A stretch of DNA of 64,000 nt, from the IMG/VR virus record IMGVR_UViG_3300045135_002615, positions 62,001 through 126,000 of that record; one strand, given 5' to 3'. The notes under the pieces were generated by a model. That model did no database searches. It was not told the DNA's origin and worked only from the letters and a program-made list of their open reading frames with translations. Of this stretch, positions 1 to 64,000 are shown one piece after another; within the stretch, counting starts at the first letter, position 1, and every line of letters begins with the position of its first letter. Made by a program: the position numbers and the translations under genes.

Positions 1-58
1 ACCCAAGTCCAAAGTTAAGGGCGGTAGTTGAGGGGGGTGAAATCTTAGATTTAATCAT
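1..58 (-). CDS. 5' end of a gene running off the window (MIKSKISPPSTTALNFGLG...), probably the next tail gene
   Basis: GGAGGA SD before ATG at 58; late-motif copy TTA-GTTGT-TCTAT at 96-108; frame open to the window edge. Confidence 0.6.
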   Translation of the reverse strand, partial: MIKSKISPPSTTALNFGLG

Positions 59-127
59 GCTATCCTCCATGCTCTTGGGGCACAGAGGTTAGCTGATAGA
101 ACAACTAAAAAAACGACCCTCTGTACC

Positions 128-850
128 TTACGCTTGGAACGTAAGAGTGTAAGTGATGGTCAGTGTACCATCATCAGTCTTCGTGATGGTGTTCGTAAGG
201 TGACGGCGGGCAAAGAGCCTCATGTTCGTGCTCGTAGCTGGCTGAGGACCCCCTGTAAAGCAGTCCGCATCTGCGTTGTCTCCCGCAGTCCAAATACCGA
301 TCTCTGCGATACCATCAGCGAGGTTTCCCTCAGTAGTGTCAAACTCAGCGGTGAACTGAATCTTGTTGGGCTCAGGGAAAGTGACTGAGTTGATCACTTT
401 GCAATAGATGGGGGTGACGCTCACAGGGTTGAAGTTACCATCAACCATGGTAGTGAGCTGAGATGAGTTCGCCACATCGGTGTTCTGAGAAGCATTGACA
501 GGAGATACGGTATTTGTCCCTAGTCCGTCATTGAGGTTGCTGCCGACAGCAATGAAAGAGATGCGGTTACGACCAAAGACATCAAGGGCATTACCCGTAG
601 CCATGTCAGGACCGATGTAGTCAGGTCCATTAGGGTATGCCGTACCATCAGCCGCCATGCCGAGCTGAGCCGCACGATCAGGGGCGGCGAGCGGGGTAAT
701 CCCGTCACTTGCGTAAATACGAGAGATGATCTGATCCATCAAGATGTTGTTGGACATCTTGACAACGGTGTTGGGACCCTCTGACTCTTGGATCACGTTG
801 CCCTGTGCATCCTTGAGGACAGCATGGACGTAGCCTTTGATATTGAACAT
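128..850 (-). CDS. Tail-collar/fibre-attachment protein (gpH N-terminal/DUF3751-like), 240 aa
   Basis: Motifs FIAVG, FTAEF..TEGN...IAEIGIW and LFARR....ITKT....LTITYTLTF; start moved to 850 (AAGGAG SD, late motif at 885-897). Confidence 0.7.
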   Translation of the reverse strand: MFNIKGYVHAVLKDAQGNVIQESEGPNTVVKMSNNILMDQIISRIYASDGITPLAAPDRAAQLGMAADGTAYPNGPDYIGPDMATGNALDVFGRNRISFIAVGSNLNDGLGTNTVSPVNASQNTDVANSSQLTTMVDGNFNPVSVTPIYCKVINSVTFPEPNKIQFTAEFDTTEGNLADGIAEIGIWTAGDNADADCFTGGPQPATSTNMRLFARRHLTNTITKTDDGTLTITYTLTFQA

Positions 851-884
851 AGTAGAACTCCTTGTGTGTCTATGAAGACACTCC

Positions 885-897
885 ATAAAAGATTTAT
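885..897 (-). promoter_or_regulatory. Late-promoter motif ATA-AATCT-TTTAT
   Basis: 35 nt upstream of ATG 850. Confidence 0.65.
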
Positions 898-3800
898 TAA
901 GCCGCACCACCATCGGTCTCCCAAATGATGAACCCGTCACGCCTCATTGTGAAGAAGTAATTCCATTGGAATTTATTGCCGTCAGTGTTCTGTATGAGCT
1001 CCATGTAGGGGAGAACACTTGAGGCGTTGTACACGGTAGTCGCACTCGATCCTCCATCATCTGCCCTCACCTCAAAGTACACCTCTACATCAGTAGCGTC
1101 ACCTTGAACCTCTAGTTGAAGCTGATGTCTCGTACCTAGTTGGAGCAACCAACTCGCCTGTGCTTCATTATCGGGGTTGAGCTTAGTTCCACCAGGGAAC
1201 TGCACATACCCGCCATCAACATAGACATAGGTGTAGTTTGCATCATGGAGATCAGGCTCAAGCCACCCTGTGAAGTCGGTAGACCCATCCGTTCCATTAG
1301 GAGATAGGACTGAAGAGTTATCAGGGGCTGGGCGGAGTCTCATCAAATCCGCATCATCACCCGCATCTGTGTATGTGTACTTGATGTACGCATACAGACG
1401 CACGGTCTCCGTCTTGTTGAAGTCAAAGTGTTGTTCACCATTAAAGGCAAACTTCACCGACTTGGTTAACGATTCAGGTGTGATCGTGTGGAGGTGATAG
1501 AGAGGTAGTGTATCAGCAGGTCCAGGGAATAGCTCCACATAGCTCTCACCCTTCAAGTACTGATAGGGTGACTCATTACTACCTCCGATCTTGAACGCAA
1601 GCTCCATGTCAGGGGGGCTCGTGTCATCAGATTCTGTAGAAGCATAGAGTTGATAGTCTCTGTCCCAGACAAGAGGTCCAATCTTAAAGAACGCATCATT
1701 ATTAGGGTTGTTGTACCCCGCAGTCAGCGTGGGGTGGACGGACAAGTCATTAGAGTCTCCTGTGATGACCTCTACAGGGACAGCACCTTGACTATCGGGC
1801 ATTAAAGTGGTGATGGCGGGATAGTTGAGTGTATTCAGTTGACCCTCATAGATACTGAACAGCTCTTCATCATTCACCGAGTTGGAGTTGTACCTCACCC
1901 CAATGTAGATATAAGGGTCTATGAGCACCTCAGTCTCGGTAGATGTGTCTGTTTGAGTAGGTAGTGAGTCCTCCATAACTAACGTCAAAGAGGTGGTTGT
2001 CTCATCTGTAGGTGATGGGACATTGAATTCACCTTGGCTCAAAAAGACCATCGAAGTAGTGACCTCGTCATCAATGACGTTGAGGGTATCCTCTTGTACG
2101 CTCTCAGCTACAACATCTCCAGCTAAGTGAGCATCAAGGATCAGAGGTAAGGTGTCTTCTAGGTTGATTGGGTCATACGAGTAAGTGTATGCCACCTCGT
2201 CAGTCATATTTAAGACATCATCAGAGGGGGTAAGGGTGAGGTTATATGTAGACTCATCTGTTACTTGAGCAAGGAACTCAGTTGCACTTGAAGGTGCTAG
2301 TAAGAGAGATGTGCTGTGATCATCAGACAGATTGTCAACCAAGTCTTCAGACGCAAGGCTCATAGTGAAAGAAGCATCGTCAATGACGAGTGCGGATGAG
2401 GACTCTTGTGTGCTGATTATGTCTAGAGTCGTAGTGTGTGTATCAACTACAGGCTCTATAGTGGAGCTCACTCTATAGGTGGAGATATAAGCGGTGTGTG
2501 TGTCAGTTGTCTGAGAGAGCATGTCAGTCTGTATAGAGTCATTCAAGTATGACCCAACTGAAAGCTCTTCTTTGATGGTGGGTATTAAGTCTTCAAAGTT
2601 CTGGGGTGTGTACTCATAGGTGTGTGTCTCTAGGGCGATCACTACAGGGACAAGATCATTAAAGGTATTCGCAGAGGCAAGTACTTGCTCCTCTTGTGTG
2701 AGAGGGAGTGTGTCCCCAACACTGAGAGACTGAGCTATGGACACTTGATCTGAGATCAATCCTGTTTGAGACTCAGAATATGATGACCATAGAGCTTGTG
2801 AGCTAGAACCAATCAATGGGATGATGTCATCTATTTGTGCAGACATCCTCAATGAGTATTCAAGATCATCTTCAACGGTAGCGGCGGGCTCGCTGATATT
2901 CGAGGGGAGGAGTAAGAGAGAGGCATCACTAACTGAGCCGACTAGCGGTACTTCATCCGTATAAGTTCTGTTGCTTGAATAGCTATGCTCATCAGTGATC
3001 GGGGCATTTGAGTCTTCTAGCTGTGCTTCCCATGGTGCGATAAAGGGCAAGGCATCGGGAGCGAAGTTGAGAGCCTTAACGCCATAGAGAGGTTCACTAG
3101 GGATGTACGCCCCTACTTGTATAGTGACTACAGCACCAACATCCTCTTCATCTTTAATGGCGGTGGGGTTGGGGTCTGTGATCTGTTCAAAGGTGACTAC
3201 TTCACCTGGGTTGGTTGCGAACGTGACGGCATATAAGAGGTTACCATCTCCACCGAACTCCTCATCTAATCTATATGTCTCTGCGGAGGTGTCCCATGAG
3301 GTATTCAATACATAAGGTGCGTTAGTCCCGCTTGAGAAGAAGTACCATGAGTCCGCCCCGCCTCCATCTTCCTCCATCGTGACTTCAATGTAGTAGGTCT
3401 GATAAGGGATGTGGTTAAAGGAAGCTGTGACTTCCGCTTCGTAGTTATTAGAGAAGTCCCCGTTGGAGTAGTTGTAAGCAAAACCCCCGCCCCCTCCTTC
3501 ATCTTGCAGCTTGTACGCTATAGGAGCCCCATTAGGAGGTACAATCTCTTGGAGTGCGGTAAAGCCATCTCCATTAGCTACGGGTGTAAGTGTTTGATAG
3601 TATTTAACTCCATCAACCCCTACCCTATAGATTGAGAAGTAGTACCCGTCACCACCTAGATCGTTTAAGAACGTGTAGTTGAAGAACAGGTGGGTGGGGA
3701 TCGTGTTGAAGGTCGTAGTCTCAAGAGCTGAAAGTGGACCTAAGAGGTATAGTGTGGGGTCTTGATAGAGTAGGGTGTCCTCTTGGGGCTTATTGAGATC

Positions 3801-6191
3801 ATGCAAAAAGCCAAGATTAGACCCTGAGATAGAGAGGCTAGAGAAGGAGTCCTCAAAGAATGAGAGTTCGCCTCTTACACCTGTAGAGGAGAGTTGTCTC
3901 TTGGCATAGATACGTCTATCAGCATCCTCACCATTGACATCAAGTCCAAGCGGGTTTTCGATGAGTTCTTCAGGGGTTGACTCAGATATGTTGGGTAAGA
4001 CATCAACATCAGTATATTGTAAAAAAGCCTGACCTTCTGCAAGAGTCTCTCCTTTGAACCATGACCCTTCGTAGGTAAGTGGGGTTGTTGAGAGTGCAGT
4101 AATGGTGAGGGTGGTGTGTCCACTCAAGTCTTTAACAAGAACACCTTGTTCTTGGATTGAGAAGGTGTAAGAGTTCCCTTGGTCGTCTACGATTGATGAG
4201 ATGTAGGAGGGGAAGAATCCAAGCTCAGTGTAAAGGATAAGAGAGTAGCTGGTTGATACGATAGCGACCGCAGGTCCTGAGACATTTGAAGGGTCGATGT
4301 CTTGACCAAGTGAAGCATTATTAAGGGTGAACCCTGAGTTGAGAACTTGGTTCTTTGTATGGATGATGTCCGAGGAGCTCACCGAGTAGGTTGATCTCTT
4401 CTCCTCTGTTGAATAGGGGCTTACGGGCGTAGCTGTATTCAACACATATGACATGGGGTTGGTGAGAACAGCTAGATTGTTATTGGGCTCACCTCTGCCA
4501 CTGAGACTGACAGATCTTGTGGGTCTTGAAGCGTTAAGAGTGAACTGCGTATCATTCAGTTCACTCAAGACCTTGATCTCTGATTTGGTCACCGGGTAAG
4601 TCAGGCTGACAACATCTCCGACTTGAAAGGCAACGCCATCAGAACTAAGTGTCCCTTGATCTGCATCATAGAATATATCACCTATATTGAGTGGTGTCCC
4701 CGCACGAGTGACTTCGACATTTAAGTCTGACCCCACGATAGGGAGTAAGCGATAAGACTTACGAATGAGGTCTGTGAAGTAAGAAGGGAGCTGTATATCG
4801 CCAGCTGTTTCATTAACAAAGGTGAGTGGCTCTCTTGTGAAGTCCTCACTAACTCTCCATGGGGAGCTTTGTCTAGTAAATAATACGATCCCTTGTTGAG
4901 CCACCTTAGAGTCAACTCGTACTACTTGAGCCGCGAGTCTAGTAGTCCCACCCAATAGAGTAGGGAAGTAGACTTTGCTGTCCGTGCTTAATAATAGTGG
5001 CTCACCATCGCCCACATAAGTCTGTGTTGGTTCTACAGAGAGGATGCCATTCGTCAAGGTGAAGTCTGAGCTAAAAGTAGTTTCCCCCACAGAGCGTATG
5101 AAGGTGAAGGATTCACCCGCTTGTGACACATCAGGAGGTAATGACTCATTAACGCTAATGACTCTAAGCCTCTGTGTATAGTACACCCCATCTTCTACCC
5201 ATCGTGCGATGAGCTCATCAGTCGTGTTGAGATTAGTGCGGAACAGCCTGACCTCATTACCATTCACATACCCGTAGAAGGTGTCCTCCCACACCCCCAC
5301 TCTTGCTTTCCTCATGTCTTCTTGGTAGAGACTGCCAAGACCTAATGAGATAGAGTCGAGTCCATCTATAGAGTCGGTCTCATTAGGTGCGATCCGATCA
5401 ACTTCTTGAAGGATCGAAGAGACAGAGCCCGTCTTAATATGGGCAGGCTTGATGACTTCAAAGACCTGTCTCAAGTTGTGTTGCAATCTCAAGATGTCTT
5501 GGGGCAAACCAAAGTAGACTTCGTGTGTGTGACTCACCCCTTCAGAGTTGGTGTGTGGTTGAACAACACCATCAATAATCTCATGTGTGTGGAGGTCATC
5601 ACCCCACCTGTAGTCTAGTGGTTTTAGTGTAGAACCTAGACCTGTAGCGGGGGCAAATGCGTAGTGTTTATGTTCGGGGATCACACCATCGGTATTGAAC
5701 TCAGTCGTAGCGAGAATAGAAGTCCTGATCTGAGCGATGTACCCGTTCACTTCAGATGTGACGTTAGAGTTGGTAATGCCATTAAGGGTCTGATCTATTG
5801 ATGTCTTAGTAGCACCCTCAAGTAGTCCCGCGTATACGCTTAAGAGCAACTCTAAGAGCTCACCTGTTTGGGTTGTTTGGGGAGCTGTACTCTCATCTAA
5901 AAAAAGAACGTAGAGTAGACGTGTAGACAGAAATTCCGCACGGAGCTGGCTGAGCTCCATATCATCAATATTATCTACGGAATCAACGAGGATACTTGAG
6001 AGGAGGCGAGCCACCCCTTCCATTAAAATCCTGTGGTTAGACCCATAGGCTTGGGTGAGATAGTTAGAGGCGGTGCCACTAGCCATTGTGGTGACGATCT
6101 GCTCGGTTAGGATGTCTTCTAAGAGCCTCCTCGAAGATGACCTAGTGTCCGTACCTTCTCTATTGAGTCTAGGGTCGTAGTCAAAGATCAT
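897..6191 (-). CDS. Large baseplate wedge/tail protein (P2 gpI-like N-terminus), acidic, with degenerate internal repeats
   Basis: LRQVFEVIKPAHI (KPAH motif typical of gpI-like wedge proteins); HxH cluster; coupled to the J-like gene; lies between J-like and collar genes. Confidence 0.65.
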   Translation of the reverse strand: MIFDYDPRLNREGTDTRSSSRRLLEDILTEQIVTTMASGTASNYLTQAYGSNHRILMEGVARLLSSILVDSVDNIDDMELSQLRAEFLSTRLLYVLFLDESTAPQTTQTGELLELLLSVYAGLLEGATKTSIDQTLNGITNSNVTSEVNGYIAQIRTSILATTEFNTDGVIPEHKHYAFAPATGLGSTLKPLDYRWGDDLHTHEIIDGVVQPHTNSEGVSHTHEVYFGLPQDILRLQHNLRQVFEVIKPAHIKTGSVSSILQEVDRIAPNETDSIDGLDSISLGLGSLYQEDMRKARVGVWEDTFYGYVNGNEVRLFRTNLNTTDELIARWVEDGVYYTQRLRVISVNESLPPDVSQAGESFTFIRSVGETTFSSDFTLTNGILSVEPTQTYVGDGEPLLLSTDSKVYFPTLLGGTTRLAAQVVRVDSKVAQQGIVLFTRQSSPWRVSEDFTREPLTFVNETAGDIQLPSYFTDLIRKSYRLLPIVGSDLNVEVTRAGTPLNIGDIFYDADQGTLSSDGVAFQVGDVVSLTYPVTKSEIKVLSELNDTQFTLNASRPTRSVSLSGRGEPNNNLAVLTNPMSYVLNTATPVSPYSTEEKRSTYSVSSSDIIHTKNQVLNSGFTLNNASLGQDIDPSNVSGPAVAIVSTSYSLILYTELGFFPSYISSIVDDQGNSYTFSIQEQGVLVKDLSGHTTLTITALSTTPLTYEGSWFKGETLAEGQAFLQYTDVDVLPNISESTPEELIENPLGLDVNGEDADRRIYAKRQLSSTGVRGELSFFEDSFSSLSISGSNLGFLHDLNKPQEDTLLYQDPTLYLLGPLSALETTTFNTIPTHLFFNYTFLNDLGGDGYYFSIYRVGVDGVKYYQTLTPVANGDGFTALQEIVPPNGAPIAYKLQDEGGGGGFAYNYSNGDFSNNYEAEVTASFNHIPYQTYYIEVTMEEDGGGADSWYFFSSGTNAPYVLNTSWDTSAETYRLDEEFGGDGNLLYAVTFATNPGEVVTFEQITDPNPTAIKDEEDVGAVVTIQVGAYIPSEPLYGVKALNFAPDALPFIAPWEAQLEDSNAPITDEHSYSSNRTYTDEVPLVGSVSDASLLLLPSNISEPAATVEDDLEYSLRMSAQIDDIIPLIGSSSQALWSSYSESQTGLISDQVSIAQSLSVGDTLPLTQEEQVLASANTFNDLVPVVIALETHTYEYTPQNFEDLIPTIKEELSVGSYLNDSIQTDMLSQTTDTHTAYISTYRVSSTIEPVVDTHTTTLDIISTQESSSALVIDDASFTMSLASEDLVDNLSDDHSTSLLLAPSSATEFLAQVTDESTYNLTLTPSDDVLNMTDEVAYTYSYDPINLEDTLPLILDAHLAGDVVAESVQEDTLNVIDDEVTTSMVFLSQGEFNVPSPTDETTTSLTLVMEDSLPTQTDTSTETEVLIDPYIYIGVRYNSNSVNDEELFSIYEGQLNTLNYPAITTLMPDSQGAVPVEVITGDSNDLSVHPTLTAGYNNPNNDAFFKIGPLVWDRDYQLYASTESDDTSPPDMELAFKIGGSNESPYQYLKGESYVELFPGPADTLPLYHLHTITPESLTKSVKFAFNGEQHFDFNKTETVRLYAYIKYTYTDAGDDADLMRLRPAPDNSSVLSPNGTDGSTDFTGWLEPDLHDANYTYVYVDGGYVQFPGGTKLNPDNEAQASWLLQLGTRHQLQLEVQGDATDVEVYFEVRADDGGSSATTVYNASSVLPYMELIQNTDGNKFQWNYFFTMRRDGFIIWETDGGAA

Positions 6192-9100
6192 TAGTTCACC
6201 TCCTCATACACGAAGCTGAAGTCTCCAGAGGTGAGGTAAGATAGAGAGTTGAGTTCAATCTGATTGACGAACCCAGAGCCATCACCTACCCTGTAGTTCA
6301 TCTCGATCTTGTAATCATTAGGTGTCTTACCTAATGGGAGTGAGACTAACACCCTCCTGCTGACACCACTGATGAGGGTGTATACTCCGTCTAAGGTGAG
6401 ATAGAAGTCCTCCTCACCCACGATGGTCGCACAGGTTGTGTTCCAATTTGTAGTCAAGGTACGTTGGTTCACACTCAAAATAGGTATCTCCTCACCATCT
6501 AAGAAAACCCTTGCTGAGTCGCCGCCAGCGGGTTGAGGGTTATGAGAGATAACGTGATCGCAAACCCACACTTGATGTGAAGAGGACACAACCTCTGTCA
6601 ATGCGGTTGGAGCTGTGTTAGAGACAAGCTCCCTTAGAACATCGGTACCTTGTGAAAGGGTGAGTTGAGTGAGGGGTACTTGTACATGGCTCACACCCGT
6701 GACGGCATCAAGCTCTCTGATCACATCAGAAGGGTAGAGGCGACCACCTTGACCTTCAGCTTCTATTCTTGTAGCGAGGTTGGCACGAACCACATTATCA
6801 ACAGTAGAGGGGTTAGAACCTCTCTCAAGATAGATGACCGCCTTCACATCTACAGGAGCGGGCAAGACTTCCTTGACGATGACATCCGCACCCATGTGCT
6901 TCTCTTCCTCTATGGTATCTTGGAGTGTTGAGAGCACTAGGTTTGTAGTGTAAGTGACAATCGTGTTCTCTAGATGATCATAGGAACACCCAATAGACGA
7001 GCCTTCAGGGATAGTGCTCGTTGAGGTACGCCTTACATAAGTCGTCCCTTGTGAGTCTGTATAGACTTCAAAGTCAGGAGTCTGTGATTTGAGTGAGCTT
7101 GCATATTCAACAAGTGTGGTGAGGTCGTATAGAGATACGGAGGTGATGTCTACACCCTTGTAGTTAAGTGCTTCAGGGTATGTTTGGTTGAACACTAGCT
7201 CCTCAGAGAAGGAGCTTAACCGATCACCTTCTCTGTTATTGATCTGAATATAGTCTTGAGCGGCTGTGCTGTACCCATTAACGAGGGGGTCTTCATTCTT
7301 GTAGAACGTATAGTCAGTGATCTCAGTGCCATCTGCGGTAGCTACTGAGATGACCTCACGGACAGGTTGTCGAGTAAGTATAATCTTCTCTGAAGTCTCA
7401 GTGCGGTAGTCACCTACGATGATGTCAGTGAACCTGTATGATGGTTGTAAGATTGTGGCATCTAGGGTGATGACTGCACCTTCACTGATGACAGCACCTG
7501 TGAGGTCAAAGAACTCACCACTAGTCTTGTTGTAGAGCCCATAGGAACCTTCCCTATCAATCATGGCAAATAGAGGGTTCTCAGAGGTTGCTGAAGAGGC
7601 TTTAAATACATATGAGCCCTCGCTATAGAGAGGGATGAAGCGATCACCTCTGATGGCATTGTAGGTGGGTGCTATGACATCAGTGACCTCATTAAGCACT
7701 TCGCCCTTAACCCATATATCTACCTTGCCTCCGAGTCCATTATCACGGATCATATACTGATCGCCCGCACCAACAATGAAGTAGCTTTCAACCCTAGCGG
7801 ATTCAGCGGCGAGCCTTGAATACCCTGCTCTTGTCCCATTATCTACTGAGCTGATGTACGAGAGAGCACGGGCGGAGAGTTGTCCATTAGTCTCTTCATC
7901 AAGACCACCAAAGGTGGGAGCTGTATTGGTGACCCTTAACCCACTTGGAGCCCCGCGTGTAATCTTGTTAGAGGTGAGATTACCCGCACTACCTGTGGTA
8001 GTGGCTTCTATGGGGACAGTGACTTCATACCTCTTGGTGAAGGGGTTGTAGTAGAGGTTTGAGTTGACGACGGGGATGCCATCACCTCGTGTTGTTCTGA
8101 AGCTAACAGACCCTGAAGATAGTATAGTCCCTGCGGGCACATCTAAGTTAAAGGTGGGGGCGGTGGTTGTATAGAAGACAACCTCACCAACAGACTTGGT
8201 TCCTCTTTTACGGGTAATTCCTAGATTGGAGGCGAGGCGATCAAAGCATTGGTTAATGAGCCCTTGAAGCTGTGTCTCACTCGTCATGAACAGAGCGTCT
8301 TGAAGTGTCTGTTTATAGCTTGAGTTGGCTACGGAGATAGAGGTACCCGTGTTAAGTGGGTCATCTATGCCGAGTAAGCTAATGAAGTTGGTTGTCCTAT
8401 ATGTGAAGTCTAAGATAAATCGAGTGCGAGATATCTCTGACACCATTGGATCAATGAACATGTCTCTTATAGCAGACCCTGCTGCGACATTAGCATCGGG
8501 ATCTGCTTGATATACTGCGGAGATCAACTCAGTTGTAAGTGCCTCATCAGAGACTGTCGGAAGCCCTAGATTTGATCTATTGATGTCTATAGGTGCGGCG
8601 ACTGCTTCAACGCTGAACTCGCTCTCAAGGGCAACACCATCAACCACCTTCACCGAAGTCGCCACATAGTAGAGTGGTGTAGTTGTGGGTAGCGTTGAGA
8701 ACTCACCTATTTGAAAGGTAGGGGGTTGAGAGTTTGGGGTGTTATTCCTGTTATGTGTGAAGGAGACCCTTGTGATGAGCTCCGTGGTGTAGACTTCACC
8801 TTTGATTCTTAGTCGGGTAGCTCCTTCAGGCACTTCTAAGCTACCTATAGTTGACGTGGTGAGGTCACTTTGGTTGCTAAGTATCTCTACGATAAGAGGG
8901 TCTGCTTCTTCTGCGGGGAGGTCAGATGTGACAGAGCCTACTAGGTTTGCTTGTTCTTCCGAAGAACCATACGCAACAGGACTTAACGGGATAGCGTTGA
9001 CTCTAACATACCCATTAGCTCCACCTCCTGATGTTTGAGATGCATAGATGTTGTAAGAGCTGACATCGGGGTCCGAGTGCAACCATGAGATTTCAACGGA

Positions 9101-9475
9101 GTTAGCACCTCGTGTAGCCTTAATGTTTAATGGGGGGCTTGGAGGGTTAAGGTTGAGGTCTTGAGGAAGTGAGACGATGAGAGTGATGGAGTTTTGGTTT
9201 CCTTGATCATCGGTGGCGGTAAGGAGGAACTCATTTGCCCCTTGTGAGAGCTCATACCCTTGTTCGTTATTAGGGAATACCCATGAACCATCTTCATTGA
9301 TGGTGATTTCAGGAGCTTCTCCAGCGGAGCTGTATGTGATGCCCTCGGATGAGACATCAATTTGTGAGTAGCCCTCAACAAGCCCGTATATGAAGTGTTC
9401 ATCTTGACCTACGGAATAGGTTGTGCTTGTAGAGGAGGAGACACCATCGGGTCTTACGATTTTAAAGTAGCTCAT
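6191..9475 (-). CDS. Baseplate J-like (T4 gp6-like) wedge protein with N-terminal Ig/FN3-like domains
   Basis: GSAIRDMFIDP, EAT..G.AGN, TFGGLDEET..QL.AR motifs; FN3-like ISW.HSD....YNIY. Confidence 0.85.
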   Translation of the reverse strand: MSYFKIVRPDGVSSSTSTTYSVGQDEHFIYGLVEGYSQIDVSSEGITYSSAGEAPEITINEDGSWVFPNNEQGYELSQGANEFLLTATDDQGNQNSITLIVSLPQDLNLNPPSPPLNIKATRGANSVEISWLHSDPDVSSYNIYASQTSGGGANGYVRVNAIPLSPVAYGSSEEQANLVGSVTSDLPAEEADPLIVEILSNQSDLTTSTIGSLEVPEGATRLRIKGEVYTTELITRVSFTHNRNNTPNSQPPTFQIGEFSTLPTTTPLYYVATSVKVVDGVALESEFSVEAVAAPIDINRSNLGLPTVSDEALTTELISAVYQADPDANVAAGSAIRDMFIDPMVSEISRTRFILDFTYRTTNFISLLGIDDPLNTGTSISVANSSYKQTLQDALFMTSETQLQGLINQCFDRLASNLGITRKRGTKSVGEVVFYTTTAPTFNLDVPAGTILSSGSVSFRTTRGDGIPVVNSNLYYNPFTKRYEVTVPIEATTTGSAGNLTSNKITRGAPSGLRVTNTAPTFGGLDEETNGQLSARALSYISSVDNGTRAGYSRLAAESARVESYFIVGAGDQYMIRDNGLGGKVDIWVKGEVLNEVTDVIAPTYNAIRGDRFIPLYSEGSYVFKASSATSENPLFAMIDREGSYGLYNKTSGEFFDLTGAVISEGAVITLDATILQPSYRFTDIIVGDYRTETSEKIILTRQPVREVISVATADGTEITDYTFYKNEDPLVNGYSTAAQDYIQINNREGDRLSSFSEELVFNQTYPEALNYKGVDITSVSLYDLTTLVEYASSLKSQTPDFEVYTDSQGTTYVRRTSTSTIPEGSSIGCSYDHLENTIVTYTTNLVLSTLQDTIEEEKHMGADVIVKEVLPAPVDVKAVIYLERGSNPSTVDNVVRANLATRIEAEGQGGRLYPSDVIRELDAVTGVSHVQVPLTQLTLSQGTDVLRELVSNTAPTALTEVVSSSHQVWVCDHVISHNPQPAGGDSARVFLDGEEIPILSVNQRTLTTNWNTTCATIVGEEDFYLTLDGVYTLISGVSRRVLVSLPLGKTPNDYKIEMNYRVGDGSGFVNQIELNSLSYLTSGDFSFVYEEVN

Positions 9476-10509
9476 GTTAACTCACCATTCAGTTGGATTG
9501 AACCAGGTACAGAGAATACTAGGTTCACGCTCACGGGCTGACCCGAAGCACTTCGGACCACTATATTACAGATGTACGCCGTCTGATCATCACCTACTTG
9601 ACTTGCGGTAATCGACTCAATACGGAGCAGGGTCTCTTCTAAAGAGATGGGTTGCAGTTGCTTCTGTATACGCTGTTGAGATTGGAACTTACTCAAAGCG
9701 GAGGTCACCGTCTCCCTAATCACAGACGAGACATTAGGACTAGACTTTCTACCGATGAGATCGAATACCCTTGAACCATAGAAGGGGTGAAAGGGATTAG
9801 AGCCTAGTTTAGTGAGTACCACCTTAGCGATGTTCTGATAGAGAAGATCAGCTCCTTCAGCAATCTCCATTGTTCCTTGTTCATCCCATCGAAGATCATT
9901 CTCGACACCCGTACTCGCACATCTTCGACAGTATCTCTTATCTGTCGTGTATGTCACCTCAAGTAGCCCTTCAGGTGTGAGTGTCTTTGAAAACACCACA
10001 TCGTACCCATCTATTCTCCTAATAAGACTCCAAGAGGGTGTTACCTTACGAGGTCGCACACTAACCTTATCTCGATTAAATCCGAGTGCTCTCAAGAGTG
10101 TCCCTGAGAGAGAGAAGCCAACCCCCATGAGGTTGTCTGTGAACTTGATTGATTTACCCTCCTCAACGAGGAGGATCACTCCGAGCTTCTTGTTAAAGAA
10201 GGACACCATCTCAGATGACTTGTACGTCTTAGATGGGAGCGTATAGGTGTAGCTATCACCCGCAGTTGTCTTTAGGGTTAAAGTGTTGGAGTTGGACTTA
10301 ACTCGATAAGGAGAAGCTTGAGGTGCATAGAGATATGCTTCACTTGTGTTCCCGCTTTGTGATAGAAGGACACCATCTCTCTTGATCTCAAGTAGACCTT
10401 GACCACTGATTGGGGATCTAGGCGATAAGAGCACACCATTAGTCAAGTTGACCCTCTCATTACGAATGAGATGGGGACAAGCATATGCAATTTTTATATC
10501 GTAGCTCAT
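9472..10509 (-). CDS. Baseplate wedge protein, C-terminal gp25/gpW-like domain, with CPH and CRRC Cys motifs
   Basis: ENDL...LYQNIAKVVLT.LGSNPFHP.YGS..FDLIG.K pattern; position upstream of the J-like gene. Confidence 0.8.
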   Translation of the reverse strand: MSYDIKIAYACPHLIRNERVNLTNGVLLSPRSPISGQGLLEIKRDGVLLSQSGNTSEAYLYAPQASPYRVKSNSNTLTLKTTAGDSYTYTLPSKTYKSSEMVSFFNKKLGVILLVEEGKSIKFTDNLMGVGFSLSGTLLRALGFNRDKVSVRPRKVTPSWSLIRRIDGYDVVFSKTLTPEGLLEVTYTTDKRYCRRCASTGVENDLRWDEQGTMEIAEGADLLYQNIAKVVLTKLGSNPFHPFYGSRVFDLIGRKSSPNVSSVIRETVTSALSKFQSQQRIQKQLQPISLEETLLRIESITASQVGDDQTAYICNIVVRSASGQPVSVNLVFSVPGSIQLNGELT

Positions 10510-10511
10510 GT

Positions 10512-10547
10512 CACCTCGTCTGTGTATATTGTCTCACAGACGAGGTG
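10512..10547 (-). promoter_or_regulatory. Perfect 13-bp hairpin covering the SD of the baseplate operon's first gene
   Basis: CACCTCGTCTGTG (10512-10524) / CACAGACGAGGTG (10535-10547). Confidence 0.7.
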
Positions 10548-10552
10548 TGTCT

Positions 10553-10565
10553 ATAAAGGGATTAT
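10553..10565 (-). promoter_or_regulatory. Late-promoter motif ATA-ATCCC-TTTAT
   Basis: 44 nt upstream of ATG 10509, head of the baseplate operon. Confidence 0.65.
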
Positions 10566-12289
10566 TGGGGAGCGACCTTGATCCCCGCTCCTTTGAGTGT
10601 GTCTTTAACTTCAGAGATAACCTCATCAACAACCACGTCTGAAGTCAAGTCTCTGACCGCATCAACGATAGGCTTGGGAATGTCGAGTAGGTTCCTCAAG
10701 GTCTGTCCACATGTGATGTAGTTATTAGTGGTGAGTTCCTTCTCGAACTTCTTTGGAAGTACAAGTTGTATGAGCCTCATTCTTGTAGCTTCTGCCATCG
10801 GTACGGCAATGATAGACTCTAGGTATTTTTTGTCCTTCTCTTTAAAGAGACCCTTACAATAGCTCCTGAACCTGATGTCGGGGTCAACATTTATATCAAG
10901 CTTTAAGTCTTGATACTTCATGGTGTACTTGAGCATGGTCTCCTTGAACTTTGTACGATCAAGCATCATAGACTCAACAGGCATATATCCATTAACAGCA
11001 CTCCACAAAGTGTCGATGACATGCTCTGGGTTCTCTGCTGTATTGACAATGTTGCGGATCATGGTTGACCATGCAGTAGGACCACCATGTAAAGACCCCT
11101 CAAGTACAACGCTTCTACCTCCTGAAGTGACCGTAAAAGGACCATTAACAGCTAGGAAGAGATTGACCCATTGGGGGACGGACTTCTCGTACTTCCTAAG
11201 TCTCTTGAAGTAGATGGTCTTACCTGCTCTCTTCTCACCAAAGTATCGGTGATTAGGGTCTATACAATCCTCTACGAAGTCTACGAGATTCTTGAGTTGA
11301 GGTAGGGTGAGGCGACTGAACCTCTTGATGACGAGAGGGGCGAGCTTAGAACTTGACACCTCTGAGCAGATCTCAGCGATTTGTTGTACGAGTTCATCAT
11401 TCCATTTAAGACCTACGATGAACATCCAATCCTCATCAACCATACGATTGACCTCAATACCGAGGTTGTACTTGATGTGGTTGATATAGTCGGGGTCCAT
11501 AGGGTCAATGTCTGTAGGGATAAGACCCTTACGACCCTCAACAATCAAGTCCTCCATCTCATCTCGGTAGTCATTGGGGGCGGCGAGAGAGTCCATCTCA
11601 TCGCCCTTGAAGTCTTCAGGTGCGAACCCACTTACAAGTGCTTGATCCACTTGGTTACCTGGTTTGGTCTTAACTTTGCGTACTCCCTTTGGGTTGTGTT
11701 GGCTGTTGATATAACCCATCACAGAACCGATGGCGGTGGCAATGCTTGAGAAGATACCTGGGTTCTTATGGAGACGATACCATACACCACCCTTAAGCTG
11801 TGAAGGGGACAGACCCATCGAGGTACGGGGTGGGTCAGGTGTGGCACTGTTTTGTGAGTGCGGTGTCAGGAAGTACCTGACATAAATCTCGGTTCCGAAG
11901 TCTTGGTGATCTGGAGCACCCCTATAGATGTAAGCACCCTTCTTGAGTAGCTTACCCCATGCCTTACCACCTTCACCTTTCCACTCTTGCATGATCTTGC
12001 TATGGGCTTCACGATCTTGAGCTTTGAGTTGCTTTTGAAGATTGTCGTAGTTACTAGGGTTTGTAGAAGGGGAAGGGACAGCGGAGGTCTCCCCAAGAGC
12101 ATGGAGTGCCGCCCAAGCGGTGTAGTAATACTGAGACTCCGTATGTTGCTTATTCTGAACAAGGTAGCCACCAAAAGCTGTCTTGACCCATGCTTGACAA
12201 GCGAACTTGATCACTGAGCTCTTATTCGATGCTCTTTTTGAGTTGAAGAAGAGCCACTCGCTCGCCATCTTTAATTGTTTTGAACCCAT
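10562..12289 (-). CDS. Uncharacterised late protein, 575 aa; N-terminus MGSKQLKMAS
   Basis: Long ORF; start moved to 12289 (GGAG SD; late motif at 12331-12343). Confidence 0.7.
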   Translation of the reverse strand: MGSKQLKMASEWLFFNSKRASNKSSVIKFACQAWVKTAFGGYLVQNKQHTESQYYYTAWAALHALGETSAVPSPSTNPSNYDNLQKQLKAQDREAHSKIMQEWKGEGGKAWGKLLKKGAYIYRGAPDHQDFGTEIYVRYFLTPHSQNSATPDPPRTSMGLSPSQLKGGVWYRLHKNPGIFSSIATAIGSVMGYINSQHNPKGVRKVKTKPGNQVDQALVSGFAPEDFKGDEMDSLAAPNDYRDEMEDLIVEGRKGLIPTDIDPMDPDYINHIKYNLGIEVNRMVDEDWMFIVGLKWNDELVQQIAEICSEVSSSKLAPLVIKRFSRLTLPQLKNLVDFVEDCIDPNHRYFGEKRAGKTIYFKRLRKYEKSVPQWVNLFLAVNGPFTVTSGGRSVVLEGSLHGGPTAWSTMIRNIVNTAENPEHVIDTLWSAVNGYMPVESMMLDRTKFKETMLKYTMKYQDLKLDINVDPDIRFRSYCKGLFKEKDKKYLESIIAVPMAEATRMRLIQLVLPKKFEKELTTNNYITCGQTLRNLLDIPKPIVDAVRDLTSDVVVDEVISEVKDTLKGAGIKVAPQ

Positions 12290-12330
12290 AGGACTACTCT
12301 CCCCCATGTCATTATTGATGTATGTAAAGG

Positions 12331-12343
12331 ATAAAGAAACTAT
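12331..12343 (-). promoter_or_regulatory. Late-promoter motif ATA-GTTTC-TTTAT
   Basis: 42 nt upstream of ATG 12289. Confidence 0.65.
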
Positions 12344-12352
12344 AACAGTGAC

Positions 12353-12381
12353 TTGACACGAGTTTACCATTAGTGTAAGGT
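12353..12381 (+). promoter_or_regulatory. Host sigma70-type promoter for the sigma-like gene
   Basis: TTGACA (12353-12358), 17 nt spacer, TAAGGT (12376-12381). Confidence 0.6.
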
Positions 12382-12451
12382 GACTTACGACCACGATCCG
12401 TCATAACGTGACATCATCCAGGTCGTATATAAACCCTTACGAGGAGTACCA

Positions 12452-13309
12452 ATGCTAAGACTAAAGAACCTTAAGGCGACTACCGTCATTGATGAGATGA
12501 ACCACCTCACCAAGATGGAGACCGCAAAGATTGATCTCCTAACAGAGATGAAGCGTGTGATGAAGTCCCCACGACCTTCTAGGCGGGCTGACCCCACCGC
12601 CGCGTGGAACGCCACACAGCGTTGGCTGTATGATGGCAAAGCGGAGAACTACGAGAAGCTCCGCAAACTCTGTCTCCGCCGTATTGAGGGTGACGAGTCA
12701 GCGGGTGATCTTGGTGACCAGCTCTATGAGGATTACTTCATGGATTGGATTGCTGACATCACCCGTAAAGACACACTTGACGAGAAGATCGAGAAGGGCG
12801 AGAAGATCAACTTCAACGCTCTCTATTGGTGGTATCGTCAGTTCGTCCAACGTGCCTCGATGAAGGCTGCCCAAGATGCACACAGCCGAGCACGAGGTGC
12901 TAAGACCCAAAGTGAACTGAGCCTCAACCGCCCTCACCTCCATGACCTTGACAAGATGGAGGGTACAGGTTTCGCTACTGCTAACGTAGTGTATAACCTA
13001 GATGCTGAAACAGGTGCTCAAATCGGTGAGCCTGACTACTACATTGAGGAGTACGAAAGTCCCGTGGAGCAAGAGCTCCACATGGAGAGTGTATACGCCC
13101 AAGTCAAGAACCTCCTCACCAATCGACATGGCGAGGAGGAGGGTGGCTCAAGGTACAAGCTCTTTGAGCAGATGATGGAAGGTAAGGGGGGCTTCCAAAA
13201 CAAAGACGAGTGGGCAGCCTCTTGGGGGGTCTCCCGCTCTGTACTCAACAAGCGTATTGAAGCGGTTGAGAAGCTCCTCCAACGCAACAAGAGCCTCTTT
13301 TACCCTTAA
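12452..13309 (+). CDS. Divergent sigma70-family (ECF-like) sigma factor
   Basis: Helical region-2-like segment (EDYFMDWI...ALYWWYRQFVQR); C-terminal HTH KDEWAASWGVSRSVLNKRIEAVEKLL; GAGGAG SD. Confidence 0.6.
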   Translation: MLRLKNLKATTVIDEMNHLTKMETAKIDLLTEMKRVMKSPRPSRRADPTAAWNATQRWLYDGKAENYEKLRKLCLRRIEGDESAGDLGDQLYEDYFMDWIADITRKDTLDEKIEKGEKINFNALYWWYRQFVQRASMKAAQDAHSRARGAKTQSELSLNRPHLHDLDKMEGTGFATANVVYNLDAETGAQIGEPDYYIEEYESPVEQELHMESVYAQVKNLLTNRHGEEEGGSRYKLFEQMMEGKGGFQNKDEWAASWGVSRSVLNKRIEAVEKLLQRNKSLFYP

Positions 13310-13689
13310 AGGTACTTGATGCTCTCAGCGTCGTAGAAGAACGCCTCTATGCTACTTTTGATCTGCTTAAAGTGGCGAGCGATAATGCGGGCTCTCCTTG
13401 CACCTTGTGGCAAGAGGAACATAGACCTCCTATCAAGGCTGATCTCAGCGATGATGGAGGGGTCATATTGGGTCCCCGCTTTAATCACCATGATCTGAGT
13501 GCCAGAGATTAAGACTTCATAATCCACATGAGATAATCCAACCTGCTTATCAAGCACCATTCTTGCAATGCCAAGAGTGGTGCTTTTTTTTGTCTTGGTC
13601 CTACGCATAGAATCGTACATGACGAGATCATAGCGGGGGTCTATCCCTTTGGTGTGGTGACGAAACTGTGAGATATAGTCTATCAGCAT
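13306..13689 (-). CDS. Hypothetical protein, 127 aa
   Basis: ORF directly downstream of 13691..14524 with AAGG SD. Confidence 0.6.
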   Translation of the reverse strand: MLIDYISQFRHHTKGIDPRYDLVMYDSMRRTKTKKSTTLGIARMVLDKQVGLSHVDYEVLISGTQIMVIKAGTQYDPSIIAEISLDRRSMFLLPQGARRARIIARHFKQIKSSIEAFFYDAESIKYL

Positions 13690-13690
13690 A

Positions 13691-14524
13691 TCAGATGACC
13701 TTCACCTTGTAACCCTTACGCATGAGATACTTAACAACACGCTCCTTAAGAGCCTTCATGTGGGTTTTATGCTGGGTCAAGCTGTCTTTGTAGATGTTTC
13801 CGGTGACTGAGATCGTTTGCTTAGAAAGCATGACCCACAGTATAGATGGCGGATAACTAAACGCCTTGTTCGCCAATATGAACCCAAAATGATTATTTGC
13901 ATCTGAGAGCTCAAGCACACCTCCCTGTAGGGCTTTTTTTGCATGAAGATCATCAATAGCCTTATAAATAGCACCCTCTTGACCCAAGGAGGGCTGCCAA
14001 CGTGAGCTAGGGTCAAACCCGTTGCGTACCCTGACCATATAAGGGGAGGACAACTTTGAGACAGTCTTCTCATAAGGCGAAGGACCAAAGAAACCTGCGG
14101 TCTTTTTGACTGAAGAGACACGGAGGGCTTTCTTTAGGGTGAATGCCATGTCTTTGAAAGAGTTAAGGGACGCCTCTTTGGATACCTTAAACTCATATTT
14201 TTCCATGAGCCTTATAACTGCGACAGATAAGTTGCCTCGATTTAACCAAACTGCCCCATTTGTATATTCAATGCTATAGGGCAGTCCCTCGTTAACCGTT
14301 GATTGAGGAGCAACCTTAATAAGGTACCTTATTGCGTCCACTCCCCTTAGCCCCCTTTTATCAATGTCCTTATCTGGACTAGGGACGTAAATGACCTCAT
14401 ATACAGGTAGGTCACCAAGCGTGCTCTCAATATTCTCTTTTCTTCCAAAGATCGCCTCTTTCTCAAGCTCTGCGATACGAGTTTCAAGTTGGGCGATTTT
14501 CTGACTTGCTGTTAAGTGTCTCAT
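13691..14524 (-). CDS. Leader-bearing protein A (277 aa), possibly two tandem related domains
   Basis: Starts MRHLTASQKIAQLETRIAELEKEA; GAAGGAG SD; internal KEAS and KTAG. Confidence 0.8.
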   Translation of the reverse strand: MRHLTASQKIAQLETRIAELEKEAIFGRKENIESTLGDLPVYEVIYVPSPDKDIDKRGLRGVDAIRYLIKVAPQSTVNEGLPYSIEYTNGAVWLNRGNLSVAVIRLMEKYEFKVSKEASLNSFKDMAFTLKKALRVSSVKKTAGFFGPSPYEKTVSKLSSPYMVRVRNGFDPSSRWQPSLGQEGAIYKAIDDLHAKKALQGGVLELSDANNHFGFILANKAFSYPPSILWVMLSKQTISVTGNIYKDSLTQHKTHMKALKERVVKYLMRKGYKVKVI

Positions 14525-14583
14525 GTGTACTCCTTCTATGTCTGTACCATGTGTAAACAAGAAGATAAAAGGAGTACAACATT

Positions 14584-14958
14584 ATGGGTGCAGGTATCAT
14601 GGTGAGATGCGGAGGTGAGGTTCTAATTCTCAAGAGAGCAAACTACAAAGAGGACAAGTATGCGGGCTATTGGAACTTCCCCGGTGGCACAGCAGATGAA
14701 GGTGAGACCCCATATGAAACCGCAGTCAGGGAGACTAGGGAAGAGATCGGGGTCTCCACCCCATATATCAAGATCGTTGACCATATAGGAGATCGCATCT
14801 ACACGATGTTCATCGGGCACGTCCCTATTAAGTTCAAACCAATCATAGATCATGAGCACACTGATTGGAGGTGGATACCAATCTCAGAAGTTAGTCATAT
14901 CGAGAATTTCCACCCCAAGGATAAGAGGCTCTTTGAGAGACTTAACGTGAGTTTCTGA
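14584..14958 (+). CDS. NUDIX hydrolase
   Basis: Complete Nudix box GGTADEGETPYETAVRETREEIG. Confidence 0.95.
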   Translation: MGAGIMVRCGGEVLILKRANYKEDKYAGYWNFPGGTADEGETPYETAVRETREEIGVSTPYIKIVDHIGDRIYTMFIGHVPIKFKPIIDHEHTDWRWIPISEVSHIENFHPKDKRLFERLNVSF

Positions 14959-15439
14959 GCCTATGCTTAGCGATCTCTCTTGCGTTGTTGTCCATCTCAT
15001 GTGAGGTGGGTCCCCCCTCGGTTGTAAAGGGAAAAGATAATATCAGACCAACTACTGAACCGAGCTGACCTGAGCCAAGAAGGAGACCAATGCTACCTGT
15101 TACAGTGACGAGGATTGCAATAATGGCTATCACCGCTATGGTCGCATTACTTAGTTTAAAGGTTTGTCGTAGCGAGAAATAGAAGTGGTCCCAAAGTTTT
15201 TTAAATGATGATCTCTTGGGTGCCTCCTCTAGGATCTGCATGAACTTCTCATCTTTTCGGAGTTGCTTGATCTGCCTAGCTATATCCTCCTCCCTCGCTC
15301 CTTGAGCGACCTCCACCACCGACCGAGGTATCGAGCTCAGCACTTTAGGTAGCTCCTTCAGAAGGCTGAAAATCGCCTCTTTTTCCATTTGAGCAACCTT
15401 AGCATGGGCGACTCTTTGTATCATTGCTTGTCTATTCAT
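14942..15439 (-). CDS. Membrane protein with leader variant (MNRQAMIQRVAHAKVAQMEKEAIF), 165 aa
   Basis: GGAGG SD at the revised start; long hydrophobic segment IAVIAIIAILVTVTGSIGLLLG...VVGLILSF. Confidence 0.75.
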   Translation of the reverse strand: MNRQAMIQRVAHAKVAQMEKEAIFSLLKELPKVLSSIPRSVVEVAQGAREEDIARQIKQLRKDEKFMQILEEAPKRSSFKKLWDHFYFSLRQTFKLSNATIAVIAIIAILVTVTGSIGLLLGSGQLGSVVGLILSFPFTTEGGPTSHEMDNNAREIAKHRLRNSR

Positions 15440-15499
15440 CTTGCACCTCCATATAGGACATATACATGGCAAGAGACATATAAAAAAAAATCTACTAAA

Positions 15500-16582
15500 T
15501 TACCATGCTTGGAAGTGAAGCCCTATAGACCATGTGTTAGACCCATCTGACCCATACACCCAACCCACACCCGGAGCTACATTCAATGCCTTCCCTGCAA
15601 ACATCATATGATAAGTCCCCATCACCCCTAAGTAGGGAACGCCCACCGTCAAGATCACGTTAGCCCCTAGTCGATACTTGCCTTCAACCGCATTGACCAA
15701 TGAAGCACCTACACTCAAACCGAACCCTGTGCTCTGATAGGTTGAACCGATTAGTAAAGAAGGCTCAAAGAGCTTAAGACCCCTCCCCGTTTGACTAGGG
15801 TCTACCTTTGGAGTGTAAGTGAATGACCCTTGTAAGTTGGGGTCTCCCTCTAACAGGGTCTGCTCTGCAATCGAGACAAAGCCTTTTTCAGGGTCTACAT
15901 AGCCTGCATAGATGTGAACCCCTTGATTTTGAGCAGCTCCTGAGCCGAGCTTGTTAGGGTCTTCACTATATCCTATCGTGACGACCTTGAAGGCAAGGTT
16001 GAGGTCAAGAGCATACTGACCCTCCCATAGATTAGGGGTCGAAAAGCGAGCAAGGGGTGAGCCATTGACCTTGTAAGGGCTCTCCCAACTAAACTCAAAA
16101 GGCTCACAACGCTCAGGATGATCCGCACACCTGACTTGGTCTTGCTTAGATACACCTTTCCATGTGCTTGGAGGAGGGGGCGTCTTAGCTCTATCTACTT
16201 TGCCTCCGATGCGGCGGATGCCTTCATTAAGGCGAGTCTCCATGTGTGTGAAGCGTACACCAATACTGTCTATACGAGCATTTGTCTGATCAAGGAAGCG
16301 GTCAAGCTCTCTGCGTGTACTCTCATCAAGACCTTCCATAACTTCACGGGTACGATTGATCACCTCAGCTTGAGTGACCATGCGGCTCTCGACCTGGTTG
16401 AGTTGAGTATTGAGCTGAGAGATGACGCGGGCTTGCTCAGATAGCTTACCCTCAAGCTGCTCCTTGATCGTTTGGTTGAGGCTTTGAGACTTGTAGTTTG
16501 TCCACCATGTGGAGCCGAGGTTAAGGATGACTAGAGTGGCGAGGGCATAAAGACCTCGATTAAAAAGCATAGTGGGTTCCAT
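15500..16582 (-). CDS. Envelope protein: N-terminal TM, coiled coil, C-terminal amphipathic beta-strands
   Basis: Hydrophobic residues about 9-28; heptad-rich 30-125; alternating-pattern strands ending WSIGLHFQAW. Confidence 0.65.
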   Translation of the reverse strand: MEPTMLFNRGLYALATLVILNLGSTWWTNYKSQSLNQTIKEQLEGKLSEQARVISQLNTQLNQVESRMVTQAEVINRTREVMEGLDESTRRELDRFLDQTNARIDSIGVRFTHMETRLNEGIRRIGGKVDRAKTPPPPSTWKGVSKQDQVRCADHPERCEPFEFSWESPYKVNGSPLARFSTPNLWEGQYALDLNLAFKVVTIGYSEDPNKLGSGAAQNQGVHIYAGYVDPEKGFVSIAEQTLLEGDPNLQGSFTYTPKVDPSQTGRGLKLFEPSLLIGSTYQSTGFGLSVGASLVNAVEGKYRLGANVILTVGVPYLGVMGTYHMMFAGKALNVAPGVGWVYGSDGSNTWSIGLHFQAW

Positions 16583-16681
16583 GATTTATCTCCATCTTAG
16601 GGTTGGTCTACTGAGATTACCATAGCCTTGAAGGGTAGGCTTACTATAAAGTAGACAACTATCATTTAACGGAGCACAGAC

Positions 16682-19285
16682 ATGAACTTCTTAGACGCAT
16701 TGACACAAGTCAATCGACCCAACATCAGCCCTAAGCCTTGGATGGCAGAGTGCGAGCTTATTTTCGGAACAAGAGACAACCTCGACAAGTGCATTGACGA
16801 GTGTATCAACTCTCCTACAGGCTTCTATGGTCTTGACACCGAGACTACAGGTCTTGACACGCGAGTATTCAACGGAAAGACAAGAGACACCATCGTGGGC
16901 ATCTGTCTCGCCCCGACCAAAGACAAGGGCTACTACTTCCCTGTCGCCCATAAAGAGGGAGTAGAGCACAACATTCCATGGAGGATCATGGGTCCTGCCC
17001 TTGAGCGTCTGTTTGATGTGTCTGTTAAGGCTATCCCTATCTTCCACAACAGCTCTTTTGATATGGAGGTGTTGGAGTTCAACGGATTCACCAAGCAACG
17101 TCTAGGTGAGAAGCGTTGGGACTCTCAGGCAGGGTGGCACGACACCTATATCTTGCAGTATCTCCTCAACCCTCGTGAGAAGGGCGGGCGTGGTCTTAAG
17201 CACTTGACGAACGTCCACCTCAAGAGGGAGATGATCGAGCTCTATGAGTTGTTTGGCATGGATAAGAAGGGTAGTAACTTGAACTACTCTCAACTAGACC
17301 CCTCATGGGAGCCTTGTGTGTGGTACGCCGCGAGTGATGCCATGTGTACGCTTGGGCTCTTTGAGATCCTCTATGCCGAGTATACAAGTAAGCCTGAGCA
17401 TACCAACTTCATCTATGCGTTGGAGAAGTCCTGTGCTTCCGCTACGCGGTGGATGCACCGCAACAGGGTCTACATTGATAGGGACACCGCCCTGAGCTAT
17501 GCCCAATCGGGTCAGAAGCTGTGGTTTGACTCTCTCGTAGAGGTCTACGAGGGTGCGTCAGAGATCCTTGGGCGTAATATTATGCCCAACTATGTACGCA
17601 TCTTGAAGGGAGAGCTGAAGGGTATGAACCGCTTCAATCCCGATGAGGTCGAGGGTATGAGCTACAAGGTACGCCTCGATGAAGCTCGTAAAGAGGCATT
17701 ACGCTTACACCCTGACCCTACAGAGGTGCTCACTAAGTCTGTCCCATACATTGACCGAGATGCAGGTACGGAGAGTGTTGAGTTCCCCTTAGTCTATGAC
17801 ATCATGTCACCACAGCAGTTCGGTCTGCTTTTGAGAGAGTTGGGTGTACCTGGCTTGAAGGCATCTGAGAAGTCGGGTCAAGTGGTCACGTCTAAAGATG
17901 TGATTGAAGTCGTGATCAAAGAGGCGAGTGAGACTTTCCCCTTCATGAAGAAGGTTAAGACCTTCCGTGAGCTAGGTAAGGCTATGGGTCAATACCTCAT
18001 CCCCTTCGTGGAGGATGTGGGTCCCGATGGGACACTCAAGCCCAAGTTTGATCAGTTCGCTGCCGATACGGGTCGCTTCTCATGTAAGACAAACAGCAAG
18101 CCTTGGAAGGTGCTTGATGGTGGCTGTCGTGTACCCTTTCAAGGTATTCCTGCGACCTATGATCCTAACAAGCCCGAAGCTATCGCCAAGATGCGTAAGT
18201 GTGTAGCTGTTAGAAACCCTGACTATTGGCTCGCGGCGATTGACTACGCAGGTGTAGAGTTAAGGCTCGTCACCAACTTGAGCGGTGAACCTCTATGGGA
18301 AGATGCCTTCTTCCGTTGTTCGGAGTGTGGTAAGGATTACCCTAAAGACATTCAAGAGGATGGATTTGCGGAAGCCCCTCCTGCGATCTGCTCATGTGGG
18401 TCGGATAAGATCGGTGATCTCCACACGATCACGGCGGTAGCCTTTTATGGAGAGGGAGCTAAGAAGCAAGACGATTGGAAGAAGCTCCGTGGTAACGGCA
18501 AGTCCTGTAACTTTGCTCTCTCTTATGGAGGTACGGGCAAGGCGGTACAGAGGTCTATTAAGGGTTGCTCAGCAGAGGAGGGTGAGGAGAAGTACAAGCT
18601 CTTTACCAAGACGTACAAGACGTTGACTGCGTGGTGGGCTCAGCAACACGCTTTTGGGCGTAAGCATGGTTTTGTAAAGACGGGCTTAGGTAGGGTTCAG
18701 CCCCTCCCTGACATCAACAACAAGAAGGAGTTTGGTCTCCGTTCTAAAGATGAGCGTAAGGCAGTTAATGGACCTGTACAGGGTACGAGTGCCGACATTA
18801 CTAAGCTCGCCATGAGTCTGATCTACAAAGCGGTCAAGGAGCGTGGTTGGGAAAACAAGCTCATGATGATCTTGACGGTACACGATGAGATTGTGTTTGA
18901 GATTCACAAGGACATCTTGAAGGAGGGTATTGAGCTACTCTGTGAGTTGATGACCCGTAATGAGGCGGTCAAGCGTATGAAGTGGCCTGTACCTTTGCTC
19001 GTAGACGTAGAGCTAGGTAAGGATTGGACAGTCCCTTACGACCTCAAAGAGATCAGAGAGGGCGAGGGGGATCCTGAGCTAGTCAAAATCTTTGGTGGTG
19101 TAAAGCCTTCGGAGAAGCCTGTTGAGGAGGAAGCTCCTAAGCAGGAGAAGCCGAAGGTGGACACACTTGAGATTGACGAGTTGACTGCGGATAGTGCGGT
19201 CAAGGTGGCGATGTGGGTTAGGGAGAGAGAGGGAGAGTGGGACGTGATCTATAGTGGGAGATCAGTCAAGGCACTACTCGTTTAA
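16682..19285 (+). CDS. polA: DNA polymerase family A with 3'-5' exonuclease (Phe762 type)
   Basis: ExoI DTETTG, ExoII HNSSFD, ExoIII YAASDA; motif A DYAGVELR; motif B RGNGKSCNFALSYG; motif C TVHDEIVFE. Confidence 0.97.
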   Translation: MNFLDALTQVNRPNISPKPWMAECELIFGTRDNLDKCIDECINSPTGFYGLDTETTGLDTRVFNGKTRDTIVGICLAPTKDKGYYFPVAHKEGVEHNIPWRIMGPALERLFDVSVKAIPIFHNSSFDMEVLEFNGFTKQRLGEKRWDSQAGWHDTYILQYLLNPREKGGRGLKHLTNVHLKREMIELYELFGMDKKGSNLNYSQLDPSWEPCVWYAASDAMCTLGLFEILYAEYTSKPEHTNFIYALEKSCASATRWMHRNRVYIDRDTALSYAQSGQKLWFDSLVEVYEGASEILGRNIMPNYVRILKGELKGMNRFNPDEVEGMSYKVRLDEARKEALRLHPDPTEVLTKSVPYIDRDAGTESVEFPLVYDIMSPQQFGLLLRELGVPGLKASEKSGQVVTSKDVIEVVIKEASETFPFMKKVKTFRELGKAMGQYLIPFVEDVGPDGTLKPKFDQFAADTGRFSCKTNSKPWKVLDGGCRVPFQGIPATYDPNKPEAIAKMRKCVAVRNPDYWLAAIDYAGVELRLVTNLSGEPLWEDAFFRCSECGKDYPKDIQEDGFAEAPPAICSCGSDKIGDLHTITAVAFYGEGAKKQDDWKKLRGNGKSCNFALSYGGTGKAVQRSIKGCSAEEGEEKYKLFTKTYKTLTAWWAQQHAFGRKHGFVKTGLGRVQPLPDINNKKEFGLRSKDERKAVNGPVQGTSADITKLAMSLIYKAVKERGWENKLMMILTVHDEIVFEIHKDILKEGIELLCELMTRNEAVKRMKWPVPLLVDVELGKDWTVPYDLKEIREGEGDPELVKIFGGVKPSEKPVEEEAPKQEKPKVDTLEIDELTADSAVKVAMWVREREGEWDVIYSGRSVKALLV

Positions 19286-19662
19286 ATGAAAATCCCATCC
19301 AACCTCCTGACGTTGGTTTTGTTTTGGAGTTCACGTTTTAACTCACGAGCAACTCTCTTAGGATTTGAGGCATAAGTGAGTTGCAACCAATCAACCCTGA
19401 TTGAAAATGAAGGGTCATTCCTACCAATGACTTCAACTTGCATATCAGCTTCTCTCCCCTGACTGTCAGTCAGCTCATATTTGACGTAGTAACCTCCGTG
19501 GGAATAAGAGTTCTTAAGGTTTATCTGCTCAACCTTATAACCTTCGTCCTCAAACACCTTCTCAATATCCTTTAAATATCTTAGGGGGTGTGCTTTTTTC
19601 TCAAGACGAGCGATACGGGATTCGAGGTGGGCGATTTTCTGACTGGCTGTTAGGTGTCTCAT
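19282..19662 (-). CDS. Leader-bearing protein B (126 aa)
   Basis: Starts MRHLTASQKIAHLESRIARLEKKA; AAAGGAGG SD 6 nt upstream. Confidence 0.8.
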   Translation of the reverse strand: MRHLTASQKIAHLESRIARLEKKAHPLRYLKDIEKVFEDEGYKVEQINLKNSYSHGGYYVKYELTDSQGREADMQVEVIGRNDPSFSIRVDWLQLTYASNPKRVARELKRELQNKTNVRRLDGIFI

Positions 19663-19728
19663 GAACATCCTCCTTTAGATTGGTTATGACTTGGGTACGA
19701 TAAAAGAACTATCAAAGGAGTGGACAAC

Positions 19729-20259
19729 ATGAGACCTAACAAAGACCTATATATGGAGTGCAACGATCAAGGCACTCTATCAGCTAAAGACTTTGAGGAC
19801 ACCTTCTGCAAAGTCTGCAAGAATAGAGAGTGTGTACGCTCAGGGTGGGCTTTCAGCACATGGGATAAACGTATCCTTACCCAAGTAGACCGACTACTCG
19901 TCAACCCCAACATCGTTGATCAAAACGAGTCTATGGATTGGAGAGAGATCGCCAACTTCGAGGTCTTCCAAGAGCCTGAGAAGATTGAGGTGTGGGGTGG
20001 CTCTCCTCCTCCACAAGCTATCATCATATCAGAACCCCCTCCTCCCAAAGAAGAGACAAAATCTGAGCCCGTAGCCCCCCAAACACCCCCTCAAGAGCCA
20101 ACCTATGAGCCCTTGAACTCAAGCCCCCCCTCTTTCAACACTTCAAGCCATGAGATCATACTTGGGTCAGGTCCACTACCACCACCAACCCCTCAAGCAG
20201 ACCCTTGGGCAGTCACCAACACGGTGAAGGTTGGTGGTAAGTTCAAGATGGGAGGGTGA
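19729..20259 (+). CDS. Cys-rich (putative Zn-binding) protein with Pro-rich C-terminal half
   Basis: ECN...FCKVCKNRECVRS; AAAGGAG SD before ATG at 19729. Confidence 0.7.
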   Translation: MRPNKDLYMECNDQGTLSAKDFEDTFCKVCKNRECVRSGWAFSTWDKRILTQVDRLLVNPNIVDQNESMDWREIANFEVFQEPEKIEVWGGSPPPQAIIISEPPPPKEETKSEPVAPQTPPQEPTYEPLNSSPPSFNTSSHEIILGSGPLPPPTPQADPWAVTNTVKVGGKFKMGG

Positions 20260-20260
20260 T

Positions 20261-20620
20261 ATGTCTTATAGGAGACCTGTCACACCTTCATCCGTCTTAC
20301 CGCCTGACTTAATACGGGGGTATTACAACCGAGACGAACAAGCTATGTTAGAGGTCAGGTCATGGGTAGACAGGAATGGACTGATACTTCTTTTCACCTT
20401 TGGTAAGGTTAGGGGTGATGAGAGAGTTATCGTTGATGAACAAGGGGGCATCTATGTCGAGTGGGAGGCTCTACCTAAGAAGAAGGACTTATGTAGATGG
20501 CTTGGTGACATCTCAGTAGATACCTTGAGAGAAGCACTCACTCAAGAGTGGACTCGCAAACAGATGTTTGACGAGATAATTAAGACACCAATTACTGCAC
20601 CCAATGGTATAAGGGGTTGA
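20261..20620 (+). CDS. Hypothetical protein
   Basis: GGAGGG SD before ATG at 20261, adjacent to the upstream stop. Confidence 0.65.
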   Translation: MSYRRPVTPSSVLPPDLIRGYYNRDEQAMLEVRSWVDRNGLILLFTFGKVRGDERVIVDEQGGIYVEWEALPKKKDLCRWLGDISVDTLREALTQEWTRKQMFDEIIKTPITAPNGIRG

Positions 20621-20661
20621 GGGACTTGATCCCACTAACCCATTCATTTAGGAGTAATGCC

Positions 20662-20853
20662 ATGAGCATTCAGACTCGTATCGCAGCACTTAAGGATGTC
20701 ATCGCCGCACTTGAGGCAGACGCAATCAAGACCGACAATGGTAACAAGTCAGCGGGCACTCGTGTCCGTAAGGCACTCCAAGAGGTTGTCAACACCTCTA
20801 AGGAGATCCGCAAGGAGGTTCTTGAGGCACGCAATGAGGAGAACGCTAACTAA
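20662..20853 (+). CDS. Histone H1-like nucleoid protein (Hc1 family), 63 aa
   Basis: Signature GNKSAGTRVRKALQ..KEIRKEV; AGGAG SD. Confidence 0.8.
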   Translation: MSIQTRIAALKDVIAALEADAIKTDNGNKSAGTRVRKALQEVVNTSKEIRKEVLEARNEENAN

Positions 20854-20883
20854 GAGTTAGCTCTTCTTCCTTAAGAAGCTGTT

Positions 20884-20926
20884 AAAGCCCCGCTACTCTC
20901 AACACAGAGGTGGCGGGGCTTTTTTA
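20884..20926 (+). terminator. Rho-independent terminator
   Basis: AAAGCCCCGC...GCGGGGCTTT stem followed by T-tract after the Hc1 gene. Confidence 0.85.
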
Positions 20927-20953
20927 TGGTCGTTTAAGGATGGCTATGCAGTG

Positions 20954-20966
20954 ATAGTTACTTTAT
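20954..20966 (+). promoter_or_regulatory. Late-promoter motif ATA-GTTAC-TTTAT
   Basis: 41 nt upstream of ATG 21007, just after a terminator. Confidence 0.65.
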
Positions 20967-21006
20967 ATCTCCACCTCAACCAACACAACCCATAAAGGAG
21001 ATGTCC

Positions 21007-21891
21007 ATGAGACACCTAACAGCTAGTCAGAAAATCGCTCAGCTTGAAAACCGTATCGCCCACCTAGAGAAGCAAGCCTTCCTAGAAGGCATCCAACAAA
21101 AAGTCTCAGCTTGGATTGAAGCCAAGCTACCCTATAAGAGAGAAGTGAAGAAGGCAGTTCTTTCTGAGTACTCTATCAGGGACATGAAGAGTGCTGAAAA
21201 AGCAGCTAAATATGTGGTGAGGGATCTTAAAGATCCTCATCACATGACCGCCCTCAGCATGATTGTGAAGTCCGAGTCTACGTTCAAGGGTCGAGTGGAG
21301 ATGGCTCTCAATATTAAGAATCACCCTGAGATGTTTGAGGGGCGTACAGCGTCAGCGTTTGCTGTTGCCGCGTTGAGCGTAACAGCGTTACTTGTGGGTG
21401 TTGTTTGGACCTCGATTAAGCAGGTGTTCCGCCTTGCGTCACACAATAAGCAAGGCGGAATTCCCGTGATCGTGGGTGTCATCATCTCCATTTTGGGAGG
21501 TGTCGCTTTTCATGAGCTTCTTCTGACTCCTGAGAAAAAAACAAAAGAGATTGGGCACGCCATCTCAAGGGGTTTGATCGGTGAGCTCCCCGGAATTAAA
21601 TCAATAGAGAAGGTCTCAGAGAACATGGATGAGGTGGTCATAAAACTTGAGATTGCAGACACAGCAATGAAATACCCTACCGACATAGCTACTTTTTATC
21701 TCACCTTTGATACAACAAAGGATTATGTTTTCGTTGAAAACAGCTACATCAACGGGATAGCAGGGACATATGAAAATGTTTTAAAGAAGCTAGAGTCTCC
21801 AAGAGTTGAGGCTGAGTTGAGAGAAAAAATTAAGATTTGGGAAGATGACGATATTTTTCTTGGGCGAGATGACGATGACATGTCCATATAG
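21007..21891 (+). CDS. Leader-bearing membrane protein C (294 aa, two hydrophobic segments)
   Basis: Starts MRHLTASQKIAQLENRIAHLEKQA; hydrophobic stretches follow RTAS and KQGG. Confidence 0.8.
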   Translation: MRHLTASQKIAQLENRIAHLEKQAFLEGIQQKVSAWIEAKLPYKREVKKAVLSEYSIRDMKSAEKAAKYVVRDLKDPHHMTALSMIVKSESTFKGRVEMALNIKNHPEMFEGRTASAFAVAALSVTALLVGVVWTSIKQVFRLASHNKQGGIPVIVGVIISILGGVAFHELLLTPEKKTKEIGHAISRGLIGELPGIKSIEKVSENMDEVVIKLEIADTAMKYPTDIATFYLTFDTTKDYVFVENSYINGIAGTYENVLKKLESPRVEAELREKIKIWEDDDIFLGRDDDDMSI

Positions 21892-21900
21892 TATGAGAAC

Positions 21901-22449
21901 TTAATAGGTCGCCTTGTCCAGTGAGTCCTCTAGACTCTTCATTGAGAACCCGTACTCTCCATACAAGCGATGGAGCTCCATCACACCTGCTTCAGTAGGT
22001 GCAACTAGGTGTGATGAGTCCATGCCAAACACATGAGCTCTCACAAAGGTGTTATCTTTTTGGCAGATGTCCATTAAGGTACACCATCCTTGTTGGGCAG
22101 GTTGTACATCCCAATGGTTCACTTCATAGAGTACACCCTGTACTACATTTTCAAAGCGGCTTGGTGTGATTGAAGCCACCCCCACCTTATTAGAGGGGTC
22201 TGTAAAGATCAGACGATAACCTCGGATACTGCCTTGACCTTTCACCCTTGCAGAGGGGTACTTAGCTATCATTGTAGTGGGGTTCATATCGAGTCCGTAT
22301 GCGAAGATAAGTGCTTTCATAGTTGTATTCTTTCGTATGTGTTCGCCCGTCCAACCTGAACAGGTTTGGTTGGGTCTTGTAAGGCATTGAGCCCCCCTCG
22401 ACTTTGAAAGCTGCCTACCGCAGTATTTACAGACGTAGTCGGGCTCCAT
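21901..22449 (-). CDS. Gamma-glutamylcyclotransferase (GGCT/AIG2-like) protein with N-terminal Cys4 motif
   Basis: IFAYGLDMN...GYRLIF...GVA.I....VQGVLYEV; N-terminal CKYC..C..C; ATG at 22449 overlaps the upstream TAA. Confidence 0.8.
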   Translation of the reverse strand: MEPDYVCKYCGRQLSKSRGAQCLTRPNQTCSGWTGEHIRKNTTMKALIFAYGLDMNPTTMIAKYPSARVKGQGSIRGYRLIFTDPSNKVGVASITPSRFENVVQGVLYEVNHWDVQPAQQGWCTLMDICQKDNTFVRAHVFGMDSSHLVAPTEAGVMELHRLYGEYGFSMKSLEDSLDKATY

Positions 22450-22628
22450 TAATACCCGCCTGTATTGAACCAACCAGGACCTTTAAGGACGAAGCTCGTC
22501 CCACCGACTTGTCTCTCGGTGGGACCTTCACACTTCTTGCATGGAGGGAGAGGGTCTTCAAACTTCTGCATCTTAGTTGTGACTTCTTTACATTCAGGGT
22601 TTTTACACTCGAAGTTATAGATAGGCAT
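22449..22628 (-). CDS. FmdB-family zinc-ribbon protein (59 aa, not in the ORF track)
   Basis: Manual translation MPIYNFECKNPEC...PCKKC...FVLKGPGWFNTGGY; AGGA SD. Confidence 0.85.
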   Translation of the reverse strand: MPIYNFECKNPECKEVTTKMQKFEDPLPPCKKCEGPTERQVGGTSFVLKGPGWFNTGGY

Positions 22629-22631
22629 AGG

Positions 22632-22877
22632 TCATTGTCCTTTCTTTTTGTTGGTGGTGTCTCCACGCACTTTGCTTTGACGCTCCTCACGAGCTTTATT
22701 TTGGAGGGTGTTAAGGAGAGCTTGTAGGTCACGCCTGATCTTTTTAGCCATCATGTGTACATCTTCATCTGCCCATCCATCAGGGTCACGATTGCAACAA
22801 GAGATGATTGAGTTGATGTTGTCTAAGCAAGAGCCCGCTTTATCCATAGCGGAGCGAGCTGATCTGAGTGGTCTCAT
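22632..22877 (-). CDS. Small helical hypothetical protein
   Basis: GAAGGAG SD before ATG at 22877; first gene of the minus-strand cluster. Confidence 0.65.
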   Translation of the reverse strand: MRPLRSARSAMDKAGSCLDNINSIISCCNRDPDGWADEDVHMMAKKIRRDLQALLNTLQNKAREERQSKVRGDTTNKKKGQ

Positions 22878-22907
22878 AGGTTTTTCTCCTTCATGGGTGT
22901 TATACCG

Positions 22908-22920
22908 ATAGATCATTTAT
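22908..22920. promoter_or_regulatory. Bidirectional late-promoter motif ATAGATCATTTAT
   Basis: Matches the consensus on both strands; between divergent genes 22877(-) and 22962(+). Confidence 0.65.
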
Positions 22921-22961
22921 GGGTCAATGTGAGTTGAACTCATCGTGCTGGAGCATATCAG

Positions 22962-24422
22962 ATGGCAAGAACTGACTCCGAGAAAAGAGACATCTACAAG
23001 AAGTGGCATGAGCTGATCAACATGAGTGAAACGGCTCTTAAGTCATGGGCAGAAGATGATGACAGGCTTCTTGCGTCTATCAATAGGCAAGAGGCAAAGT
23101 CTGAAGGGGGTATCCAATCGGGCTATGATTCCTTCCATCGCATAAAAAGGCGTAAAAAAAAGCCTTTTAAGGAATGGTCGGACTCGGATTTCGATAATGC
23201 TAATCAAGAGATAGGCTTCAACTCACGGATGCTAGGAGGCACCCCTGGGAAACCTGTGTCCAATTCAGGGCGATCTAAATGGGAGATCAGTCTTAGGAAT
23301 TGGGGACACGATCCTTCGTTGAAGTCAAGCCCCGCACATAATAAATGGAAGTCATGGAAGAAGAAGCAAGAGGAAACCAACATGAAGAAGTCACACCAAG
23401 TCCGCGTCCTGAAGAGGGCGATTATAGCCACGAGAAACCGCCCTGACCTAGCCCCACAGAGGGAGGAGTACATCCGCCTTTTGAAAGCTCATAATAGCAG
23501 GGTAGCTTCGGGTGACCCTAATAAAGAGTTAGAGAAGCCAGCTAAGAAGCTTGGTTTGTCTAGGAAAGATATGTACGAGGCATGGCTTCCACTTTTAAAA
23601 AAAGTATCGGGTCTTATCAAGCCTGAGTATCAGGTTCAGATTTCCAAGTTCATTTCGAGTTATGGTCTTTTGGGATTCTTCAATGGGCTCTACAAGGACA
23701 CCATGAAGGGTACAATCAAGCCCTCAAATCCCGTTGAAAAATTCCTTGCCTCGATCTTCAAAGGCTTGAGTATCTCAAAGACCGCCGAGATGACCATCCG
23801 TGTCCTCCAAGCGGAGTCCTTGGATGATATTGCCGAGGTCGGTAGAGCACAAGGTCGGGATATGTTGGGAGAGTGGGGTCTAGGAGACGCTAAACTCAAA
23901 AAGCGTATGTATGAGAATAAAGTGGGACGTAACGTCACTTGGGAGGAGTTCGCTGAACAAGTCGAAGATAAAAGGTTGTACACCATGTTGGTGAAGTATC
24001 TAACCTATATTGAGGATTCTAAAATCTTTGGGGTTAAGCTCTTGTTCACCATTGTCAAAGGTGCAGGTGTTGCTTGGTTATTAGGAGGCACTCTCGCAGG
24101 GATTACTTTCGGCGTGGTTGCATTCCTTAAGTTCATTTTTGCTTTGGCGGTGTGCTTCGGTTGGCGTAATGCAGCTCAGTTTCTTCGTAAGACAGGGATT
24201 ATGCTCACCGCACTCGCCCCTTCAGTGCTCATAGACCTTGGGAGGGTCTTAGGACTCCCGTTTGATATATTCCATGGCATTGTAAACAAAGTGAGTCAAG
24301 CCACAGATGCCGTCGTTAACTTCTTCTCGAAGAAGGCGGTACAAGAAATCCGTATGCTACTTAGAGAGGACATGGACTTCCGCAGGGAGTTCTTGATCAC
24401 TCAAAAACGCAGACACATCTAA
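22962..24422 (+). CDS. DUF3140-like domain fused to a helical/membrane protein
   Basis: INMS..AL.SW ... SKWEISLRNWGHDP; hydrophobic C-terminal segments; possible internal start at 23382. Confidence 0.7.
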   Translation: MARTDSEKRDIYKKWHELINMSETALKSWAEDDDRLLASINRQEAKSEGGIQSGYDSFHRIKRRKKKPFKEWSDSDFDNANQEIGFNSRMLGGTPGKPVSNSGRSKWEISLRNWGHDPSLKSSPAHNKWKSWKKKQEETNMKKSHQVRVLKRAIIATRNRPDLAPQREEYIRLLKAHNSRVASGDPNKELEKPAKKLGLSRKDMYEAWLPLLKKVSGLIKPEYQVQISKFISSYGLLGFFNGLYKDTMKGTIKPSNPVEKFLASIFKGLSISKTAEMTIRVLQAESLDDIAEVGRAQGRDMLGEWGLGDAKLKKRMYENKVGRNVTWEEFAEQVEDKRLYTMLVKYLTYIEDSKIFGVKLLFTIVKGAGVAWLLGGTLAGITFGVVAFLKFIFALAVCFGWRNAAQFLRKTGIMLTALAPSVLIDLGRVLGLPFDIFHGIVNKVSQATDAVVNFFSKKAVQEIRMLLREDMDFRREFLITQKRRHI

Positions 24423-24440
24423 TAATCTTTTAATAAGAGC

Positions 24441-24471
24441 ACCCCTCTCGGAGCACCAATCTGAGAGGGGT
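24441..24471 (+). promoter_or_regulatory. 9-bp hairpin covering the SD of the Ntn-hydrolase gene
   Basis: ACCCCTCTC / GAGAGGGGT. Confidence 0.65.
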
Positions 24472-24478
24472 CTGTTAT

Positions 24479-25879
24479 ATGGATAAGAAAGCATGTGTCA
24501 TAGGGGTCACCCATATCAATGGGAAGAAGTACATCTTTAAAAACAGGGACAGGAACTATATCCCTGAGATTAAAGTCTATCATGTGCTGAGCGAGAATGG
24601 TACAGAGATACTCTACTTCAAAGACGAGATATCAGGGTGGGTTGAAGGGATCAATGAGCACGGCATCGTAGTAGCTAATGCCGCCCTCATGGTCTTGGAA
24701 GATGAAAAGGCGGGGCTTAAGAAGGGTAAGAAGGTTAGATTCTCTAAAGATGCTCACCGTATGATCTATGCACTCGACACCAACTCATTGATGGAAGCCC
24801 TACATAGGGTCACCCACTTCAAAACAGGAGTCAAGGGTCATACAACAGTGTCCAACGCTGAACACACCTACGTCATCGAGCGTACAAGTAAACATGATCC
24901 AAAGGTCGAGCTCGTCAATGAACCCCACTTCGTAAGAACCAATCATGGCGTCCACTACCCAGATGCAGGTTATCAAGTAGGTGCTGATAAAGAGTCCTCA
25001 CACACCCGTTATGAGACCGCTATGTCGGTTATGGAGTCAAGGAATAGAAGCCCTTACGACATCGTCAAGAAGTTCTTTAACAAGAGATTGAAAGATGTAC
25101 CCAATCCCAATAATGTAGTCCGTAAGACGGACAATATGTTCACCTCTAATCAGTTCATATTTGAACCCGCTAAGAGGAGGATGAATATGATATTGATCGA
25201 GGACGATTGCGTATTCCTCGGATACGAAAAGCACTTCTCTAAACCCGCTAAGTGCTCCTTCTCTGTGCGTAAAGTCAAGCCTGGTAAAGACGGGAAAGCC
25301 ATGCTTGAAAAGATTGAAGCAAAGCCCATCCAAGTAACACTCCCACCCCCTAATGAGAACGTACTTAGAGTCTTTGCGTATGGCTCGCTCATGTATGAGC
25401 CTGAGCTACCTGATCTAATCTGCGGTCAGAAGGTCTGTCACTTGAACGGTATGAGGCGTGTCTTTAATATTTACTCTCCATCAAGGAAGCATTCAGTCTT
25501 GGGTACTTGCCCTGGCGGTGCCATGCAGGGACTACTCCTTGAGTACCCTATCGAGAACGCTGAAGAAGTCATCAAGGCTCTTGATAAGCGTGAAGGGTTT
25601 AAGGAAGGTGACTCAAACAGCCTATACTTGAGAGAAGTTCGTAGAGCTTACTCCACCGAACACCCTCAAGGTGTTCCTTGTATCGTATACATCACTAATG
25701 AAGAACATGACTCATATGTTGGTCCTCGTGACGATCTGATTCAAGAGACAGTAGAATCTGAAGACCTGCAAGGATACCTAAGAGGTTGTTCAAGGTCGAT
25801 GACAAGCCATGGTGTTGAGGACAAGTACCTTGATCGAATCATACTCAAACTGAAGGAAGACCATAAGGTAAGGATATGA
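24479..25879 (+). CDS. Cys-type Ntn-hydrolase (C45/AAT-like) fused to a ChaC/GGCT-like domain
   Basis: A-C6-VIG...KNRD...EGINEHG...RTNH; C-terminal RVFAYGSLMY...LDKREG. Confidence 0.8.
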   Translation: MDKKACVIGVTHINGKKYIFKNRDRNYIPEIKVYHVLSENGTEILYFKDEISGWVEGINEHGIVVANAALMVLEDEKAGLKKGKKVRFSKDAHRMIYALDTNSLMEALHRVTHFKTGVKGHTTVSNAEHTYVIERTSKHDPKVELVNEPHFVRTNHGVHYPDAGYQVGADKESSHTRYETAMSVMESRNRSPYDIVKKFFNKRLKDVPNPNNVVRKTDNMFTSNQFIFEPAKRRMNMILIEDDCVFLGYEKHFSKPAKCSFSVRKVKPGKDGKAMLEKIEAKPIQVTLPPPNENVLRVFAYGSLMYEPELPDLICGQKVCHLNGMRRVFNIYSPSRKHSVLGTCPGGAMQGLLLEYPIENAEEVIKALDKREGFKEGDSNSLYLREVRRAYSTEHPQGVPCIVYITNEEHDSYVGPRDDLIQETVESEDLQGYLRGCSRSMTSHGVEDKYLDRIILKLKEDHKVRI

Positions 25880-26388
25880 TACAACTCCTCGCTAAGTTGT
25901 TAGGGATTAGAGAGGTCATCGTACCTTCTCCCATCTTCCACCACCATGTAGATGAGCCCCGTAAGTCAGGTCATACATTCTCAACCACCATTGAAGATAC
26001 ATACATGGAGTGGGACGTTGAGACCCTGTGGACACATAGCGAGAGCCTACCTGTTACCCAATGGGAGATACCCGACAGCTTCCTTGAAGAATGGAACTGG
26101 GGGTCAGATCACCCTTCTGAGCATATTGAGAGATGTCTTGAAGCCGACCTCTGTTATCCCATTCTCGTATGGGATGGGATCATCGTAGATGGCTGCCACC
26201 GAGCGGTCAAGTCTATTGCTCTAGGGTTTTCAACGATACCTTGTAAGGTCATTAACACCATGCCTCCCACCAATCACGACATCCATCCCCATGAGGAAGA
26301 GGAAAGCACGGGTAAGTGGACCCACGATGACATGGTTAAGATTTTAAGGGTTGTCTTAGATCAAACCCTCACCCCAAAAGATAAGTAG
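25876..26388 (+). CDS. ParB/sulfiredoxin-like domain protein
   Basis: EADLCYPILV..GIIVDGCHRAVKS; ATGA overlap with the upstream gene. Confidence 0.7.
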   Translation: MIQLLAKLLGIREVIVPSPIFHHHVDEPRKSGHTFSTTIEDTYMEWDVETLWTHSESLPVTQWEIPDSFLEEWNWGSDHPSEHIERCLEADLCYPILVWDGIIVDGCHRAVKSIALGFSTIPCKVINTMPPTNHDIHPHEEEESTGKWTHDDMVKILRVVLDQTLTPKDK

Positions 26389-26748
26389 GGGTTTGTCCCC
26401 CTTGCGGGAGATGCGGTACTCTGAGACATTGTGGATGGTGAAGCTAACCTTCCCGGACTTGTCTTTTAGAACCACTCCCTCCAAGAGAGTCAACTCACCT
26501 TCAATCAAGTAGGCTTTCTCTACCTCAACCTTGATTGAGGTGATGACCCTGTGTCTATCTCGATTGAAGGTAATTAGGTAAGTTGTATCCTTGGTTGTGA
26601 CCATATCCAAGAGTACCTCAACTTGACCGCCTTTACGGGTTAAGGTAGCCCCTTTGATCTGATTATAAGAAGGATCGAGGCAGCCCTCTACAGGGCTTGC
26701 CATACAAGGTGTGTTAAGCACCATCAACATTAAAAGAGCTCTGATCAT
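26356..26748 (-). CDS. Secreted/exported hypothetical protein
   Basis: Signal-peptide-like MIRALLMLMVLNTPCMAS; GGAG SD; ATGA overlap with the Myb gene. Confidence 0.6.
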   Translation of the reverse strand: MIRALLMLMVLNTPCMASPVEGCLDPSYNQIKGATLTRKGGQVEVLLDMVTTKDTTYLITFNRDRHRVITSIKVEVEKAYLIEGELTLLEGVVLKDKSGKVSFTIHNVSEYRISRKGDKPLLIFWGEGLI

Positions 26749-27350
26749 TGTGTTAGTCTCCAATACATTTTCTGCACGGTTGATTTTTTACGATTTAACT
26801 TTTCTGAGATGTCCTTCCAAGACAACCCATCTTCCTTCATCTTGAGGAGTTCATCTTTCTCCTCATCTGTCCACTTCTTTGTCTTTGTCTTTGTCTCAAG
26901 CATCAGGTCGTAAGCCTTTTTCCTACAAGCAGTAGCGGTCTTACCTAATGCTTCACCGATGTCTGACCAACTCAAGCCATCTTCAATGAGTGCCTCTAGT
27001 TGTTCTACCTGCTCATCTTTCCAACCTCTAGGGTTTAAGGTGAGCCCTAGTCTTGAGGCTTTGCTCTTAACAGCGGAATGTGTCTTACCTAGCTTGTTAG
27101 CAATACGCACTCCGCTCATACACCACCTTCGGCTTCGCAAGTAGGCAAGTTCTTCATCAGTCCATGTATTGCTTCGGTCAACTACAATGAAATCCCGTTC
27201 TTCTCTCAAACGGATGCCGAGCTTCAGGAGCCGACCTTTAACGGAATATTCGGAACGGTTGAGCCTCTCTGCGAGTTCTTTAGTAGTGCAAAAAGAAGCC
27301 ATCGTTTTGAGGATCAAGTCCTCTTCTTTCGTCCATCTTTTGTAGGTCAT
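26745..27350 (-). CDS. Protein with four Myb/SANT-like HTH repeats
   Basis: WTKEED, WTDEEL, WKDEQV, WTDEEK repeats, each followed by IA/LA..L.R/K(S/T). Confidence 0.85.
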   Translation of the reverse strand: MTYKRWTKEEDLILKTMASFCTTKELAERLNRSEYSVKGRLLKLGIRLREERDFIVVDRSNTWTDEELAYLRSRRWCMSGVRIANKLGKTHSAVKSKASRLGLTLNPRGWKDEQVEQLEALIEDGLSWSDIGEALGKTATACRKKAYDLMLETKTKTKKWTDEEKDELLKMKEDGLSWKDISEKLNRKKSTVQKMYWRLTQ

Positions 27351-27393
27351 ATAAGTGCCTCTCTAATCAGTATGTTATAGAGGCACTTATATG
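27348..27393 (-). promoter_or_regulatory. Perfect 15-bp inverted repeat covering the SD and start codon of the Myb gene
   Basis: CATATAAGTGCCTCT (27348-27362) / AGAGGCACTTATATG (27379-27393), 16-nt loop. Confidence 0.75.
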
Positions 27394-27395
27394 TT

Positions 27396-28064
27396 TCAGT
27401 GCATACTACCCCTGAGCATCTTGAGCACCTTGACTATTTTTGACACATCTGCCGCACGGAACGAACTCTCTAACTCATTATACTTTGTACGCAAGGGTTT
27501 GCGAGCCTTCTTAATGAGTCCATCAATCGTCTTGATCGCGGGCTGTGATCTACGGTCTTTGAATTCGAGGAGGAAAGACCTCAGAGCTTCAAGGGGGCGA
27601 GGGTCAAGTTCAAGCCCTGCCTGGGTAAGACCAACCATAGGCTGTATACGATCAATCCAGTAGTCAAGCTCTTTAGCTTTGAAGAGTGTCCTATCACCCT
27701 TAAAGGCTTTTGGGTTCGTGTCTATGGGATACTTTCCATAGAGCACCTGACCTCCTCTATGAGGTCCTCTTTTACTGAAGATTGAGAAGTACCCTTGATG
27801 CACACGCTCTTTGATCTCCTCATGAAGAAACTGCATCGCTTCACTCTCTGTGTAGAACCGATGTGACTTCTTAACAGACATGCTGGGTGAAGATTCTAAG
27901 ACTTGTATCTCGTTGCCCTTGACCACAGCCTCATATTTCCTCCACTTCTTATGGGGGAAGAACAAGGCTACTGCGATTTGGTCTTTCAAGAGGTCGCCCT
28001 CATGATAAACCTTAGTGCCCTTTGGCATCTTCAAAGTGGGGGTTTCAAACGCTCTCTTTAACAT
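27396..28064 (-). CDS. Basic protein with possible WGR-like segment
   Basis: F.TESEAMQFLHEEIKERVHQGY resembles the WGR C-terminal helix; late motif at 28104-28116. Confidence 0.5.
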   Translation of the reverse strand: MLKRAFETPTLKMPKGTKVYHEGDLLKDQIAVALFFPHKKWRKYEAVVKGNEIQVLESSPSMSVKKSHRFYTESEAMQFLHEEIKERVHQGYFSIFSKRGPHRGGQVLYGKYPIDTNPKAFKGDRTLFKAKELDYWIDRIQPMVGLTQAGLELDPRPLEALRSFLLEFKDRRSQPAIKTIDGLIKKARKPLRTKYNELESSFRAADVSKIVKVLKMLRGSMH

Positions 28065-28103
28065 GACATCACACCTTTATCAATCGTTGGTGATAGAGCA
28101 ACG

Positions 28104-28116
28104 ATAAATCATCTAT
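28104..28116 (-). promoter_or_regulatory. Late-promoter motif ATA-GATGA-TTTAT
   Basis: 40 nt upstream of ATG 28064. Confidence 0.65.
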
Positions 28117-29003
28117 CAGAGAGCCGTGAACTCCTCCTCACCTGTAGGGGCATCGTCCAAGAGACACTGATAAAGGGTCGTCGGAGGTCTGATCCCCTTA
28201 TGACTATTGAAGTCAGGCACGAACACCCCATCTCTTTCAAGGGGGTTGTAGTACTCTAAGTCTATGTTCGTAACGATGTGGCTCAAGTGATTAGAATCAA
28301 GCATGATTGAAGGATCAAAGTCCTCAAGAACCAAAACCGAACCTGAGAGAGCATTGACTAGTAGCTCGTCCCTCTCTCGGATAAGTTGCTCTCTCAAGTC
28401 ACAGAGCTTCAGTATCCTCGCTTCAAGGTTATTCCTCAAGTGGCTGATCTCTTGAGCAAAGACCTTCTTTACCTTGCGTATCTGACCACCGATCTGATCA
28501 GCTTCTGGGAAGATGTTGGCTTCATTAGAACCGAGCTTACGAGGAGGGTATTTCCATAAGGGCAACCACCCACTCGTATCAACACCTTCAAACTCATCAT
28601 TAGACTCAGGGTACACAACCCCCCCATAAGGCTGTGTCTCTAAAACCCTGAACTCCCCTACTCTCCTCGTGTCATCATCAAAACGACCTTCTGTAAGGTC
28701 TTCGATGAAACGAAATGAGTCAGGGTGGAGGAACATAGAGATGTCAAAGGGGTTACCTCCTTGTGCAATATACGCACGCATGAGCTTCCCTAGTGATGTG
28801 TTAGGATCAACGACAAATCCGTCCCTTGCCTCGGTGCAGGAGTCCCCCTCCACCTTGTAGGCAATAGACACATTACCTATACGAGCAAGTTCAGCGTTAA
28901 TCAACGCAACCCTTGAAGGAGTGTTCTGTCTCTGTAGAAGAACGAACCTTCTAAACTCTAACCATGACCCATGACGAAACATACAAGTCCATCCGAAGCT
29001 CAT
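28116..29003 (-). CDS. Putative virion structural protein, 295 aa
   Basis: Last gene of the tightly coupled 28-41 kb operon; AGGAG SD. Confidence 0.65.
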   Translation of the reverse strand: MSFGWTCMFRHGSWLEFRRFVLLQRQNTPSRVALINAELARIGNVSIAYKVEGDSCTEARDGFVVDPNTSLGKLMRAYIAQGGNPFDISMFLHPDSFRFIEDLTEGRFDDDTRRVGEFRVLETQPYGGVVYPESNDEFEGVDTSGWLPLWKYPPRKLGSNEANIFPEADQIGGQIRKVKKVFAQEISHLRNNLEARILKLCDLREQLIRERDELLVNALSGSVLVLEDFDPSIMLDSNHLSHIVTNIDLEYYNPLERDGVFVPDFNSHKGIRPPTTLYQCLLDDAPTGEEEFTAL

Positions 29004-29004
29004 A

Positions 29005-31428
29005 TCAATCTCCTAACAAGGCTTTGAAGAGGTCTATCAGCGTGGTCGGTAAACCTCCCGCAACAACCATCGCTCCTGTGCCGTACCCGTTGTTGATAGG
29101 GGGCTTGTTCTGAGCTCCCATGATAGAGGTTACAAGACCTGCCGTACCATCTGAGATATGGTAAGTGGCGTAGATCCCTTCAGGGAGTCTGAAGTTTAAA
29201 ATGGCATCTATGATAGCTTTGATCTTAGCTATAAACTGCTGTAGTTGAGCGAGGCGTACTTGAAGCCTTTGTATGAACTTAACGACCTCACCCACAATCG
29301 TGTCTAAGCCTGCTACCAAACCCTTCAAGAACAACTTAGTCTCATCCATGAAGCTCAAAAACCCTGCAAGGTCAGTCTCGTAGAAGGGTCGGTAGTTAAT
29401 CCAATCACCTCTGTTCTCCTCACTGACCCCGACAGCAAGTATGCCAAAGCCATTGGTGATTACATCTGCTATGCCTGGTAGATCAAGAACAACTTTCTGT
29501 ACGGCATTGTCGGTAAGCACAAGGCGGAGATATGGGCTCTCATAGTACAGCCCACTACTAATGAACTTGCGAGAATTAGGCAGCCCGTAATCCTGCTGTT
29601 GATCCTCCCATGTGAAGCCGTTGTCCCGCCCATGAGAGAAGCTATAGATGACACCCTCATAATGAACCCCGCCCGAGGTTCCCGTCTTGAAGTATCCGTC
29701 TGCGTCATCTCCCTCTTTTGTCTTCTCAAGTATCTCATAGAGGTTGTACCTATAGTCGTTGATAGCCTCCACCATTGAAGATACACTCGAAAGTGATGAA
29801 GGTGTGGTGGTGTTGAACACCGCTTTGTCTACTAAATAAATAACCCTACTTGCGAAGCTCTCCCTTGAGAGATCAGCTCTAGCATAGAGATATTTACCAC
29901 ACTCCATGTACCCACTAAATCCCATCTTGTTGTAGATTGAGGCGATGTCACTACCATAGTCTGCAAACTCACCTAAAAGTTTATTATTCGCAGCGGTGTC
30001 CCCTACACGACACAACAAGAACGCAGCATAGAAGTTCCTCAGTGCCTTGTAGTACTCATTGAGTCTATTAGTAGGGAAGGTGAAGGTTGTCTCCCCAGAC
30101 CCTAAAGTCAACCCCTTGACTTTAGTCTTGACTTCGGGAACTACATCTATCGTGTATTCAACTAAGCCCTTAGTATTCAGCACCCTCTGCATACCATGTT
30201 GAGTAGTCGTATAGACGGCATCTTGTTCCGCTTCGAGACCATAGATGTTGACATAATATGAGTCTTGGAGGACACCTCCCACTTTTAATGCCTCTGATGG
30301 GATCTCCATACGGAACTCTGAGTCATCTGTGAAGGAGGCTAAGAGTGAAGAGTTGTCATACAAGAAGGTTCGGTAAACCTCCGATACATCTTGACCCTCT
30401 ATCTTGGAGGTGTATATATCATTGTCCCCATAGACCAATAGAGGGGAGTCATTGAAGTCAGGGGTAGGTGTCAAGTCCTTCATCAACCCCTTCTCGACAC
30501 TACCTGAAGATGGCGAGTACTTTGTATCTGAGTCTAACATCACGCTGTATAGATGAGCAGGTACGGGATCAGGGGTTGAGAGTATCTTAGGCTCTATTAC
30601 TTGAGGTTTTCCATACTCGTCATACTCAGCAGGTGTCGATGCCCTTAACACTCCTACACCTAGCTTTTCGTTCCTACTCCTAGATGACACACAAACCAAG
30701 AAGTAAGGTGGTGCAAGGCTCTCACGCAATCTTGTAGGCACACTTGAAGAAGGGGAGGAGCACTTCCATCGCACTACAACCCCATCCGCCTCTTGACCTG
30801 GCAGTCTTGGGTTTGCGGGCGTGGTCACCCCGCCAATCTTGCGGTAGTAGCCTATAGTCACTTGTGTGGGAGGTGGCGTTGAAGGTTGACTATCTTCACC
30901 TAAGAACACCTTCAAGAGCTTTTTGATGGGGAGGATGACATCCTTATAGATACGAGCGACCCCATCTGTACCCACACCCGCAAAGAAGTTCAACGCAAAA
31001 ACCTTCGTATTCTGTGTGAACGCAGGTCTTGTAGGGTCTTGCCTATTTGTCAACCTCTTGATCGCCCTCTGCTCGTATGCGGGGTAGCCCCCTTTTAAGA
31101 GTTGGAGAGGATCTCTCAGTTGCTCTCTATCGTAAGTGAAGTAAAACCCCGCGTTCCTGAAGTCCTCAATCAAGGAGTCCAAGAACGAGATGATTGCTTG
31201 AACAACCACTTTTAACGGGTCAGCTACGTCTAACAAGAAAGAAGACATCAAGTCGAGCACGCCATTGACCAACCTGAAGGTCAAGTTCAACGCTTCAAAG
31301 AAAGCGTCACTACTCTGCTTCGCAGAGATGAGTGCGTCATAGATCTCATTCTCTGCGGGGATGCCAACATGACCCCATGAGTCTCTTGATGGAGACAGAC
31401 TCCCATCTCTTGGATTAGGCTCAGCCAT
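29005..31428 (-). CDS. Putative baseplate/tail structural protein, 807 aa
   Basis: Long ORF in the operon with the giant acidic protein; helical termini, beta-rich middle. Confidence 0.65.
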   Translation of the reverse strand: MAEPNPRDGSLSPSRDSWGHVGIPAENEIYDALISAKQSSDAFFEALNLTFRLVNGVLDLMSSFLLDVADPLKVVVQAIISFLDSLIEDFRNAGFYFTYDREQLRDPLQLLKGGYPAYEQRAIKRLTNRQDPTRPAFTQNTKVFALNFFAGVGTDGVARIYKDVILPIKKLLKVFLGEDSQPSTPPPTQVTIGYYRKIGGVTTPANPRLPGQEADGVVVRWKCSSPSSSVPTRLRESLAPPYFLVCVSSRSRNEKLGVGVLRASTPAEYDEYGKPQVIEPKILSTPDPVPAHLYSVMLDSDTKYSPSSGSVEKGLMKDLTPTPDFNDSPLLVYGDNDIYTSKIEGQDVSEVYRTFLYDNSSLLASFTDDSEFRMEIPSEALKVGGVLQDSYYVNIYGLEAEQDAVYTTTQHGMQRVLNTKGLVEYTIDVVPEVKTKVKGLTLGSGETTFTFPTNRLNEYYKALRNFYAAFLLCRVGDTAANNKLLGEFADYGSDIASIYNKMGFSGYMECGKYLYARADLSRESFASRVIYLVDKAVFNTTTPSSLSSVSSMVEAINDYRYNLYEILEKTKEGDDADGYFKTGTSGGVHYEGVIYSFSHGRDNGFTWEDQQQDYGLPNSRKFISSGLYYESPYLRLVLTDNAVQKVVLDLPGIADVITNGFGILAVGVSEENRGDWINYRPFYETDLAGFLSFMDETKLFLKGLVAGLDTIVGEVVKFIQRLQVRLAQLQQFIAKIKAIIDAILNFRLPEGIYATYHISDGTAGLVTSIMGAQNKPPINNGYGTGAMVVAGGLPTTLIDLFKALLGD

Positions 31429-31621
31429 TGGGGTCTACCTTCCTGTTGGCTTGTTGCTCTTTGAGCTGTGTCTGAACTCTCTCAAGGGCATGTATCTGAG
31501 ACTGAACTTGACGAGCTTCCTTCTCATAGTAGTCCTTGAGAGCAATCAAGTTGCTCACAAAGTCCCCTAGCTGAGTACCCTCAAGGTTTGGTCTCTCTGA
31601 CTCACTCTTCCAATCACTCAT
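31421..31621 (-). CDS. Small coiled-coil protein
   Basis: Overlaps neighbours at both ends; heptad pattern. Confidence 0.6.
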   Translation of the reverse strand: MSDWKSESERPNLEGTQLGDFVSNLIALKDYYEKEARQVQSQIHALERVQTQLKEQQANRKVDPNG

Positions 31622-34600
31622 ATGATGTCCTCCAACGCTGTTAGGTCAGGGTTTTGATAGTCGATCCTATCCATGCGAGGTAAAGTACCTGTCACTCGGT
31701 TCGTCCTCGTATTAATCCATGCATACCTCTTACTCCTCATACCCATAGAAGAGATACCATTCCCTATGAGCGTAACCATACCCTCAAAGAGTGTATGCCC
31801 TTGAGCCTCAAGCTGAGGGTCTTCAACAAGTAGCCTACGATCCGTTAAAGACAGCATTGTGTCCGTGTAAGGGTACGGAGGCTCATGCGGCGTCAAAACC
31901 CCAAAAATCAGGTCATTAGATGGGTGTGTGGGGTCGTTCTCACCTACAAGGTAAATAGAGTCTGTCTGCTCATACGCAGCCCATGTCAAAGGTAGAGGCA
32001 CAAGTTGATTAAACAGCCTTACCCTCTCAGACCATGACAATACTCTCTCCCTGAAAAACAACACAACCTCCGCTAAGTTTCGATCAAGCAAGTCTCTCCT
32101 CTTAAGGATGCGATAAGAGAAGGGCTCTATGCTGTCTGAGCTTGTAGTGTATGTCCCATTGTCGATAGGAGAAGTCACCCTCAAAGGGTTCGAGGTGTCC
32201 CCATCTACAGAAGGTAGGAATATCTCATGTGGGTTTGAACTACCTGAGATAAACTCAACCGTCAAAGATGACCCGTCAACACTAATGACCCTATAGGATC
32301 CCCTGTTGTCATCTAAGGTGTTCGGCTGACCCACACCTAATGGTCCATCGCCTTGTGCAGGAGCACCCCTCTCTAATGGGGCACCCTCAAGAGCTCCTTG
32401 AGGGTCTATCACGAGATAATAATCTGAAGGTGTACCCGTGATTAGCTCAGAGAAGTCTACACTAGTGTCTTCAAGAGTATTCTCCGTAGGCACACGAGCT
32501 GTGGAACTATAGATGAGATCAAAACCATGCTCAAGGAACTCGTTGAAGCTCTGCTCTTGGGGGATCAAGTGTGTTCTTGTAGTCACCTTGAAAGATACCA
32601 TGTCACCATTAGGGTCACCCGATAATGAGATGCCTTTAGCTGAACCTGGTGTAGCCTCAACAATCTTCATCTTGAAGACCTCATCACTTGAGCTGTCGTA
32701 CATAGTGATGTAGTCACCAACCTTCAAGGCTTCATCAAAGTCACCCACTTGAGTGTCCTTGCCCCCTAGTGCCTCTACACCAAAGACATCAACCTTCTTA
32801 GAGGTGAGTGTATAGACGCCATCTGTGAAACTAAGATGGTCAACCAAACCTACCTTCTGCTCATAGAGGTTTTTGAGACCAAGTAGTGAGTTCAACATCT
32901 CAAGCATGATGCGAGAGAACCTCCTGAGCCTACGCACCTTGATCGTACTCACCTCTGTGAATGTCCAAGCAGGTAAGTTACCTAACCCAACTTCATCAGC
33001 AAGTGATCTTACTTGAGAAGTCCCATCATTAAACACCTTTGGTGTCGTACCCCTATAGTCTCTCATTAAGCGAGGGAATGCTCGATCAAGATGGATCGCT
33101 GCTTCCGCCGTGATGGTCAGAGTAAAGCTATCATTAGGCGTTAAGAACCCTTGCCCATAGGTGTTCCCTTGAGGCGTGTCTTCTATCGTAGGGAAGATAG
33201 ACTCCCATGAACCGCCTACTAAATTAGATGGGAGTAAGAGAGCTCTCATGATGCCCTCCTCATCCCTCTCAATATAACTCTCATCTACCGTGACGGATAC
33301 GGACAAACCACCCGCTAAGGTGAGGTCAATGGTTAATGGACTAGCTAATGAAGTTGGGACTTCATAAGGGAGCAAGCCTGTAGCCAAGAAGTTAAAAGGA
33401 ACCTTGTGGATGCCACAAACGACTTGACCACCTGACCCAATAACACTGTTCATCTGTTGGTAGGTGAGCTCCTCTACCTGGTTAGAGTCTACGTTGCCAT
33501 AAGTGGGGTTCTCAGTGCCATTGGCGGATGAGAAGGTGAACGTCATCGAACCGCCATTGATCGAGTCATACTTCAAGCGGATGTAAGACCGATAGAACAC
33601 TTCATCGAAGCTATTGTTCTGTGTAGACGCAGGCTGAGTCAGGTAGTTGTCATTCAAGAGGATGATGGCTTCCATCAAGCCCGACCCATTGTAGTAAAGA
33701 CTCAAGTCGCTGCTGTCTGTCACAAGCGTACCTGTACCATCACCATTATCGAGTACCTCCACTACAGTGGGGAACACTACAGGCAAGATATCGCTAGAAC
33801 CAATCTGCTCTGTGTATGTGGCACTTAACGCTGAAGGGGTTATCCTCTTGACTCGATGAACACCCGCGTTGTGACCTCGCTCAATATAGACCAAGTCACC
33901 CTCTTCAACATTAGCTAATGAACCTTCAAAAGACACAAGGTTCGTCAACTCAGCCGGGGCGGAGTCTGTTGTACCTGTTGGGTCAATCCTGCCATATTCA
34001 CCTGAACCAATGAAGATGACCTCTCCATCTCGAACCTCAGCACCTACAAACAAAGACATAGGATCGTTGGTTCGCTCAATGTCAAAGAGACTCCTTACCC
34101 TCAAGGTGTTGGCGTCAATCACATCCCATGCCTCACCTAGTCGAATATGAGAGTATCCGAAACGACTAAAGGCGTTAGCATAAGACTCAATAAGCTGTGT
34201 TCCTATGCCCCCATACTGCCATACGTTCATTAGTGACCCGTAGACATAGAATAGTGGTGTCACATCTAATGGGGCGACACCACCTCCCGCTGCCAATAAC
34301 ACAGAGGGGTCGGTGTCTGATTGTATCCATGTTGTGAAATCAGCATCTGCATCATAGAAGCTCAACCTGTCCGAGAGGACATACGAGTTAGTATTCAACC
34401 CGAACCTCATGTCGATGCGATAGTTCAAGAAGAAGTCAATAGAGAGCGTCCTCGTGTTTACCCCAATATCCGCAGTCACATCGAGGTCGATGAGGTCTGT
34501 CCATAACGTGTTAGTGATCCATGTCTCATAACCATTAAAAGGCCACTGAGGTTCCTCAGCTAAGGTCAACACATTAGGGATAGGTTGTTGGAGTACGCCA

Positions 34601-37600
34601 ATCGAGGTGGCGGAATAAGACACCGTCAAAATGTTAGTCGCAACCTCAACCACACCCGTAGGTGAAGTCGTTGAGACAATCCATGACGCCCCGTCATACC
34701 TGAACGTGATCTTGTAATGGAACTCATAAGTGGTTGGGGCATACACATGAAGGATGAACGTGCCATTAGTGTTGAACACCTTGTCCATGATGTCCCCTAC
34801 GGGAAAGCCATTACTGAACTCAAACTCCACCAACGACTGATCCCATTCAGAAGTAGCCACGTTGAAGATGAGCGTCTCTTGGAACGTCACACCCGACCCT
34901 AGACCCGAAGGCAACATGTGTACTTGAGCGTTCAAAACCTCATATGAAGCACCATCACTCGGTGTCTCAAAGAAAGGTGGACTCAACTGAGCCCCATCTA
35001 TAGACATGAGCTCCATGATGCCCGTTGCCCCACTACCATCTACCCCACTGTCATCTGGACGAAGTAGAATCAAGTCCCCCTGTCTAGGGGTCTGTTCAAT
35101 GAAGCCATTAAGGTTAGAGAAATCCTCAGATGTCACAAGATGACCACCCGTGATCTGTGTCAGATCATCACGAACCTCATCTGGGTACTCGTACTCTAGC
35201 TCACCTGAATACAAGTTCAACGTCTGTGCTGACCCCGCTTCAAAGTTGGGTTGTATCCCCTCTAATACCTCACGCTCCCCTAGCGTATTCAAGTAAGGGA
35301 GATCATGGTCTCCTGCGTCACATACATCAAGACCCTTGAGAGCAGGATACTCAAAAGGAGAGGTGTTCGTATTGTTGAACGTCACAATACCCTGTAGGGG
35401 AGCATACGCTTCCGGTACGTTCTGACCCGTCAGCTCTTGAAGGGGCCAACTTGGTTCACTCAAGCTCGGTAATGAGATGTCATAAAGCTCCCCCGTTGCT
35501 GTGTTCAACCCTACATCAACTCCGATGCGGAACGTAGAAGGTTGAGCATCAGACTCATCAAGGTCTGCTCTGTAGGAAAGAGCAAGTGTATCCCCCCTCT
35601 TGGGTACATATGTGTAAAGGTCATCCCCGTTGATCGAATACGAGGAAGGCACTCCATTAAGCACCACAAGACACCCTTGATATATCGCACCCACCCTAGC
35701 TGTCTTATATGCTGAAGCACCATCGTAAACAGCCAACTCCGCCTTGTTCAAAAGATCATGGAATACACCATCCACGCTGATCTTCAGCTTATCACCGACA
35801 CTCAACCCTCCAAAAACATGACTAGGGTCACCCGTCAATACATCAGGCGTATCTCCACCGTAAGTGATGAACTGAGAGACATCAGGATAACCTGTAGTAG
35901 AGTCTATCGGAAAGCTCTGTAGTTCCACCGCAGATAAAATGAACGTAGGCTTACCCGCTGACAATGGCTCAAAGTCCGCAAAGCCATCTCGTGAGTAGTT
36001 TACAATCCTGAATCGAGCGGGGCGGCGGGCTAACGTAAGTGAGGTGATGTCTGTAATCCGACCTTGTGCGTCATTCCCAACAAGGGCGATCACGCTGCCA
36101 TTAGTCGTTGAGTCTAAGTCACCTGGTACTCGGTAGGTGTAGTACTCTGTCCGCTCATTAAACAAGCGACTATAAATACTAGGCTCTGAAGCCCTCGCCC
36201 AACGAGCAACATAAGGGGAGACAGGCACTCCCGTAGTGAAGTCAAACACCCTAGACCTGTCCCAACCTACCATCAAGTAGTCGTCTATCTCGTTCTCCAC
36301 CAATGAACCCTGATCTTCCATCAAGGCTGTAAGCTCTCTCACATCATTGACCGACATGGGATCACTAGGCAACATATACCCTTGCTCTAAAGCACGAGCC
36401 GCCAACACTACATAACGAGGATACACCTCCATCGTTAATGGATCCTCAAAACCCGCTCCTCCCCAATCACCTGCTATCGGAAGCTCAAACTTGAACTGAC
36501 CATCATAGTCCCCAACCAAGCTCCCTGTTGCTGTTGAAAGCACACTATCTAAAGGTCTCAAGTACCCGTCATACTCCCGTATGCGATCTCTCGCCACAAA
36601 GTCATCCGCCAACAAGTCATACAGACCAAGCCCCACCCCCTTAAAGGTCTGTTCCGTAGCTACGCTCTTACCACTCGTAGTCCTTGACCTCAAAGACTCC
36701 GCCTTCAAGCGACTCGCCACAATAGACCCATATACACCCTTGTCCATAATCGTCACTTGGAACGTGTCCGGTGACTCAACTACACAACCTGCCGTCACGG
36801 GCAACCCCGTATAATCCGTAGGTACCCTCCTCTCCGTATAGCTCACACTATATCTAGGATAACTGACACGACCCCCCGCCACTTGAATAGGACTCAATAC
36901 ACCCCTTGCTGTGTGAAGGAAGTAATACTGATCACCTCCTACTACACCATCTACCAGCTCAACCTCACCCTCCCTTAACTCATAGTCACGACCCTCGATG
37001 AGTAGCGTAGCTACCCCTCCACGGTACCTAAGCAACTTGTAATCAATACCCACCACAGAGGTCGATAGGCTCAAGACCTTGTCTCCCTCAAAATAAGACG
37101 CCCTCAAGCTCACCAATAGACGAGTACCCGATGAGGTGTATGAGTGTGCCCTCACCTGACCCTCTGCAACCAAGATCGTCACACCCTCCTCTACCCTGAC
37201 CGTAGACACCCTGTAACACACACCATCCGTGATCACTAATGAGCCCGATCCCATTAACGGACTCAAGTCACCACTCAATCTCAACTCCGTACCCCGTGCT
37301 ACCGACTCTACACGCACCCCCTCAACCTGTCTAAATGATGAACGGAGCTCATACCCGTCATACACTACAACAGGTACGTTCAGCACATCAAAGCTCTCTG
37401 CCTCTAATGAACTCAGCGGCGTTGGACTCAAACCAACTTCACTCGCAGTAACGGAAGTCACAAAGAACTTTGAGAACCCTATAGAGATCAAATCACCCAC
37501 TGACACTCTGTCTCTCACGTCTACAGGACAAGTCATCGTTGACACACCACTCGACAACGAGAACTTCGGAACCTCAACTCCCGAAGACAACCTCAACACA

Positions 37601-40347
37601 CTCTCACCACCTAATGAACTCGTCACAAAGTAGCTCACATACACATTAGAACCCGTCACATCACTCGTGAACGTGACCTCCTCGTTGGTGAAGCTATACC
37701 CACTAGCTAATGAAGCCCCCACATATACGGCGAGGTCTCCAATAACTTCACGACCCTCACCATTGTAAGACCACTTGTACCCATTGATGGACTCCGCTGG
37801 CTCATCCACAATCGAGAACAACAACGTCTCCGTAACACGCTCATCAGATCCCAACGGAAAATAACTCGCCTCTACCCCAACACCACTCCTTAAAGGCTCC
37901 CTAAACCTTATCACCCCTCGGCTCGCCTCATACCTGATGTCACTAACCTCCTCTACAAGCTCATCATAAACACCCGTTAGAGAAGCCCCGTTGATGTCAC
38001 ACTCCGCATGATCTAACCCCGCTAAGGGAAGACGCCTCAAGAGAACTACACCTACCCAACTAGAGTCCTCTATCCCATCTAACTTAAATACCACATACCC
38101 ATCTACCACCTCGAAACTCTGACCACCTTGAGCTACTCCCTCTGTGTACTCCATATCATCTATCAAAAGCACATATGAACCACCCAACACATGTGCGTCA
38201 CCACCCACATAGTACGGGGCTTCAATACGCTCATCCTTCAACACCACTAATGGAACTAATGAACCCCCTGAAACCCTCACACTCAACGTGTCTAAACTAG
38301 ACACCAAACCTAAGTCTAAATCCCCGTCTATACCATAGACCTTGTAGACCTTCAATGCGTCTCCCGCACTCACCTTCTCAAATACCTCCCCTACTAAACG
38401 GGTCATGTCAGGTGTCTCCTCCGCTACATAACCCTCTCGATAACCCCTATACGCTTCCCAACTAGAACCCGACTCTAGTGTACCCCCCGACACCACAACA
38501 CTCAACCCCAATACAGACTCGATACGCACATACGACTCTCCATCCGTCAACCAATCCCCTGAACGTAGCCCTTCTACCTCTACATCTAACTCTACAGACC
38601 TCTCCCCCGTCACCACAAAAACCTCCCCTCCACCTAACCTCTCTCCATATACACTCTGTAGACTCAACACTCCACCAACGCCCACCTCATAGTCCCGACC
38701 CTCCACCAAAGTCTGAGACCCCGCTCCCTCTACATACACACTCAAGGTACTCGTACCCGATAACACACCCGGTGAACTACTCAAGAGACTCGTAGCCTCC
38801 TTCACGTCACCCTCTAACGTACCCGAACCTATCCACTCAAAACCATTCGGCACCTCTCCAAACCTGTAGCTAACCTCAACCCCCTCTACAAGATCCCTGT
38901 CCCCAACCTTGAAGTGCTTACCATACCCATATACACCCACCATGTCTAAACGAGGCTCAAAGTTCAATACCTGATATGTCGAGACACCACTCACCTGACC
39001 CACAGCCTCATCGTCAAATGAATAGTAACCCACCACCGAAGGACTCGTTAAGTCCAACCTTAAACCCAACTCCGTGTGCGGCACTAAACCCAACTCTCCT
39101 AACACAACCCTCTCCCCTATCGTAGGATAACTCACCTCCGCTCCCACTACCAAATGACCCCTCGTGTCTATATACGCATCTCCTCCAACCACTACCCCAT
39201 CTAACAACTCCACCATCGACCCATTGACCAACCTAAATGAACCACTCACTTGACCCACTGGTAACAACGAAACCAATGGATTCATATACACACAACCCAC
39301 TGAACTACCCACCGCACCCACTTCCAATGACTCCTCATAGTCCCCCTCCCCATTAACTAACCAACCCGTGCGGTCACTTAACGCCCACACTAAACCACTA
39401 CCATTCGGTCTCTCCCCCGTTGCCTCCCCAATAGGCTCAATACCACTACCATCAGGTACTGAGATACGCTCCACTAACCCTACACTATCCTCCCCCAACA
39501 CAAGACCCTCATACTCATAAATAACACCCTCCTCCCCAAGCAACTCACCCGTCAATAAATCTACTTGTACCTCTCCCCTACGCACAGCTCCAAACGAACC
39601 CTCTACATACACTACATCTACATAGCCCTTACCCTTCTCTCTCAAGAGAAGATACTCATGACGTAAAGGCACTGGGCTTAACCTATCCCCACTCACCACA
39701 CTCTCAACCCCTAAGAGCTCATCACTCACATAGATGGCACTACCCGATAACCCCTTTAAAATGCCCCCCTCCACATAAGCCACTACTCCCGAACTCTCTT
39801 CTAATGGTACATCCTCACTCCCTATCAAGTACACCCCATCTAACGTGTGTAACTCCCCACTCGTACCCACCTCGTCCCCATTAGATACCTCCACTCCCTT
39901 ACCACCACCCTTCAAAACCCAACGACCTCCCTTGTACTCGAACCTTGTACGCACCGCGTCATTCTGAGTCCACCAAAAACCCATACGCCCTATCGTAGCC
40001 ACCGCACTACTCAAGCCCGCTTGATCACTCTCAATCACCGTACCCCCATACAAAATACGCAACGCTCCCGTTACACTCTCTACTACACCATCCCTTAAAC
40101 CCGTAGCATAGTAATAGAGACCTCCCACCTCCTCTATGTACGTCAACGTGATCTCCCTCTCCCCACTCCATACTGAACCATCACCCTTAGCTATCCATAA
40201 GACATCTCCAAGAGATCCTATCTCATACGCTACTCGACCCCTCACCTCTCCACCACCCACCACTCGGTTGTCTATACGCCTTAACGCAAGACCTGTCTCC
40301 TTGTCGTTCTTCTCCCCACTACGGACATCAAGTAATACTTTGCTCAT
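31618..40347 (-). CDS. Giant acidic beta-rich virion protein (2909 aa), probable baseplate/tail-appendage component
   Basis: 8.7-kb uninterrupted ORF rich in D/E/G/V/S/T; start moved to 40347 (GGAG SD; late motif at 40393-40405). Confidence 0.75.
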   Translation of the reverse strand: MSKVLLDVRSGEKNDKETGLALRRIDNRVVGGGEVRGRVAYEIGSLGDVLWIAKGDGSVWSGEREITLTYIEEVGGLYYYATGLRDGVVESVTGALRILYGGTVIESDQAGLSSAVATIGRMGFWWTQNDAVRTRFEYKGGRWVLKGGGKGVEVSNGDEVGTSGELHTLDGVYLIGSEDVPLEESSGVVAYVEGGILKGLSGSAIYVSDELLGVESVVSGDRLSPVPLRHEYLLLREKGKGYVDVVYVEGSFGAVRRGEVQVDLLTGELLGEEGVIYEYEGLVLGEDSVGLVERISVPDGSGIEPIGEATGERPNGSGLVWALSDRTGWLVNGEGDYEESLEVGAVGSSVGCVYMNPLVSLLPVGQVSGSFRLVNGSMVELLDGVVVGGDAYIDTRGHLVVGAEVSYPTIGERVVLGELGLVPHTELGLRLDLTSPSVVGYYSFDDEAVGQVSGVSTYQVLNFEPRLDMVGVYGYGKHFKVGDRDLVEGVEVSYRFGEVPNGFEWIGSGTLEGDVKEATSLLSSSPGVLSGTSTLSVYVEGAGSQTLVEGRDYEVGVGGVLSLQSVYGERLGGGEVFVVTGERSVELDVEVEGLRSGDWLTDGESYVRIESVLGLSVVVSGGTLESGSSWEAYRGYREGYVAEETPDMTRLVGEVFEKVSAGDALKVYKVYGIDGDLDLGLVSSLDTLSVRVSGGSLVPLVVLKDERIEAPYYVGGDAHVLGGSYVLLIDDMEYTEGVAQGGQSFEVVDGYVVFKLDGIEDSSWVGVVLLRRLPLAGLDHAECDINGASLTGVYDELVEEVSDIRYEASRGVIRFREPLRSGVGVEASYFPLGSDERVTETLLFSIVDEPAESINGYKWSYNGEGREVIGDLAVYVGASLASGYSFTNEEVTFTSDVTGSNVYVSYFVTSSLGGESVLRLSSGVEVPKFSLSSGVSTMTCPVDVRDRVSVGDLISIGFSKFFVTSVTASEVGLSPTPLSSLEAESFDVLNVPVVVYDGYELRSSFRQVEGVRVESVARGTELRLSGDLSPLMGSGSLVITDGVCYRVSTVRVEEGVTILVAEGQVRAHSYTSSGTRLLVSLRASYFEGDKVLSLSTSVVGIDYKLLRYRGGVATLLIEGRDYELREGEVELVDGVVGGDQYYFLHTARGVLSPIQVAGGRVSYPRYSVSYTERRVPTDYTGLPVTAGCVVESPDTFQVTIMDKGVYGSIVASRLKAESLRSRTTSGKSVATEQTFKGVGLGLYDLLADDFVARDRIREYDGYLRPLDSVLSTATGSLVGDYDGQFKFELPIAGDWGGAGFEDPLTMEVYPRYVVLAARALEQGYMLPSDPMSVNDVRELTALMEDQGSLVENEIDDYLMVGWDRSRVFDFTTGVPVSPYVARWARASEPSIYSRLFNERTEYYTYRVPGDLDSTTNGSVIALVGNDAQGRITDITSLTLARRPARFRIVNYSRDGFADFEPLSAGKPTFILSAVELQSFPIDSTTGYPDVSQFITYGGDTPDVLTGDPSHVFGGLSVGDKLKISVDGVFHDLLNKAELAVYDGASAYKTARVGAIYQGCLVVLNGVPSSYSINGDDLYTYVPKRGDTLALSYRADLDESDAQPSTFRIGVDVGLNTATGELYDISLPSLSEPSWPLQELTGQNVPEAYAPLQGIVTFNNTNTSPFEYPALKGLDVCDAGDHDLPYLNTLGEREVLEGIQPNFEAGSAQTLNLYSGELEYEYPDEVRDDLTQITGGHLVTSEDFSNLNGFIEQTPRQGDLILLRPDDSGVDGSGATGIMELMSIDGAQLSPPFFETPSDGASYEVLNAQVHMLPSGLGSGVTFQETLIFNVATSEWDQSLVEFEFSNGFPVGDIMDKVFNTNGTFILHVYAPTTYEFHYKITFRYDGASWIVSTTSPTGVVEVATNILTVSYSATSIGVLQQPIPNVLTLAEEPQWPFNGYETWITNTLWTDLIDLDVTADIGVNTRTLSIDFFLNYRIDMRFGLNTNSYVLSDRLSFYDADADFTTWIQSDTDPSVLLAAGGGVAPLDVTPLFYVYGSLMNVWQYGGIGTQLIESYANAFSRFGYSHIRLGEAWDVIDANTLRVRSLFDIERTNDPMSLFVGAEVRDGEVIFIGSGEYGRIDPTGTTDSAPAELTNLVSFEGSLANVEEGDLVYIERGHNAGVHRVKRITPSALSATYTEQIGSSDILPVVFPTVVEVLDNGDGTGTLVTDSSDLSLYYNGSGLMEAIILLNDNYLTQPASTQNNSFDEVFYRSYIRLKYDSINGGSMTFTFSSANGTENPTYGNVDSNQVEELTYQQMNSVIGSGGQVVCGIHKVPFNFLATGLLPYEVPTSLASPLTIDLTLAGGLSVSVTVDESYIERDEEGIMRALLLPSNLVGGSWESIFPTIEDTPQGNTYGQGFLTPNDSFTLTITAEAAIHLDRAFPRLMRDYRGTTPKVFNDGTSQVRSLADEVGLGNLPAWTFTEVSTIKVRRLRRFSRIMLEMLNSLLGLKNLYEQKVGLVDHLSFTDGVYTLTSKKVDVFGVEALGGKDTQVGDFDEALKVGDYITMYDSSSDEVFKMKIVEATPGSAKGISLSGDPNGDMVSFKVTTRTHLIPQEQSFNEFLEHGFDLIYSSTARVPTENTLEDTSVDFSELITGTPSDYYLVIDPQGALEGAPLERGAPAQGDGPLGVGQPNTLDDNRGSYRVISVDGSSLTVEFISGSSNPHEIFLPSVDGDTSNPLRVTSPIDNGTYTTSSDSIEPFSYRILKRRDLLDRNLAEVVLFFRERVLSWSERVRLFNQLVPLPLTWAAYEQTDSIYLVGENDPTHPSNDLIFGVLTPHEPPYPYTDTMLSLTDRRLLVEDPQLEAQGHTLFEGMVTLIGNGISSMGMRSKRYAWINTRTNRVTGTLPRMDRIDYQNPDLTALEDII

Positions 40348-40392
40348 ATCTCTAGCTCCACTCAGATGGTCAGACCATAGACTACCACCCAC

Positions 40393-40405
40393 ATAGATAA
40401 AATAT
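40393..40405 (-). promoter_or_regulatory. Late-promoter motif ATA-TTTTA-TCTAT
   Basis: 46 nt upstream of ATG 40347. Confidence 0.55.
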
Positions 40406-40406
40406 C

Positions 40407-40979
40407 TCAGAACACCGATAACGATAACGGACTACTCAACGCAGCTCCACTACCCGCTCCCGCTATCACACCACTCACCGATACACCACTCATACCCAAC
40501 CATATACCCCTACCTATACCACTCGCTAAATCCCAAGCTCGCTCACCCCTCACCCCCTCACTTATCAATGAACCCCATATCAAGTCTTCTAAGTCACTCG
40601 ATGTACCCAATATACCAACCCCTACAAAACTACCCACCACCGCACTCTCACCCACTACATCGTACACACCCGCAACAGCCTCTCCAATAGCCCTAGAAAG
40701 AACGTTTACACCCATATCCTCACCTACCCCTAGACCCGCTCCTTTAAGGCTTAAAATGAGCTGTTCTGTTAAAGGTGGAACTATGAAGCTACCCTGAGCA
40801 TATCCTGTACCCGCTACTCCCGTTGCTATGACAGGTACTACCACTAAGCTACGCAGCCAATGATACAACCCCTTCTCTACACCTAAAGCAATCGCCCTAG
40901 GATAAGGAAGTCCTACCACCTCTGCCGTGATCGTGAGGTTCAACTCTATTCTCGATGATAAGGCTCCGTCTATTAGCAT
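40407..40979 (-). CDS. Gly/Val-rich putative structural protein
   Basis: First gene of the operon; AGGTGAG SD-like sequence. Confidence 0.6.
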   Translation of the reverse strand: MLIDGALSSRIELNLTITAEVVGLPYPRAIALGVEKGLYHWLRSLVVVPVIATGVAGTGYAQGSFIVPPLTEQLILSLKGAGLGVGEDMGVNVLSRAIGEAVAGVYDVVGESAVVGSFVGVGILGTSSDLEDLIWGSLISEGVRGERAWDLASGIGRGIWLGMSGVSVSGVIAGAGSGAALSSPLSLSVF

Positions 40980-41213
40980 ATGCTCTCACCTAACCCCATA
41001 GATGGTTCGTAAATAAAGTCTACCAAGTGCCCCCCCCCTACCCTCACTGACACTTAAATAGTTGTTGACACACCCACACACGAAGATGTGGTGGTATGTC
41101 GGTGTCTACAGGGTGACATACGCTTCGAGTATAAAAAGACTATTGAGAGTTAAACCGACACGAAAAATGAGAGCGTTGAGTTGAGTTGGGTTCTAAGGGT
41201 AGGTATTGGGTCA

Positions 41214-41226
41214 GTAGGTTATTTAT
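41214..41226 (+). promoter_or_regulatory. Late-promoter motif GTA-GGTTA-TTTAT
   Basis: 45 nt upstream of ATG 41271. Confidence 0.6.
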
Positions 41227-41270
41227 ATGCGTATGGTGTGTAGCCCCTTAGAACTATTGAGGAGAGAGAG

Positions 41271-41687
41271 ATGGCTAAACACGCAGAGAGAGAGATGGGC
41301 TTATTGCCTATCATGAATCCGCTATACAACTTGAGAGAGATCTCGAAGCAGATGGCGTTATTGGAGGATCACTTGAATCACCCTCGCAAGAGGTGTCCTG
41401 ATTGTATTAGGAAGCACTTCTTGACGATAGAGGCATTATTTGAGGAGGCGGTATCCTTGGACAAGGAGGGTAAGTATGTGGAGTTGCTTGATGGCAAGGC
41501 ACAGGAGATGAGAGATTTACAGGGGGCGTGGCTTGACGGCAGGGATGGTAGGGATGCGGACAAGGTATATATGGTAATAGCTCAGGGTATCCGTGCGATG
41601 CGTAAGGAGTTTGCCCCTATGTGTTTTGATGTGCGTAAGTTGGCTTCGTTGAGGGTAGCGAGCAGGTATCTTCTTAGGCGGAGGTGA
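41271..41687 (+). CDS. Helical CxxC protein (NLREISKQ..LLEDHL...RCPDCIRKHF)
   Basis: GAGGAG SD; late motif at 41214-41226; basic tail RKLASLRVASRY. Confidence 0.75.
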   Translation: MAKHAEREMGLLPIMNPLYNLREISKQMALLEDHLNHPRKRCPDCIRKHFLTIEALFEEAVSLDKEGKYVELLDGKAQEMRDLQGAWLDGRDGRDADKVYMVIAQGIRAMRKEFAPMCFDVRKLASLRVASRYLLRRR

Positions 41688-41697
41688 GTGGGGTTTC

Positions 41698-42954
41698 TTA
41701 GTATCTTCTTCTTAGGCGAGAATCCTGACGGCTGAACCCTTTAGGGAGGGTAGCACCTGTGAGATCAGCTCCACTGAGGTCTGCTCCACTGAGGCCAGCG
41801 TGACTGAGGCCAGCGTGACTGAGGTCTGCTCCACTGATTTTAGCGTATTCAAGGTCAGCGTGACTGAGGTTAGCATCATTGAGTTTAGCCCCATTGAGTT
41901 CAGCACCATTGAGTTTAGCCCCATTGAGTTCAGCCCCATCGAGTTTAGCCCCTTTGAGGTTAGCTTCACTGAGGTTAGCTTCAATGAGCTGAGCATCATA
42001 GAGTTTAGCTTTAGTGAGGTTAGCACCATTGAGATAAGCTCCTGTGAGATCAGCATAACTGAGGTCAGCCCCACTGAGGTCAGCTCCTGCGAGTTTAGCT
42101 TTAGTGAGGTTAGACCCCATGAGGTAAGCCTTAGTGAGCTTAGCCTTAGTGAGGTTCGCCCCTGTGAGTTTAAACCTAACGAGGTTAGTTCCACTGAGGT
42201 CAGCGTGACTGAGGTTCGCCCCATTGAGTTCAGCCTCATAGAGTTTAGCCCCTGTGAGTTTAGCCCCTGTGAGATCAGCATCTGTGAGATCAGCCCCCTC
42301 AAGGTTGGCTCCACTGAGGTCAGCCTTACTGAGATCTGCATCTGTGAGGTCAGCCTTTCTGAGATCAGCACCCTTGAGGTTAGCGTTATTGAGCTCAGCA
42401 TCTGTGAGATCAGCTTCAGTGAGGTTAGCCCCACTGAGATCAGCCTTACTGAGCTTAGCTCCTATTAGGTCAGCCCCTCTGAGATCAGCATCTGTGAGAT
42501 CAGCCTTACTGAGATCAGCGTTATTGAGATAAGCATCTGTGAGATCAGCCCCTCTGAGATCAGCACCCTTGAGGTTAGCGTTATTGAGCTCAGCGACAGT
42601 GAGATCTGCATCAGTGAGATCTGCATCAGTGAGGTCAGCCTTTGTGAGGTTAGCCCCTCTGAGGTTAGCCCCTCTGAGCTTAGCCCCAATGAGCTTAGCC
42701 CCAATGAGATCAGCCTTACTGAGCTCAGCCTCACTGAGATCAGTCCAACTGAGATCAACACCACTGAGATCAGTCCAACTGAGGTCAAGACCACTGAGGT
42801 CTTGACCTGAGAAGTCTTTCTCCCCCTTAGCGAGTGCCTCCACTAGGGACTCCCTAGTGTGCTTAAGATTGCCCTTTAGGGAGGCTTGCTTCTCTAGATG
42901 AGAGATACGGTTTTCGATTTGAGCGATTTTTTGACTGGTTGTTAAGTGTCTCAT
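41698..42954 (-). CDS. Pentapeptide-repeat protein carrying the conserved leader (protein D)
   Basis: About 70 A(D/N/K/E)Lxx repeats after MRHLTTSQKIAQIENRISHLEKQA. Confidence 0.95.
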   Translation of the reverse strand: MRHLTTSQKIAQIENRISHLEKQASLKGNLKHTRESLVEALAKGEKDFSGQDLSGLDLSWTDLSGVDLSWTDLSEAELSKADLIGAKLIGAKLRGANLRGANLTKADLTDADLTDADLTVAELNNANLKGADLRGADLTDAYLNNADLSKADLTDADLRGADLIGAKLSKADLSGANLTEADLTDAELNNANLKGADLRKADLTDADLSKADLSGANLEGADLTDADLTGAKLTGAKLYEAELNGANLSHADLSGTNLVRFKLTGANLTKAKLTKAYLMGSNLTKAKLAGADLSGADLSYADLTGAYLNGANLTKAKLYDAQLIEANLSEANLKGAKLDGAELNGAKLNGAELNGAKLNDANLSHADLEYAKISGADLSHAGLSHAGLSGADLSGADLTGATLPKGFSRQDSRLRRRY

Positions 42955-42997
42955 GAGTGAGTCCTTTCTTAGTTGAGTTGGTTAAGGTATAGATAAA

Positions 42998-43036
42998 TTA
43001 AAAAGGCGACCCGCTTCCTTGACTAGGAAGAGGTCT
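42998..43036 (-). terminator. Probable terminator of the leftward 43-47 kb operon
   Basis: GACC.CTTCCT...AGGAAG..GGTC stem then T-tract on the minus strand, right after the stop at 43040. Confidence 0.6.
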
Positions 43037-43039
43037 GTT

Positions 43040-43396
43040 TTAGTCCGCGTGGGTGATCTTTACGTTGTAGTCACCGCCCATGTCGTATGAAGGGATATGT
43101 AGGGTCATCCCCTCCCATGTGACGAGGCGGGGGTCAGTATAAACAAAGAGAGCATCCTCAGCATCCTCCTCATCACAGAGATGCTCAGGGCAGATAAGGA
43201 GAATGCCTGATTGAAGATAGAGGGTATCACCTGTAGACAGATGATAGTGACCGACCCCCAACCTAATGGCTACTAGAGGTGTGTGCCCGCCGACATAGAA
43301 CAGATTAGCTTGACCTTTGTTGGGGGTATTCTCCAATAGAGTCTCGATATGTTCCTCAGCAATAGCGTGTATGGGGTCTCCGAGATAGCACTTCAT
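43040..43396 (-). CDS. Hypothetical protein
   Basis: Start moved to 43396 (AAGGA SD just after the upstream stop). Confidence 0.6.
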   Translation of the reverse strand: MKCYLGDPIHAIAEEHIETLLENTPNKGQANLFYVGGHTPLVAIRLGVGHYHLSTGDTLYLQSGILLICPEHLCDEEDAEDALFVYTDPRLVTWEGMTLHIPSYDMGGDYNVKITHAD

Positions 43397-43400
43397 TAGT

Positions 43401-43811
43401 TTAATCCTTCTTAAGGAACTTGACTTGGTGGGTTGCAGGCTTGTTAGGCAACCTGTTGAGGAGTTGGTCCACCTCAGCTTGAGGGGCTTCCTTATAGAGA
43501 GCCCATCTGAGGTTGCGGCTCTCGGCAATGTACTTCTCATAGAGATCAATGCCGAGTGCTTCAATGAGTTGATCCCTTGACAGCCCCTCTAGGGAGACCG
43601 AGGGTCGTTGAGGTACAACGAGAGCCTTTGAGCGGATACCATTAAAGGTAATGGTCTCTTGTCCGTCACCTGTGTGGTCAATGAGCTCTTGTTTAAAGTC
43701 CCGTACAATGTCTTGAGCGAGGTGGCTGAGATACCACAGCTTAGAAGCGGCATCAATGCGGTGCTCAAGAGGTGCGTTCGTGTCTTGCACGATGTCAAAG
43801 AGATAGTTCAT
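43401..43811 (-). CDS. Hypothetical protein
   Basis: GGAGG SD; ATGA overlap with the upstream gene. Confidence 0.7.
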   Translation of the reverse strand: MNYLFDIVQDTNAPLEHRIDAASKLWYLSHLAQDIVRDFKQELIDHTGDGQETITFNGIRSKALVVPQRPSVSLEGLSRDQLIEALGIDLYEKYIAESRNLRWALYKEAPQAEVDQLLNRLPNKPATHQVKFLKKD

Positions 43812-44374
43812 GTCACCACCTCCCACTCATGGTACCACCTTGTCCTTGAAGTGCGATTTGTTGTCGCTGCGACCACAGGACCAAGTGATAGGGTAACCTC
43901 ATACTGAGCCCCACTCTTAGCCCCTTTGATAGTGACCTTCGAGCCCACGGGGATCGTCTCTAAGTTGTCAAAGAACGCCTTGACTGAGGCGAGTTCATTT
44001 TTTTCAGGGATGCGGTACTTGAGCTTTTTGAGCTCAACACGCCGCGTGTGTTTTGCAGGTTGGTTAGGGTGCCCTAAAACAACTAGGTCATCTTCCTTAT
44101 GGAGAATGAAGAAGTCCATACCCTTGAGGTACCCACTCGTCACAGAGACAGGTGTACCTACTTCAAGGGGTAGATTCTTGTAGTAGTCCTTAATCTCTTT
44201 GACCACCTTCCTCACAGGCTTGGGGTCATGGTAGGTGGTAGCCACATCAAGGCTGATACCACACAGAGGTTGCTCAACTAAGTCAATGTCATATCCATCA
44301 GGGTTGGTGCCGTTCATGGCGTAGTAGTTGATGCAGATCTGCTCCGCGAGGAGCTTGTTCTTGTTAAAGTCCAT
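43808..44374 (-). CDS. Paralog 3 of a tandem family (conserved N-cap plus SH3/KOW-like barrels)
   Basis: MDFNKNKLLAEQICINYYAMNGTNPDGYD...KEIKDYYKNLPLEVGT. Confidence 0.75.
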   Translation of the reverse strand: MDFNKNKLLAEQICINYYAMNGTNPDGYDIDLVEQPLCGISLDVATTYHDPKPVRKVVKEIKDYYKNLPLEVGTPVSVTSGYLKGMDFFILHKEDDLVVLGHPNQPAKHTRRVELKKLKYRIPEKNELASVKAFFDNLETIPVGSKVTIKGAKSGAQYEVTLSLGPVVAATTNRTSRTRWYHEWEVVT

Positions 44375-44964
44375 TATGACACCACCTCCAGCTCACAGGT
44401 GAGCCGATGAGGTCCCCATGTAGCATCCTTATCCTCAGCGACTCGAACATACAAGTTGTTCGGCTCAACCTCAATAACCCACCTTAACCCATCGAACGAA
44501 GGTGAGGTCACCTTGTCACCGACAGAGATATCTTTATGTTGGTACTCGACCTCGTCCTTGTTAAGAGGGCGAGACCTGAGCTGAGAGATCTTAACCCATG
44601 TGGTTGACACATAGGAGGTGAGGGGGCTCTCAGACTTTGGGTAGTCAAATGAGACCAAAGCATTGTCGCCCAAGACTTTTAAGATAATAGCCTGAGCCCC
44701 CTTGTACCTCCCCGACTTTGGCACAACAGTAGTACCTACCTCAAGGGGTAGGTTCTTGTAGTAGTCCTTGATCTCCTTGATCATCTTCTTAGCGACACTA
44801 GGTGTGCTGTAGGTGGTAGCCACATCAAGGCTGATACCACAAAGGGGGTAACCCACTAAGTCAATGTCATATCCATCAGGGAAGGTACCATGCATGGCGA
44901 AGTAGTTGATGCAGATCTGCTCCGCGAGACGGCGGTTGGCATCTTTGAATGGGTAGTCAATCAT
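44374..44964 (-). CDS. Paralog 2 of the tandem family
   Basis: LAEQICINYFAMHGTFPDGYD...KEIKDYYKNLPLEVGT. Confidence 0.75.
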   Translation of the reverse strand: MIDYPFKDANRRLAEQICINYFAMHGTFPDGYDIDLVGYPLCGISLDVATTYSTPSVAKKMIKEIKDYYKNLPLEVGTTVVPKSGRYKGAQAIILKVLGDNALVSFDYPKSESPLTSYVSTTWVKISQLRSRPLNKDEVEYQHKDISVGDKVTSPSFDGLRWVIEVEPNNLYVRVAEDKDATWGPHRLTCELEVVS

Positions 44965-45530
44965 GAGAGCACCTTGAGTTCCTCAGTTAAGAAGGTGAGA
45001 CCGTATAAAGCTTTGGGGTCGGGGCTGACGATGACTTTAAGTCCTTCAACTTTAATCACAAACATCACCTCACCCAACACATCCACCTTCGTACCAACCG
45101 CAGGAGGTGTCTTGGGGATCCAAAAGGTCTCCCCTCTAACGAGCGGGCGAGCCTTTACCTTCGCTGCCTTAACCCACACATACGACATGTAATCAAATTT
45201 CTGCCCAACATATGGGTCGAGGGTCACCAAGAGATGTCCATTTGACTTAATGATGACGTTTCCATTCCTGAAGCCACCATACATACGACCTGCATTGTAG
45301 GTAACAGCAAGACCCTCTGTGATGGGGAGATTCTTGTAGTAAATATTAATCTCCTTGACCACCTTACGCACCTCTGTGATTGGGGCATAATCCTCGACCT
45401 CCTTGAGGTTCATTCCACATAATGCTGTAGTAGATAAGGTGGGGTCATACCCATCAGGGTTGGTGCCGTGCATGGCGAAGTAGTTGGCACTAATGGTTTC
45501 AGAGAGTTGTAAATTCTTGTTAAAATCCAT
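44961..45530 (-). CDS. Paralog 1 of the tandem family
   Basis: MDFNKNLQLSETISANYFAMHGTNPDGYD...KEINIYYKNLP; AAGGAG SD. Confidence 0.75.
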   Translation of the reverse strand: MDFNKNLQLSETISANYFAMHGTNPDGYDPTLSTTALCGMNLKEVEDYAPITEVRKVVKEINIYYKNLPITEGLAVTYNAGRMYGGFRNGNVIIKSNGHLLVTLDPYVGQKFDYMSYVWVKAAKVKARPLVRGETFWIPKTPPAVGTKVDVLGEVMFVIKVEGLKVIVSPDPKALYGLTFLTEELKVLS

Positions 45531-45541
45531 GTTCATTCTCC

Positions 45542-45994
45542 TTATGCGTTGCGGTAGTCAAGGACAAGAGCAAGGACATCAGACTGAGCCCAACCCATTG
45601 AAGGGATGAATGTAGCCTGCTCACCTTGCTTGATGATGTCACCTGACAAGACACAGGTGACATCACACTTGACCTCGTGGACGGTTGCAGTTGAGAGCCC
45701 CGCTGAACGAGGGATCTTGATCTTCTTGAGATCTACCCCCCTGTCCTGCCCCATCTTGATGATTTCCGCCTTCACCTTGCGAGCCTCCTTGCGAGCCTCC
45801 TTGATCTCCTCCTTCTCACCTAAGCAGGCGGAGCGGAGGGGACACCCCTGACATACAGGGTCTGTCTTAACCCCCTTAGTGAAGCAAGGGGTAGCCCTCA
45901 TCATCAAAGCCATAGTGGTAGGGCATGAGGGGTCATAGAGGCTAGAGACAGCCTCGTTTGTTGCGTTCTCGATTTGCTTGTACTCGTTCATCAT
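45542..45994 (-). CDS. Cys-rich (Zn or Fe-S) protein
   Basis: CFTKGVKTDPVCQGCPLRSAC; AAGGAG SD. Confidence 0.65.
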   Translation of the reverse strand: MMNEYKQIENATNEAVSSLYDPSCPTTMALMMRATPCFTKGVKTDPVCQGCPLRSACLGEKEEIKEARKEARKVKAEIIKMGQDRGVDLKKIKIPRSAGLSTATVHEVKCDVTCVLSGDIIKQGEQATFIPSMGWAQSDVLALVLDYRNA

Positions 45995-46014
45995 GATGAT
46001 GTTCTCCTTTTCAA

Positions 46015-47154
46015 TCACATGTCAATGGGGGTAGGGGCGTCAACACTCTGCTCGTTGACAACGTCTGAGCTGAGGTAGGTGTCGATAGCACCCTGTAAGG
46101 CATCACGGTTGTGGTCCTCCATGAGGTGACCAACCACGCTCTCAAAGGTGTCCTTGAGAGCGTGGTTGAAGGTGTCTGCAAGACCCTCTGCGAGCCAATC
46201 AAGTGCGAGGCGACCCCACATCTTTGCTTGACGCAGCGTGACCTCGATACCCATGCGATCCTCGTGGCTTACACGGCGAACCGCACGAATACAATCAGAG
46301 AGGGTTTGCACCTCAAGCTCTGTGAGGACAGGGAAGGCAGCGGCGATCACCTTCTTCTCAAACGCTTGGGTGTGAGGTGGGACCATCACCGCTGAGAGGC
46401 GTGAAAGGAAGCTCGCATCCTTCGGGCGGGTGATGTTGCCACGACCCCCATCCCCATCAGCACCTGAATTGGAGGTGAGGATAACGCGAGTACCCTTGAG
46501 GACAGGGAACATCTTACCCGTCACAGGGTGGGCGATCTTCTCCTTGTCAAGCTCAGTCGTTTGGCGGAGGAACTCGACCTGCTCAGGGGTGGCTCGGTCA
46601 TAATCACTAAAGAGGATGATTGAGGGGACGGTGATCTTGAGAAGCCCCTTGTCGTCAAGCCTCTCCACCTTGTAGTTCTCCTCCTCCATCTGCTTGATGA
46701 GATCCTCACGAACCTCACTCTCAAGAGAGGAGAGATCACGCACACAGCTCACACCGCGTGTCGCACGGAGGAGATCACCATCAGTGACCTTCGTCACCGA
46801 AGCTCCGCGAACCTCAACGAGCTCAACACGAGCAAGGTAGTCAGCAGGGTTGACGCCCACCTTGAAGGCGAAGCGGGCGAGGGGGCGGTTGGTGGCATGG
46901 GCGAGGGCATCTGTCCACACCTCCTTACCCGTGCCCGCCGTGCCGTTCACTACGAGGTGGCTCTTCTTCTGAAAGAATGTGGCGAGGCGGAGAGGGTTCT
47001 TGCTTGTGGAGGTGTCCTCCACATAGTCATCAGCTCGCTCGCCTGGTAGGTAGCCTGCGTCGATGATCTCCTGCTCGGTGAGAGGGGATACGACTCGCTT
47101 GATGCCGAAGAACGACACCGTCTGAAGTTTATTAAAGTTAGGTGCTGAACGCAT
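46015..47154 (-). CDS. MoxR/CobS-like AAA+ ATPase with non-canonical Walker motifs
   Basis: GTAGTGKE; ILFSDYDRA; sensor-1 LTSNS; D.SFLSRL arginine finger; partner vWA genes adjacent. Confidence 0.8.
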   Translation of the reverse strand: MRSAPNFNKLQTVSFFGIKRVVSPLTEQEIIDAGYLPGERADDYVEDTSTSKNPLRLATFFQKKSHLVVNGTAGTGKEVWTDALAHATNRPLARFAFKVGVNPADYLARVELVEVRGASVTKVTDGDLLRATRGVSCVRDLSSLESEVREDLIKQMEEENYKVERLDDKGLLKITVPSIILFSDYDRATPEQVEFLRQTTELDKEKIAHPVTGKMFPVLKGTRVILTSNSGADGDGGRGNITRPKDASFLSRLSAVMVPPHTQAFEKKVIAAAFPVLTELEVQTLSDCIRAVRRVSHEDRMGIEVTLRQAKMWGRLALDWLAEGLADTFNHALKDTFESVVGHLMEDHNRDALQGAIDTYLSSDVVNEQSVDAPTPIDM

Positions 47155-47231
47155 CTATAGTTTCCTTTGTGTTAGGTGTTAGTGGTAGAGGCGATCAGTG
47201 CCTCTCTTGCTTACTTATATAAAGTAGAGAT

Positions 47232-47259
47232 CGGGGGGGAGTAGTTTAAGTCCCCCCCG
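47232..47259. repeat. 9-bp inverted repeat at the centre of the divergent block
   Basis: CGGGGGGGA-N10-TCCCCCCCG. Confidence 0.8.
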
Positions 47260-47287
47260 TACACTCTTTCATATAAATATGTACATG

Positions 47288-47330
47288 AGGAGACGCACAG
47301 TGTGTCTCCTACTCAATGACAGGAGACACA
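47288..47330 (+). promoter_or_regulatory. Two mutually exclusive hairpins at the RBS of the CobT-like gene
   Basis: AGGAGACGCA - TGTGTCTCCT - AGGAGACACA(TG). Confidence 0.65.
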
Positions 47331-49018
47331 TGAAAACTGACAAAGACAAAGACTACACGAAGCGTGACCCTCTCGCCTTCGCACAAGGGGCGTTTAAGGG
47401 TATCCTTAGCCACCTCCCACCAGGTGTACAGGTGAGACGGGGTGGTAATACATTTGCGATTGGGGCTAGGTTCCCTTGGCTCTGCTTCGCCTCCGCCATG
47501 AGCAGGGGCTCATCTCGGATCAGCGAAATATACTCCAACGCTGAGTACTATTACAGGAGGGGGTCGGAGAGTGTGGTGCTCTACCTCCCTGCCCCCTCCG
47601 CCGCAGGGGTGAGCACCATCAATGCCTCCGCAGCGGTGGGTGGTGGAATGCACGAGGCGGGGCATGGTATCTGTGATTGTGCAAACGACCCAATGCCGAC
47701 CCTTCAGGAGTTTAAGAACAAGGTGGGCAAGCACATCCGAGCGGATGTGAACTACATGAAGGCTGAGATCTTCAAGTGGACGAACGTCTACGCGGACATT
47801 CGCCTTGAGAACGGAATGGCTAAGCTCTTCCCCCTCACGAAGGTTCGCTTCTTCGCTATTCAGAAGTGGATCCACACCCTTGAGTCTAAGGGTCGTGGTA
47901 AGACCTTCGCGGGAGACTTCCTCATGGCTCTTAGAGATAAGGGCAAGGGGTGGGTCAACGAGGAGAGCGAGGCGGTCTATCAAGAGTACTCACAAGATGC
48001 CCGTGACCTAGTAGACGAGATGGAGGAGTACATCAAGATGGTTCTCCCCAAGACCACCGATTGGACTACGACTGCACACACGCCGTTGCTCGCGGCGATC
48101 TTGACCATCAACAAGCTCCATGACATGAAGCAAGAGCAAGAGAAGGAGCAAGAGAAGGAGCAACAGGAGCAGAGTCAACAGGAGCAGAGTCAACAGGAGC
48201 AGAGTCAACCTGACGATCAGTCTCAAGGTAGTGGTGACTCACAAGGTGAGGGTCAAAGCTCTCAGCAAGAGTGTGATCAATCTCAAGGTGGTCAGGGTGG
48301 TCAAGAGAGTGGTGGTCAAGAGAGTGGTGGTCAAGAGAGTGGTGATCAAGAGAGTGGTGATCAAGAGAGTGGTGGTCAAGAGAGTGGTGATCAAGAGAGT
48401 GGTGGTCAAGAGAGTGGTGATCAAGAGAGTGGTGGTCAAGGTGATCAAGAGAGTGGTGGTCAAGGTGATCAAGAGAGTGGTGGTCAAGCTCAAGGCGGTC
48501 AAGGAGGGCTAGACGACCTGCTCAACTCAAACAGAGGTGACCTCATGGACACTGCCAAGAAGTCACTAAGTGACCTCTCCAATGACCGCCTCTCAGATGG
48601 TATGAGAGACCTCCTTAATGAGAAGGTAGATGAGGCTCTTGAGGAGGTTGAAAAATACCTTCAAGGAGACAAGGATGCTCTCAGTGATCTTACTCAGATG
48701 GAGAAGCTCATATACATTCATGCCCTTGAGATGATCAAAGACGCTCTAGAGAGTGGTGACGATGAGGCTCTTGAGGAGGCACTCAAGAAGTTACTCCAAC
48801 AACAGGGCGAGGGCGAGGAGAAGGGTACAGAGGCAGGTAAGGAAGAGACCCAATGGATTGACATCGACAGCCTCCTTGATGGTCAGGGTGAAGTCCTCGA
48901 CCCCTCATCAGCCATGAAGAAGGACTTTAAGGCTCAAGAGGCACTCCTTGACCACAAGGTCTATGTGCCAAATGGCATCCCCATGATTCGCTCTAAGGTC
49001 AACCCCCGTATCCGCTAA
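47330..49018 (+). CDS. CobT-like N-terminal protein (HExxH) with acidic QESGG/QESGD linker
   Basis: MHEAGH; TNVYADIRLE; AGGAG SD before ATG at 47330. Confidence 0.7.
   Translation: MKTDKDKDYTKRDPLAFAQGAFKGILSHLPPGVQVRRGGNTFAIGARFPWLCFASAMSRGSSRISEIYSNAEYYYRRGSESVVLYLPAPSAAGVSTINASAAVGGGMHEAGHGICDCANDPMPTLQEFKNKVGKHIRADVNYMKAEIFKWTNVYADIRLENGMAKLFPLTKVRFFAIQKWIHTLESKGRGKTFAGDFLMALRDKGKGWVNEESEAVYQEYSQDARDLVDEMEEYIKMVLPKTTDWTTTAHTPLLAAILTINKLHDMKQEQEKEQEKEQQEQSQQEQSQQEQSQPDDQSQGSGDSQGEGQSSQQECDQSQGGQGGQESGGQESGGQESGDQESGDQESGGQESGDQESGGQESGDQESGGQGDQESGGQGDQESGGQAQGGQGGLDDLLNSNRGDLMDTAKKSLSDLSNDRLSDGMRDLLNEKVDEALEEVEKYLQGDKDALSDLTQMEKLIYIHALEMIKDALESGDDEALEEALKKLLQQQGEGEEKGTEAGKEETQWIDIDSLLDGQGEVLDPSSAMKKDFKAQEALLDHKVYVPNGIPMIRSKVNPRIR
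48302..48487 (+). repeat. 15-bp tandem repeat CAAGAGAGTGGTG(G/A)T encoding QESG(G/D)
   Basis: About 11 copies read directly; preceded by three QQEQS-coding repeats. Confidence 0.9.
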
Positions 49019-49054
49019 TCACACCCACACACAAACCCCTAAAGGAGGGAACAC

Positions 49055-49873
49055 ATGACACAACGTAAAACAAAAGAACTCATCGCTAAGATGAACAAGA
49101 GCGTCAACAAGCTACGCCGCGAGCTTGAGGTGCAGAACCTCGCAGAGGGTACTCACTACATGGGCACACAGCTCAACCGATCAGCCCTCGTCAAGGGCGT
49201 GGTTCAAGCTAAGGTTCATATGCAACCCCGCGACCTCTACCACAAGGTCTACCGTGACCCTGATGTCGATGCCGCCTTCTCCTTTGCAATCGACAGCTCA
49301 AGCTCGATGCATTGGAACTACACCCCAGAAGGCACTGACTATTGGAAGGAGTGTCACTACCTACTAGACGCACTCCACCTCACGCTTGATCGTATCGGCA
49401 TCAAGACCGCCTCTGCCTCTGCGGGCTACTCAGGGAGTTATTATGAAAAAGGGGCTACGGGTGCTTCCACATCACTCACACCTGTCGCAAAGGTCTACAA
49501 GGAGTTCCATGAGAGATGGACTCCAAGTAGCTACAAGAAGTTCACCCTCAAGGCGAACAGCGGAACGTGCATCATCTCATGGGCGGAGGTTGCATGGCAA
49601 CTCGCTCGTGAGAGCGATGCTCAATACCGCATGGCGTTCTTCCTCACTGATGGAGAGGATATTGGAGCACGACCTTACCTTGAGAGTATGAGGGTTCAAG
49701 CCCTCTCTGAGGGTATCATCCTTGTAGGTATCGGACTTGGAATGAGCGGGGTCGGATTACCAAATGGTATCAGCGGTCTAAATGCTGAGCAGATTTCCGC
49801 ACATATGCTCGATCACTTGTATAAGATCATCAAGGCAGGTGGTCAAGCATCTGTCGAGACCAAAGTGGGCTGA
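49055..49873 (+). CDS. Stand-alone vWA (CobT C-terminal-like) domain protein
   Basis: MIDAS DSSSS, T (NSGT), FFLTDGE; own AAAGGAGG SD. Confidence 0.85.
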   Translation: MTQRKTKELIAKMNKSVNKLRRELEVQNLAEGTHYMGTQLNRSALVKGVVQAKVHMQPRDLYHKVYRDPDVDAAFSFAIDSSSSMHWNYTPEGTDYWKECHYLLDALHLTLDRIGIKTASASAGYSGSYYEKGATGASTSLTPVAKVYKEFHERWTPSSYKKFTLKANSGTCIISWAEVAWQLARESDAQYRMAFFLTDGEDIGARPYLESMRVQALSEGIILVGIGLGMSGVGLPNGISGLNAEQISAHMLDHLYKIIKAGGQASVETKVG

Positions 49874-49910
49874 CCATTGGGGTCGCCCCCTTAACCATTG
49901 GAGTTCCATT

Positions 49911-50264
49911 ATGGACACTTCTAAAAGCAAGCTCCTTCTCCTCTCCTCTCTCAAGCTTCAAGGACCTCTCACGGCGATTGAGGCGGCCGAGACCCTCGGT
50001 GGTGACTACTCCTCTGTGTACTCACAGCTTCAGTCCCTCACCATCGCGGGCATGATCCGCAAGGTCGGCACTCGCAAGAACGCCACCTACGAGCTCGTGG
50101 AGAACTTCTCTATCTCTCCCTCAGAGGGCATCGCCCTCATGGAGCACCTCAAGGCTAACACCGACGAGGTCAACCGCCTGGAGCTGATCGTGAAGCACAA
50201 GAAGGCTGAGCTTGAGGTCACCCGTGACGCTATCAAGTCGATGATCGAGGATCACCTCAACTGA
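49911..50264 (+). CDS. Winged-HTH DNA-binding protein with C-terminal coiled coil
   Basis: LTAIEAAETLGGDYSSVYSQLQSL..AGMI.K; GGAG SD. Confidence 0.75.
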   Translation: MDTSKSKLLLLSSLKLQGPLTAIEAAETLGGDYSSVYSQLQSLTIAGMIRKVGTRKNATYELVENFSISPSEGIALMEHLKANTDEVNRLELIVKHKKAELEVTRDAIKSMIEDHLN

Positions 50265-50293
50265 TAGAACCGCTCACAACGTGACCGCTCCCT

Positions 50294-50356
50294 GAGCCCC
50301 CCTCTCTCCCACACGCCCCCTCAAGGGCAGGGTTGAGAGGGGGGCTCTTTTTTTTT
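50294..50356 (+). terminator. Strong rho-independent terminator
   Basis: Perfect 13-bp stem GAGCCCCCCTCTC / GAGAGGGGGGCTC plus T-tract. Confidence 0.85.
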
Positions 50357-50430
50357 CATTAAGCCCCTCCGCCCACTAATGAAATCAGATAATGGAGACA
50401 CAACACACACATGACACAAGGACAGCACAC

Positions 50431-50943
50431 ATGCAGAAGTACACACAAGTCAAACTCTCCAATCAGGACAAGGGCTACACCTTCACTCTCGATTACACCA
50501 TCCCTTACCGCCAGGTACTCCTTGAGCGAGTACGCCGCCTTGAGTGGTTCATCAACAACAACTCATTAGAGCAGGCTACAAGCCTCATCCAAGAGGTTTT
50601 GGGCGACAGGGCTACCATCACCACCAAAGAGGTTGATAAGGCTCTTAGAGGACAGAAGGGGATGCTCACGAGTCACTACCTCTCACTTGAGGGTAAGAAC
50701 AACCTCGGACCTCGCAACCTCCCACTCACTCGTCACGAGGGTACACCCATCATGACCGATGCTGAAGGCGGTGAGTGGGTGCGTGGTGTCGTGGTTGACG
50801 GGCGTGTACCCCGCCTCCGTAACGTCACTAACAGCCTCTCTATGATTCGACTCATCGTTGAAGCCAAACTTGAGCTGCCCATCTACACCAGGTGGCGGCT
50901 CCAATCAGGCGATGAGACCGTTGACCGCAACCCTATCAACTAA
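50431..50943 (+). CDS. Hypothetical protein (start could be 50392)
   Basis: ORF with block-typical C-ending codons; AAGGA SD. Confidence 0.65.
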   Translation: MQKYTQVKLSNQDKGYTFTLDYTIPYRQVLLERVRRLEWFINNNSLEQATSLIQEVLGDRATITTKEVDKALRGQKGMLTSHYLSLEGKNNLGPRNLPLTRHEGTPIMTDAEGGEWVRGVVVDGRVPRLRNVTNSLSMIRLIVEAKLELPIYTRWRLQSGDETVDRNPIN

Positions 50944-50955
50944 GGAACACTACAC

Positions 50956-51195
50956 ATGGCACTCACCAAAGACACGTTCAAGACACCCCTCAAGCGTATC
51001 GTCACAGGCACAATCGACCTTGACGGCTTCACTCTCCATCAGGTAGCCATCACCCAAGACGACTACCAAGCACTCATCGAGTTCACCAAGGTCGCATCTA
51101 ACGTCACCCTCGTAGACTCCCCCGCTGTGCTTGAGGTCGGGGATACCATCATCACACCAACTACGCTCACTCAGCTCATCAAGGAGAACACCTAA
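50956..51195 (+). CDS. Hypothetical protein
   Basis: AAGGA SD; coupled to the next gene. Confidence 0.65.
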   Translation: MALTKDTFKTPLKRIVTGTIDLDGFTLHQVAITQDDYQALIEFTKVASNVTLVDSPAVLEVGDTIITPTTLTQLIKENT

Positions 51196-51968
51196 TGGCT
51201 AACCTCTTTGCAACCATCATGCGTGACAACATCACCTTCGTCCTCCAAGACAGGACGCTGAAGAAGAAGGACATCCTCACTGAGTACTGCACCCACCAAG
51301 GCGTCGCTGACAAGGAAGCGTTCGGACACCTACCCTCTGGCGGTAGCCTCCTTGAGTCCAATGCCACCAATACGCTTACATGGCTCATCAAGGCGGGTAC
51401 GATCAAGTCACCTAAGCGAGGCGTCTATCAGATGGTCGAGGGGGTCGCTCCTGCAACTGCCTTTACAAAGCACGCTCTCAACGAAGAGACACACGATGAC
51501 GCAGAGACCTCTCAAGAGACCCTACCAAGCCTTGAGGAGTACCTAGAGGAGCAACCCCTCCACACCCTTGAGCATGAGCTCATGTCTACTCTTGAGTTCC
51601 ACCCTCTCCATCTCAAGTACACGCTCCAAAGCGGCGAGGTCGTTGAAGGCAAGTTCATGGTGTCACGCACACCCGATGCCTTCGTCATCACTCAGAAGGG
51701 GCGTAAGGACTCTGTCCTCGTACCCGTCAATGACCTCGTCAGTACTGACCCTGAGATCCAAGCCTTCGCGGACACCGTCAAGAATGACTTCGACCACGCA
51801 GGCTCTCACAAGGGGGCTGCCAACCGACTGCTCAAGATGCTGCTCATCTGTGGACTCAAGCATGAGCACGAAGACCCCCTCGCAGGCTTCGTGGCTCCAT
51901 GCCCTGACCTCTGCCCCATCCAAGAGCTGTGGGCAGGTAAGGCTCAGATCATCAAGGAGAGCATCTGA
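51195..51968 (+). CDS. Protein with N-terminal winged-HTH-like segment
   Basis: LTWLIKAGTIKSPKRGVYQM; AAGGAG SD. Confidence 0.6.
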   Translation: MANLFATIMRDNITFVLQDRTLKKKDILTEYCTHQGVADKEAFGHLPSGGSLLESNATNTLTWLIKAGTIKSPKRGVYQMVEGVAPATAFTKHALNEETHDDAETSQETLPSLEEYLEEQPLHTLEHELMSTLEFHPLHLKYTLQSGEVVEGKFMVSRTPDAFVITQKGRKDSVLVPVNDLVSTDPEIQAFADTVKNDFDHAGSHKGAANRLLKMLLICGLKHEHEDPLAGFVAPCPDLCPIQELWAGKAQIIKESI

Positions 51969-52777
51969 TGAAGCACCTCATCGGCATGAACCTCACCCAA
52001 GCTAAAGAGGCTCTCAAGCGTGAACAGGGCGTCAAGAGGATGGGGGAGAACCGCTTCCAAGCACTCCTCAACAAGGCAATCTCTATGGGTCAGATCGCCC
52101 TTCAAGGTGACCTCATCACTGCACCCTCAGCATCCATCTTCGGGGAGACACCCTCCACTGAGACACCCAAGCCCAAGAGTGATGAGGGTACTAACCCCCT
52201 CCCTGTCAGAGCACCCCTCCCTAATGAGCTCTCTGTCGATCACCTCATCGCCCCTCGCTCATGTCCAACCACCATCACCGATGACATCCACAAGGTCAAC
52301 GCATGGCTCAAGGACATCAGCGAGGAGGCAAGGTGGCACGGGATCACCAACTTCCATGCTACCGCCACTCACCCTGAACACCCTCAAGGTGGTGGGTCGG
52401 TGTCCTTCACTCAAGACGATTCACACCCTGTCAACACCCTCAACGCTCACGCTCTCGCTCTTCTCGGTCTCACTGATCAAGCCGTACCCGACCTCTCAGA
52501 GCTACCCCGCCTCGGTGACCTCTACCACTACCGCACCTATCAAGGAAACATCGTTCAAGGTGAGGTGCTCGGTGTCTACTGCTTCATGGAGGTTGCCAAC
52601 CCTGACGGCTCCTATCAAACCGTGAGCCTCACTGAGGCGGCGGTCAAGAAGAACAAGACACCCAAGCCATACAGCCTCACTACATACCTCAGCGACAACC
52701 GCAAGCTCACCGCTGAGCGTGACCGACTGCTCAAAGAGATCGAGGAGCTCAAGGCTCTTAAGGAGGGGCTCTCTTGA
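51968..52777 (+). CDS. Hypothetical multidomain protein
   Basis: TGATG coupling; C-terminal coiled coil. Confidence 0.65.
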   Translation: MKHLIGMNLTQAKEALKREQGVKRMGENRFQALLNKAISMGQIALQGDLITAPSASIFGETPSTETPKPKSDEGTNPLPVRAPLPNELSVDHLIAPRSCPTTITDDIHKVNAWLKDISEEARWHGITNFHATATHPEHPQGGGSVSFTQDDSHPVNTLNAHALALLGLTDQAVPDLSELPRLGDLYHYRTYQGNIVQGEVLGVYCFMEVANPDGSYQTVSLTEAAVKKNKTPKPYSLTTYLSDNRKLTAERDRLLKEIEELKALKEGLS

Positions 52778-52989
52778 TGATCGACCTACTCACCGCCACC
52801 AAGTACTCATGGAGCTTCACGGGCGTCCTCGTTGCCCTCGTCATCGCCCTCACCATCTCGACCTACAACGACCTACAAGACAAAGTCGAAGCCCCCCTCC
52901 TCCGTGTCACTGGCTACGCTGTCACCCTCAGCCTCGTGCTCTCTATGAGCTACCTGATCGTGTCTCTGTCTAGGTGGGCTCTATCTTGA
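52774..52989 (+). CDS. Small two-TM membrane protein
   Basis: Two hydrophobic segments; AAGGAGG SD. Confidence 0.65.
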   Translation: MMIDLLTATKYSWSFTGVLVALVIALTISTYNDLQDKVEAPLLRVTGYAVTLSLVLSMSYLIVSLSRWALS

Positions 52990-52990
52990 G

Positions 52991-53128
52991 CGGGCGTAGC
53001 CCCTCGCCCTGCGGTCGGGCGTAGCCCCCCTCGCCCCTGCGGTCGGGCTCGATCTGCCAGAACCGCGTTAAAAAACGCGGGGTTGATGGCGGGGGTCCCA
53101 AATTGCCATATTGAAAACGCATTGAAAA
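52991..53128. repeat. GC-rich direct repeats, inverted repeat and phased TTGAAAA pair
   Basis: CGGGCGTAGC(C)nTCGC(C)nTGCGGT x2 (52991-53043); CCGCGTT/AACGCGG (53063-53080); TTGAAAA at 53111 and 53122. Confidence 0.8.
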
Positions 53129-53181
53129 TGTGACCCCGAATTTGGAACCATGTTTATAAAGAGGGTTGAAAGGACACACAC

Positions 53182-53502
53182 ATGACACTATCAAGAATAC
53201 ACAACGGAAGAAGAGAGTGGACACCACTAGCCAAACTGAGACTTAAGAGAGAGGGGGGGAGTATCTCTCCTAGCTTTGGTCAAGAGTTATTAGTTGAGCT
53301 AGAGTCCTGTAGCTTTGAAAATTATGGTCAAGCGGCATTTATGAAAGACGACTCAGGAGTATGGCTTAAGTATCATGGACCTAGTAATGGGGTGATACTC
53401 TATTGTCGCAACACACAGAAGTCAATGACATACAAAGAGATGGGTGACCTCATTAACTTATGGGGAGACATCCGTACCTTGTGGAGAGAGAGTAAAGGTT
53501 AA
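53182..53502 (+). CDS. Hypothetical protein
   Basis: AAAGGA SD; isolated ORF. Confidence 0.6.
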   Translation: MTLSRIHNGRREWTPLAKLRLKREGGSISPSFGQELLVELESCSFENYGQAAFMKDDSGVWLKYHGPSNGVILYCRNTQKSMTYKEMGDLINLWGDIRTLWRESKG

Positions 53503-53670
53503 GCCTCTCAGGGAGGGGGGGTCTTATATATGAGCCGTTTCCGTGTTCAAGGGTGAGGTGGGCTTGCCTCGTATATTATTTGGGTTTGGTTTTTTGAGGG
53601 TTGATTTCAAACCCCATATCAGTTGTCGTTCTATAATCGTGTTAGGAACACACACATAAAGGAGAGCCAA

Positions 53671-54321
53671 ATGGCGAAGAAGTTACCGAAGAGTTATGTA
53701 GAGAAGATGAAGATCCTAGACATGTTGAAGTCTAGGTCATTGAATAGTCTCCGTAAGGAGTGGATTGTGGCGGCGGCTAAGAATCGTCATTTACCTAAAG
53801 AGGTGAAGGCGGGGTTACGTTTGCATTTAAAGCGAAGGGCTAAGATAGAGGAGTTAGAAGATGCTCAGAGGTTACTTAGTCGAGAGGTAGGTAGGATGAG
53901 TGCGGAGGAGTACGAGAGGAGTGTTGTCTCTTTGGATGCTGAGATTGCGGGGGTGGTGAAGAAGGTAGAAGAGGTATTGAAGAGTGTAGAGGTGACCTAC
54001 AAGGGTAAGAGGGGGAAGATATATGGTTACCTCAAGAGAGGGAGTAGTCCAGGTTATGTGCTTAATGTGGATTTGATGATAGGGCAGTTTGAGCGTAACT
54101 ATTGGGGTCGTGCGGGTACGTTCATGGCTCGTGGGACAATGGTTTCACTATTGAGTGAGGATGAGAGTGAGGAGTTACGGGCAGAGGTGAGTAAAGAGTT
54201 AAGGCGTAAGATGGAGAGGGCAGGTATGGAGGGCAAGTTGCTTGAGACGAGTAGCTTGATTTATGGGGCGGGTTGGTATTTGACGAAGCAACAGGTATTG
54301 AACTATTTAGCGGGGGGGTGA
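53671..54321 (+). CDS. Basic late protein, 216 aa
   Basis: AAAGGAG SD before ATG at 53671; TCTATAAT about 37 nt upstream. Confidence 0.7.
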   Translation: MAKKLPKSYVEKMKILDMLKSRSLNSLRKEWIVAAAKNRHLPKEVKAGLRLHLKRRAKIEELEDAQRLLSREVGRMSAEEYERSVVSLDAEIAGVVKKVEEVLKSVEVTYKGKRGKIYGYLKRGSSPGYVLNVDLMIGQFERNYWGRAGTFMARGTMVSLLSEDESEELRAEVSKELRRKMERAGMEGKLLETSSLIYGAGWYLTKQQVLNYLAGG

Positions 54322-54326
54322 GTTCA

Positions 54327-54339
54327 ATAAAGCCTTTAT
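54327..54339 (+). promoter_or_regulatory. Late-promoter motif ATA-AAGCC-TTTAT
   Basis: 47 nt upstream of ATG 54386. Confidence 0.65.
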
Positions 54340-54385
54340 TAGTGTGTATGGAGCATGAAGTCCCGCATAGAGAGGATCATGTGAC

Positions 54386-55810
54386 ATGGATACACTAGTT
54401 AAGCTTGCCACCTTAGAAGAGAGATTTGGGTTAGAGAGCAAGGGGGGTTCTTTAGAAGCCAGGATAGCGAGTCTTGAGAGTTTTGCCGTAACTAAGTTAG
54501 CGGGGCGTGTTGCGATAGAGGTGGGGAAGAAGGTTCCGAGTGAGGTGCAAGGTGTTTTGGGGAAGGGTTTAAGGGATGAGTTTGGTGTGAGTAGCTTAGA
54601 TGGTTTAGCATCTAATCTAGAAGCAATCCGCATTGGCTTACAGGACTCTAAGAACAAAGAGGTAGCGGACTATGTGAGGAAGCAGAGTAATACTTTAAGG
54701 GGTCAGGTAGAGCTATTACTTGAGTTGAAGAGTTCGGACAGGGTGGGCAGTTTTAAGAACTATTTCTTTGGTTTCTCAATACCTTTAGTGATCATGCTTT
54801 TGGTCATGTCGTTGTTTTCTCAGATGACGTTCTTCCAGTTGCTTTTAAGTTTTGGGGGTCACATTGTAGAGAACTTTTTTGTGATCGTAGTGGGTGGGGT
54901 ATGTGTGGTAAAGGTAGCTCAGTTCTTAATGTGGGTCTCGGACAAGATCGAAAAGTTTGAAAAGGCTGTCTTTGGATTTTGGAAGCCAAAACCAAAGAAG
55001 AAGAGGAGGAGGAGGAGGGCTACCAAAGAGGCGAGGGCGTTAGAGACCTTGAACAAGGTGGTGGAGTTCTTACCGTTGGTGAGCCGTTTGAAGGGAGCGG
55101 GTAAGGAGCTTTTACGTTTAGTGGGTAGTTCATTTCAGGACTTGGTGAGCACGTTTGAGCTAATGGTAAGGAAGGACAAGTGGAAGATACTTGAGGCGTT
55201 GAAGAAGAACTTTGACTCTCAGATGTCGAATGCTTTTCAGACATTTACGTCAGTGAAGGAGCCTCCGAAGTTGAAGGAGATAAACTTTGAGAAGCTTTTA
55301 GACTCGGTGTATGAGCATAAGGGGGAGAAGTTCAAGTTGAGGGAGTTATTGGAGGCGGATTCGATAGTGGGTCAGGGGGCATATACGACGTACAATAGTT
55401 GGGTAATGGAGTACGGGTATATCTTAGATCATGCTTTGGGTCGTCCTGCGAAGATGACGGGTAAGCAAGAGAGGGATTTATTAAAGAAGGGTGCGAGTGC
55501 TTTGAAGAGAGCATCGAACACATTCTACAGGTTCTTAGGTTTATGGTTGAAGGCAACTTCGCAGTCGGCGTTGGTGACTTCATTGTGGGTATCCGTAACG
55601 GCGATGTCATTAGCTTATGGTGGGAAGGTCATATTAAGGAAGCTGGTAGACATGTTTAACTCAAAGGTGACGGAGGAGATTAAGGAAGACAAGGGTGGTC
55701 CGATGTCTGAGTTATTCACGCCATCAAGAGTAGCGAGTAGGGGAGGTCATACGTTAGTGTTAGTGAATGAGTATCTTGAGTGTTTGAACTACATAGAGGG
55801 TAGGGTCTAG
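54386..55810 (+). CDS. Membrane protein with doubled RhxxhE leader variant
   Basis: KLATLEERFG...KGGSLEARIASLE; hydrophobic segments; late motif at 54327-54339. Confidence 0.75.
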   Translation: MDTLVKLATLEERFGLESKGGSLEARIASLESFAVTKLAGRVAIEVGKKVPSEVQGVLGKGLRDEFGVSSLDGLASNLEAIRIGLQDSKNKEVADYVRKQSNTLRGQVELLLELKSSDRVGSFKNYFFGFSIPLVIMLLVMSLFSQMTFFQLLLSFGGHIVENFFVIVVGGVCVVKVAQFLMWVSDKIEKFEKAVFGFWKPKPKKKRRRRRATKEARALETLNKVVEFLPLVSRLKGAGKELLRLVGSSFQDLVSTFELMVRKDKWKILEALKKNFDSQMSNAFQTFTSVKEPPKLKEINFEKLLDSVYEHKGEKFKLRELLEADSIVGQGAYTTYNSWVMEYGYILDHALGRPAKMTGKQERDLLKKGASALKRASNTFYRFLGLWLKATSQSALVTSLWVSVTAMSLAYGGKVILRKLVDMFNSKVTEEIKEDKGGPMSELFTPSRVASRGGHTLVLVNEYLECLNYIEGRV

Positions 55811-55812
55811 GT

Positions 55813-56880
55813 TTATCTTTTCTTCTTGTTTGAGGGCTTCTTCTTGGTCGAGGGCTTCTTTGGAGTATTCTTTTTGAGCTCTTTAGGGATAGCTTTAACT
55901 ACGGGGTCTTGTGTTCCGAGTTGGGTTTCAGCTTGGACTACCGCACCATCTACGAGCATTTGTGGTCCAGAGAGCATCTTGTATAGCCCTTTGCCGATCA
56001 TATGCAAAAACTTAAGGACCATCTTAAGAGGTGTTTCCACGAAGAGCTTACCGGGTAGTCGTTGAGTTTTGAACACACCCCATGAGATAAGCATGAGGAC
56101 ATAGTAAATGACGACAGCAACACCTAAGAATTTCAGGGTTGTGAAAAAGGAGATATGACCTCCGAGCCAACCAAGAAGTGTCATGATTGCGGAACCTATA
56201 GCGTTAATAGCAGTGAACAAACCTCCCCACGCCAAACCTACCGCCTTAGCCATTCCAATATATGCCGCATTGGAAGTGATTGATGTGGGTAGTATGAAGT
56301 TAAAGAGCCACCCTGCTCCCACACCAATGTAATAAACAATTTGTGTGGCAATCCATCCGGACCACCCAAGTGCCGAAACCATATATGCCCATAGGATGTT
56401 AGAGGACTTCTCCATAGAGCCTGTCTTCATAAACTCAGGCATCACCCCTGTCTTATTGACCCACAGTGATTTATCATCGCGGACGTACCATAGTAGAACA
56501 ACGGTCATCGTTTCGGGGGCGACATCTACAATCTTCGCCATCTCTTCAATTTTCTTATTCTTGAAGGCTACTTGGAACGAACCTACGATGTTGCTCGCCT
56601 CTTCGGGTGTTTTTACTTTTGAGAGCCTATCACTCAACATCTTCTGTATAGGGTCGTCTCGATCAACCTTAGCTTTGGTCATTTGAGAGAGGCTCATTTT
56701 ATGAGAAGAGAAGAGGTCTTGGATGCCTTTGAGGGCGGTCCCCGAAATACCTTTTCTTATCTTTAGTGCTTCATTAACAACGACAGCCTTAGTGACCTTC
56801 TCCTTAAGATCATCAACTATGCCTGCTCGCTTTTGCATCTTAGCGAGATGTAGACTTGCGACACGTTTTGAGTTAGCCAT
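55813..56880 (-). CDS. Multi-TM protein with leader variant MANSKRVASLHLAKMQKRAG
   Basis: GAGGAG SD; long hydrophobic region after KTGS. Confidence 0.75.
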   Translation of the reverse strand: MANSKRVASLHLAKMQKRAGIVDDLKEKVTKAVVVNEALKIRKGISGTALKGIQDLFSSHKMSLSQMTKAKVDRDDPIQKMLSDRLSKVKTPEEASNIVGSFQVAFKNKKIEEMAKIVDVAPETMTVVLLWYVRDDKSLWVNKTGVMPEFMKTGSMEKSSNILWAYMVSALGWSGWIATQIVYYIGVGAGWLFNFILPTSITSNAAYIGMAKAVGLAWGGLFTAINAIGSAIMTLLGWLGGHISFFTTLKFLGVAVVIYYVLMLISWGVFKTQRLPGKLFVETPLKMVLKFLHMIGKGLYKMLSGPQMLVDGAVVQAETQLGTQDPVVKAIPKELKKNTPKKPSTKKKPSNKKKR

Positions 56881-56920
56881 GTTCTTACTCCTCTAGATTA
56901 TGTATGACTACAGGGGTTTA

Positions 56921-56933
56921 ATAAACAATCTAT
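56921..56933. promoter_or_regulatory. Bidirectional late-promoter motif ATAAACAATCTAT
   Basis: Matches the consensus on both strands; 41 nt from ATG 56880(-) and 36 nt from ATG 56969(+). Confidence 0.65.
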
Positions 56934-56968
56934 AGCTCTCACCTACCTATACGCATGGAGGTAAGAAC

Positions 56969-57646
56969 ATGGAACATAGAATCGCATCATTAGAGAGAAG
57001 ACTTGGGGTCACACCCTCAAGAGGTGCAAGCCTTAATGTGAGACTTGCAAACCTTGAGGAGTTAGCCACTGATAAGGCATCTAATCAGATAGAGCGTATC
57101 GCTCAGAAGAAGTTGCCCACTGAGGCTAAGAGAGTGGCTCAAATCGTTTTGGGTAAAGAGATGGGCATTACAAGCTATGCGGGCTTCAAATCGAAGGCAG
57201 CACAGATTTACAAAGAGGTGCAGAAAGCTGAGACAAAGAAGATTGGGCAGAGGATCATCAGGGCACACCCGAACGATTTAAAGGCTCAGTTCCGTATGGC
57301 GATTGGTCTCAATCTCTCAGAGGGCAAGCAGGCGGGCTTTGGGAGCAACTTTGTCTTAGGGGTTACAGTTACAGCGGTGCTGTTGTATCTAGTAATGGTT
57401 GCCATTGCGGACACGATTACTGCCTTTGGTCTAATATGGCTTCTCCCTAATATTCTTGGAGAGATGTCACTCTTACTCCTTGCTGGAGGCTTGGTTTTTG
57501 GGGTGATGGGTTCCGTGTTCTCATGGCTCATCAACTTGAAAAAAAGCCGTCAAGCTTCGCTCAAGTTGATGGGTCAAGAAGTCGTGACGAGGAAGAAGTC
57601 TCTAGGTAAAGAGCTTTTAGAGACTTTATTCGATCTACTCTCATAA
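56969..57646 (+). CDS. Membrane protein, N-terminus paralogous to 54386..55810
   Basis: RIASLERRLG..SRGASL.VRLANLE; hydrophobic block between KQAG and RQAS. Confidence 0.75.
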   Translation: MEHRIASLERRLGVTPSRGASLNVRLANLEELATDKASNQIERIAQKKLPTEAKRVAQIVLGKEMGITSYAGFKSKAAQIYKEVQKAETKKIGQRIIRAHPNDLKAQFRMAIGLNLSEGKQAGFGSNFVLGVTVTAVLLYLVMVAIADTITAFGLIWLLPNILGEMSLLLLAGGLVFGVMGSVFSWLINLKKSRQASLKLMGQEVVTRKKSLGKELLETLFDLLS

Positions 57647-57663
57647 GAGAGTTTGGGGGGGGC

Positions 57664-58020
57664 TTGAGTGTGTACACGAGCATCGTAAAAGGCAAAAGGG
57701 TATGGCTTGAAAGCACGATAGGTCTGTATGAAGGAGTTGATGAAAGAAGTCGATTTGACTTGATCTCAAAAGGGCTCTTAGAGGCCAACTGTGTGTTGGA
57801 GAATGAGCTCGAAGACCCTTTACCTCCTGTGATAAGGATGAACACATACAAGATAGGCGGTAAGCTCGTGTTCTTCTTGTATCTTGTAGAGATACAGGGG
57901 TCGTTTAAATGTTGTTTTAAGGTGGGTAAGGGTGACATAAAAGTTCAAGGCGTATATCGTCTTGAGGCAGATACGATCTTCAAAGACATAAGAGAAGAGT
58001 GGAAGTCCTCATTTTCATAG
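57664..58020 (+). CDS. Hypothetical protein
   Basis: ORF fills the gap; GTG start. Confidence 0.5.
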   Translation: MSVYTSIVKGKRVWLESTIGLYEGVDERSRFDLISKGLLEANCVLENELEDPLPPVIRMNTYKIGGKLVFFLYLVEIQGSFKCCFKVGKGDIKVQGVYRLEADTIFKDIREEWKSSFS

Positions 58021-58029
58021 GCTTTTTAT
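58017..58029 (+). promoter_or_regulatory. Late-promoter motif ATA-GGCTT-TTTAT
   Basis: 34 nt upstream of ATG 58063. Confidence 0.65.
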
Positions 58030-58062
58030 AGTCAATCCGTTTGGGTGTAAAGGAGGTCTGCT

Positions 58063-58401
58063 ATGCCAGGAGACACATCAAAAATGACCGAGCTTGGCTT
58101 CAAGCTCTTGTCAGGTCTTATCATTCCTGTGGGGATCTACATCATCAATATGAGCACCAATGTTAAGTTGCTTGAACAGAAGGTAGAGACACAGGAGACA
58201 AGGATACAAGAGCTCAAAGACCATTCAGAACGAATGGTCGAGAATCTTAAAGAGTACGAGGTTAAGATCAACGCCTTCTGGCGAGCATTAGACTCCAACA
58301 ACAAAGACATCCTCTTGATCAAAGACTCAGTCAAGCTACAGAGTGAGATGGTCAAAGATGTATACGAATACATCCTCAAGCAACAAGGACGTACCCCATG
58401 A
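58063..58401 (+). CDS. N-terminal TM plus coiled-coil protein
   Basis: LLSGLIIPVGIYII then heptads; AAAGGAGG SD; late motif at 58017-58029. Confidence 0.7.
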   Translation: MPGDTSKMTELGFKLLSGLIIPVGIYIINMSTNVKLLEQKVETQETRIQELKDHSERMVENLKEYEVKINAFWRALDSNNKDILLIKDSVKLQSEMVKDVYEYILKQQGRTP

Positions 58402-58700
58402 AAAGTCTAATCGTAGTGCTAGCGAGCTCTTTTTTGTTCTATCTTGTAGCAATGGCATCGACCACTGAGAAGAAGGTCGAAGAGCCCAAAGAGAAGACGA
58501 GTACTCCACTTAAACCAAAAAGTATGACCGCGTGTGCTCCTCGCTTGGTAGAAGATACTGTCCTTTCAAACAGAGCAGAGACCTTGGGTGAACTCAAGAC
58601 AACCTCTAATGAGCTTCTAGAGGACACTATCCTTTTACACCAAGCCATCTTGGAGGGCTATCATGTCAACAACCAACACACAATCAGTAGGCAACCTTAA
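58398..58700 (+). CDS. Exported/membrane-anchored small protein
   Basis: Signal-like N-terminus; ATGA overlap. Confidence 0.6.
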   Translation: MKSLIVVLASSFLFYLVAMASTTEKKVEEPKEKTSTPLKPKSMTACAPRLVEDTVLSNRAETLGELKTTSNELLEDTILLHQAILEGYHVNNQHTISRQP

Positions 58701-58947
58701 CGAGGAAGAGACTCAAGCCATTGCTCGTCATCGTCAGATTGCGAATGAGATCCTCGGACAGATCGGTCAGATCGAGGTCCGTAAGGCTCGTCTCCTCGCA
58801 CTTGTCGAGCGTAATGAGGCTCAGGCTCAACAAGTCCTTAAGGATGTGGCAACACGCCTTGAGATCGCAGAGGGTTCTACATGGCAGGTTCAGCCTGACG
58901 GCTCTGTTGTTGTCAGTACTGAGAGTGAGACAACCACCGAGGGTTAA
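58663..58947 (+). CDS. Small coiled-coil protein
   Basis: GGAGG SD; heptads IARHRQIANEIL..IGQIEVRK..LLA. Confidence 0.65.
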   Translation: MSTTNTQSVGNLNEEETQAIARHRQIANEILGQIGQIEVRKARLLALVERNEAQAQQVLKDVATRLEIAEGSTWQVQPDGSVVVSTESETTTEG

Positions 58948-58972
58948 ACAACCAAACTCTTGAGAGTGATCT

Positions 58973-59013
58973 AAAAGAGGGGTTTCCTTGAAAGAGGCAA
59001 CTCCTCTTTTTTT
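58973..59013 (+). terminator. Probable (possibly bidirectional) terminator
   Basis: AAAAGAGG.GTT.CCT...AGG.AAC.CCTCTTTT plus T-tract. Confidence 0.7.
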
Positions 59014-59062
59014 ATCTCTTTATATTCATATTCTCATAGGACATCTATGGGAGGAAAACCTC

Positions 59063-60433
59063 ATGGCTCACGGTTGGTATGACAGACGTTCAGCGTGGCC
59101 GTTGCCACCGCAAAACACAACAGCCGTGTCCCCCTTCCTGAAAGGGGAGATAGATGTACGATGGGACGACCCTTCATTACAACATGGGAATGAAGGGTGG
59201 ATCATTAGGGGGGTTAATATCTATCGGTCATCGAACTCAGATCGAGGTCCCTATAGGAGAGTTAACATAGTCCCTGTAGGTGGCTCCTTCTATCGTGATC
59301 GAATAGCCACTTGGACTGTCCATGAAGAAGAGGTTCAACCATATCAATGGTTCTCTAAGGGAGACCATACAGAAGACCCCTATAAGTTTAAGACGAAGTA
59401 CCCCATTGCTAAGTTGAATAGCCACACCGACCCAGGTGACTCTCCCAAAGATGTGGTGGTCACTGTAGATGGTCAAACCTTCCCCGTTACAAGAGTTATA
59501 GGTCAACTAGGCGAAGTCACTCTAGCATATAGAGCAAGACCTGCTGATGAAGCCATCACGATGAGGGACGGTTTATTCCCTGAGATCACAGACACCTCTG
59601 TAGTTAAGGTAAGCTACCTTGCCTATGACATGAGTAGTCGTTTAAGGGTAGGTCCTGATAAGAGAGACTTTTATCGCGTGACTACAGTAGCGTCTGACCC
59701 TCTTACTGATAAGCTATATGAGACACCACTTGATCAATGTAAGCCTTTCTCTGATAGGGAGATAGAGCAAGTGGACTACATGTGGAGAGAGGGCATCCGT
59801 AGGAACAATTGGATACTTGAGCAAGGTGGTGAGAGAGTGAAATTATTCACCCGCCGTATTGCGGGTGAACCATGTTTCTGTACGGCTTTCAATCCTGAGA
59901 CACTTGTGAACTCAAAGCATCCAGATAGTCTTTGCAAGATATGCTTTGGTGTGGGTATCAAGGGGGGTTATGACGGACCTTTTGATATAATCATCGGACC
60001 TGATGATGCGGAGAAGAGGGTGAGCCAATCTGATCGAGGTCGAAAGAAGGAACACTCGTATGAGGTATGGATAGGACCTAGTCCTATTGTATCTCAAAGG
60101 GACTTCATAGTTAAGATGAACAATGACCGCTACTCTATTGGTGCGGTTAGATACCCCTCTAATAGAGGTAACATCTTACAGCAACACTTCAACATAGGCT
60201 ACTTAGACTCAGGGGACATCAGGTATAAGTTCCCCTTAGAGGGAGTGCCTGTCACATGGGACAAAACCCAATATGGATATTGGTCACAAAGAGACACATA
60301 CAGTGCTAGGTCTGATGCTCAATATCCTATAATAGAAGATAGAGGCTATCCTCAACAAACCCAAAAAACAACCACGAGTGATGCCCTTGAGAAGAAGGGT
60401 CGTACAGCAACGTGGGAGAACCAAAACTACTAA
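59063..60433 (+). CDS. Neck/head-closure-like protein with FN3-like N-terminus and CxC...CxxC motif
   Basis: VRWDDP...VNIYRS; GGE.VKLF.R...PCFC...CKICFG.G; closure-like barrel RYSIGAV...ILQQHFNI; GGGAGG SD. Confidence 0.6.
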   Translation: MAHGWYDRRSAWPLPPQNTTAVSPFLKGEIDVRWDDPSLQHGNEGWIIRGVNIYRSSNSDRGPYRRVNIVPVGGSFYRDRIATWTVHEEEVQPYQWFSKGDHTEDPYKFKTKYPIAKLNSHTDPGDSPKDVVVTVDGQTFPVTRVIGQLGEVTLAYRARPADEAITMRDGLFPEITDTSVVKVSYLAYDMSSRLRVGPDKRDFYRVTTVASDPLTDKLYETPLDQCKPFSDREIEQVDYMWREGIRRNNWILEQGGERVKLFTRRIAGEPCFCTAFNPETLVNSKHPDSLCKICFGVGIKGGYDGPFDIIIGPDDAEKRVSQSDRGRKKEHSYEVWIGPSPIVSQRDFIVKMNNDRYSIGAVRYPSNRGNILQQHFNIGYLDSGDIRYKFPLEGVPVTWDKTQYGYWSQRDTYSARSDAQYPIIEDRGYPQQTQKTTTSDALEKKGRTATWENQNY

Positions 60434-60445
60434 GGAGGTGCTCAC

Positions 60446-60994
60446 ATGAGCATGATTAAACGTGTCGCAGCTGCACATATGAAAAAGCCCCGCAACCTTG
60501 AGGAAGCACTACAGCCTTGGATCCCAGGAATCAAGCTAGAGAGACTTGAGGAGACTGCTACCTTTGAGATCATCTCAGGTAAAGTTGATGATGGCGAGGA
60601 GCATGAAGACACACGCTTTGATTACTCTTACGGGAGCATTAATGGGGTGCATGGGAGGGTGTACACCACTAAGCAGTCTAGCATTAATGGGAAGTTCCAC
60701 CTTTGCCTTGATCCTTCACAGGTAGGTCTGAAACTAGGGAGGATTACCCGAAAGCAATCAAACCAAGCGTTGGTCTACTTGAAGCCATACATTGATGATC
60801 TAATTGATGAGGTCTATTATGACGCGATCAGTGATGTCCTCTATGATGAAGAGTGGTACGGAGATGGTCACTATGCTTCAATGGACATTACGGGAGTATT
60901 CATAAAGAGAGGGAAGCTCTGTCTATCCTTGAAAGGCTATCTCGAAGCGTCTGAGCCTGTAGAGGTTGAAGACGATTTTGATTACTACCCATGA
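60446..60994 (+). CDS. Acidic protein with leader variant MSMIKRVAAAHMKK
   Basis: AAGGAGG SD. Confidence 0.65.
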   Translation: MSMIKRVAAAHMKKPRNLEEALQPWIPGIKLERLEETATFEIISGKVDDGEEHEDTRFDYSYGSINGVHGRVYTTKQSSINGKFHLCLDPSQVGLKLGRITRKQSNQALVYLKPYIDDLIDEVYYDAISDVLYDEEWYGDGHYASMDITGVFIKRGKLCLSLKGYLEASEPVEVEDDFDYYP

Positions 60995-61539
60995 AGTTCG
61001 ATCCACGCAAAGCCCGTAATCAGAGGTCTGCTTCTAGGGGTGAGTGGGATCTCCGTAATGTGAAGATACAGAAGAGCTTCATGGGAAACAACAACCTCAA
61101 GATTACAACTCAGCTATTGGACATCTTTGGTGAGGAGATCATCAAGGGTATTCAGTATGAAGCGGCTAAGGCTGCTCGTATCTCTAGTGCGATACCCTCT
61201 ACTCGTAAATTCATTAACTCCTTCTACTATGAGATTACGGAAAAAGGGGCATTGAAGATCACGTCAACGTGGCCGTGGGTTAAGAAGTACTTGAACCGCA
61301 AGTACGACTACCCGATGAAATGGTTGACCCGTGCTCGTGGAGCTAAGAGAGTCATCGCCCTCAGATCAAAGAACGGAAACGTAATCTTCAGGAACGCCCC
61401 TCTACAGTTAAACCAAGCATGGGTACACCCATCTGTAGCTCGGTTCGACTTCATTGAAAAAGGCATCAATAGGGGTAAGCAAAAGGCTCTTTTGAGAATA
61501 CGTCAGATGGGTGCCATGAACTTGCTTGGTAATGATTAA
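60991..61539 (+). CDS. Putative tail-completion/morphogenesis protein (HK97 gp10-like)
   Basis: Basic; helix, then ..INSFYYEI.., then WVHP..ARFDFIEKGI pattern; next to the neck gene. Confidence 0.45.
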   Translation: MKFDPRKARNQRSASRGEWDLRNVKIQKSFMGNNNLKITTQLLDIFGEEIIKGIQYEAAKAARISSAIPSTRKFINSFYYEITEKGALKITSTWPWVKKYLNRKYDYPMKWLTRARGAKRVIALRSKNGNVIFRNAPLQLNQAWVHPSVARFDFIEKGINRGKQKALLRIRQMGAMNLLGND

Positions 61540-61563
61540 GACAACCCATAACAAGGAGGTCTT

Positions 61564-61767
61564 ATGAAGACTACCGATCCGATGGAACACGTCAAGGTAC
61601 ACCTAAACAACGAGACTCCCAAGAGCACATGGTCAGACTTCTCTTTAGAAGATGAAGTCTTTAAGGGTGTTACCTTAGTTGACTCTAAGGGCAACGTGCT
61701 TCGCTTTGAGGGTGACTACACCATGACTAAGAATAAGCAAGGTGGTCTAGACATCAAGGCTTGTTAG
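61564..61767 (+). CDS. Small hypothetical protein
   Basis: AAGGAGG SD. Confidence 0.65.
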   Translation: MKTTDPMEHVKVHLNNETPKSTWSDFSLEDEVFKGVTLVDSKGNVLRFEGDYTMTKNKQGGLDIKAC

Positions 61768-61812
61768 TTTGTTTATAGCTACAGTCCACCGCTAACTGAA
61801 AGGACTATAGCT

Positions 61813-62154
61813 ATGAAGAATCTACTTACTATTGTAATCTGCCTCTCACTTGTCGCTTGTGAAGAGGAGAAGACTGAGACCACACCCTGCGGTGGCGAAG
61901 CCGTTGCAGGAACACCCGTACCTGCCGTTGTTGGTGGCGAGATTGCAGGTGTGCCCATGACATCAGGCGTTGACGCAGGTGAGGAGCCTGTGGCAGAGGG
62001 CGAGCCTGTCGCGGGTACACCTATGGGCGGTGAGGATGTCGCGGGTGTTGAGGCTGACATGATGGCAGGTGAGCCTGTTGAAGCTGACATGGGTGCTGAA
62101 GGTGGTATGCCTGTTGAGGCGGACATGGAGATGATTGGTGGTGTCGAAGGTTAA
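61813..62154 (+). CDS. Lipoprotein with acidic G/A/E/P/M low-complexity repeats
   Basis: Signal MKNLLTIVICLS plus lipobox LVA-C; AGEPV/VEADM repeats. Confidence 0.75.
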   Translation: MKNLLTIVICLSLVACEEEKTETTPCGGEAVAGTPVPAVVGGEIAGVPMTSGVDAGEEPVAEGEPVAGTPMGGEDVAGVEADMMAGEPVEADMGAEGGMPVEADMEMIGGVEG

Positions 62155-62175
62155 TGGTTTTTCTATAATGGGAGT

Positions 62176-62625
62176 ATGACACACACAAGGAGTACTCCCA
62201 TTATGATTAACCGATACGCTAATTTCCCTTCAACAGGCATCGCCGTCTACCCTGGACAAGCAGATTTGAAGGGTATGTTGATCAGATTAAAGACAGACCA
62301 CATCCATCAGGTCTATCGAAGACTCGATATACCTGGTGGGGGATATGAAGAGAAGCTCGTGACACTCCATCTTAAGAGAGGTACTACCTTAAGGGTCTCC
62401 CAACTTAATATATATGGGTTCATCTTTGAGATAGAAGCCGCCAAATACGGTCATCTACATACGGCAGAGGGAGTTACTCGCTTCCGTATAAGCACAACCA
62501 TGCGAGATAAGATGGGGAGGGATGCGATTTGGGTTTGGACCCCCTTCAGCATTTTTTATGCTGACGTGAAGATTGACCAACGCTTCATCAAGATCTTAAA
62601 AGATCACCATTCACGCCTTCAGTGA
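62176..62625 (+). CDS. Hypothetical protein
   Basis: ORF with SD-like GGAG (start uncertain). Confidence 0.55.
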   Translation: MTHTRSTPIMINRYANFPSTGIAVYPGQADLKGMLIRLKTDHIHQVYRRLDIPGGGYEEKLVTLHLKRGTTLRVSQLNIYGFIFEIEAAKYGHLHTAEGVTRFRISTTMRDKMGRDAIWVWTPFSIFYADVKIDQRFIKILKDHHSRLQ

Positions 62626-63099
62626 TTAGCGGTTATCCCCACTACCGCCAATCACACCACGAGCCTTGCGGTCTAAGAGCTTGTCCATATTGTCCTCTGC
62701 GATCTGAGAGAGACTAAGACCAAGCTCATCTGCAAGGCGAGCAAGATACCAAAGCACATCACCCATCTCAGATGCCATCATCTGAACCCACTCCTCAGAT
62801 GGATTATTAGGGTCTGCATCTCGGATGAGCTTCTTGAGCTTACCTGCTACCTCACCTGCCTCGGATGTAAGACCGAGAGTGAGGTACTCAACAGCCTTGT
62901 CCTTTGGGTACTTGGCAGTTTGAGCTGTTGCCTCTTGATACTCACGAAAGGACTCGTCTGAGTAATGATCCCAACCTTGAGCATTGATGAAGTCCTCAAC
63001 ATTGTCCTCACCGACTAAGTGAATGAGTTCATCATGTGTCACCACTACGAGGACAATGTCACCATTCACCTCTTCGTACCTAGAATACTTCTTACTCAT
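62626..63099 (-). CDS. mazG: MazG-like NTP pyrophosphohydrolase
   Basis: LGLTSEAGEVAGKLKK...EMGDVLWYLARLA...NMDKL; start moved to 63099 (GGAG SD). Confidence 0.9.
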   Translation of the reverse strand: MSKKYSRYEEVNGDIVLVVVTHDELIHLVGEDNVEDFINAQGWDHYSDESFREYQEATAQTAKYPKDKAVEYLTLGLTSEAGEVAGKLKKLIRDADPNNPSEEWVQMMASEMGDVLWYLARLADELGLSLSQIAEDNMDKLLDRKARGVIGGSGDNR

Positions 63100-63220
63100 C
63101 GTTAGACTCCAAGTATTGAGCTGACCAATCATGGAGGGCATTGCCCCATGCTCTTGGAAGGAAAGGCATGAGGGGATGAGCTACGCAGTTATGCAAGACA
63201 GAGCCGAGCCAAGACTTCAT
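63092..63220 (-). CDS. 42-aa protein not in the ORF track (MKSWLGSVLHNCVAHPLMPF...LHDWS)
   Basis: ATGA overlap with the upstream stop; overlaps the mazG start; fills the gap exactly. Confidence 0.65.
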   Translation of the reverse strand: MKSWLGSVLHNCVAHPLMPFLPRAWGNALHDWSAQYLESNDE

Positions 63221-63684
63221 AGGTAGTCCGTTTCCGCGATGTCCTTCTTAGCCTCATCCTCTGGGTCAGGCTCAGGAGTGAGGTCAGGTCGCCAAGAACC
63301 GTTACGCTCAACCTCCTCAGAGAAGTAGAAGATGTCGGGTGAGCGGAGGTGATACTTCATCTCTGCGGTCTTCTCATCTTCTGAACCACCGATAAAGCAG
63401 AGCTGATGGTCGAGGAGAGCCTTCTTTTGATCGGGGTCGAGTTGATTCCAACAATCTGCACCAAGCTCGATAACGAACTTGTAATCAGCCTCCCCAAGAA
63501 CAGAGAGGATAGCGGGTGCTTTAGAGGTTTTACCGAGGATGGGGGTGTTACCCTTGCGTGAGCACTTATCTTTGAAAATAACCACAATCTCGTCAGCGAT
63601 ATCTGCAAGATGAGGGTGTGCCTCACCGATGAGTGTGTTGATCATGAGCTGGATCTCGTCCCCAGCCTTCCACTTGTCGCTCAT
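63217..63684 (-). CDS. Putative phage metallopeptidase-family protein with degenerate active site
   Basis: FVIEL..DCW..L...QK.ALLDHQLCF (HExxH changed to HQxxF); AGGAGG SD. Confidence 0.7.
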   Translation of the reverse strand: MSDKWKAGDEIQLMINTLIGEAHPHLADIADEIVVIFKDKCSRKGNTPILGKTSKAPAILSVLGEADYKFVIELGADCWNQLDPDQKKALLDHQLCFIGGSEDEKTAEMKYHLRSPDIFYFSEEVERNGSWRPDLTPEPDPEDEAKKDIAETDYL

Positions 63685-63750
63685 AATGAGCCTCCTGTGT
63701 CTTAAAGGTTAAAATCGAACATGACCTTTATACAAGGGCTCAGCGTGGAG

Positions 63751-63993
63751 TCAATCATTTTTAGAGAAGAAGCCCCACAGGTAGTGAAAGAACCCCTCTA
63801 TAAGTAAGACGGATTTAAGCATAAAGCTAGGGTCAGAACAGAGCATCATACGCATACTCATCTCTAATTGCTTAGGGTTCTGAGCAACCTTTTTTTCATT
63901 CATTAAGACGGACACATCACCATCTTCGTGGACGACAACGACGACATTACCTTGTAAGAGTTCATCTAATAGTTCAGGCTCAATAGGATCCAT
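63751..63993 (-). CDS. Small hypothetical protein
   Basis: ORF; upstream context cut by the window edge. Confidence 0.5.
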   Translation of the reverse strand: MDPIEPELLDELLQGNVVVVVHEDGDVSVLMNEKKVAQNPKQLEMSMRMMLCSDPSFMLKSVLLIEGFFHYLWGFFSKND

Positions 63994-64000
63994 GTAGCAC

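What the first reader, a model, noticed from the sequence alone, without database searches (positions are those of the whole stretch)
58..62176. Quasi-palindromic late promoter (A/G/T)TA-N5-T(T/C)TAT at a fixed distance from starts, usable in both directions
Seen: copies at 96, 885, 10553, 12331, 14565, 20954, 22908, 28104, 40393, 41214, 42989, 54327, 56921, 58017 and 61764. Near-matches at 19700 (6-nt spacer), 24422, 47219 and 62154. Nearly all end 31-47 nt before an SD-supported ATG of a structural or leader-bearing gene (47219 and 62154 are exceptions). The 13-mer is nearly self-complementary, and single copies at 22908 and 56921 serve divergent gene pairs. Established: T4-like late promoters are a lone TATAAATA read by gp55. 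This bipartite, symmetric motif is different. Inference: it is read by a phage sigma factor or a dimeric activator.
Basis: partly seen in the sequence, partly recalled or inferred. Interest (0 to 1): 0.7.

Follow-up and report, generated by a model that had tools for sequence, protein, structure and literature searches.

The report
Late-gene promoter of marine jumbo phages
A 13-16-base DNA signal sits about 40 bases ahead of some 65 genes, mostly virion genes, in an uncultured 297-kb marine phage and its relatives; it is almost certainly their late-gene promoter, probably read by host RNA polymerase carrying one of the phage's own very divergent sigma factors.

Summary
All 15 listed copies exist. 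The pattern occurs 32 times in the window against 9.2 expected. Genome-wide, 65 copies end 25-52 nt before a start codon, and it is the top de novo upstream signal (p=3e-32).

The element is strongly directional: 54 co-oriented, 6 anti-oriented. Only three copies genome-wide, two of them in the window, sit correctly for both genes of a divergent pair.

It is conserved in four related IMG/VR jumbo phages, and it stays with orthologous genes despite genome rearrangement (odds ratio 15, p=9e-10). It heads the operons of major capsid, protease, terminase, portal, sheath-like, baseplate and tail-fibre genes. Replication genes carry a different TATAA-type element.

The 12452 protein has a sigma-factor fold (sigma2 plus sigma4) and belongs to a rare family of 27 homologues. 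The genome also encodes an ECF-like sigma and a tandem-sigma4 protein. No phage RNA polymerase was detected.

Best reading: a -35-less, -10-type late promoter, TTwR-TAGTTY-n-TTTAT-A(+1). The palindromic look is largely incidental.

Start sites could not be tested, because no RNA run was listed. Which factor reads the element is unresolved. I rate it a new variant of a known kind, of moderate interest.

The parts
96..108 (-). class B promoter copy (TTAGTTGTTCTAT)
   Evidence: PWM 13.9. Ends 37 nt before the start codon at window 58 of a 212-aa gene that runs off the window.
885..897 (-). class B promoter copy, serves gene 128-850
   Evidence: PWM 19.9, 34 nt to start. The orthologue in relative G1 also carries the motif.
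10553..10565 (-). class B promoter copy heading the operon 9472-10509 / baseplate wedge 6191-9475 / 897-6191
   Evidence: PWM 18.7, 43 nt to start. 6191-9475 matches phrog_6 baseplate wedge, 3e-29. The G1 orthologue has the motif.
12331..12343 (-). class B promoter copy, serves gene 10562-12289, divergent from the sigma gene
   Evidence: PWM 18.9, 41 nt. A motif site lies just upstream of, and divergent from, the sigma gene in G002 and G003 as well.
12452..13309 (+). gene of a 285-aa divergent sigma-family protein ('sigma285'), candidate reader of the motif
   Evidence: No Pfam, PHROG or PDB sequence hit. 27 homologues among 1.84 billion representatives. Model pLDDT 79.7. The top 50 Foldseek and VIA-align matches are all sigma factors, Z 7-8; residues 210-282 superpose on a sigma4 domain at rmsd 2.0 A. 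It has a YWWYRQ motif like sigma70 region 2.3/2.4.
12353..12432 (+). upstream region of the sigma285 gene: TTGACA-N17-TAAGGT (12353-12381) and a class A TATAA (12428-12432)
   Evidence: The TATAA lies 19 nt before the ATG and is conserved in the G3 orthologue.
14565..14577 (-). class B promoter copy, serves leader-bearing gene 13691-14524
   Evidence: PWM 14.8, 40 nt. It overlaps the reverse complement of the SD of gene 14584.
14527..14539 (+). doubtful copy before gene 14584-14958
   Evidence: PWM 9.2, 44 nt. It is the reverse complement of the SD of 13691-14524. Relatives have only a TTTAAT variant here.
19700..19712 (-). class B promoter copy, serves leader-bearing gene 19282-19662
   Evidence: PWM 21.5, the best in the window; 37 nt; exact match with the 5-nt spacer.
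20954..20966 (+). class B promoter copy, serves leader-bearing gene 21007-21891
   Evidence: PWM 16.9, 40 nt.
22908..22920 (.). single copy matching on both strands between divergent genes 22632-22877 (-) and 22962-24422 (+)
   Evidence: PWM 17.9 (+, 41 nt) and 11.1 (-, 30 nt).
24422..24434 (+). near-match (TTAAT end) before gene 24479-25879; function uncertain
   Evidence: PWM 12.4, 44 nt. A 12-pair hairpin at 24441-24471 lies between it and the start.
28104..28116 (-). class B promoter copy, serves gene 27396-28064
   Evidence: PWM 17.1, 39 nt. It also matches on + (12.8), but with no + gene nearby.
40393..40405 (-). weak copy before the 2909-aa gene 31618-40347
   Evidence: PWM 9.7, 45 nt.
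41131..41143 (-). strong orphan copy with no SD-ATG within 50 nt
   Evidence: PWM 20.4. The next called - strand gene start is 151 nt away, and only ORFs of 31 aa or less lie between.
41214..41226 (+). class B promoter copy, serves gene 41271-41687
   Evidence: PWM 16.0, 44 nt. The G1 orthologue has the motif.
42989..43001 (-). class B promoter copy, serves the leader-bearing pentapeptide-repeat gene 41698-42954
   Evidence: PWM 13.7, 34 nt. Pfam Pentapeptide 2e-114.
54327..54339 (+). class B promoter copy, serves gene 54386-55810
   Evidence: PWM 14.3, 46 nt.
56921..56933 (.). single copy matching on both strands between divergent genes 55813-56880 (-) and 56969-57646 (+)
   Evidence: PWM 12.8 (+, 35 nt) and 13.9 (-, 40 nt).
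58017..58029 (+). class B promoter copy, serves gene 58063-58401
   Evidence: PWM 17.5, 33 nt. The G1 orthologue has the motif.
61764..61776 (+). class B promoter copy, serves gene 61813-62154
   Evidence: PWM 16.9, 36 nt.
62154..62166 (+). near-match (ATG instead of ATA) before gene 62203-62625
   Evidence: PWM 12.5. It ends 36 nt before the SD-supported ATG at 62203.

Best explanation
The motif is the promoter of the late (virion and packaging) regulon of an uncultured marine jumbo phage clade.

Shown:
- It is a directional, strongly over-represented element at a fixed distance before about 65 genes.
- It is conserved, together with its target genes, in four related phages.
- It heads the operons that contain every recognisable structural gene.

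Inferred, favoured register: pooled over 170 sites the consensus is T-T-w-A-T-A-G-T-T-Y-n-T-T-T-A-T-a. I read this as TTwR (-16 to -13), then a -10-like hexamer TAGTTY (-12 to -7), then n-TTTAT (-6 to -1), with initiation at the following purine (mostly A). There is no -35 element. The outer ATA...TAT, which makes it look palindromic, would then be part of the -13/-11 positions and of the pre-start stretch. A copy whose inner bases fit both ways can fire both ways, with starts about 14 bp apart.

Inferred, reader: host core RNA polymerase carrying a phage sigma factor. The 285-aa sigma-fold protein at 12452-13309 is the leading candidate.
For: Enrichment and position.

Directionality: 54 co-oriented against 6 anti-oriented.

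Replication in independent genomes: in G1, 75 of 93 upstream hits end 25-52 nt before a start; in G3, 16 of 18; in G5, 14 of 18. Whole-record counts against the reversed-pattern control are 59/9, 37/6, 9/0 and 8/1.

Regulon conservation across rearranged genomes: odds ratio 15, p=9e-10 for G1; 21 and 45 for G3 and G5.

Need for a promoter: 26 of 82 directon heads carry it and 32 more carry the TATAA class. sigma70-type sites are under-represented, 14 against 24.1 +/- 5.0.

Gene content: the nearest upstream element is class B for major capsid, protease, terminase, portal (a variant copy), sheath-like, baseplate wedge, tail fibre, tail and virion proteins. It is class B for only 1 of 15 replication or transcription genes. 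As scored the table is [[8,1],[1,14]], p=1e-4; the one structural 'class A' call is a TTTATAA overlap with a PWM 18.4 class B site.

Register: class A is TT-n-R-TATAA-N7-A, with the A at +12 in 58%, 42% and 51% of sites in three genome sets. Class B has TT, R and TA at the same offsets and A at the same +12 position (45%; purine 68%), anchored to the motif and not to the start codon.

Reader: sigma fold of the 12452 protein. Predicted contact with the E. coli beta' 200-350 region scored 0.43 against 0.02 for the best control, rated 'weak support' (58 of 80 solved complexes and 2 of 110 mismatched pairs reach the mark); runs agree in at least 50% of contacts and partner pLDDT is at least 61. 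The sigma285 family is present in all four motif-bearing relatives at E 1e-37 to 1e-80. No multisubunit or T7-like RNA polymerase was found.
Against: - No transcription start or timing data. No RNA run was listed, so both 'promoter' and 'late' rest on sequence logic.
- The -7 position is only T 54% / C 32%.
- An invariant TTTAT at -5 to -1 is unusual for sigma70-family promoters. It looks more like single-subunit polymerase promoters.
- sigma285 has a sigma4-like domain, yet there is no -35 information in the 40 nt upstream of the motif.
- sigma285 has no Pfam hit. Structural Z scores of 7-8 lie in the range the tool warns can be common for helical folds, although every top match is a sigma factor.
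- Distant sigma285-family and sigma208 homologues both occur in relatives that lack the motif, so the distribution among relatives does not single out one reader.
- The ribonucleotide reductase gene lies behind a class B gene.
- Further motif-anchored weak signals (T at +11, A at +16 after the proposed start) are unexplained and would also fit a start about 15 nt further downstream.
Confidence: 0.6

Rival explanations
1. The motif is the binding site of a phage activator with two helix-turn-helix units. The candidate is the 190-aa tandem-sigma4 protein at genome 127841-128413, or a dimer. It would bind the two ATA(R) half-sites one helical turn apart and recruit RNA polymerase to a separate, weakly conserved core promoter.
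For: The half-sites ATAR / YTAT are centred 10 bp apart, the classical spacing for paired HTH readers (direct reading of the consensus). The genome encodes a protein with two sigma70_r4-like HTH domains (Pfam 25 bits, above the cut-off; a second weaker match) from a widespread viral family. Its gene sits next to a NusG-like gene and the clamp loader. An asymmetric tandem protein could explain a quasi-palindrome that is nevertheless directional.
Against: Inner positions are strongly asymmetric, and orientation relative to the gene is 54:6. No second conserved block that could be a core promoter occurs at a fixed offset. Only 27-52 nt (median about 40) remain before the start codon, and these must also hold the leader and the SD. 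Class B shares TTnR-TA with class A at the same offsets, which points to recognition by the initiating polymerase itself.
Confidence: 0.15
2. The motif is the promoter of an unrecognised phage-encoded RNA polymerase, single-subunit or otherwise non-canonical. That enzyme would read about 13-16 conserved bases ending at -1 and start at the next purine.
For: The conserved block runs right up to a T-then-purine step (A 45%, purine 68% at the next base), as in T7-type promoters (my own knowledge of those consensus sequences). More than half of the proteins tested have no recognisable family, including several of 1000-1900 aa.
Against: No match to Pfam RNA_pol (PF00940) or to RNA_pol_Rpb2_6, though the PF00940 search had no positive control. 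phmmer with T7 RNA polymerase against six-frame ORFs of this genome and of G1 found nothing at E<=10. The phage encodes two sigma-like proteins, a tandem-sigma4 protein and a NusG-like protein, which only make sense with the host core enzyme.
Confidence: 0.12
3. The motif acts at the RNA level, as a processing site or a 5'-leader element, rather than as a promoter.
For: The distance to the start codon is fixed. A strong orphan copy at 41131 and the copy before the capsid operon have long leaders of 121-151 nt.
Against: 26 copies head directons, where the neighbouring gene is on the other strand, so no upstream transcript in that orientation is expected without a promoter there. Single copies serve both strands in divergent pairs. 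There is no conserved secondary-structure context.
Confidence: 0.03
4. It is a compositional or chance pattern, AT-rich intergenic DNA plus reverse complements of Shine-Dalgarno sequences.
For: A few copies (14527, 14565, and genome 247181/247214) contain CTCCTT, the reverse complement of the SD of a divergent neighbour.
Against: There are 32 copies against 9.2 expected. The dyad p-value is 3e-32. The distance distribution is sharp. The motif is conserved on orthologues in four genomes.
Confidence: 0.01

Closest known systems
T4-type late promoters (8-bp TATA box read by gp55, with gp33 and the gp45 sliding clamp)
   Same: A short phage-specific element in the -10 region with no -35 element. 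It drives virion genes in either polarity and is read by host core polymerase with a phage sigma-like subunit (PMC2988020; PMC7892883 abstract).
   Different: The sequence is different: TTwATAGTTYnTTTAT rather than the TATA box. It is longer and runs to -1. The candidate sigma has a sigma4-like domain, which gp55 lacks. Clamp dependence is unknown. A TATAA-type element exists in this phage too, but it sits on replication genes.
Extended -10 promoters of sigma70-family holoenzymes
   Same: Recognition is confined to the -10 region plus a few bases upstream. T(-12), A(-11) and a mostly T(-7) are present in the favoured register.
   Different: The upstream extension is TTwR, not TGn. Positions -10 to -8 are GTT. 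A near-invariant TTTAT fills the discriminator.
Sigma cascades of large virulent phages (e.g. Bacillus phage SPO1: host sigma A, then phage sigmas for middle and late genes)
   Same: Several phage sigma-like genes and at least two phage-specific promoter classes partition replication from virion genes (PMC13401047 abstract). The sigma genes have host-type -35 boxes.
   Different: SPO1 middle and late promoters have -35 and -10 boxes (my own knowledge). Here neither class has a -35 element. The pairing of sigmas with classes is not established.
Pseudo-symmetric bidirectional bacterial promoters
   Same: Near-symmetry of the -10 region lets one short element start divergent transcripts. Divergent starts 7-25 bp apart define the class (PMC10268837; PMC12825309 abstract). 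In the favoured register the two starts would be about 14 bp apart.
   Different: The usual sigma70 arrangement is 18 bp, with -7T and -11A reciprocally paired. Here the symmetric parts are -13/-11 and -3/-1. Only 3 of about 65 copies in this genome are used both ways.
T7-type single-subunit RNA polymerase promoters
   Same: A contiguous conserved block ends at -1 with an AT-rich stretch and is followed by a purine start.
   Different: No such polymerase gene was found. The block is shorter and degenerate in the middle.

Membership tests
T4-type late promoter / gp55-gp33-gp45 system | 8-bp TATA box (TATAAATA) about one helical turn upstream of the start | tested here: not met
   The consensus is TTwATAGTTYnTTTAT. 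TATAAATA occurs only 15 times in the genome, 9 of them intergenic.
T4-type late promoter / gp55-gp33-gp45 system | No -35 element | tested here: met
   Information content is below 0.1 bit at every position from -40 to -5 relative to the motif, over 170 sites.
T4-type late promoter / gp55-gp33-gp45 system | Reader is a sigma2-only protein without a sigma4 domain | tested here: not met
   Residues 210-282 of the 285-aa candidate superpose on sigma4 domains at rmsd 2.0 A. The 208-aa candidate resembles ECF sigmas with regions 2 and 4.
T4-type late promoter / gp55-gp33-gp45 system | Activation by the replication sliding clamp | not testable with these tools
   Only a clamp-loader gene next to the NusG-like and tandem-sigma4 genes was seen.
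sigma70-family -10-type promoter | T(-12) A(-11) ... T(-7) hexamer ending 7 nt before a purine start | tested here: inconclusive
   In the favoured register TA is invariant (required by the search pattern, but confirmed by the dyad search). -7 is T 54% / C 32%, and +1 is A 45% / purine 68%. Start sites are unmapped.
sigma70-family -10-type promoter | Transcripts start just downstream of the element | not testable with these tools
   No RNA run was listed for this phage.
sigma70 protein family (for the 12452 protein) | sigma2 and sigma4 domain folds | tested here: met
   The model has pLDDT 79.7. All top 50 Foldseek and VIA-align matches are sigma factors. The aligned range corresponds to E. 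coli sigma70 residues 383-609, Z 7-8.
sigma70 protein family (for the 12452 protein) | Sequence match to curated family models | tested here: not met
   No Pfam or PHROG hit, and no PDB sequence hit with the single sequence or the profile. Only a YWWYRQ motif resembling region 2.3/2.4 is seen by eye.
sigma70 protein family (for the 12452 protein) | Binds the beta' clamp helices of core polymerase | tested here: inconclusive
   The predicted complex with E. coli beta' 200-350 scored 0.43 against 0.02 for the best control, and the tool's verdict is 'weak support'. The mark is reached by 58 of 80 solved complexes and 2 of 110 mismatches. Runs agree in at least 50% of contacts and partner pLDDT is at least 61.
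Pseudo-symmetric bidirectional promoters | One element, divergent starts 7-25 bp apart | tested here: inconclusive
   Three single copies in this genome, three in G3 and one in G5 lie 25-52 nt from both divergent start codons. The spacing of starts (about 14 bp) is only inferred.
T7-type single-subunit polymerase promoter | Genome encodes a single-subunit RNA polymerase | tested here: not met
   PF00940 gave no match, but that search had no positive control. phmmer with T7 RNA polymerase against six-frame ORFs of G0 and G1 gave none.
sigma54 -24/-12 promoter | GG and GC dinucleotides 10 bp apart | tested here: not met
   The consensus has no conserved GG or GC. The weak Sigma54_activat match of gene 46015-47154 scores the same as AAA_5, so it looks like a generic AAA+ protein.
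Operator of a symmetric dimeric activator | Orientation-independent, symmetric half-sites, separate core promoter | tested here: not met
   Orientation bias is 54:6. Position 4 (mostly T) is not complementary to invariant T at position 8. There is no second conserved block.

The most novel reading that the evidence does not exclude
A previously undescribed, very rare sigma family (27 homologues among 1.84 billion representative proteins) directs host RNA polymerase to a 16-nt, -35-less promoter. The specificity of this promoter would lie partly in an invariant TTTAT discriminator directly before the start. Its built-in near-symmetry would let single copies fire divergent late operons. Together with an ECF-like sigma, a tandem-sigma4 protein and a NusG-like factor, this would be a new phage transcription programme in an uncultured marine jumbo-phage clade.
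Probability: 0.3. Interest if true: 0.65.

Novelty: new variant of a known kind. Interest (0 to 1): 0.5.

Why it matters
The phage clade has no cultured member. Its nearest GenBank record is an unannotated 485-kb metagenomic phage. More than half of the proteins tested match no known family.

A reliable late-promoter signature gives three things:
- a sequence-only way to split such genomes into virion and non-virion regulons, which flags about 65 mostly unknown genes per genome as late or virion candidates;
- a defined promoter-sigma pair to test in vitro;
- a natural example of how a sigma-type promoter can be specified by positions outside the canonical hexamer.

It does not overturn current ideas. 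Phage-specific -35-less late promoters and phage sigmas are well known.

Tried and rejected
- RNA evidence: two searches for sequencing runs (any kind, and RNA only) listed only DNA runs from seawater and estuary samples. Start sites could not be examined.
- Near-identical DNA in GenBank phages: none.
- Close relatives of the 12452 protein in IMG/VR by peptide patterns: none. By tblastn in GenBank phages: none.
- Sequence-level identification of the 12452 protein: Pfam, PHROGs and PDB (phmmer and profile) all empty. The borderline PDB hits, including the N4 virion polymerase at E 0.47, are chance.
- Phage RNA polymerase: Pfam Rpb2_6, Pfam T7-type and phmmer with T7 polymerase were all negative. 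The 3139- and 3113-aa proteins match tail fibre/tail families. The 2909-aa protein matched nothing.
- Annotation of 20 motif-bearing genes with PHROGs gave almost nothing. Function was therefore inferred from operon partners.
- Using the distribution among relatives to choose between the two sigmas failed. Distant homologues of both occur in relatives that lack the motif.
- Scanning for RCTTGAC as an early-promoter word was uninformative, because it is common in coding DNA.
- The register with TTTAT as the -10 element was considered. It is less favoured because the implied -7 position is unconserved and the implied start region (7-9 nt after the motif) is pyrimidine-rich.
- A -35-position reading was set aside because the remaining leader would have a median length of about 8-17 nt.
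- Literature searches found no description of this motif.

Full report
CONTEXT. The window is bases 62001-126000 of a 296,642-bp IMG/VR virus record with an estimated completeness of 95%. The DNA run that holds it almost completely is labelled a seawater metagenome. There is no near-identical GenBank phage. By DNA polymerase and terminase the nearest GenBank record is the unannotated metagenomic phage LR745208.1 (47.7% and 64.2% amino-acid identity). The next is Tunturiibacter phage Tunturi_5, at 28.5% terminase identity. I called 316 genes with a simple codon-usage and Shine-Dalgarno scorer. All distances below depend on those calls.

All 15 listed copies are there.
- In the whole genome, 75 co-oriented copies lie within 120 nt upstream of a start codon, and 65 of them end 25-52 nt before it.
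- 69 of 124 distinct sites lie in the 7.5% of the genome that is intergenic.
- A position weight matrix gives 103 sites at score 10 or more, against 22 on the reversed genome. 70 of the 103 are in the 25-52 nt slot.
- An unbiased enumeration of 4-mer/gap/4-mer dyads in the -75..-15 windows of all genes puts ATAG-N4-TTTA first (27 windows against 0.79 expected, p=3e-32). The next ranks are overlapping pieces of the same motif.

Corrections of detail:
- 19700 is an exact match with the normal spacer and is the best copy in the window.
- 62154 ends 36 nt before the SD-supported ATG at 62203, so it is not an exception.
- 47219 is not a copy; it belongs to the second promoter class.
- 14527 is weak and is the reverse complement of the neighbour's SD.
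The next called gene start on that strand is 151 nt away.

IS IT SYMMETRIC AND BIDIRECTIONAL? Only marginally.
- With no inner constraints, a .TA-N7-TA. shell is enriched in the 26-51-nt bins, whereas the N6 and N8 shells show little or no such peak. The inner columns are asymmetric.
- Copies pointing at the gene outnumber copies pointing away by 54 to 6. Most of the 6 are the promoters of a divergent neighbour.
- Eight sites in the genome match on both strands. Three of them (window 22908, window 56921, genome 186590) lie 30-44 nt from both starts of a divergent pair.
- The same arrangement recurs in relatives: three in G3, one in G5, none in G1.

IS IT CONSERVED? Yes.
- The DNA polymerase retrieved 17 IMG/VR loci. 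In those with 60-73% polymerase identity, the same motif (ATAGTTTnTTTAT) precedes SD-ATG starts by 26-49 nt. In the loci with 40-58% identity the PWM scan found almost none.
- Whole-record counts against the reversed-pattern control are 59/9 (G001, 376 kb), 37/6 (G002), 9/0 (G003) and 8/1 (G005). They are 1/2 for the 619-kb G004 and 2/1 for LR745208.1.
- After fetching G001, G003 and G005 in full and calling genes the same way, 75 of 93, 16 of 18 and 14 of 18 upstream hits fall in the 25-52 nt slot.
- Gene order differs greatly between the genomes, yet reciprocal-best-hit orthologues keep the motif. For G0/G1 the table is [[135,11],[16,20]], odds ratio 15, p=9e-10. For G3 the odds ratio is 21 and for G5 it is 45, each with p about 1e-4.
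This is the strongest argument that the element is functional and belongs to a regulon.

WHICH GENES? Most proteins match nothing, but the recognisable ones divide cleanly.

Genes whose nearest upstream co-directional element is class B:
- major head protein (phrog_2522, 1e-51)
- head maturation protease
- large terminase
- portal (a variant copy, PWM 10.5)
- a 1606-aa protein with a weak sheath domain
- baseplate wedge (window 6191-9475)
- the 3139-aa tail fibre
- the 3113-aa tail protein
- a virion structural protein

Genes that instead have a TATAA element 19-55 nt upstream, or none:
- DNA polymerase
- two SNF2 helicases
- clamp loader
- RecA
- an SbcC-like ATPase
- RecD-like and DnaB-like helicases
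- a methylase
- thymidine kinase
- the sigma genes

The only exception is ribonucleotide reductase, which lies behind a class B gene. As scored automatically the table is [[8,1],[1,14]], p=1e-4. The one structural 'miss' is an overlap artefact (TTTATAA). Of 82 directon heads, 26 carry class B and 32 carry class A only. sigma70-type -35/-10 sites are fewer than in shuffles, 14 against 24.1. 'Late' is therefore an inference from gene content, not from timing.

HOW IS IT READ? Pooling 170 sites from four genomes gives T-T-w-A-T-A-G-T-T-Y-n-T-T-T-A-T-a, with no information in the 40 nt upstream.
- The second class is TT-n-R-TATAA. It has an A seven bases after the hexamer in 58%, 42% and 51% of sites in three genome sets, the normal -10-to-start geometry.
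- Class B has T, T, a purine and TA at exactly the same offsets. It has an A (45%; purine 68%) at the same +12 position, directly after TTTAT. That A is anchored to the motif whatever the distance to the start codon.
- I therefore favour the register TTwR (-16..-13), TAGTTY (-12..-7), nTTTAT (-6..-1), A(+1).
- In the alternative register, with TTTAT as the -10 element, the -7 position is unconserved and the start region is pyrimidine-rich.
- If the motif sat at the -35 position, the leaders would have a median of only about 8-17 nt.
- Unexplained: weak motif-anchored signals further downstream (pyrimidines at +4..+9, T at +11, A at +16 in the favoured numbering).

WHO READS IT?
- No multisubunit or T7-like polymerase was found. 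The PF00940 search lacked a positive control.
- The 12452 protein has no family hit and only 27 homologues in 1.84 billion representatives.
- An alignment-based model (pLDDT 79.7) matches sigma factors in all of the top 50 Foldseek and VIA-align rows (Z 7-8, covering sigma70 residues 383-609). Its C-terminal 70 residues superpose on a sigma4 domain at 2.0 A.
- The alignment shows a YWWYRQ segment like sigma70 region 2.3/2.4, followed by a conserved GARTQAE-type segment.
- A predicted complex with the E. coli beta' 200-350 segment scored 0.43 against 0.02 for the best control, which the tool rates as weak support.
- The family is present at E 1e-37 to 1e-80 in all four motif-bearing relatives. 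In G002 and G003 a motif site again lies just upstream of, and divergent from, the sigma gene.
- Distant family members also occur in the relatives that lack the motif. So do homologues of a second, ECF-like sigma of 208 aa.
- A third candidate is a 190-aa protein with two sigma4-type HTH domains. Its gene lies beside a NusG-like gene and the clamp loader.
- Both sigma genes have an intergenic TTGACA box with a TAnnnT 16-17 nt downstream. The sigma285 gene also has a class A TATAA 19 nt before its ATG, conserved in G3.
- This fits a cascade of host sigma, then class A, then sigma285, then class B. That ordering is inference only.

COMPARISON WITH WHAT IS KNOWN. The closest analogue is the T4 late promoter, an 8-bp TATA box with no -35 element, read by gp55 with gp33 and the sliding clamp (PMC2988020; PMC7892883). 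The logic is shared. The sequence, the length, the conserved pre-start stretch and the presence of a sigma4-like domain in the candidate reader are not. The use of one copy in two directions resembles the pseudo-symmetric bidirectional promoters described for bacteria (PMC10268837; PMC12825309), but with different symmetric positions and an inferred 14-bp rather than 18-bp start spacing. I found no paper describing this motif.

VERDICT. The promoter interpretation is well supported by sequence evidence. I classify it as a new variant of a known kind, of moderate interest.

Noticed in passing
window 13691-14524(-), 19282-19662(-), 21007-21891(+), 41698-42954(-); also L012:5004-5459(+), L021:5300-5815(+), L021:5875-6243(+): Seven otherwise unrelated proteins begin with the same 23-residue leader, MRHLTASQKIAQLExRIAxLEKxA. 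Five of them have the class B promoter. It may be a targeting or scaffold-binding tag cleaved by the head protease. No such leader was seen in relative G1.
   Followed up: partly
genome-wide; in the window e.g. 12428-12432 (before the sigma gene) and about 47225-47310: There is a second upstream motif class, TT-n-R-TATAA, with an A seven bases after the hexamer and no -35. It lies 15-60 nt before replication, recombination and transcription genes and is conserved in the relatives.
   Followed up: partly
L016:2325-3413 (genome 127325-128413), next to clamp loader L016:1093-2307: A 170-aa protein with weak NusG / antiterminator matches is followed by a 190-aa protein with two sigma70 region-4 HTH domains. 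The latter belongs to a widespread viral family.
   Followed up: partly
L022:8403-9029(-) (genome 241403-242029): This is a second phage sigma: 208 aa, ECF-like (Sigma70_r2 19 bits; phrog_1740 2e-6). A near-consensus TTGACA-N16-TATAGT lies about 90 nt upstream. Its gene overlaps a thymidine kinase gene.
   Followed up: partly
window 41131-41143(-): One of the best motif copies (PWM 20.4) has no SD-ATG within 50 nt. The next called gene start on that strand is 151 nt away, and the interval holds a G-run. It could be a long regulated leader or a small RNA. The copy before the capsid operon likewise has a 121-nt leader.
   Followed up: partly
window 41698-42954(-); also L016:8255-9568(-), L019:11873-13492(+), L022:14230-15930(+): There are several pentapeptide-repeat proteins (Pfam Pentapeptide 2e-114 for the window copy). 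One carries the N-terminal leader, and three have the class B promoter. They may be DNA-mimic-type virion proteins.
   Followed up: no
L014:5897-8797(+), L019:13440-16031(+), L021:9336-11252(+): Intein or LAGLIDADG insertions occur in an SNF2 helicase, in the ribonucleotide reductase large subunit and in a DNA methylase.
   Followed up: no
window 47233-47258: A G7...C7 hairpin lies in the intergenic region between divergent genes 46015-47154(-) and 47330-49018(+), flanked by TATAA elements on both strands. C- or G-runs also precede many other TATAA elements.
   Followed up: no
window 36000-40000, 46000-54000 and 54000-56000: Composition is odd in three places. GC skew is -0.34 to -0.58 over the 5' part of the 2909-aa gene (a G/V/E/L-rich protein). 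A block at 46-54 kb has 52-55% GC against 45-50% elsewhere. GC skew is +0.42 over gene 54386-55810, whose product has hydrophobic segments and a KPKPKKKRRRRR run.
   Followed up: partly
L017:4669-4724 and L017:6644-6699 (genome 147669 and 149644): The promoter copy and at least the first 30 nt of the leader are identical before two members of a tandem trio of paralogous genes of about 320 aa.
   Followed up: no
window 24441-24471: A 12-pair hairpin without a T-run lies between the stop of gene 22962-24422 and the start of 24479-25879, just after the near-match at 24422.
   Followed up: no
window 1-64000: No tRNA or tmRNA genes were found in the window.
   Followed up: yes

What the first reader, a model, noticed from the sequence alone, without database searches (positions are those of the whole stretch)
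13691..42954. A shared 24-aa N-terminal address tag on four unrelated proteins: candidate virion cargo-targeting leader
Seen: MRHLT(A/T)SQKIA(Q/H)(L/I)E(T/S/N)RI(A/S)xLEK(E/K/Q)A opens four genes dispersed over 29 kb on both strands: 14453-14524(-), 19591-19662(-), 21007-21078(+) and 42883-42954(-). After residue 24 the proteins are unrelated (alpha/beta domains, a two-TM protein, a pentapeptide repeat). Many DNA differences are at third codon positions and the SD regions differ, which points to selection on the peptide rather than a copied translation cassette. The leader has a/d heptads (I10, L13, I17, L20) and contains R-h-x-x-h-E, the established trimer-specifying motif of short coiled coils. 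All four genes have the late motif or a close variant 35-41 nt upstream. Established: T4 internal proteins share an N-terminal capsid-targeting sequence removed by the gp21 prohead protease. Inference: this is an analogous, apparently undescribed tag that docks diverse cargo on the prohead scaffold for packaging and injection.
Basis: partly seen in the sequence, partly recalled or inferred. Interest (0 to 1): 0.92.

Follow-up and report, generated by a model that had tools for sequence, protein, structure and literature searches.

The report
Shared address tag on huge-phage proteins
A 24-residue helical peptide opens seven otherwise unrelated proteins of this ~300-kb uncultured phage and over a thousand protein families in its relatives; it most likely steers them into the assembling capsid, which would flag a large hidden set of proteins delivered together with the phage DNA.

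Summary
Four window genes start with MRHLT[AT]SQKIAxLExRIAxLEKxA and are unrelated afterwards. The window is part of a 296,642-bp IMG/VR contig that carries three more copies, two of them 1.6-2.2 kb downstream of a phage-G-type major capsid gene. Selection acts on the peptide: pN/pS is 0.19, and Ser7 and Arg16 switch between codon families.

The leader is clade-wide. Relatives use a variant, MRR[ST]ASE[IV][IL]xxLExR[IV]ARLE[KR]x[AS], on at least 8-21 genes per contig. A leader profile finds 1,190 protein clusters among 1.84 billion, nearly all at residue 1 and almost all ORFans. Sister lineages carry an unrelated leader, LRSKLIRLAHxxPxLRPHLLPLLKEA, with 11 copies in LR745208.1.

Both leaders end in [KR]-x-A-[SAG]. 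That motif is 7-8-fold enriched in the prohead protease and scaffold orthologues. It also sits at the end of the capsid protein's N-terminal extension.

Best reading (about 0.5): a prohead-targeting leader, removed by the head protease, that works like the T4 capsid-targeting sequence but shares no sequence with it. Nothing shows encapsidation directly. The "late motif" does not discriminate gene classes. Cargo functions remain unknown. I rate it a new variant of a known kind, with high interest.

The parts
14453..14524 (-). Leader (24 codons) of gene 13691-14524
   Evidence: 54.4 bits. AF2 models residues 6-26 as a helix followed by a low-confidence linker, residues 21-51.
13691..14452 (-). 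Cargo of the 277-aa protein (alpha/beta, function unknown)
   Evidence: No Pfam or PHROG hit. One 57%-identical homologue carries the same leader on the syntenic contig L223. No fold match.
19591..19662 (-). Leader of gene 19282-19662
   Evidence: 56.7 bits. AF2 models a helix at 6-23 with a hinge at 23-25.
19282..19590 (-). Cargo of the 126-aa protein (small alpha/beta domain, function unknown)
   Evidence: The only homologue is P0002, 63% identical, with the same leader. No fold match.
21007..21078 (+). Leader of gene 21007-21891
   Evidence: 60.1 bits.
21079..21891 (+). Cargo: protein with two predicted TM segments
   Evidence: Homologues L216/L211 carry the variant MRRRASE leader instead.
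42883..42954 (-). Leader of gene 41698-42954
   Evidence: 54.9 bits.
41698..42882 (-). Cargo: pentapeptide-repeat protein
   Evidence: Pfam PF00805, 2.1e-114.
20963..20989 (+). TTTATA promoter-like hexamer plus CA-rich 5'UTR element upstream of 21007
   Evidence: Similar to the 5'UTR of the decoration-capsid operon.
42972..42997 (-). TTTATC hexamer plus the same 5'UTR element upstream of 42954
19699..19704 (-). TTTATC hexamer upstream of 19662
14564..14569 (-). TTTATC hexamer upstream of 14524
14942..15442 (-). Possible degenerate member: TM protein whose N-terminus ends in ..KVAQMEKEAIF
   Evidence: 4.6 bits only; weak.
54386..55810 (+). Membrane protein with the leader core LEARIASLE at residues 23-31
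56969..57646 (+). Membrane protein starting directly with the leader core MEHRIASLE
   Evidence: (10.4 bits).

Best explanation
The leader is a prohead (capsid-interior) targeting peptide of a clade of huge phages with phage-G-type capsids. It forms a short amphipathic helix of about 2.5 heptads, with the trimer-type R-h-x-x-h-E motif. This helix docks the attached protein onto a fast-evolving component of the assembly core, most likely the acidic scaffold, while the shell closes. The prohead protease then cuts at the [KR]-x-A-[SAG] site that ends the leader. The diverse small cargo proteins stay inside the head and are delivered to the host with the DNA, as candidate host-takeover or anti-defence factors. 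New cargo genes gain the tag by recombination with an existing promoter-UTR-leader cassette. What is shown: the tag, selection on the peptide, its clade-wide spread and cargo diversity, its linkage to head genes, and the motif statistics. What is inferred: docking, cleavage, packaging and injection.
For: (1) N-terminal position: 301 of 309 HMM hits start at a Met, and nearly all of 1,190 library hits match at residues 1-25.
(2) Peptide-level selection: pN/pS is 0.19-0.27 with pS ~0.59. Ser7 is AGT in this genome but TCA/TCG in relatives, and Arg16 is CGY or AGR.
(3) Sharp module boundary: conservation collapses after LE[KR]x[AS]. AF2 gives a helix followed by a low-confidence hinge or linker.
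(4) Head linkage. The same genome encodes a capsid protein (2.4e-57 to PDB 6wkk 'Gp27 major capsid protein'), a head maturation protease (phrog_18299, 5.8e-15) and a 555-aa acidic scaffold-like protein. Two leader genes lie 1.6-2.2 kb downstream of the capsid gene. Relatives carry 1-4 leader genes in that position. In LR745208.1 a gene tagged with the other leader sits between the scaffold and decoration genes.
(5) Cleavage-site argument. [KR]xA[SAG] occurs at the leader end in 33% of R/H-type leaders, against 0-1% in control windows, and is kept when its register shifts. It occurs in 18 of 23 leaders of the unrelated LRSKLIRLA family, against 0-1 in controls. K.AS is 8x (protease) and 7x (scaffold) above composition-preserving shuffles, while the decoration protein has none where about 1.4 are expected, and 4 [KR]xA[SAG] where about 19 are expected. 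The sites sit at conserved alignment positions, including one just before the invariant scaffold C-terminus. KLAA ends the capsid protein's 30-aa N-terminal extension, and this is conserved out to Tunturi_5.
(6) Leader type follows the genome lineage, not the cargo: two cargo families occur with either leader. This is expected if all tags in one genome serve one receptor.
(7) Precedent: T4 internal proteins share only an N-terminal leader that directs packaging, and it is removed by the prohead protease (PMC5694885, PMC12373910).
Against: There is no proteomic, structural or expression evidence of any kind.
Most leader genes are dispersed among replication and other genes rather than in the head module.
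At 8-21 per contig, up to roughly a tenth of the genes would encode head-internal proteins, which is a lot.
About 6% of cargos have TM segments, and these would tend to insert into the host membrane.
Only a third of R/H leaders match [KR]xA[SAG] strictly, and just 2 of the 7 in this genome match K.AS.
The motif counts come from related sequences, so they are not independent.
The scaffold's leader-like segment (QRLARLERLAS) is not significant against the leader HMM (<=2.8 bits), so no receptor has been identified.
The TTTAT[AC] promoter-like motif does not separate late genes from other genes.
Five proteins carry the motif internally or at the C-terminus.
Confidence: 0.5

Rival explanations
1. 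The leader is a docking or oligomerisation helix for a hub that is not the capsid. It forms homo- or hetero-trimeric coiled coils that gather many small phage proteins on a shared intracellular scaffold. One candidate is a membrane-anchored platform built by the TM proteins that carry full or truncated leader cores. Another is a phage-made compartment.
For: The R-h-x-x-h-E heptad pattern is conserved. Three further membrane proteins in the window, plus the 2-TM cargo, carry leader or leader-core N-termini. An 84-aa protein ends in a leader-like helix, and five proteins have internal copies, so a free N-terminus is not strictly needed. Genes are dispersed over the genome and number 8-21 per contig.
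Against: Oligomerisation alone does not explain three things: the invariant non-coil start M-R-R-[ST]-A-S-E, the sharp boundary with a [KR]xA[SAG] motif shared with protease and scaffold, or the recurrent position beside the capsid gene. No compartment genes were seen, but only ~91 kb of the genome was read.
Confidence: 0.22
2. The leader is an anchor that displays diverse domains on the outside of the virion, as capsid decoration or head fibres. This would resemble the shared N-terminal anchors of multiple tailspikes, or the capsid-binding domains of decoration proteins.
For: Leader genes neighbour the decoration and capsid genes. A trimer-type motif would fit three-fold capsid sites. The pentapeptide cargo hits PHROGs annotated as tail fibre.
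Against: Most cargos are tiny ORFans of 90-170 aa, and some have TM segments. The leader ends in a motif shared with proteins that proteases normally process. The clade already has a conserved decoration protein without the leader. The capsid protein is 91-98% conserved while leaders are replaced between lineages, which argues against direct binding to the shell surface.
Confidence: 0.1
3. The leader is a regulatory tag. It could be a degron or an adaptor-binding site that times the destruction of a class of proteins, or a nascent-peptide or 5'-coding element that controls their translation.
For: A common N-terminus on many unrelated, apparently accessory proteins. Codon 2 (AGA) is invariant in 19 of 19 distinct copies. 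Three copies share the 5'UTR.
Against: Synonymous sites inside the leader are close to saturated, and six-fold codon families are swapped, so an RNA element is unlikely. A degron needs neither a heptad coiled-coil pattern nor head-gene linkage. No phage Clp-type protease was seen in the parts read (not exhaustive).
Confidence: 0.1
4. There is no peptide function. The repeat is a recently copied DNA cassette (promoter, RBS and first codons) that spreads by recombination.
For: Three of the seven copies share ~50 nt of upstream sequence.
Against: pN/pS is 0.19 with pS 0.59 among paralogues. The peptide is conserved across relatives whose DNA has diverged, and it is present in 1,190 protein clusters.
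Confidence: 0.03

Closest known systems
T4 capsid-targeting sequence (CTS) on internal proteins IPI-III, Alt and related T-even Ip proteins
   Same: A short N-terminal leader is the only similarity among otherwise unrelated, non-essential small proteins. There are several copies per genome, and cargo varies between relatives. The leader is proposed to dock on the scaffold core and to be cut off by the prohead protease. The cargo would be co-injected (PMC5694885, PMC12373910).
   Different: There is no sequence similarity: tblastn of both leader types against 50,697 phage records finds no T4-like phage. The leader is longer (23-24 aa, against 10-20 for the T4 CTS per PMC5694885) and has a heptad/trimer motif. 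The candidate cleavage motif is [KR]xA[SAG], not L/I-x-E. The capsid and protease lineages differ (phage-G type). The repertoire is far larger: 8-21 per genome and at least 1,190 clusters. The function is untested.
Long N-terminal propeptides of phiKZ / 201phi2-1 / SPN3US head and ejection proteins
   Same: Giant phages with many head-internal proteins. Paralogues share conserved N-termini that are thought to target the prohead and are removed by the protease. One SPN3US ejection protein has a TM domain (PMC5694885).
   Different: Those propeptides are mostly over 100 residues, are shared only by paralogues, and are cut at [SAG]-x-E-type sites. Here a 24-aa module sits on more than 100 unrelated families.
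Encapsulin cargo-loading peptides and bacterial microcompartment encapsulation peptides
   Same: A short terminal peptide, followed by a flexible linker, targets diverse cargo into a protein shell. For encapsulins the shell has the HK97 fold. For microcompartments the peptide is an N-terminal amphipathic helix.
   Different: The shell gene here is a genuine phage capsid protein in a portal-less-than-certain but protease/scaffold/decoration head operon of a 297-kb myovirus-like genome. The peptide has no similarity to those signals, based on my knowledge of their consensus; this was not tested.
Polymorphic toxin/effector architectures (e.g. phage MuF-domain fusions)
   Same: A conserved N-terminal trafficking part with hypervariable C-terminal parts. 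Those of MuF type are thought to be carried in phage heads.
   Different: In those systems the N-terminal part is a large folded domain and the C-termini are recognisable toxin domains with adjacent immunity genes. Here the tag is 24 aa, and 98% of cargos have no Pfam domain.
R-h-x-x-h-E trimerisation motif of short coiled coils
   Same: R-[IV]-A-x-L-E with flanking a/d hydrophobics is invariant in the leader.
   Different: This is a motif, not a family. The oligomeric state here is unknown, and the leader has only about 2.5 heptads.

Membership tests
T4-type capsid-targeting sequence (functional class) | The same short leader sits at the extreme N-terminus of several otherwise unrelated proteins of one phage | tested here: met
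   Seven copies in one contig. Cargos are unrelated by BLAST. 301 of 309 hits are N-terminal.
T4-type capsid-targeting sequence (functional class) | Sequence homology to the T4 CTS | tested here: not met
   tblastn of both leader consensus peptides against the phage collection returns no T4-like phage.
T4-type capsid-targeting sequence (functional class) | The leader ends at a prohead-protease site of the T4 type, (L/I)-x-E | tested here: not met
   No conserved [LI]xE at the boundary. A different motif, [KR]xA[SAG], occupies it. The protease hits phrog_18299 and has no Pfam match.
T4-type capsid-targeting sequence (functional class) | The leader ends at a site shared with the phage's own protease substrates | tested here: inconclusive
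   K.AS is 7-8x enriched in protease and scaffold orthologues, and the capsid protein's N-extension ends in KLAA. The cleavage sites themselves are unknown.
T4-type capsid-targeting sequence (functional class) | Tagged proteins are found in proheads or virions, and the tag is sufficient to package a reporter | not testable with these tools
   The phage is uncultured and no proteome is available.
T4-type capsid-targeting sequence (functional class) | Late co-expression with head genes | tested here: inconclusive
   TTTAT[AC] and a CA-rich UTR are shared with the decoration-capsid operon. The hexamer also precedes many other genes.
Encapsulin cargo-loading system | The shell protein is an encapsulin (no portal, tail or packaging context), with cargo encoded adjacent to it | tested here: not met
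   The 292-aa HK97-fold protein matches the phage G capsid protein and phrog_2522 major head protein. It lies beside protease, scaffold and decoration genes in a genome that also has baseplate genes.
Polymorphic toxin systems | Recognisable toxin domains at the C-terminus, with downstream immunity genes | tested here: not met
   Pfam on 108 + 150 representatives finds only pentapeptide, Cupin_8/JmjC, WGR, RyR and DUF2958. Immunity genes were not examined.
Trimeric short coiled coil (R-h-x-x-h-E) | The motif is present in heptad register | tested here: met
   R, [IV], A, x, L, E are invariant or near-invariant, with a/d positions at -3, 0, 4, 7 and 11.
Trimeric short coiled coil (R-h-x-x-h-E) | Actual trimer formation | not testable with these tools
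   Only single-chain prediction was available.

The most novel reading that the evidence does not exclude
Each lineage of this abundant aquatic huge-phage clade runs its own leader/receptor 'postal code'. At least three leader types exist, two of them unrelated in sequence. Each code loads about 5-10% of the encoded proteins, over a thousand ORFan families in total, into the capsid for co-injection. That would be by far the largest virion-delivered effector repertoire known, and it could be predicted from sequence alone. An equally novel alternative is that the code addresses a non-capsid, phage-built assembly or compartment.
Probability: 0.3. Interest if true: 0.9.

Novelty: new variant of a known kind. 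Interest (0 to 1): 0.78.

Why it matters
If the leader is a packaging signal, a 24-residue profile identifies, from metagenomes alone, hundreds to thousands of proteins that huge phages carry into cells. Those proteins would be prime candidates for first-minute anti-defence and host-takeover functions, in a clade that has no cultured member carrying the tag.

It would extend the T4 capsid-targeting principle to a distant capsid lineage (phage-G type). It would show that leaders can be swapped wholesale between lineages while the shell protein stays over 90% identical, which points to the scaffold rather than the shell as the sorting receptor. It also predicts a protease specificity, [KR]-x-A|[SAG].

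On the practical side, it offers a compact tag for loading foreign proteins into large capsids.

If the signal proves not to be a packaging signal, a sorting signal on ~10% of a phage proteome would still be an unexplained organising principle.

Tried and rejected
(1) I briefly took the 262-aa HK97-fold gene beside the leader genes for an encapsulin. I rejected this: it matches the phage G capsid protein and sits in a head operon.
(2) Scaffold as a homologous partner of the leader: the QRLARLERLAS segment looked promising, but it scores <=2.8 bits against the leader HMM, no better than other head proteins. I keep it only as a weak lead.
(3) 'Late promoter' classification: TTTAT[AC] lies upstream of many gene classes, and the composite pattern is not enriched. 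The sigma-70 scan was uninformative.
(4) Function of the cargos: Pfam and PHROGs on 8 + 108 + 150 proteins gave nothing. Two AlphaFold models (mean pLDDT 65-66) with Foldseek against the PDB gave no hit below E=0.1.
(5) Homologue searches for two cargos found only one or two relatives each.
(6) I looked for shared cargo between the LRSKLIRLA leader family and the R/H family and found none at E<1e-3.
(7) Literature: the motif strings appear in no paper, and no description of this tag turned up in the phage G or giant-phage papers I read.
(8) Phage G and Tunturi_5 head regions (40 kb each) show no shared-leader genes.
(9) Tat signal, lipoprotein signal and membrane-targeting helix were considered and dropped: there is no hydrophobic h-region, and the pattern is heptad rather than surface-amphipathic (sequence inspection only).


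Full report
**1. The observation**

The window contains four ORFs, at 13691-14524(-), 19282-19662(-), 21007-21891(+) and 41698-42954(-). Each starts with MRHLT[AT]SQKIA[QH][LI]E[TSN]RI[AS]xLEK[EKQ]A at exactly the reported coordinates. The copies differ from each other at 0-4 of 24 residues. A profile of the leader scores them 54-60 bits, and the next best window segment scores 10 bits.

Beyond residue 24 the four products share no BLAST similarity.
- One is a pentapeptide-repeat protein (Pfam 2e-114).
- One has two predicted TM segments.
- The other two are small alpha/beta proteins with no family or fold match.

**2. Genomic setting**

The window is 100% identical to part of IMGVR_UViG_3300045135_002615, a 296,642-bp contig, at contig positions 62001-126000.

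Its closest deposited relative is the 485-kb uncultured phage LR745208.1. The DNA polymerase is 48% identical and the capsid protein 88% identical.

The window carries baseplate J and sheath-initiator genes, so the phage is myovirus-like.

A degenerate DNA pattern for the leader finds three further copies in the same contig and none in any other IMG/VR contig. One is at contig position 5004. The other two are at about 220.3 kb and 220.9 kb.

**3. Peptide or DNA?**

I compared 19 distinct leader DNAs. Over the seven paralogues of this genome pS is 0.59 and pN is 0.11, giving pN/pS 0.19. Over all copies the ratio is 0.27.

Ser7 is AGT in this genome but TCA/TCG in relatives. Arg16 is CGY or AGR. 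Leu4 is CTA or TTA. These switches between codon families require selection on the amino acid.

Three copies (21007, 42954 and L005:5004) also share about 50 nt of upstream sequence, including CTYAACCAACWCAAC, which occurs nowhere else in the window. This suggests the tag spreads as a promoter-UTR-leader cassette and is then maintained at the peptide level.

**4. The leader is clade-wide**

*Relatives with the same leader.* A metagenome scan found 15 estuarine or salt-marsh contigs that are not identical to the window. They carry MR[HQ]LTASQKIAxLExR[IV]AxLE[KR]xA on further unrelated proteins, including tandem paralogues. A syntenic 10-kb relative, L223, carries orthologues of two window cargos, both with the leader.

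*The variant leader.* The capsid gene of the contig (see section 5) was used to fetch 80 related head regions. The capsid protein is 91-98% identical in more than 593 IMG/VR contigs. In those regions the leader HMM finds a variant, MRR[ST]ASE[IV][IL]xxLExR[IV]A[RH]LE[KR]x[AS], at the N-terminus of genes just downstream of the capsid gene.

*Counts over all fetched DNA.*
- There are 309 hits, of which 301 begin at a Met.
- These give 142 complete distinct proteins, with median length 151 aa and range 20-433 aa.
- Their cargos fall into 108 BLAST-unrelated groups.
- Lower bounds per contig are 8, 13, 15 and 21 tagged genes on contigs of 227, 376, 206 and 173 kb. They are dispersed but often lie in runs of 2-4.

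*Search of the protein library.* A 30-column profile searched against 1.84 billion representative proteins returns 1,190 proteins at E<=1e-3, 88 of them at E<=1e-10. Nearly all match at residues 1-25. The best 150 fall into 116 unrelated groups.

*Cargo annotation.* Pfam recognises almost nothing in 258 representatives: pentapeptide, Cupin_8/JmjC, WGR, RyR and DUF2958.

*Absence from deposited phages and the literature.* Neither leader consensus occurs in 50,697 deposited phage genomes, and neither motif string occurs in the searchable literature.

**5. Anatomy of the leader**

I aligned 135 leaders on the core motif. The invariant or near-invariant positions are M, R, [ST]-A-S-[EQ], [IV], [IL], L-E, R-[IV]-A-R-L-E and then [KR]-x-[AST]. 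Conservation then collapses within one or two residues.

The hydrophobic positions fall at -3, 0, 4, 7 and 11, which is an a/d heptad pattern. R-[IV]-A-x-L-E fits the R-h-x-x-h-E trimer motif; the motif itself is established knowledge, and its fit here is read from the sequence.

AlphaFold models of two window proteins place residues 6-23/26 in a helix, followed by a low-confidence hinge or a 25-residue linker (mean pLDDT 65-66, so only this coarse feature is used).

Five distinct proteins carry the motif internally or at the C-terminus. One is an 84-aa gene with its own promoter-like site and terminators immediately after the capsid gene of this genome. Some proteins carry two leaders in tandem.

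**6. The link to head assembly**

*The head module.* In this genome (L021) the gene order is as follows.

| Position in L021 | Product | Evidence |
|---|---|---|
| 2972-5461 | 829-aa protein | no family hit in Pfam or PHROGs |
| 5483-6025 | 180-aa protein | no family hit in Pfam or PHROGs |
| 6027-7469 | head maturation protease | phrog_18299, 5.8e-15, |
| 7484-9151 | very acidic 555-aa scaffold-like protein | C-terminal ~45 residues invariant across the clade, |
| 9303-9890 | decoration-like protein | 44-81% identical orthologues at this position in 78 related loci, including 52% in LR745208.1; phage G annotates gp26 'capsid decoration' immediately upstream of its capsid gene; no family hit |
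| 9911-10789 | capsid protein | 2.4e-57 to PDB 6wkk 'Gp27 major capsid protein'; phrog_2522; |
| after 10789 | strong terminator, the 84-aa gene, then two leader genes | |

*Position of leader genes in relatives.* The first 7 kb after the capsid gene holds one to four leader genes in 10 of the 20 related loci that carry the full 10 kb on both sides of the capsid gene. The genome-wide average is about one per 8-28 kb.

*The 5'UTR.* The decoration-capsid operon is preceded by CCTTTTATAG and a CA-rich 5'UTR that resembles those of the leader genes. The TTTAT[AC] hexamer also precedes genes of all classes, so I do not treat it as evidence of late expression.

**7. A second, unrelated leader, and a shared ending**

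In sister lineages a different N-terminus, M..LRSKLIRLAHxxPxLRPHLLPLLKEA, heads 23 distinct unrelated proteins of 90-351 aa. These lineages have capsid proteins 88-94% identical to this one and include L073, L074 and LR745208.1.

LR745208.1 has 11 copies. One lies between the scaffold and decoration genes, and another lies 5.5 kb after the capsid gene. In L074 a copy sits 1.6 kb after the capsid gene, the position where many R/H-type genomes have theirs.

The leader type follows the lineage rather than the cargo. Two cargo families occur with either the H- or the R-type leader.

The shell protein is nearly invariant while the leaders are replaced. Any common receptor is therefore more likely a fast-evolving assembly protein than the shell. 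The scaffold is about 35-50% identical and the protease 40-75% identical between relatives. This is an inference.

Both leader families end in [KR]-x-A-[SAG].
- Among LRSKLIRLA leaders, 18 of 23 have it, against 0-1 in downstream control windows. It persists when its register shifts.
- Among R/H leaders, 33% have it, against 0-1% in controls, again in two registers.

The same motif is concentrated in exactly the proteins that prohead proteases normally cut.
- K.AS occurs 75 times in 37 protease orthologues (shuffle mean 9.4, maximum 18).
- It occurs 139 times in 46 scaffold orthologues (shuffle mean 19.3, maximum 32).
- It occurs 0 times in 53 decoration proteins, and there [KR]xA[SAG] is five-fold depleted.
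- The sites sit at conserved alignment positions amid divergent sequence. One lies just before the invariant scaffold C-terminus.
- The capsid protein's 30-residue N-terminal extension ends in GR.KLAAS, conserved out to the cultured Tunturiibacter phage Tunturi_5.

The orthologues are related, so these counts are not independent events, and no cleavage site has been mapped. I treat [KR]-x-A|[SAG] as a prediction.

**8. Interpretation**

The best-supported model is a prohead-targeting leader removed by the head protease. Functionally it parallels the T4 capsid-targeting sequence. [quoted passage not shown] That leader associates with the scaffold core and is cut by gp21 (PMC5694885).

It is not a member of that family by sequence or by cleavage motif. 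The scale is also very different.

The main weaknesses are these.
- There is no direct evidence.
- The tagged genes are many and dispersed.
- A minority of cargos have TM segments.
- Only part of the leaders match the motif.
- No receptor has been identified; the scaffold's QRLARLERLAS segment is not significant.

The rival readings are a non-capsid docking hub built on coiled coils, an external display anchor, a degron or regulatory tag, and a functionless DNA cassette. I weight them at 0.22, 0.10, 0.10 and 0.03. The last is contradicted.

**9. Verdict**

The finding is a new variant of a known kind (an N-terminal capsid-targeting leader), found in an uncultured, environmentally widespread clade, and it comes with a testable prediction of protease specificity.

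The organisms are phages of environmental bacteria, and the proposed experiments use laboratory strains.

Noticed in passing
window 20617-20853 (+): A 78-aa Hc1 histone-H1-like protein (Pfam PF07432, 3.2e-18) is encoded by the phage. It is conserved next to a leader gene in the syntenic contig L223.
   Followed up: partly
window 54386-55810 (+), 56969-57646 (+), 14942-15442 (-): Three membrane proteins have N-termini that carry truncated or degenerate copies of the leader core (LEARIASLE; MEHRIASLE at residue 1; ..KVAQMEKEAIF). They could be decayed members or partners of the tag.
   Followed up: partly
L021:11077-11331 (same genome, contig ~218.96 kb): An 84-aa gene lies directly after the capsid-gene terminator and has its own promoter-like site and terminator. 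The protein ends in an R-type leader-like helix (..TSQIVRNLERRVARLEKSSR, then stop), so the motif is at the C-terminus with no cargo after it.
   Followed up: partly
L073, L074, L101 (LR745208.1), L225-L242: A second, sequence-unrelated N-terminal leader, M..LRSKLIRLAHxxPxLRPHLLPLLKEA, heads 23 distinct unrelated proteins in sister lineages. LR745208.1 has 11 copies. 18 of the 23 end in [KR]xA[SAG].
   Followed up: yes
L021-L100 (capsid-gene neighbourhoods): The capsid protein is 91-98% identical across more than 593 IMG/VR contigs. The adjacent protease (40-75%), scaffold (~35-50%) and decoration protein (44-81%) diverge far more. Only the last ~45 residues of the scaffold are invariant.
   Followed up: partly
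L021:6027-9151 and orthologues: K-x-A-S is 7-8-fold over-represented in the C-terminal half of the prohead protease and in the scaffold. [KR]xA[SAG] is five-fold depleted in the decoration protein. This makes it a candidate protease recognition motif.
   Followed up: yes
L021:16451-18367: An N6/N4 DNA methylase gene appears to be interrupted by an intein (Hint_2 plus LAGLIDADG_3 domains). Two further partial methylase ORFs with near-identical N-termini lie just upstream (14334-15588).
   Followed up: no
window 24479-25879 (+): A 466-aa fusion of an AAT (acyl-CoA:6-aminopenicillanic-acid acyltransferase-like, Ntn hydrolase) domain with a ChaC/GGACT gamma-glutamyl cyclotransferase domain.
   Followed up: no
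window 31618-40392 (-) and 897-6191 (-): ORFs of 2,924 aa and 1,764 aa have no Pfam hit. The latter lies next to the baseplate J (6191-9475) and sheath-initiator (9472-10509) genes, so it is probably a tail or baseplate giant protein.
   Followed up: no
L005:4082-4885 (same genome): A leaderless pentapeptide-repeat paralogue lies directly upstream of the leader gene L005:5004. Three tandem ~320-aa membrane-protein paralogues (L005:1078-3981) lie beside it.
   Followed up: no
window 43808-45536 (-): Three tandem ~190-aa paralogues share the N-terminus MDFNKN.. and an internal NPDGYD block. These are ordinary tandem duplication, not a leader.
   Followed up: no
window 15500-16582 (-): A 360-aa protein with an N-terminal TM segment and coiled coil weakly matches Rz-like spanin PHROGs (6e-5). 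Its C-terminal half looks like a beta-barrel or porin.
   Followed up: no
P0007, P0028 (library proteins): Some tagged proteins carry two leaders in tandem, the first ending in ..LERKAS and the second starting at KRTASE without a Met.
   Followed up: no

Follow-up and report, generated by a model that had tools for sequence, protein, structure and literature searches.

Six genes of an uncultured, phage G-like jumbo myovirus, whose genome of 296,642 bp is known from a metagenome contig, encode membrane proteins that an earlier note regarded as one multigene family of proteins ejected from the head into the host membrane. Do these genes form a family, and do their products travel with the virion or stay in the cell that made them? 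We examined these questions in a 64,000-nt window of the genome (hereafter the window), in the complete genome, and in related contigs.

A mixed set of membrane proteins

All six ORFs (14942, 21007, 22962, 54386, 55813, and 56969) were present with good ribosome-binding sites (Table 1). None has a cleavable signal peptide or a hydrophobic N-terminus, and Kyte-Doolittle hydropathy confirmed that a basic N-region followed by hydrophobic segments is the layout of all six. The net-basic N-regions were 102, 114, 354, 126, 180, and 127 residues long, respectively, with net charges from +1 to +20, and the 19-residue Kyte-Doolittle means of the hydrophobic segments were 2.25-2.68.

Table 1. Features discussed in the text; positions are those of the window except where prefixed L008
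Feature	Position	Strand	Properties
277-aa protein, canonical leader	13691..14524	-	no TM segment; leader HMM E 5e-15; no Pfam match
165-aa protein (14942)	14942..15439	-	degenerate leader MNRQAMIQRVAHAKVAQMEKEAIF, basic helical N-region, hydrophobic ~92-136, charged C-tail
TTTTATA promoter-like element	15479..15485	-	46 nt upstream of 15439 start
126-aa protein, canonical leader	19282..19662	-	leader HMM E 4.6e-16
CTTTATA promoter-like element	20961..20967	+	46 nt upstream of 21007
294-aa protein (21007)	21007..21891	+	canonical leader residues 1-26, helical N-region, TM 115-138 and 148-175
486-aa protein (22962)	22962..24422	+	135-residue N-terminal DUF3140-like domain; variable linker with RVASGD; 2-3 hydrophobic segments 355-430
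418-aa pentapeptide-repeat protein, canonical leader	41698..42954	-	Pfam Pentapeptide 2e-114; leader HMM E 2.8e-14
474-aa fusion protein (54386)	54386..55810	+	residues 1-190, 56969-like module; C-half a separate gene in relatives
355-aa protein (55813)	55813..56880	-	starts MANSKRVASLHLAKMQKRAG; 3-4 hydrophobic segments (~163-272); lysine-rich C-tail
225-aa protein (56969)	56969..57646	+	split leader (HRIASLERRLG...VRLANLEELA), basic helical region, 2-3 TM (~123-188), basic C-tail
182-aa soluble protein	60446..60994	+	starts MSMIKRVAAAHMKK; RVA..H..K variant, no TM segment
Maturation protease	L008:7912-9354		phrog_18299, 5.8e-15
Acidic scaffold	L008:9369-11036		
Capsid protein, phage G gp27-like			phrog_2522; 6wkk_A match 3.5e-63

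In five of the six genes, a promoter-like TTTAT element precedes the start by 46-52 nt (GTTTATT at -46 in the case of 55813), and its positioning is sharp genome-wide (51 of 336 genes vs 4 expected). Gene 56969 lacks the element. The same element precedes baseplate and tail genes, and this is the sole basis on which we call the six genes late.

As a family by descent, the six did not hold together. Pairwise similarity was detected only between 54386 and 56969 (blastp E 7e-14), all other pairs giving E > 0.05. The N-terminal homology that had been noticed between these two proteins is genuine and spans ~185 residues including the hydrophobic part; each is the sole relative of the other among 1.84 billion representatives, an exhaustive phmmer search with 56969 as the query returned 54386 only, and 56969 has no relatives outside its own cluster and 54386. 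The K/R-x-A/G motif said to precede the hydrophobic segments occurred in 4 of 30 TM proteins vs ~2.6 expected, which is the chance level. We consider that the six genes are best explained as a heterogeneous group of late membrane proteins, in which 14942, 21007, 54386, 56969, and, more remotely, 55813 would belong to a class defined by a shared N-terminal tag and not by common descent of the whole proteins.

Gene 22962 stands apart. It lacks the leader and gave no match to the leader HMM. Its N-domain (AF2 pLDDT 80-91) matched DUF3140 and 'DNA-binding protein' models in Foldseek, with a probability of 1.0 against the DUF3140 models and a TM-by-hit of 0.5-0.79; the Pfam match to PF11338 was under the cut-off (E 0.014), and some homologs do carry PF11338. 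Among its 104 homologs, the full-length TM-bearing ones are on contigs of 140-375 kb, and in the others the N-domain (60-79% identical) is joined to unrelated enzymes. The 22962 protein is unrelated to the other five and would combine a DUF3140-like, putative DNA-binding domain with a membrane anchor.

An N-terminal leader on unrelated proteins

The tag is a heptad peptide of ~25 residues, MR(H/Q)LTASQKIAQLExRIAxLEKxA, of which regex and HMM searches located the canonical form in 19 proteins genome-wide, always at the N-terminus. The peptide is amphipathic, with I at a, L at d, E at e, and R/K at g of the heptads, and residues I10, L13, E14, R16, L20, and E21 are invariant. Diverged forms read RIASLE / KLATLE and RVA[SA]x[HY][LM]xK; the (K/Q)RVA..H..K variant that had been pointed out was recovered at 15439, 56880, and 60446, and the N-terminus of the 60446 protein is kept in the close relative L078. 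With these diverged forms included, the tag, as recognized by its sequence, is carried in several versions by more than 20 unrelated late proteins. The idea of a shared leader thus proved to hold on a larger scale than claimed, with 19 canonical copies, variants, and further copies in related phages, except that 22962 does not take part.

The cargo behind the leader is unrelated, with pentapeptide repeats in two proteins, a weak DUF4258 match in one, and nothing in the others, and the conservation of the leader far exceeds that of the cargo. In seven near-identical copies, codons 2-26 showed 152 synonymous vs 131 nonsynonymous codon-pair differences, while codons 27-51 of the same seven genes showed 26 vs 479. 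Judging from these codon patterns, selection acts on the leader peptide and not on the leader DNA. Strong TM segments were found in 1 of the 19 canonical-leader proteins, which is no enrichment; a TM enrichment among leader proteins appears only once the variants selected in the earlier note are included.

Among the membrane proteins, 21007 carries the canonical leader (HMM E 6e-16), which is identical to that of its ortholog in the relative G001 at 22 of 26 positions, the remainder being 29% identical. RTAS stands immediately before TM1, the two TM segments have hydropathies of 2.28 each, and the C-domain is beta-rich and acidic; the secondary structure from AF2 is of low confidence. The true start of 14942 is the ATG at 15439, which is provided with a ribosome-binding site, and the hydropathy of this protein reaches 2.68. 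In 54386, the N-module has a split leader (KLATLE...RIASLE) followed by a helical region and two TM segments, and is connected to the C-half by a poly-basic joint. The 54386 homolog in L078 is 285 aa long and corresponds to residues 206-474 (97% identical), whereas in G001 the C-half corresponds to an ORF of 277 aa that has a leader of its own. The 56969 homolog in L078 is 84% identical.

It is conceivable that the six proteins have no common function, generic N-terminal coiled coils and TM segments merely coinciding in unrelated ORFans whose weak motifs have been over-read. The lack of pairwise similarity outside 54386/56969 and the chance-level K/R-x-A/G motif would fit such a coincidence, and other viral contigs also contain IAxLExxIAxLE, in coiled coils that are unrelated. 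Furthermore, the leader HMM matched 54386 (E 0.3) and 56969 (E 0.06) weakly and was silent on 14942 and 55813, and its results for the first three also count against their membership in the leader class. However, the 14942 ortholog in G001 (161 aa, E 1.5e-15) combines a canonical leader with a TM segment, which supports class membership, and all three homologs of 55813 (86, 86, and 41% identical) retain the N-terminus KRVASLH[LM]A[KR], KRVASLH being invariant even at 41% overall identity. After removal of the canonical leaders, [KR][IVL]A[SAHQ] was observed 21 times in the first 40 residues genome-wide, against 3.5 +/- 1.7 expected from shuffles, a six-fold enrichment, and the leader copies of the relative G002, which take the form MISQKLASLEARIAKLE (KLASLE...), are intermediate between the canonical form and those of 54386 and 56969. 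We thus regard mere coincidence as improbable.

Related contigs contain 10 (G001), 6-8 (G002), and 5 (G003) leader copies, and half of the 10 leader proteins of G001 have hydrophobic segments. The leader-bearing contigs have the capsid protein in common (94-96% identical). Outside the clade, the nearest capsid relatives, LR745208.1 (88%) and Tunturi_5 (47%), contain no leader copies; the tag is therefore not required by this capsid type, a point against a role of the leader in packaging.

Packaging into the head or residence in the membrane

Clear copies of the leader at other than N-terminal positions were found twice, at the C-termini of two small ORFs of the head module (L008:3404-3811 and L008:12962-13216). 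The acidic scaffold gave a weak non-N-terminal match to the leader HMM, R[VL]AS sites recur three times in the scaffolds of three phages, and the C-termini of one pair of orthologous head-module ORFs, in G000 and G002, alternate between RIAxLE and RVA..[HY][LM].K. Because the clear non-N-terminal copies are confined to the protease-scaffold-capsid module, this distribution of motifs indicates that the leader is connected with head assembly.

We tentatively propose that the leader is a procapsid-targeting propeptide like the capsid-targeting sequence (CTS) of T4 or the propeptide of SPN3US gp47, and that the small hairpin membrane proteins leave the head with the DNA. During head assembly, the leader would dock the cargo on the scaffold core and would afterwards be trimmed by the prohead protease, in the manner of the T4 CTS and the SPN3US/phiKZ propeptides. 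The head would carry the single-hairpin members, namely 14942, 21007, 56969, and the N-terminal module of the 54386 fusion, and these may exit together with the DNA and insert in the host inner membrane, on the model of SPN3US gp47 with its TM helix behind the propeptide. For the multi-pass 55813 (3-4 TM) and the leaderless 22962, it is more likely that they are ordinary inner-membrane proteins of the infected cell.

A location that never includes the virion is nearly as likely for the other members as well, although we would not count on it. The inner membrane of the infected cell would then be the final site of these proteins, and the leader a cytoplasmic coiled-coil docking helix, perhaps tethering procapsids or other leader proteins; superinfection exclusion and membrane remodelling are further conceivable roles. 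The hydrophobic segments are strong and sometimes multiple, the basic N-regions and basic tails suit a cytoplasm-in topology, and the leader heptads, given their residues at a, d, e, and g, have the pattern of a self-complementary parallel zipper. In 55813, in which the basic N-region extends over 165-180 residues, the glycine-rich TM motifs are conserved throughout the family, as is typical of integral membrane proteins. The T4 prohead, moreover, is attached to the membrane until cleavage (PMC5694885). On the other hand, residence in the membrane by itself leaves unexplained why the same strictly N-terminal tag is found on ~17 soluble, fast-evolving proteins; PHROG and Pfam searches revealed no homology to known exclusion or assembly-anchor proteins, and SPN3US gp47 is packaged despite its predicted TM helix. 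As to packaging, the very strong hydrophobicity (2.3-2.7) and the 3-4 segments of 55813 speak against it and favour co-translational insertion in the membrane of the producer cell.

A role in lysis, as holins, antiholins, or membrane disruptors, comes to mind especially for 14942, which is small, has a hydrophobic hairpin and a charged C-terminal tail, and adjoins a gene (15500-16582, minus strand) with weak matches to Rz-like spanins (phrog_739, 6e-5). Such a role seems quite improbable. G001 and G002 lack a homolog of the spanin-like gene, whereas the 14942 ortholog is retained, and the sole murein hydrolases detected, SLT (genome position 231,872) and Amidase_2 (236,190), are > 100 kb distant and adjoined by small TM ORFs of their own. 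In addition, holins do not typically have a cytoplasmic domain of 100-350 residues at the N-terminus, and the other five proteins are too large for holins.

Returning to packaging and ejection, we also envisage a broader version, which is rather doubtful. One 25-residue zipper leader of the phage G-like jumbo clade may load more than 20 interchangeable head cargos, including membrane-spanning proteins, pentapeptide-repeat DNA mimics, and toxin-like domains, so that the virion would bring along its own inner-membrane conduit or effectors and, with them, a variable set of anti-host factors. In that case, the leader would act as a portable tag for packaging that differs from the T4 CTS in structure and exceeds it greatly in length.

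Comparison with known systems

If the leader is a packaging tag, T4 would no longer be the sole source of a well-defined capsid-targeting signal; the second would come from an uncultured giant-phage lineage, in which the cargo is unusually numerous and variable. The injected proteome of these phages could then be predicted by a simple rule based on sequence, and the leader would be a candidate portable tag to load foreign proteins in large capsids. Membrane-spanning cargo would bear on the way in which giant myoviruses bring several hundred kilobases of DNA, along with protein amounting to tens of megadaltons, through the inner membrane. If the proteins remain in the cell membrane, the tag would point instead to membrane-anchored head assembly, which, to our knowledge, has been described in detail for T4 only.

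The T4 CTS, a precedent for a targeting peptide on internal head proteins (PMC5694885), is similar in several respects. In T4 (IPI-III and Alt) as here, a short conserved N-terminal peptide precedes late proteins that are unrelated and evolve fast, the phage has genes for a prohead protease and for a scaffold separate from it, and the tag is kept while the cargo varies between related phages. The T4 CTS, however, has ~10 residues and no sequence similarity to the leader, which is a two-heptad coiled coil of 25 residues, and the capsid, scaffold, and protease here are phage G-like and not T4-like, PF03420 and PF07068 being absent. In SPN3US, the head ejection protein gp47 has a protease-cleaved propeptide, the cleavage site being followed immediately by a predicted TM helix, and gp53 and gp54 have identical N-termini despite 34% overall identity (PMC5694885). 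SPN3US and phiKZ are likewise giant myoviruses with many internal head proteins, and their propeptides of ~110-130 residues are comparable to N-regions of 100-127 residues here. There is no homology between the two systems, though, and here one tag is placed on at least 19 genes scattered over the genome and up to 3-4 hydrophobic segments occur, unlike in gp47. Neither the T4 cleavage consensus ([LI]xE) nor that of phiKZ/SPN3US ([SAG]xE, including the AXE motif) is present in the leader, and therefore no cleavage site can be named.

The earlier note had likened the six proteins to the ejection proteins of T7 and crAss-type phages. By homology this likeness was not borne out, as none of the six had a PHROG match at E < 0.01 or a Pfam match above the cut-off that would relate it to T7 gp14/15/16, P22 gp7/16/20, or crAss-type cargo. 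These systems are alike only in the proposed role, that is, being carried in the head and, once ejected, acting on the envelope or forming a conduit in it; theirs are a few conserved genes without a shared leader, in contrast to the tagged variable set described here. Encapsulin cargo-loading peptides are likewise short terminal peptides, sufficient to load diverse cargo in an HK97-fold shell, and the capsid protein of our phage is small, of the HK97 type, and lacks a delta domain. While encapsulin tags are mostly C-terminal, extended, of the GSL type, and bind the shell directly, the phage described here has an N-terminal helix and a scaffold protein.

The shared leader and its distribution

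A short N-terminal tag in this genome is selected at the protein level, precedes unrelated cargo (the rest of each tagged protein), is common to related phages and has further copies in head genes. Screening the entire genome first by regex and then with a profile, we found 19 ORFs that open with this leader, MR(H)LTASQKIAQLExRIAxLEKxA or a close form, in which I10, R16, L20, and E21 are invariant and L13 and E14 nearly so. The leader residues form a zipper pattern across two heptads (a = I, d = L, e = E, g = R/K). Two pentapeptide-repeat proteins, one protein with a weak DUF4258 match, and proteins without matches make up the cargo. In codons 2-26 of the seven MRHLTASQ copies, 152 synonymous and 131 nonsynonymous codon-pair differences were counted, versus 26 and 479, respectively, in the next 25 codons. 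These counts point to selection on the leader at the peptide level, and because of them the leader is considered to be old rather than a recent DNA repeat. TM segments were not enriched among the canonical-leader proteins (1/19), and an apparent enrichment (5/24 versus 7/242, p = 0.002) rests on adding variants picked for having TM segments.

While a search of IMG/VR with the exact back-translated MRHLTASQKIA pattern returned nothing, a relaxed degenerate DNA double-heptad pattern found the leader in other IMG/VR contigs (MRQLTASQKIAQLEHRIAHLEKQA), with several ORFs per contig. The closest kin of the phage are the IMG/VR contigs G001 (177 kb), G002 (316 kb), and G003 (105 kb), in which the leader profile gave 10, 8, and 5 matches, respectively; hydrophobic segments occur in five of the 10 G001 leader ORFs. 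Contigs 3300046167_000921, 3300046779_001841, and 3300068287 Ga0611986_0001340 represent leader-bearing relatives. The G002 form, MISQK(L/I)ASLEAR(I/L)A(K/R)LE, bridges the canonical form and the KLATLE, RIASLE, and RLANLE copies of 54386 and 56969. For G001 and G002, which were compared at the level of single genes, the capsid proteins are 94-96% and the portals 81-87% identical.

The window covers bases 62,001-126,000 of a single viral contig of 296,642 bp, which IMG/VR lists as linear with a completeness of about 95%. Genes in the window include those for a Baseplate_J protein, a sheath initiator, and a family-A DNA polymerase; the portal (L005:10351-12036), head-maturation protease (L008:7912-9354), acidic scaffold-like protein, and small HK97-type major capsid protein are encoded outside it. 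The capsid protein matched phage G gp27 (PDB 6wkk_A) with an E value of 3.5e-63, and the nearest public phages by this protein are LR745208.1 (88%), Tunturiibacter phage Tunturi_5 (47%), and Bacillus phage G (38%). A leader profile search of LR745208.1 and Tunturi_5 gave zero matches. No T4-type protease, HK97-type protease, or gp23 family was found in the genome, and no GenBank phage matched 54-58 kb of the window by blastn. The DNA polymerase of LR745208.1, an uncultured 485-kb phage without leader copies, is only 48% identical to the one here; given the 88% identity of the capsid proteins, the explanation is either a mosaic genome or exceptional constraint on the capsid protein.

Some further ORFs were observed (see the table). 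Because pentapeptide proteins can act as DNA mimics, the two leader-tagged ones are candidate anti-host effectors. A second N-terminal family shares MI(N/D)FL..P..F..R(I/V)AS...HL(A/G)(K/R)IA; a C-terminal hydrophobic segment is present in its tandem L001 paralogs, which have homologs in G001, and in its L009:3884-4993 protein. An ORF of 2924 aa, with a high content of G, V, S, E, and L and without tandem DNA repeats, likely encodes a giant structural or fibre protein and produces a fall in GC skew to -0.58 across 36-40 kb.

Coordinates and features of the ORFs discussed (L008 is a piece of the same genome outside the window)
Feature	Location	Strand	Basis
Single long hydrophobic stretch or hairpin	14942	-	Kyte-Doolittle
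Two hydrophobic segments	21007	+	Kyte-Doolittle
Two hydrophobic segments	54386	+	Kyte-Doolittle
Two to three hydrophobic segments	56969	+	Kyte-Doolittle
Two to three hydrophobic segments	22962	+	Kyte-Doolittle
Three to four hydrophobic segments	55813	-	Kyte-Doolittle
Leader ORF	13691-14524	-	Regex/profile, in window
Leader ORF	19282-19662	-	Regex/profile, in window
Leader ORF	21007-21891	+	Regex/profile, in window
Leader ORF, pentapeptide-repeat protein	41698-42954	-	Regex/profile, in window; Pfam 2e-114
Canonical leader, pentapeptide-repeat protein	L007:4873-6492	+	
Leader-profile match, C-terminus	L008:3404-3811		E about 1e-3
Leader-profile match, C-terminus	L008:12962-13216		E about 1.5e-3
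Leader-profile match, weak, QRLARLERLAS, in scaffold	L008:9369-11036	+	E 0.8
Capsid protein	L008:11796-12674	+	
MI(N/D)FL family	L001:1078-3981	+	
MI(N/D)FL family	L009:1325-3325	+	
MI(N/D)FL family	L009:3884-4993	+	
2924-aa ORF	31618-40392	-	

The six membrane-protein genes

All six ORFs described in the earlier note as late membrane-protein genes are present and have Shine-Dalgarno sites, gene 14942 starting at the ATG at 15439 and not at the TTG further upstream. Their N-terminal regions are net-basic in every case (102-354 residues), and hydrophobic segments come after them, with Kyte-Doolittle means of 2.25-2.68 over 19 residues. None of the six has a hydrophobic N-terminus, in agreement with the claimed absence of cleavable signal peptides. 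The proposed N-terminal similarity between 54386 and 56969 is real and spans about 185 residues, the hydrophobic part among them (E 7e-14). As all remaining pairs lack similarity, the six do not constitute the multigene family that had been claimed. An exhaustive phmmer search over 1.84 billion representatives left 54386 and 56969 without any further relative, and an IMG/VR peptide-pattern search for close relatives of 54386 and 55813 found none. Scanning the six proteins and about 40 neighbours and leader proteins against Pfam and PHROG gave almost no matches. The ESM Atlas look-up of the 55813 protein returned a low-confidence model with no usable match; because the AF2 model of the 21007 protein, built from three sequences, has a mean pLDDT of 52, its secondary structure alone is usable.

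The K/R-x-A/G motif said to precede the first hydrophobic segment is present in four of the 30 TM proteins of the genome versus about 2.6 expected, which is not significant, and this chance-level frequency rules it out as a general cleavage mark before TM1. Instances are RTAS in 21007, which is invariant ahead of TM1 across three orthologs, RVGS in 54386, and KQAG in 56969.

As for the supposed late motif, the element itself stands: in five of the six genes, TTTAT precedes the start by 46-52 nt. Across the genome it occurs 122 times within 120 nt of a start, 72 of these at -50 to -31, and it is found at -53 to -40 in 51 of 336 genes versus four expected. Since the element is sharply positioned and also precedes baseplate and tail genes, we can reasonably infer that the six are late genes. 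About 50-70 start codons are preceded at 31-50 nt by the extended form TTTAT(A/C) (e.g. window 20961-20967, 15479-15485, and 54334-54340), and (T/G)NTATAAG is a second enriched upstream class in front of other genes; the two probably represent two promoter classes.

The six differ in their relation to the leader. The canonical leader of 21007 is identical to that of its G001 ortholog at 22 of 26 positions, versus 29% identity in the rest. The leader profile did not match 14942; because its G001 ortholog (E 1.5e-15) comprises a canonical leader and a TM segment, its N-terminus, QRVAHAKVAQMEKEAIF, is taken to be a decayed leader. A split leader marks both 56969 and residues 1-190 of 54386, which are paralogous modules. 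The 54386 gene arose by a recent fusion: its homolog in L078, a contig 85-98% identical, has 285 residues matching residues 206-474, and in G001 the C-half is a separate ORF bearing its own leader. Within 54386-55810 (+), the 56969-like leader and TM module is joined via the linker KPKPKKKRRRRR to the second gene, which stands alone in the 97%-identical relative (L078:9038-9895 (-)).

55813 starts with KRVASLHLAK, an N-terminus kept even in a 41%-identical homolog, and the soluble 60446 protein, as had been noted, opens with the same RVA[SA]x[HY][LM]xK variant. The variant also occurs in a G001 ORF following the capsid gene and in a conserved ORF immediately before the protease. At an orthologous C-terminus, RIAYLEDLRRK in G000 alternates with RRIANRYMK in G002, so the RIAxLE-type and RVA-type motifs appear interchangeable. 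With canonical leaders removed, [KR][IVL]A[SAHQ] occurs six times as often as expected within the first 40 residues genome-wide (21 versus 3.5 +/- 1.7). The KRVA of 55813 (window 56866-56877 (-)) and that of 60446 (60455-60466 (+)) are encoded by an identical 12 nt, AAACGTGTCGCA, which may be a coincidence or a nucleic-acid-level element.

22962 stands apart from the other five. Residues 1-135 make up a module that is highly conserved (60-79% identity over more than 100 metagenome proteins), with a confident AF2 fold and matches to DUF3140 and "DNA-binding protein" models. In metagenomes, the module is placed at either end of varied enzymes (AAT (peptidase C45), GGACT/ChaC, cupin, SWIM, GNAT, and NIF), and many contigs of 140-375 kb carry full-length TM-bearing homologs; tblastn against GenBank phages found none. 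AF2 of the TM half was poor, and a VIA-align PDB search gave generic helical matches alone (Z < 8). The DUF3140-like module is often followed by an R[VI]AS motif; the ORF 24479-25879 (+), adjoining 22962-24422 (+), is an AAT and ChaC/GGACT fusion without it.

Leader motifs in the head genes

Non-N-terminal matches to the leader profile occur in three places alone, all inside the 10-kb head module of the 297-kb genome. In addition, three [RK][VL]A[SN] sites are conserved in the scaffolds of G000, G001, and G002, and KLAAS lies in the capsid protein N-arm and RVASG at the protease N-terminus. Such copies would be expected whether the motif serves in docking or as a site for the protease, and they do not tell which; RVAS may be an assemblin-like site, cut between A and S. 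A predicted complex of leader residues 3-47 with scaffold residues 296-400 scored 0.01, which counts neither for nor against docking. The scaffold-like protein, with homologs in G001 and G002, is acidic and has repeated (M)DxxADE(L/F)EAD units, an EF-hand-like loop, and a conserved C-terminus, ELSKLWxSAPDVSKFFG.

Proposed role and comparison with known systems

The best-supported reading is that the leader would act as a procapsid-targeting propeptide. It would dock the cargo to the scaffold and be cleaved off, and the tagged proteins would be packaged in the head, ejected, and inserted into the membrane. Weaknesses are that a T4-type or phiKZ-type cleavage consensus, sought in the leader, is absent, and that LR745208.1 and Tunturi_5, the nearest capsid relatives outside the clade, lack the tag. 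The hydrophobic segments, moreover, are strong enough for co-translational insertion in the producer cell, which argues against packaging, and 55813 resembles an integral membrane protein with multiple passes. A nearly equal explanation is that the proteins stay in the inner membrane and the leader is a cytoplasmic docking helix, for example tethering procapsids as in T4.

A lysis role for the six is less likely, since the SLT and Amidase_2 genes are over 100 kb off with small TM ORFs of their own, and the spanin-like neighbour of 14942 is not conserved whereas 14942 is. In this neighbour (window 15500-16582 (-), 360 aa), for which no homolog was found in G001 or G002, a TM anchor at the N-terminus is followed by a coiled coil that weakly matches Rz-like spanin PHROGs, a proline-rich linker, and a beta-rich C-domain of ~200 residues. 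The last residues of the C-domain, FQAW, are similar to the C-terminal signal of outer-membrane proteins. The protein may be a one-piece spanin whose route to the outer membrane is a beta-barrel rather than a lipoprotein partner.

The propeptide principle is already known. In T4, a short conserved N-terminal CTS guides the internal proteins to the scaffold core and is cut off by gp21. The literature searched describes neither the present tag, with its length and zipper character, nor its occurrence on at least 19 genes and on membrane-spanning cargo of a phage G-like lineage, and a 2025 multi-omics paper on phage G does not mention propeptides. In SPN3US, the propeptides that are removed measure about 110-130 residues, gp53 and gp54, though diverged paralogs, retain identical N-termini, and in gp47, an inferred ejection protein, the propeptide is directly followed by a predicted TM helix (PMC5694885). 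The layout here matches the SPN3US one, with N-regions of 102-127 residues in four of the six followed by a hairpin.
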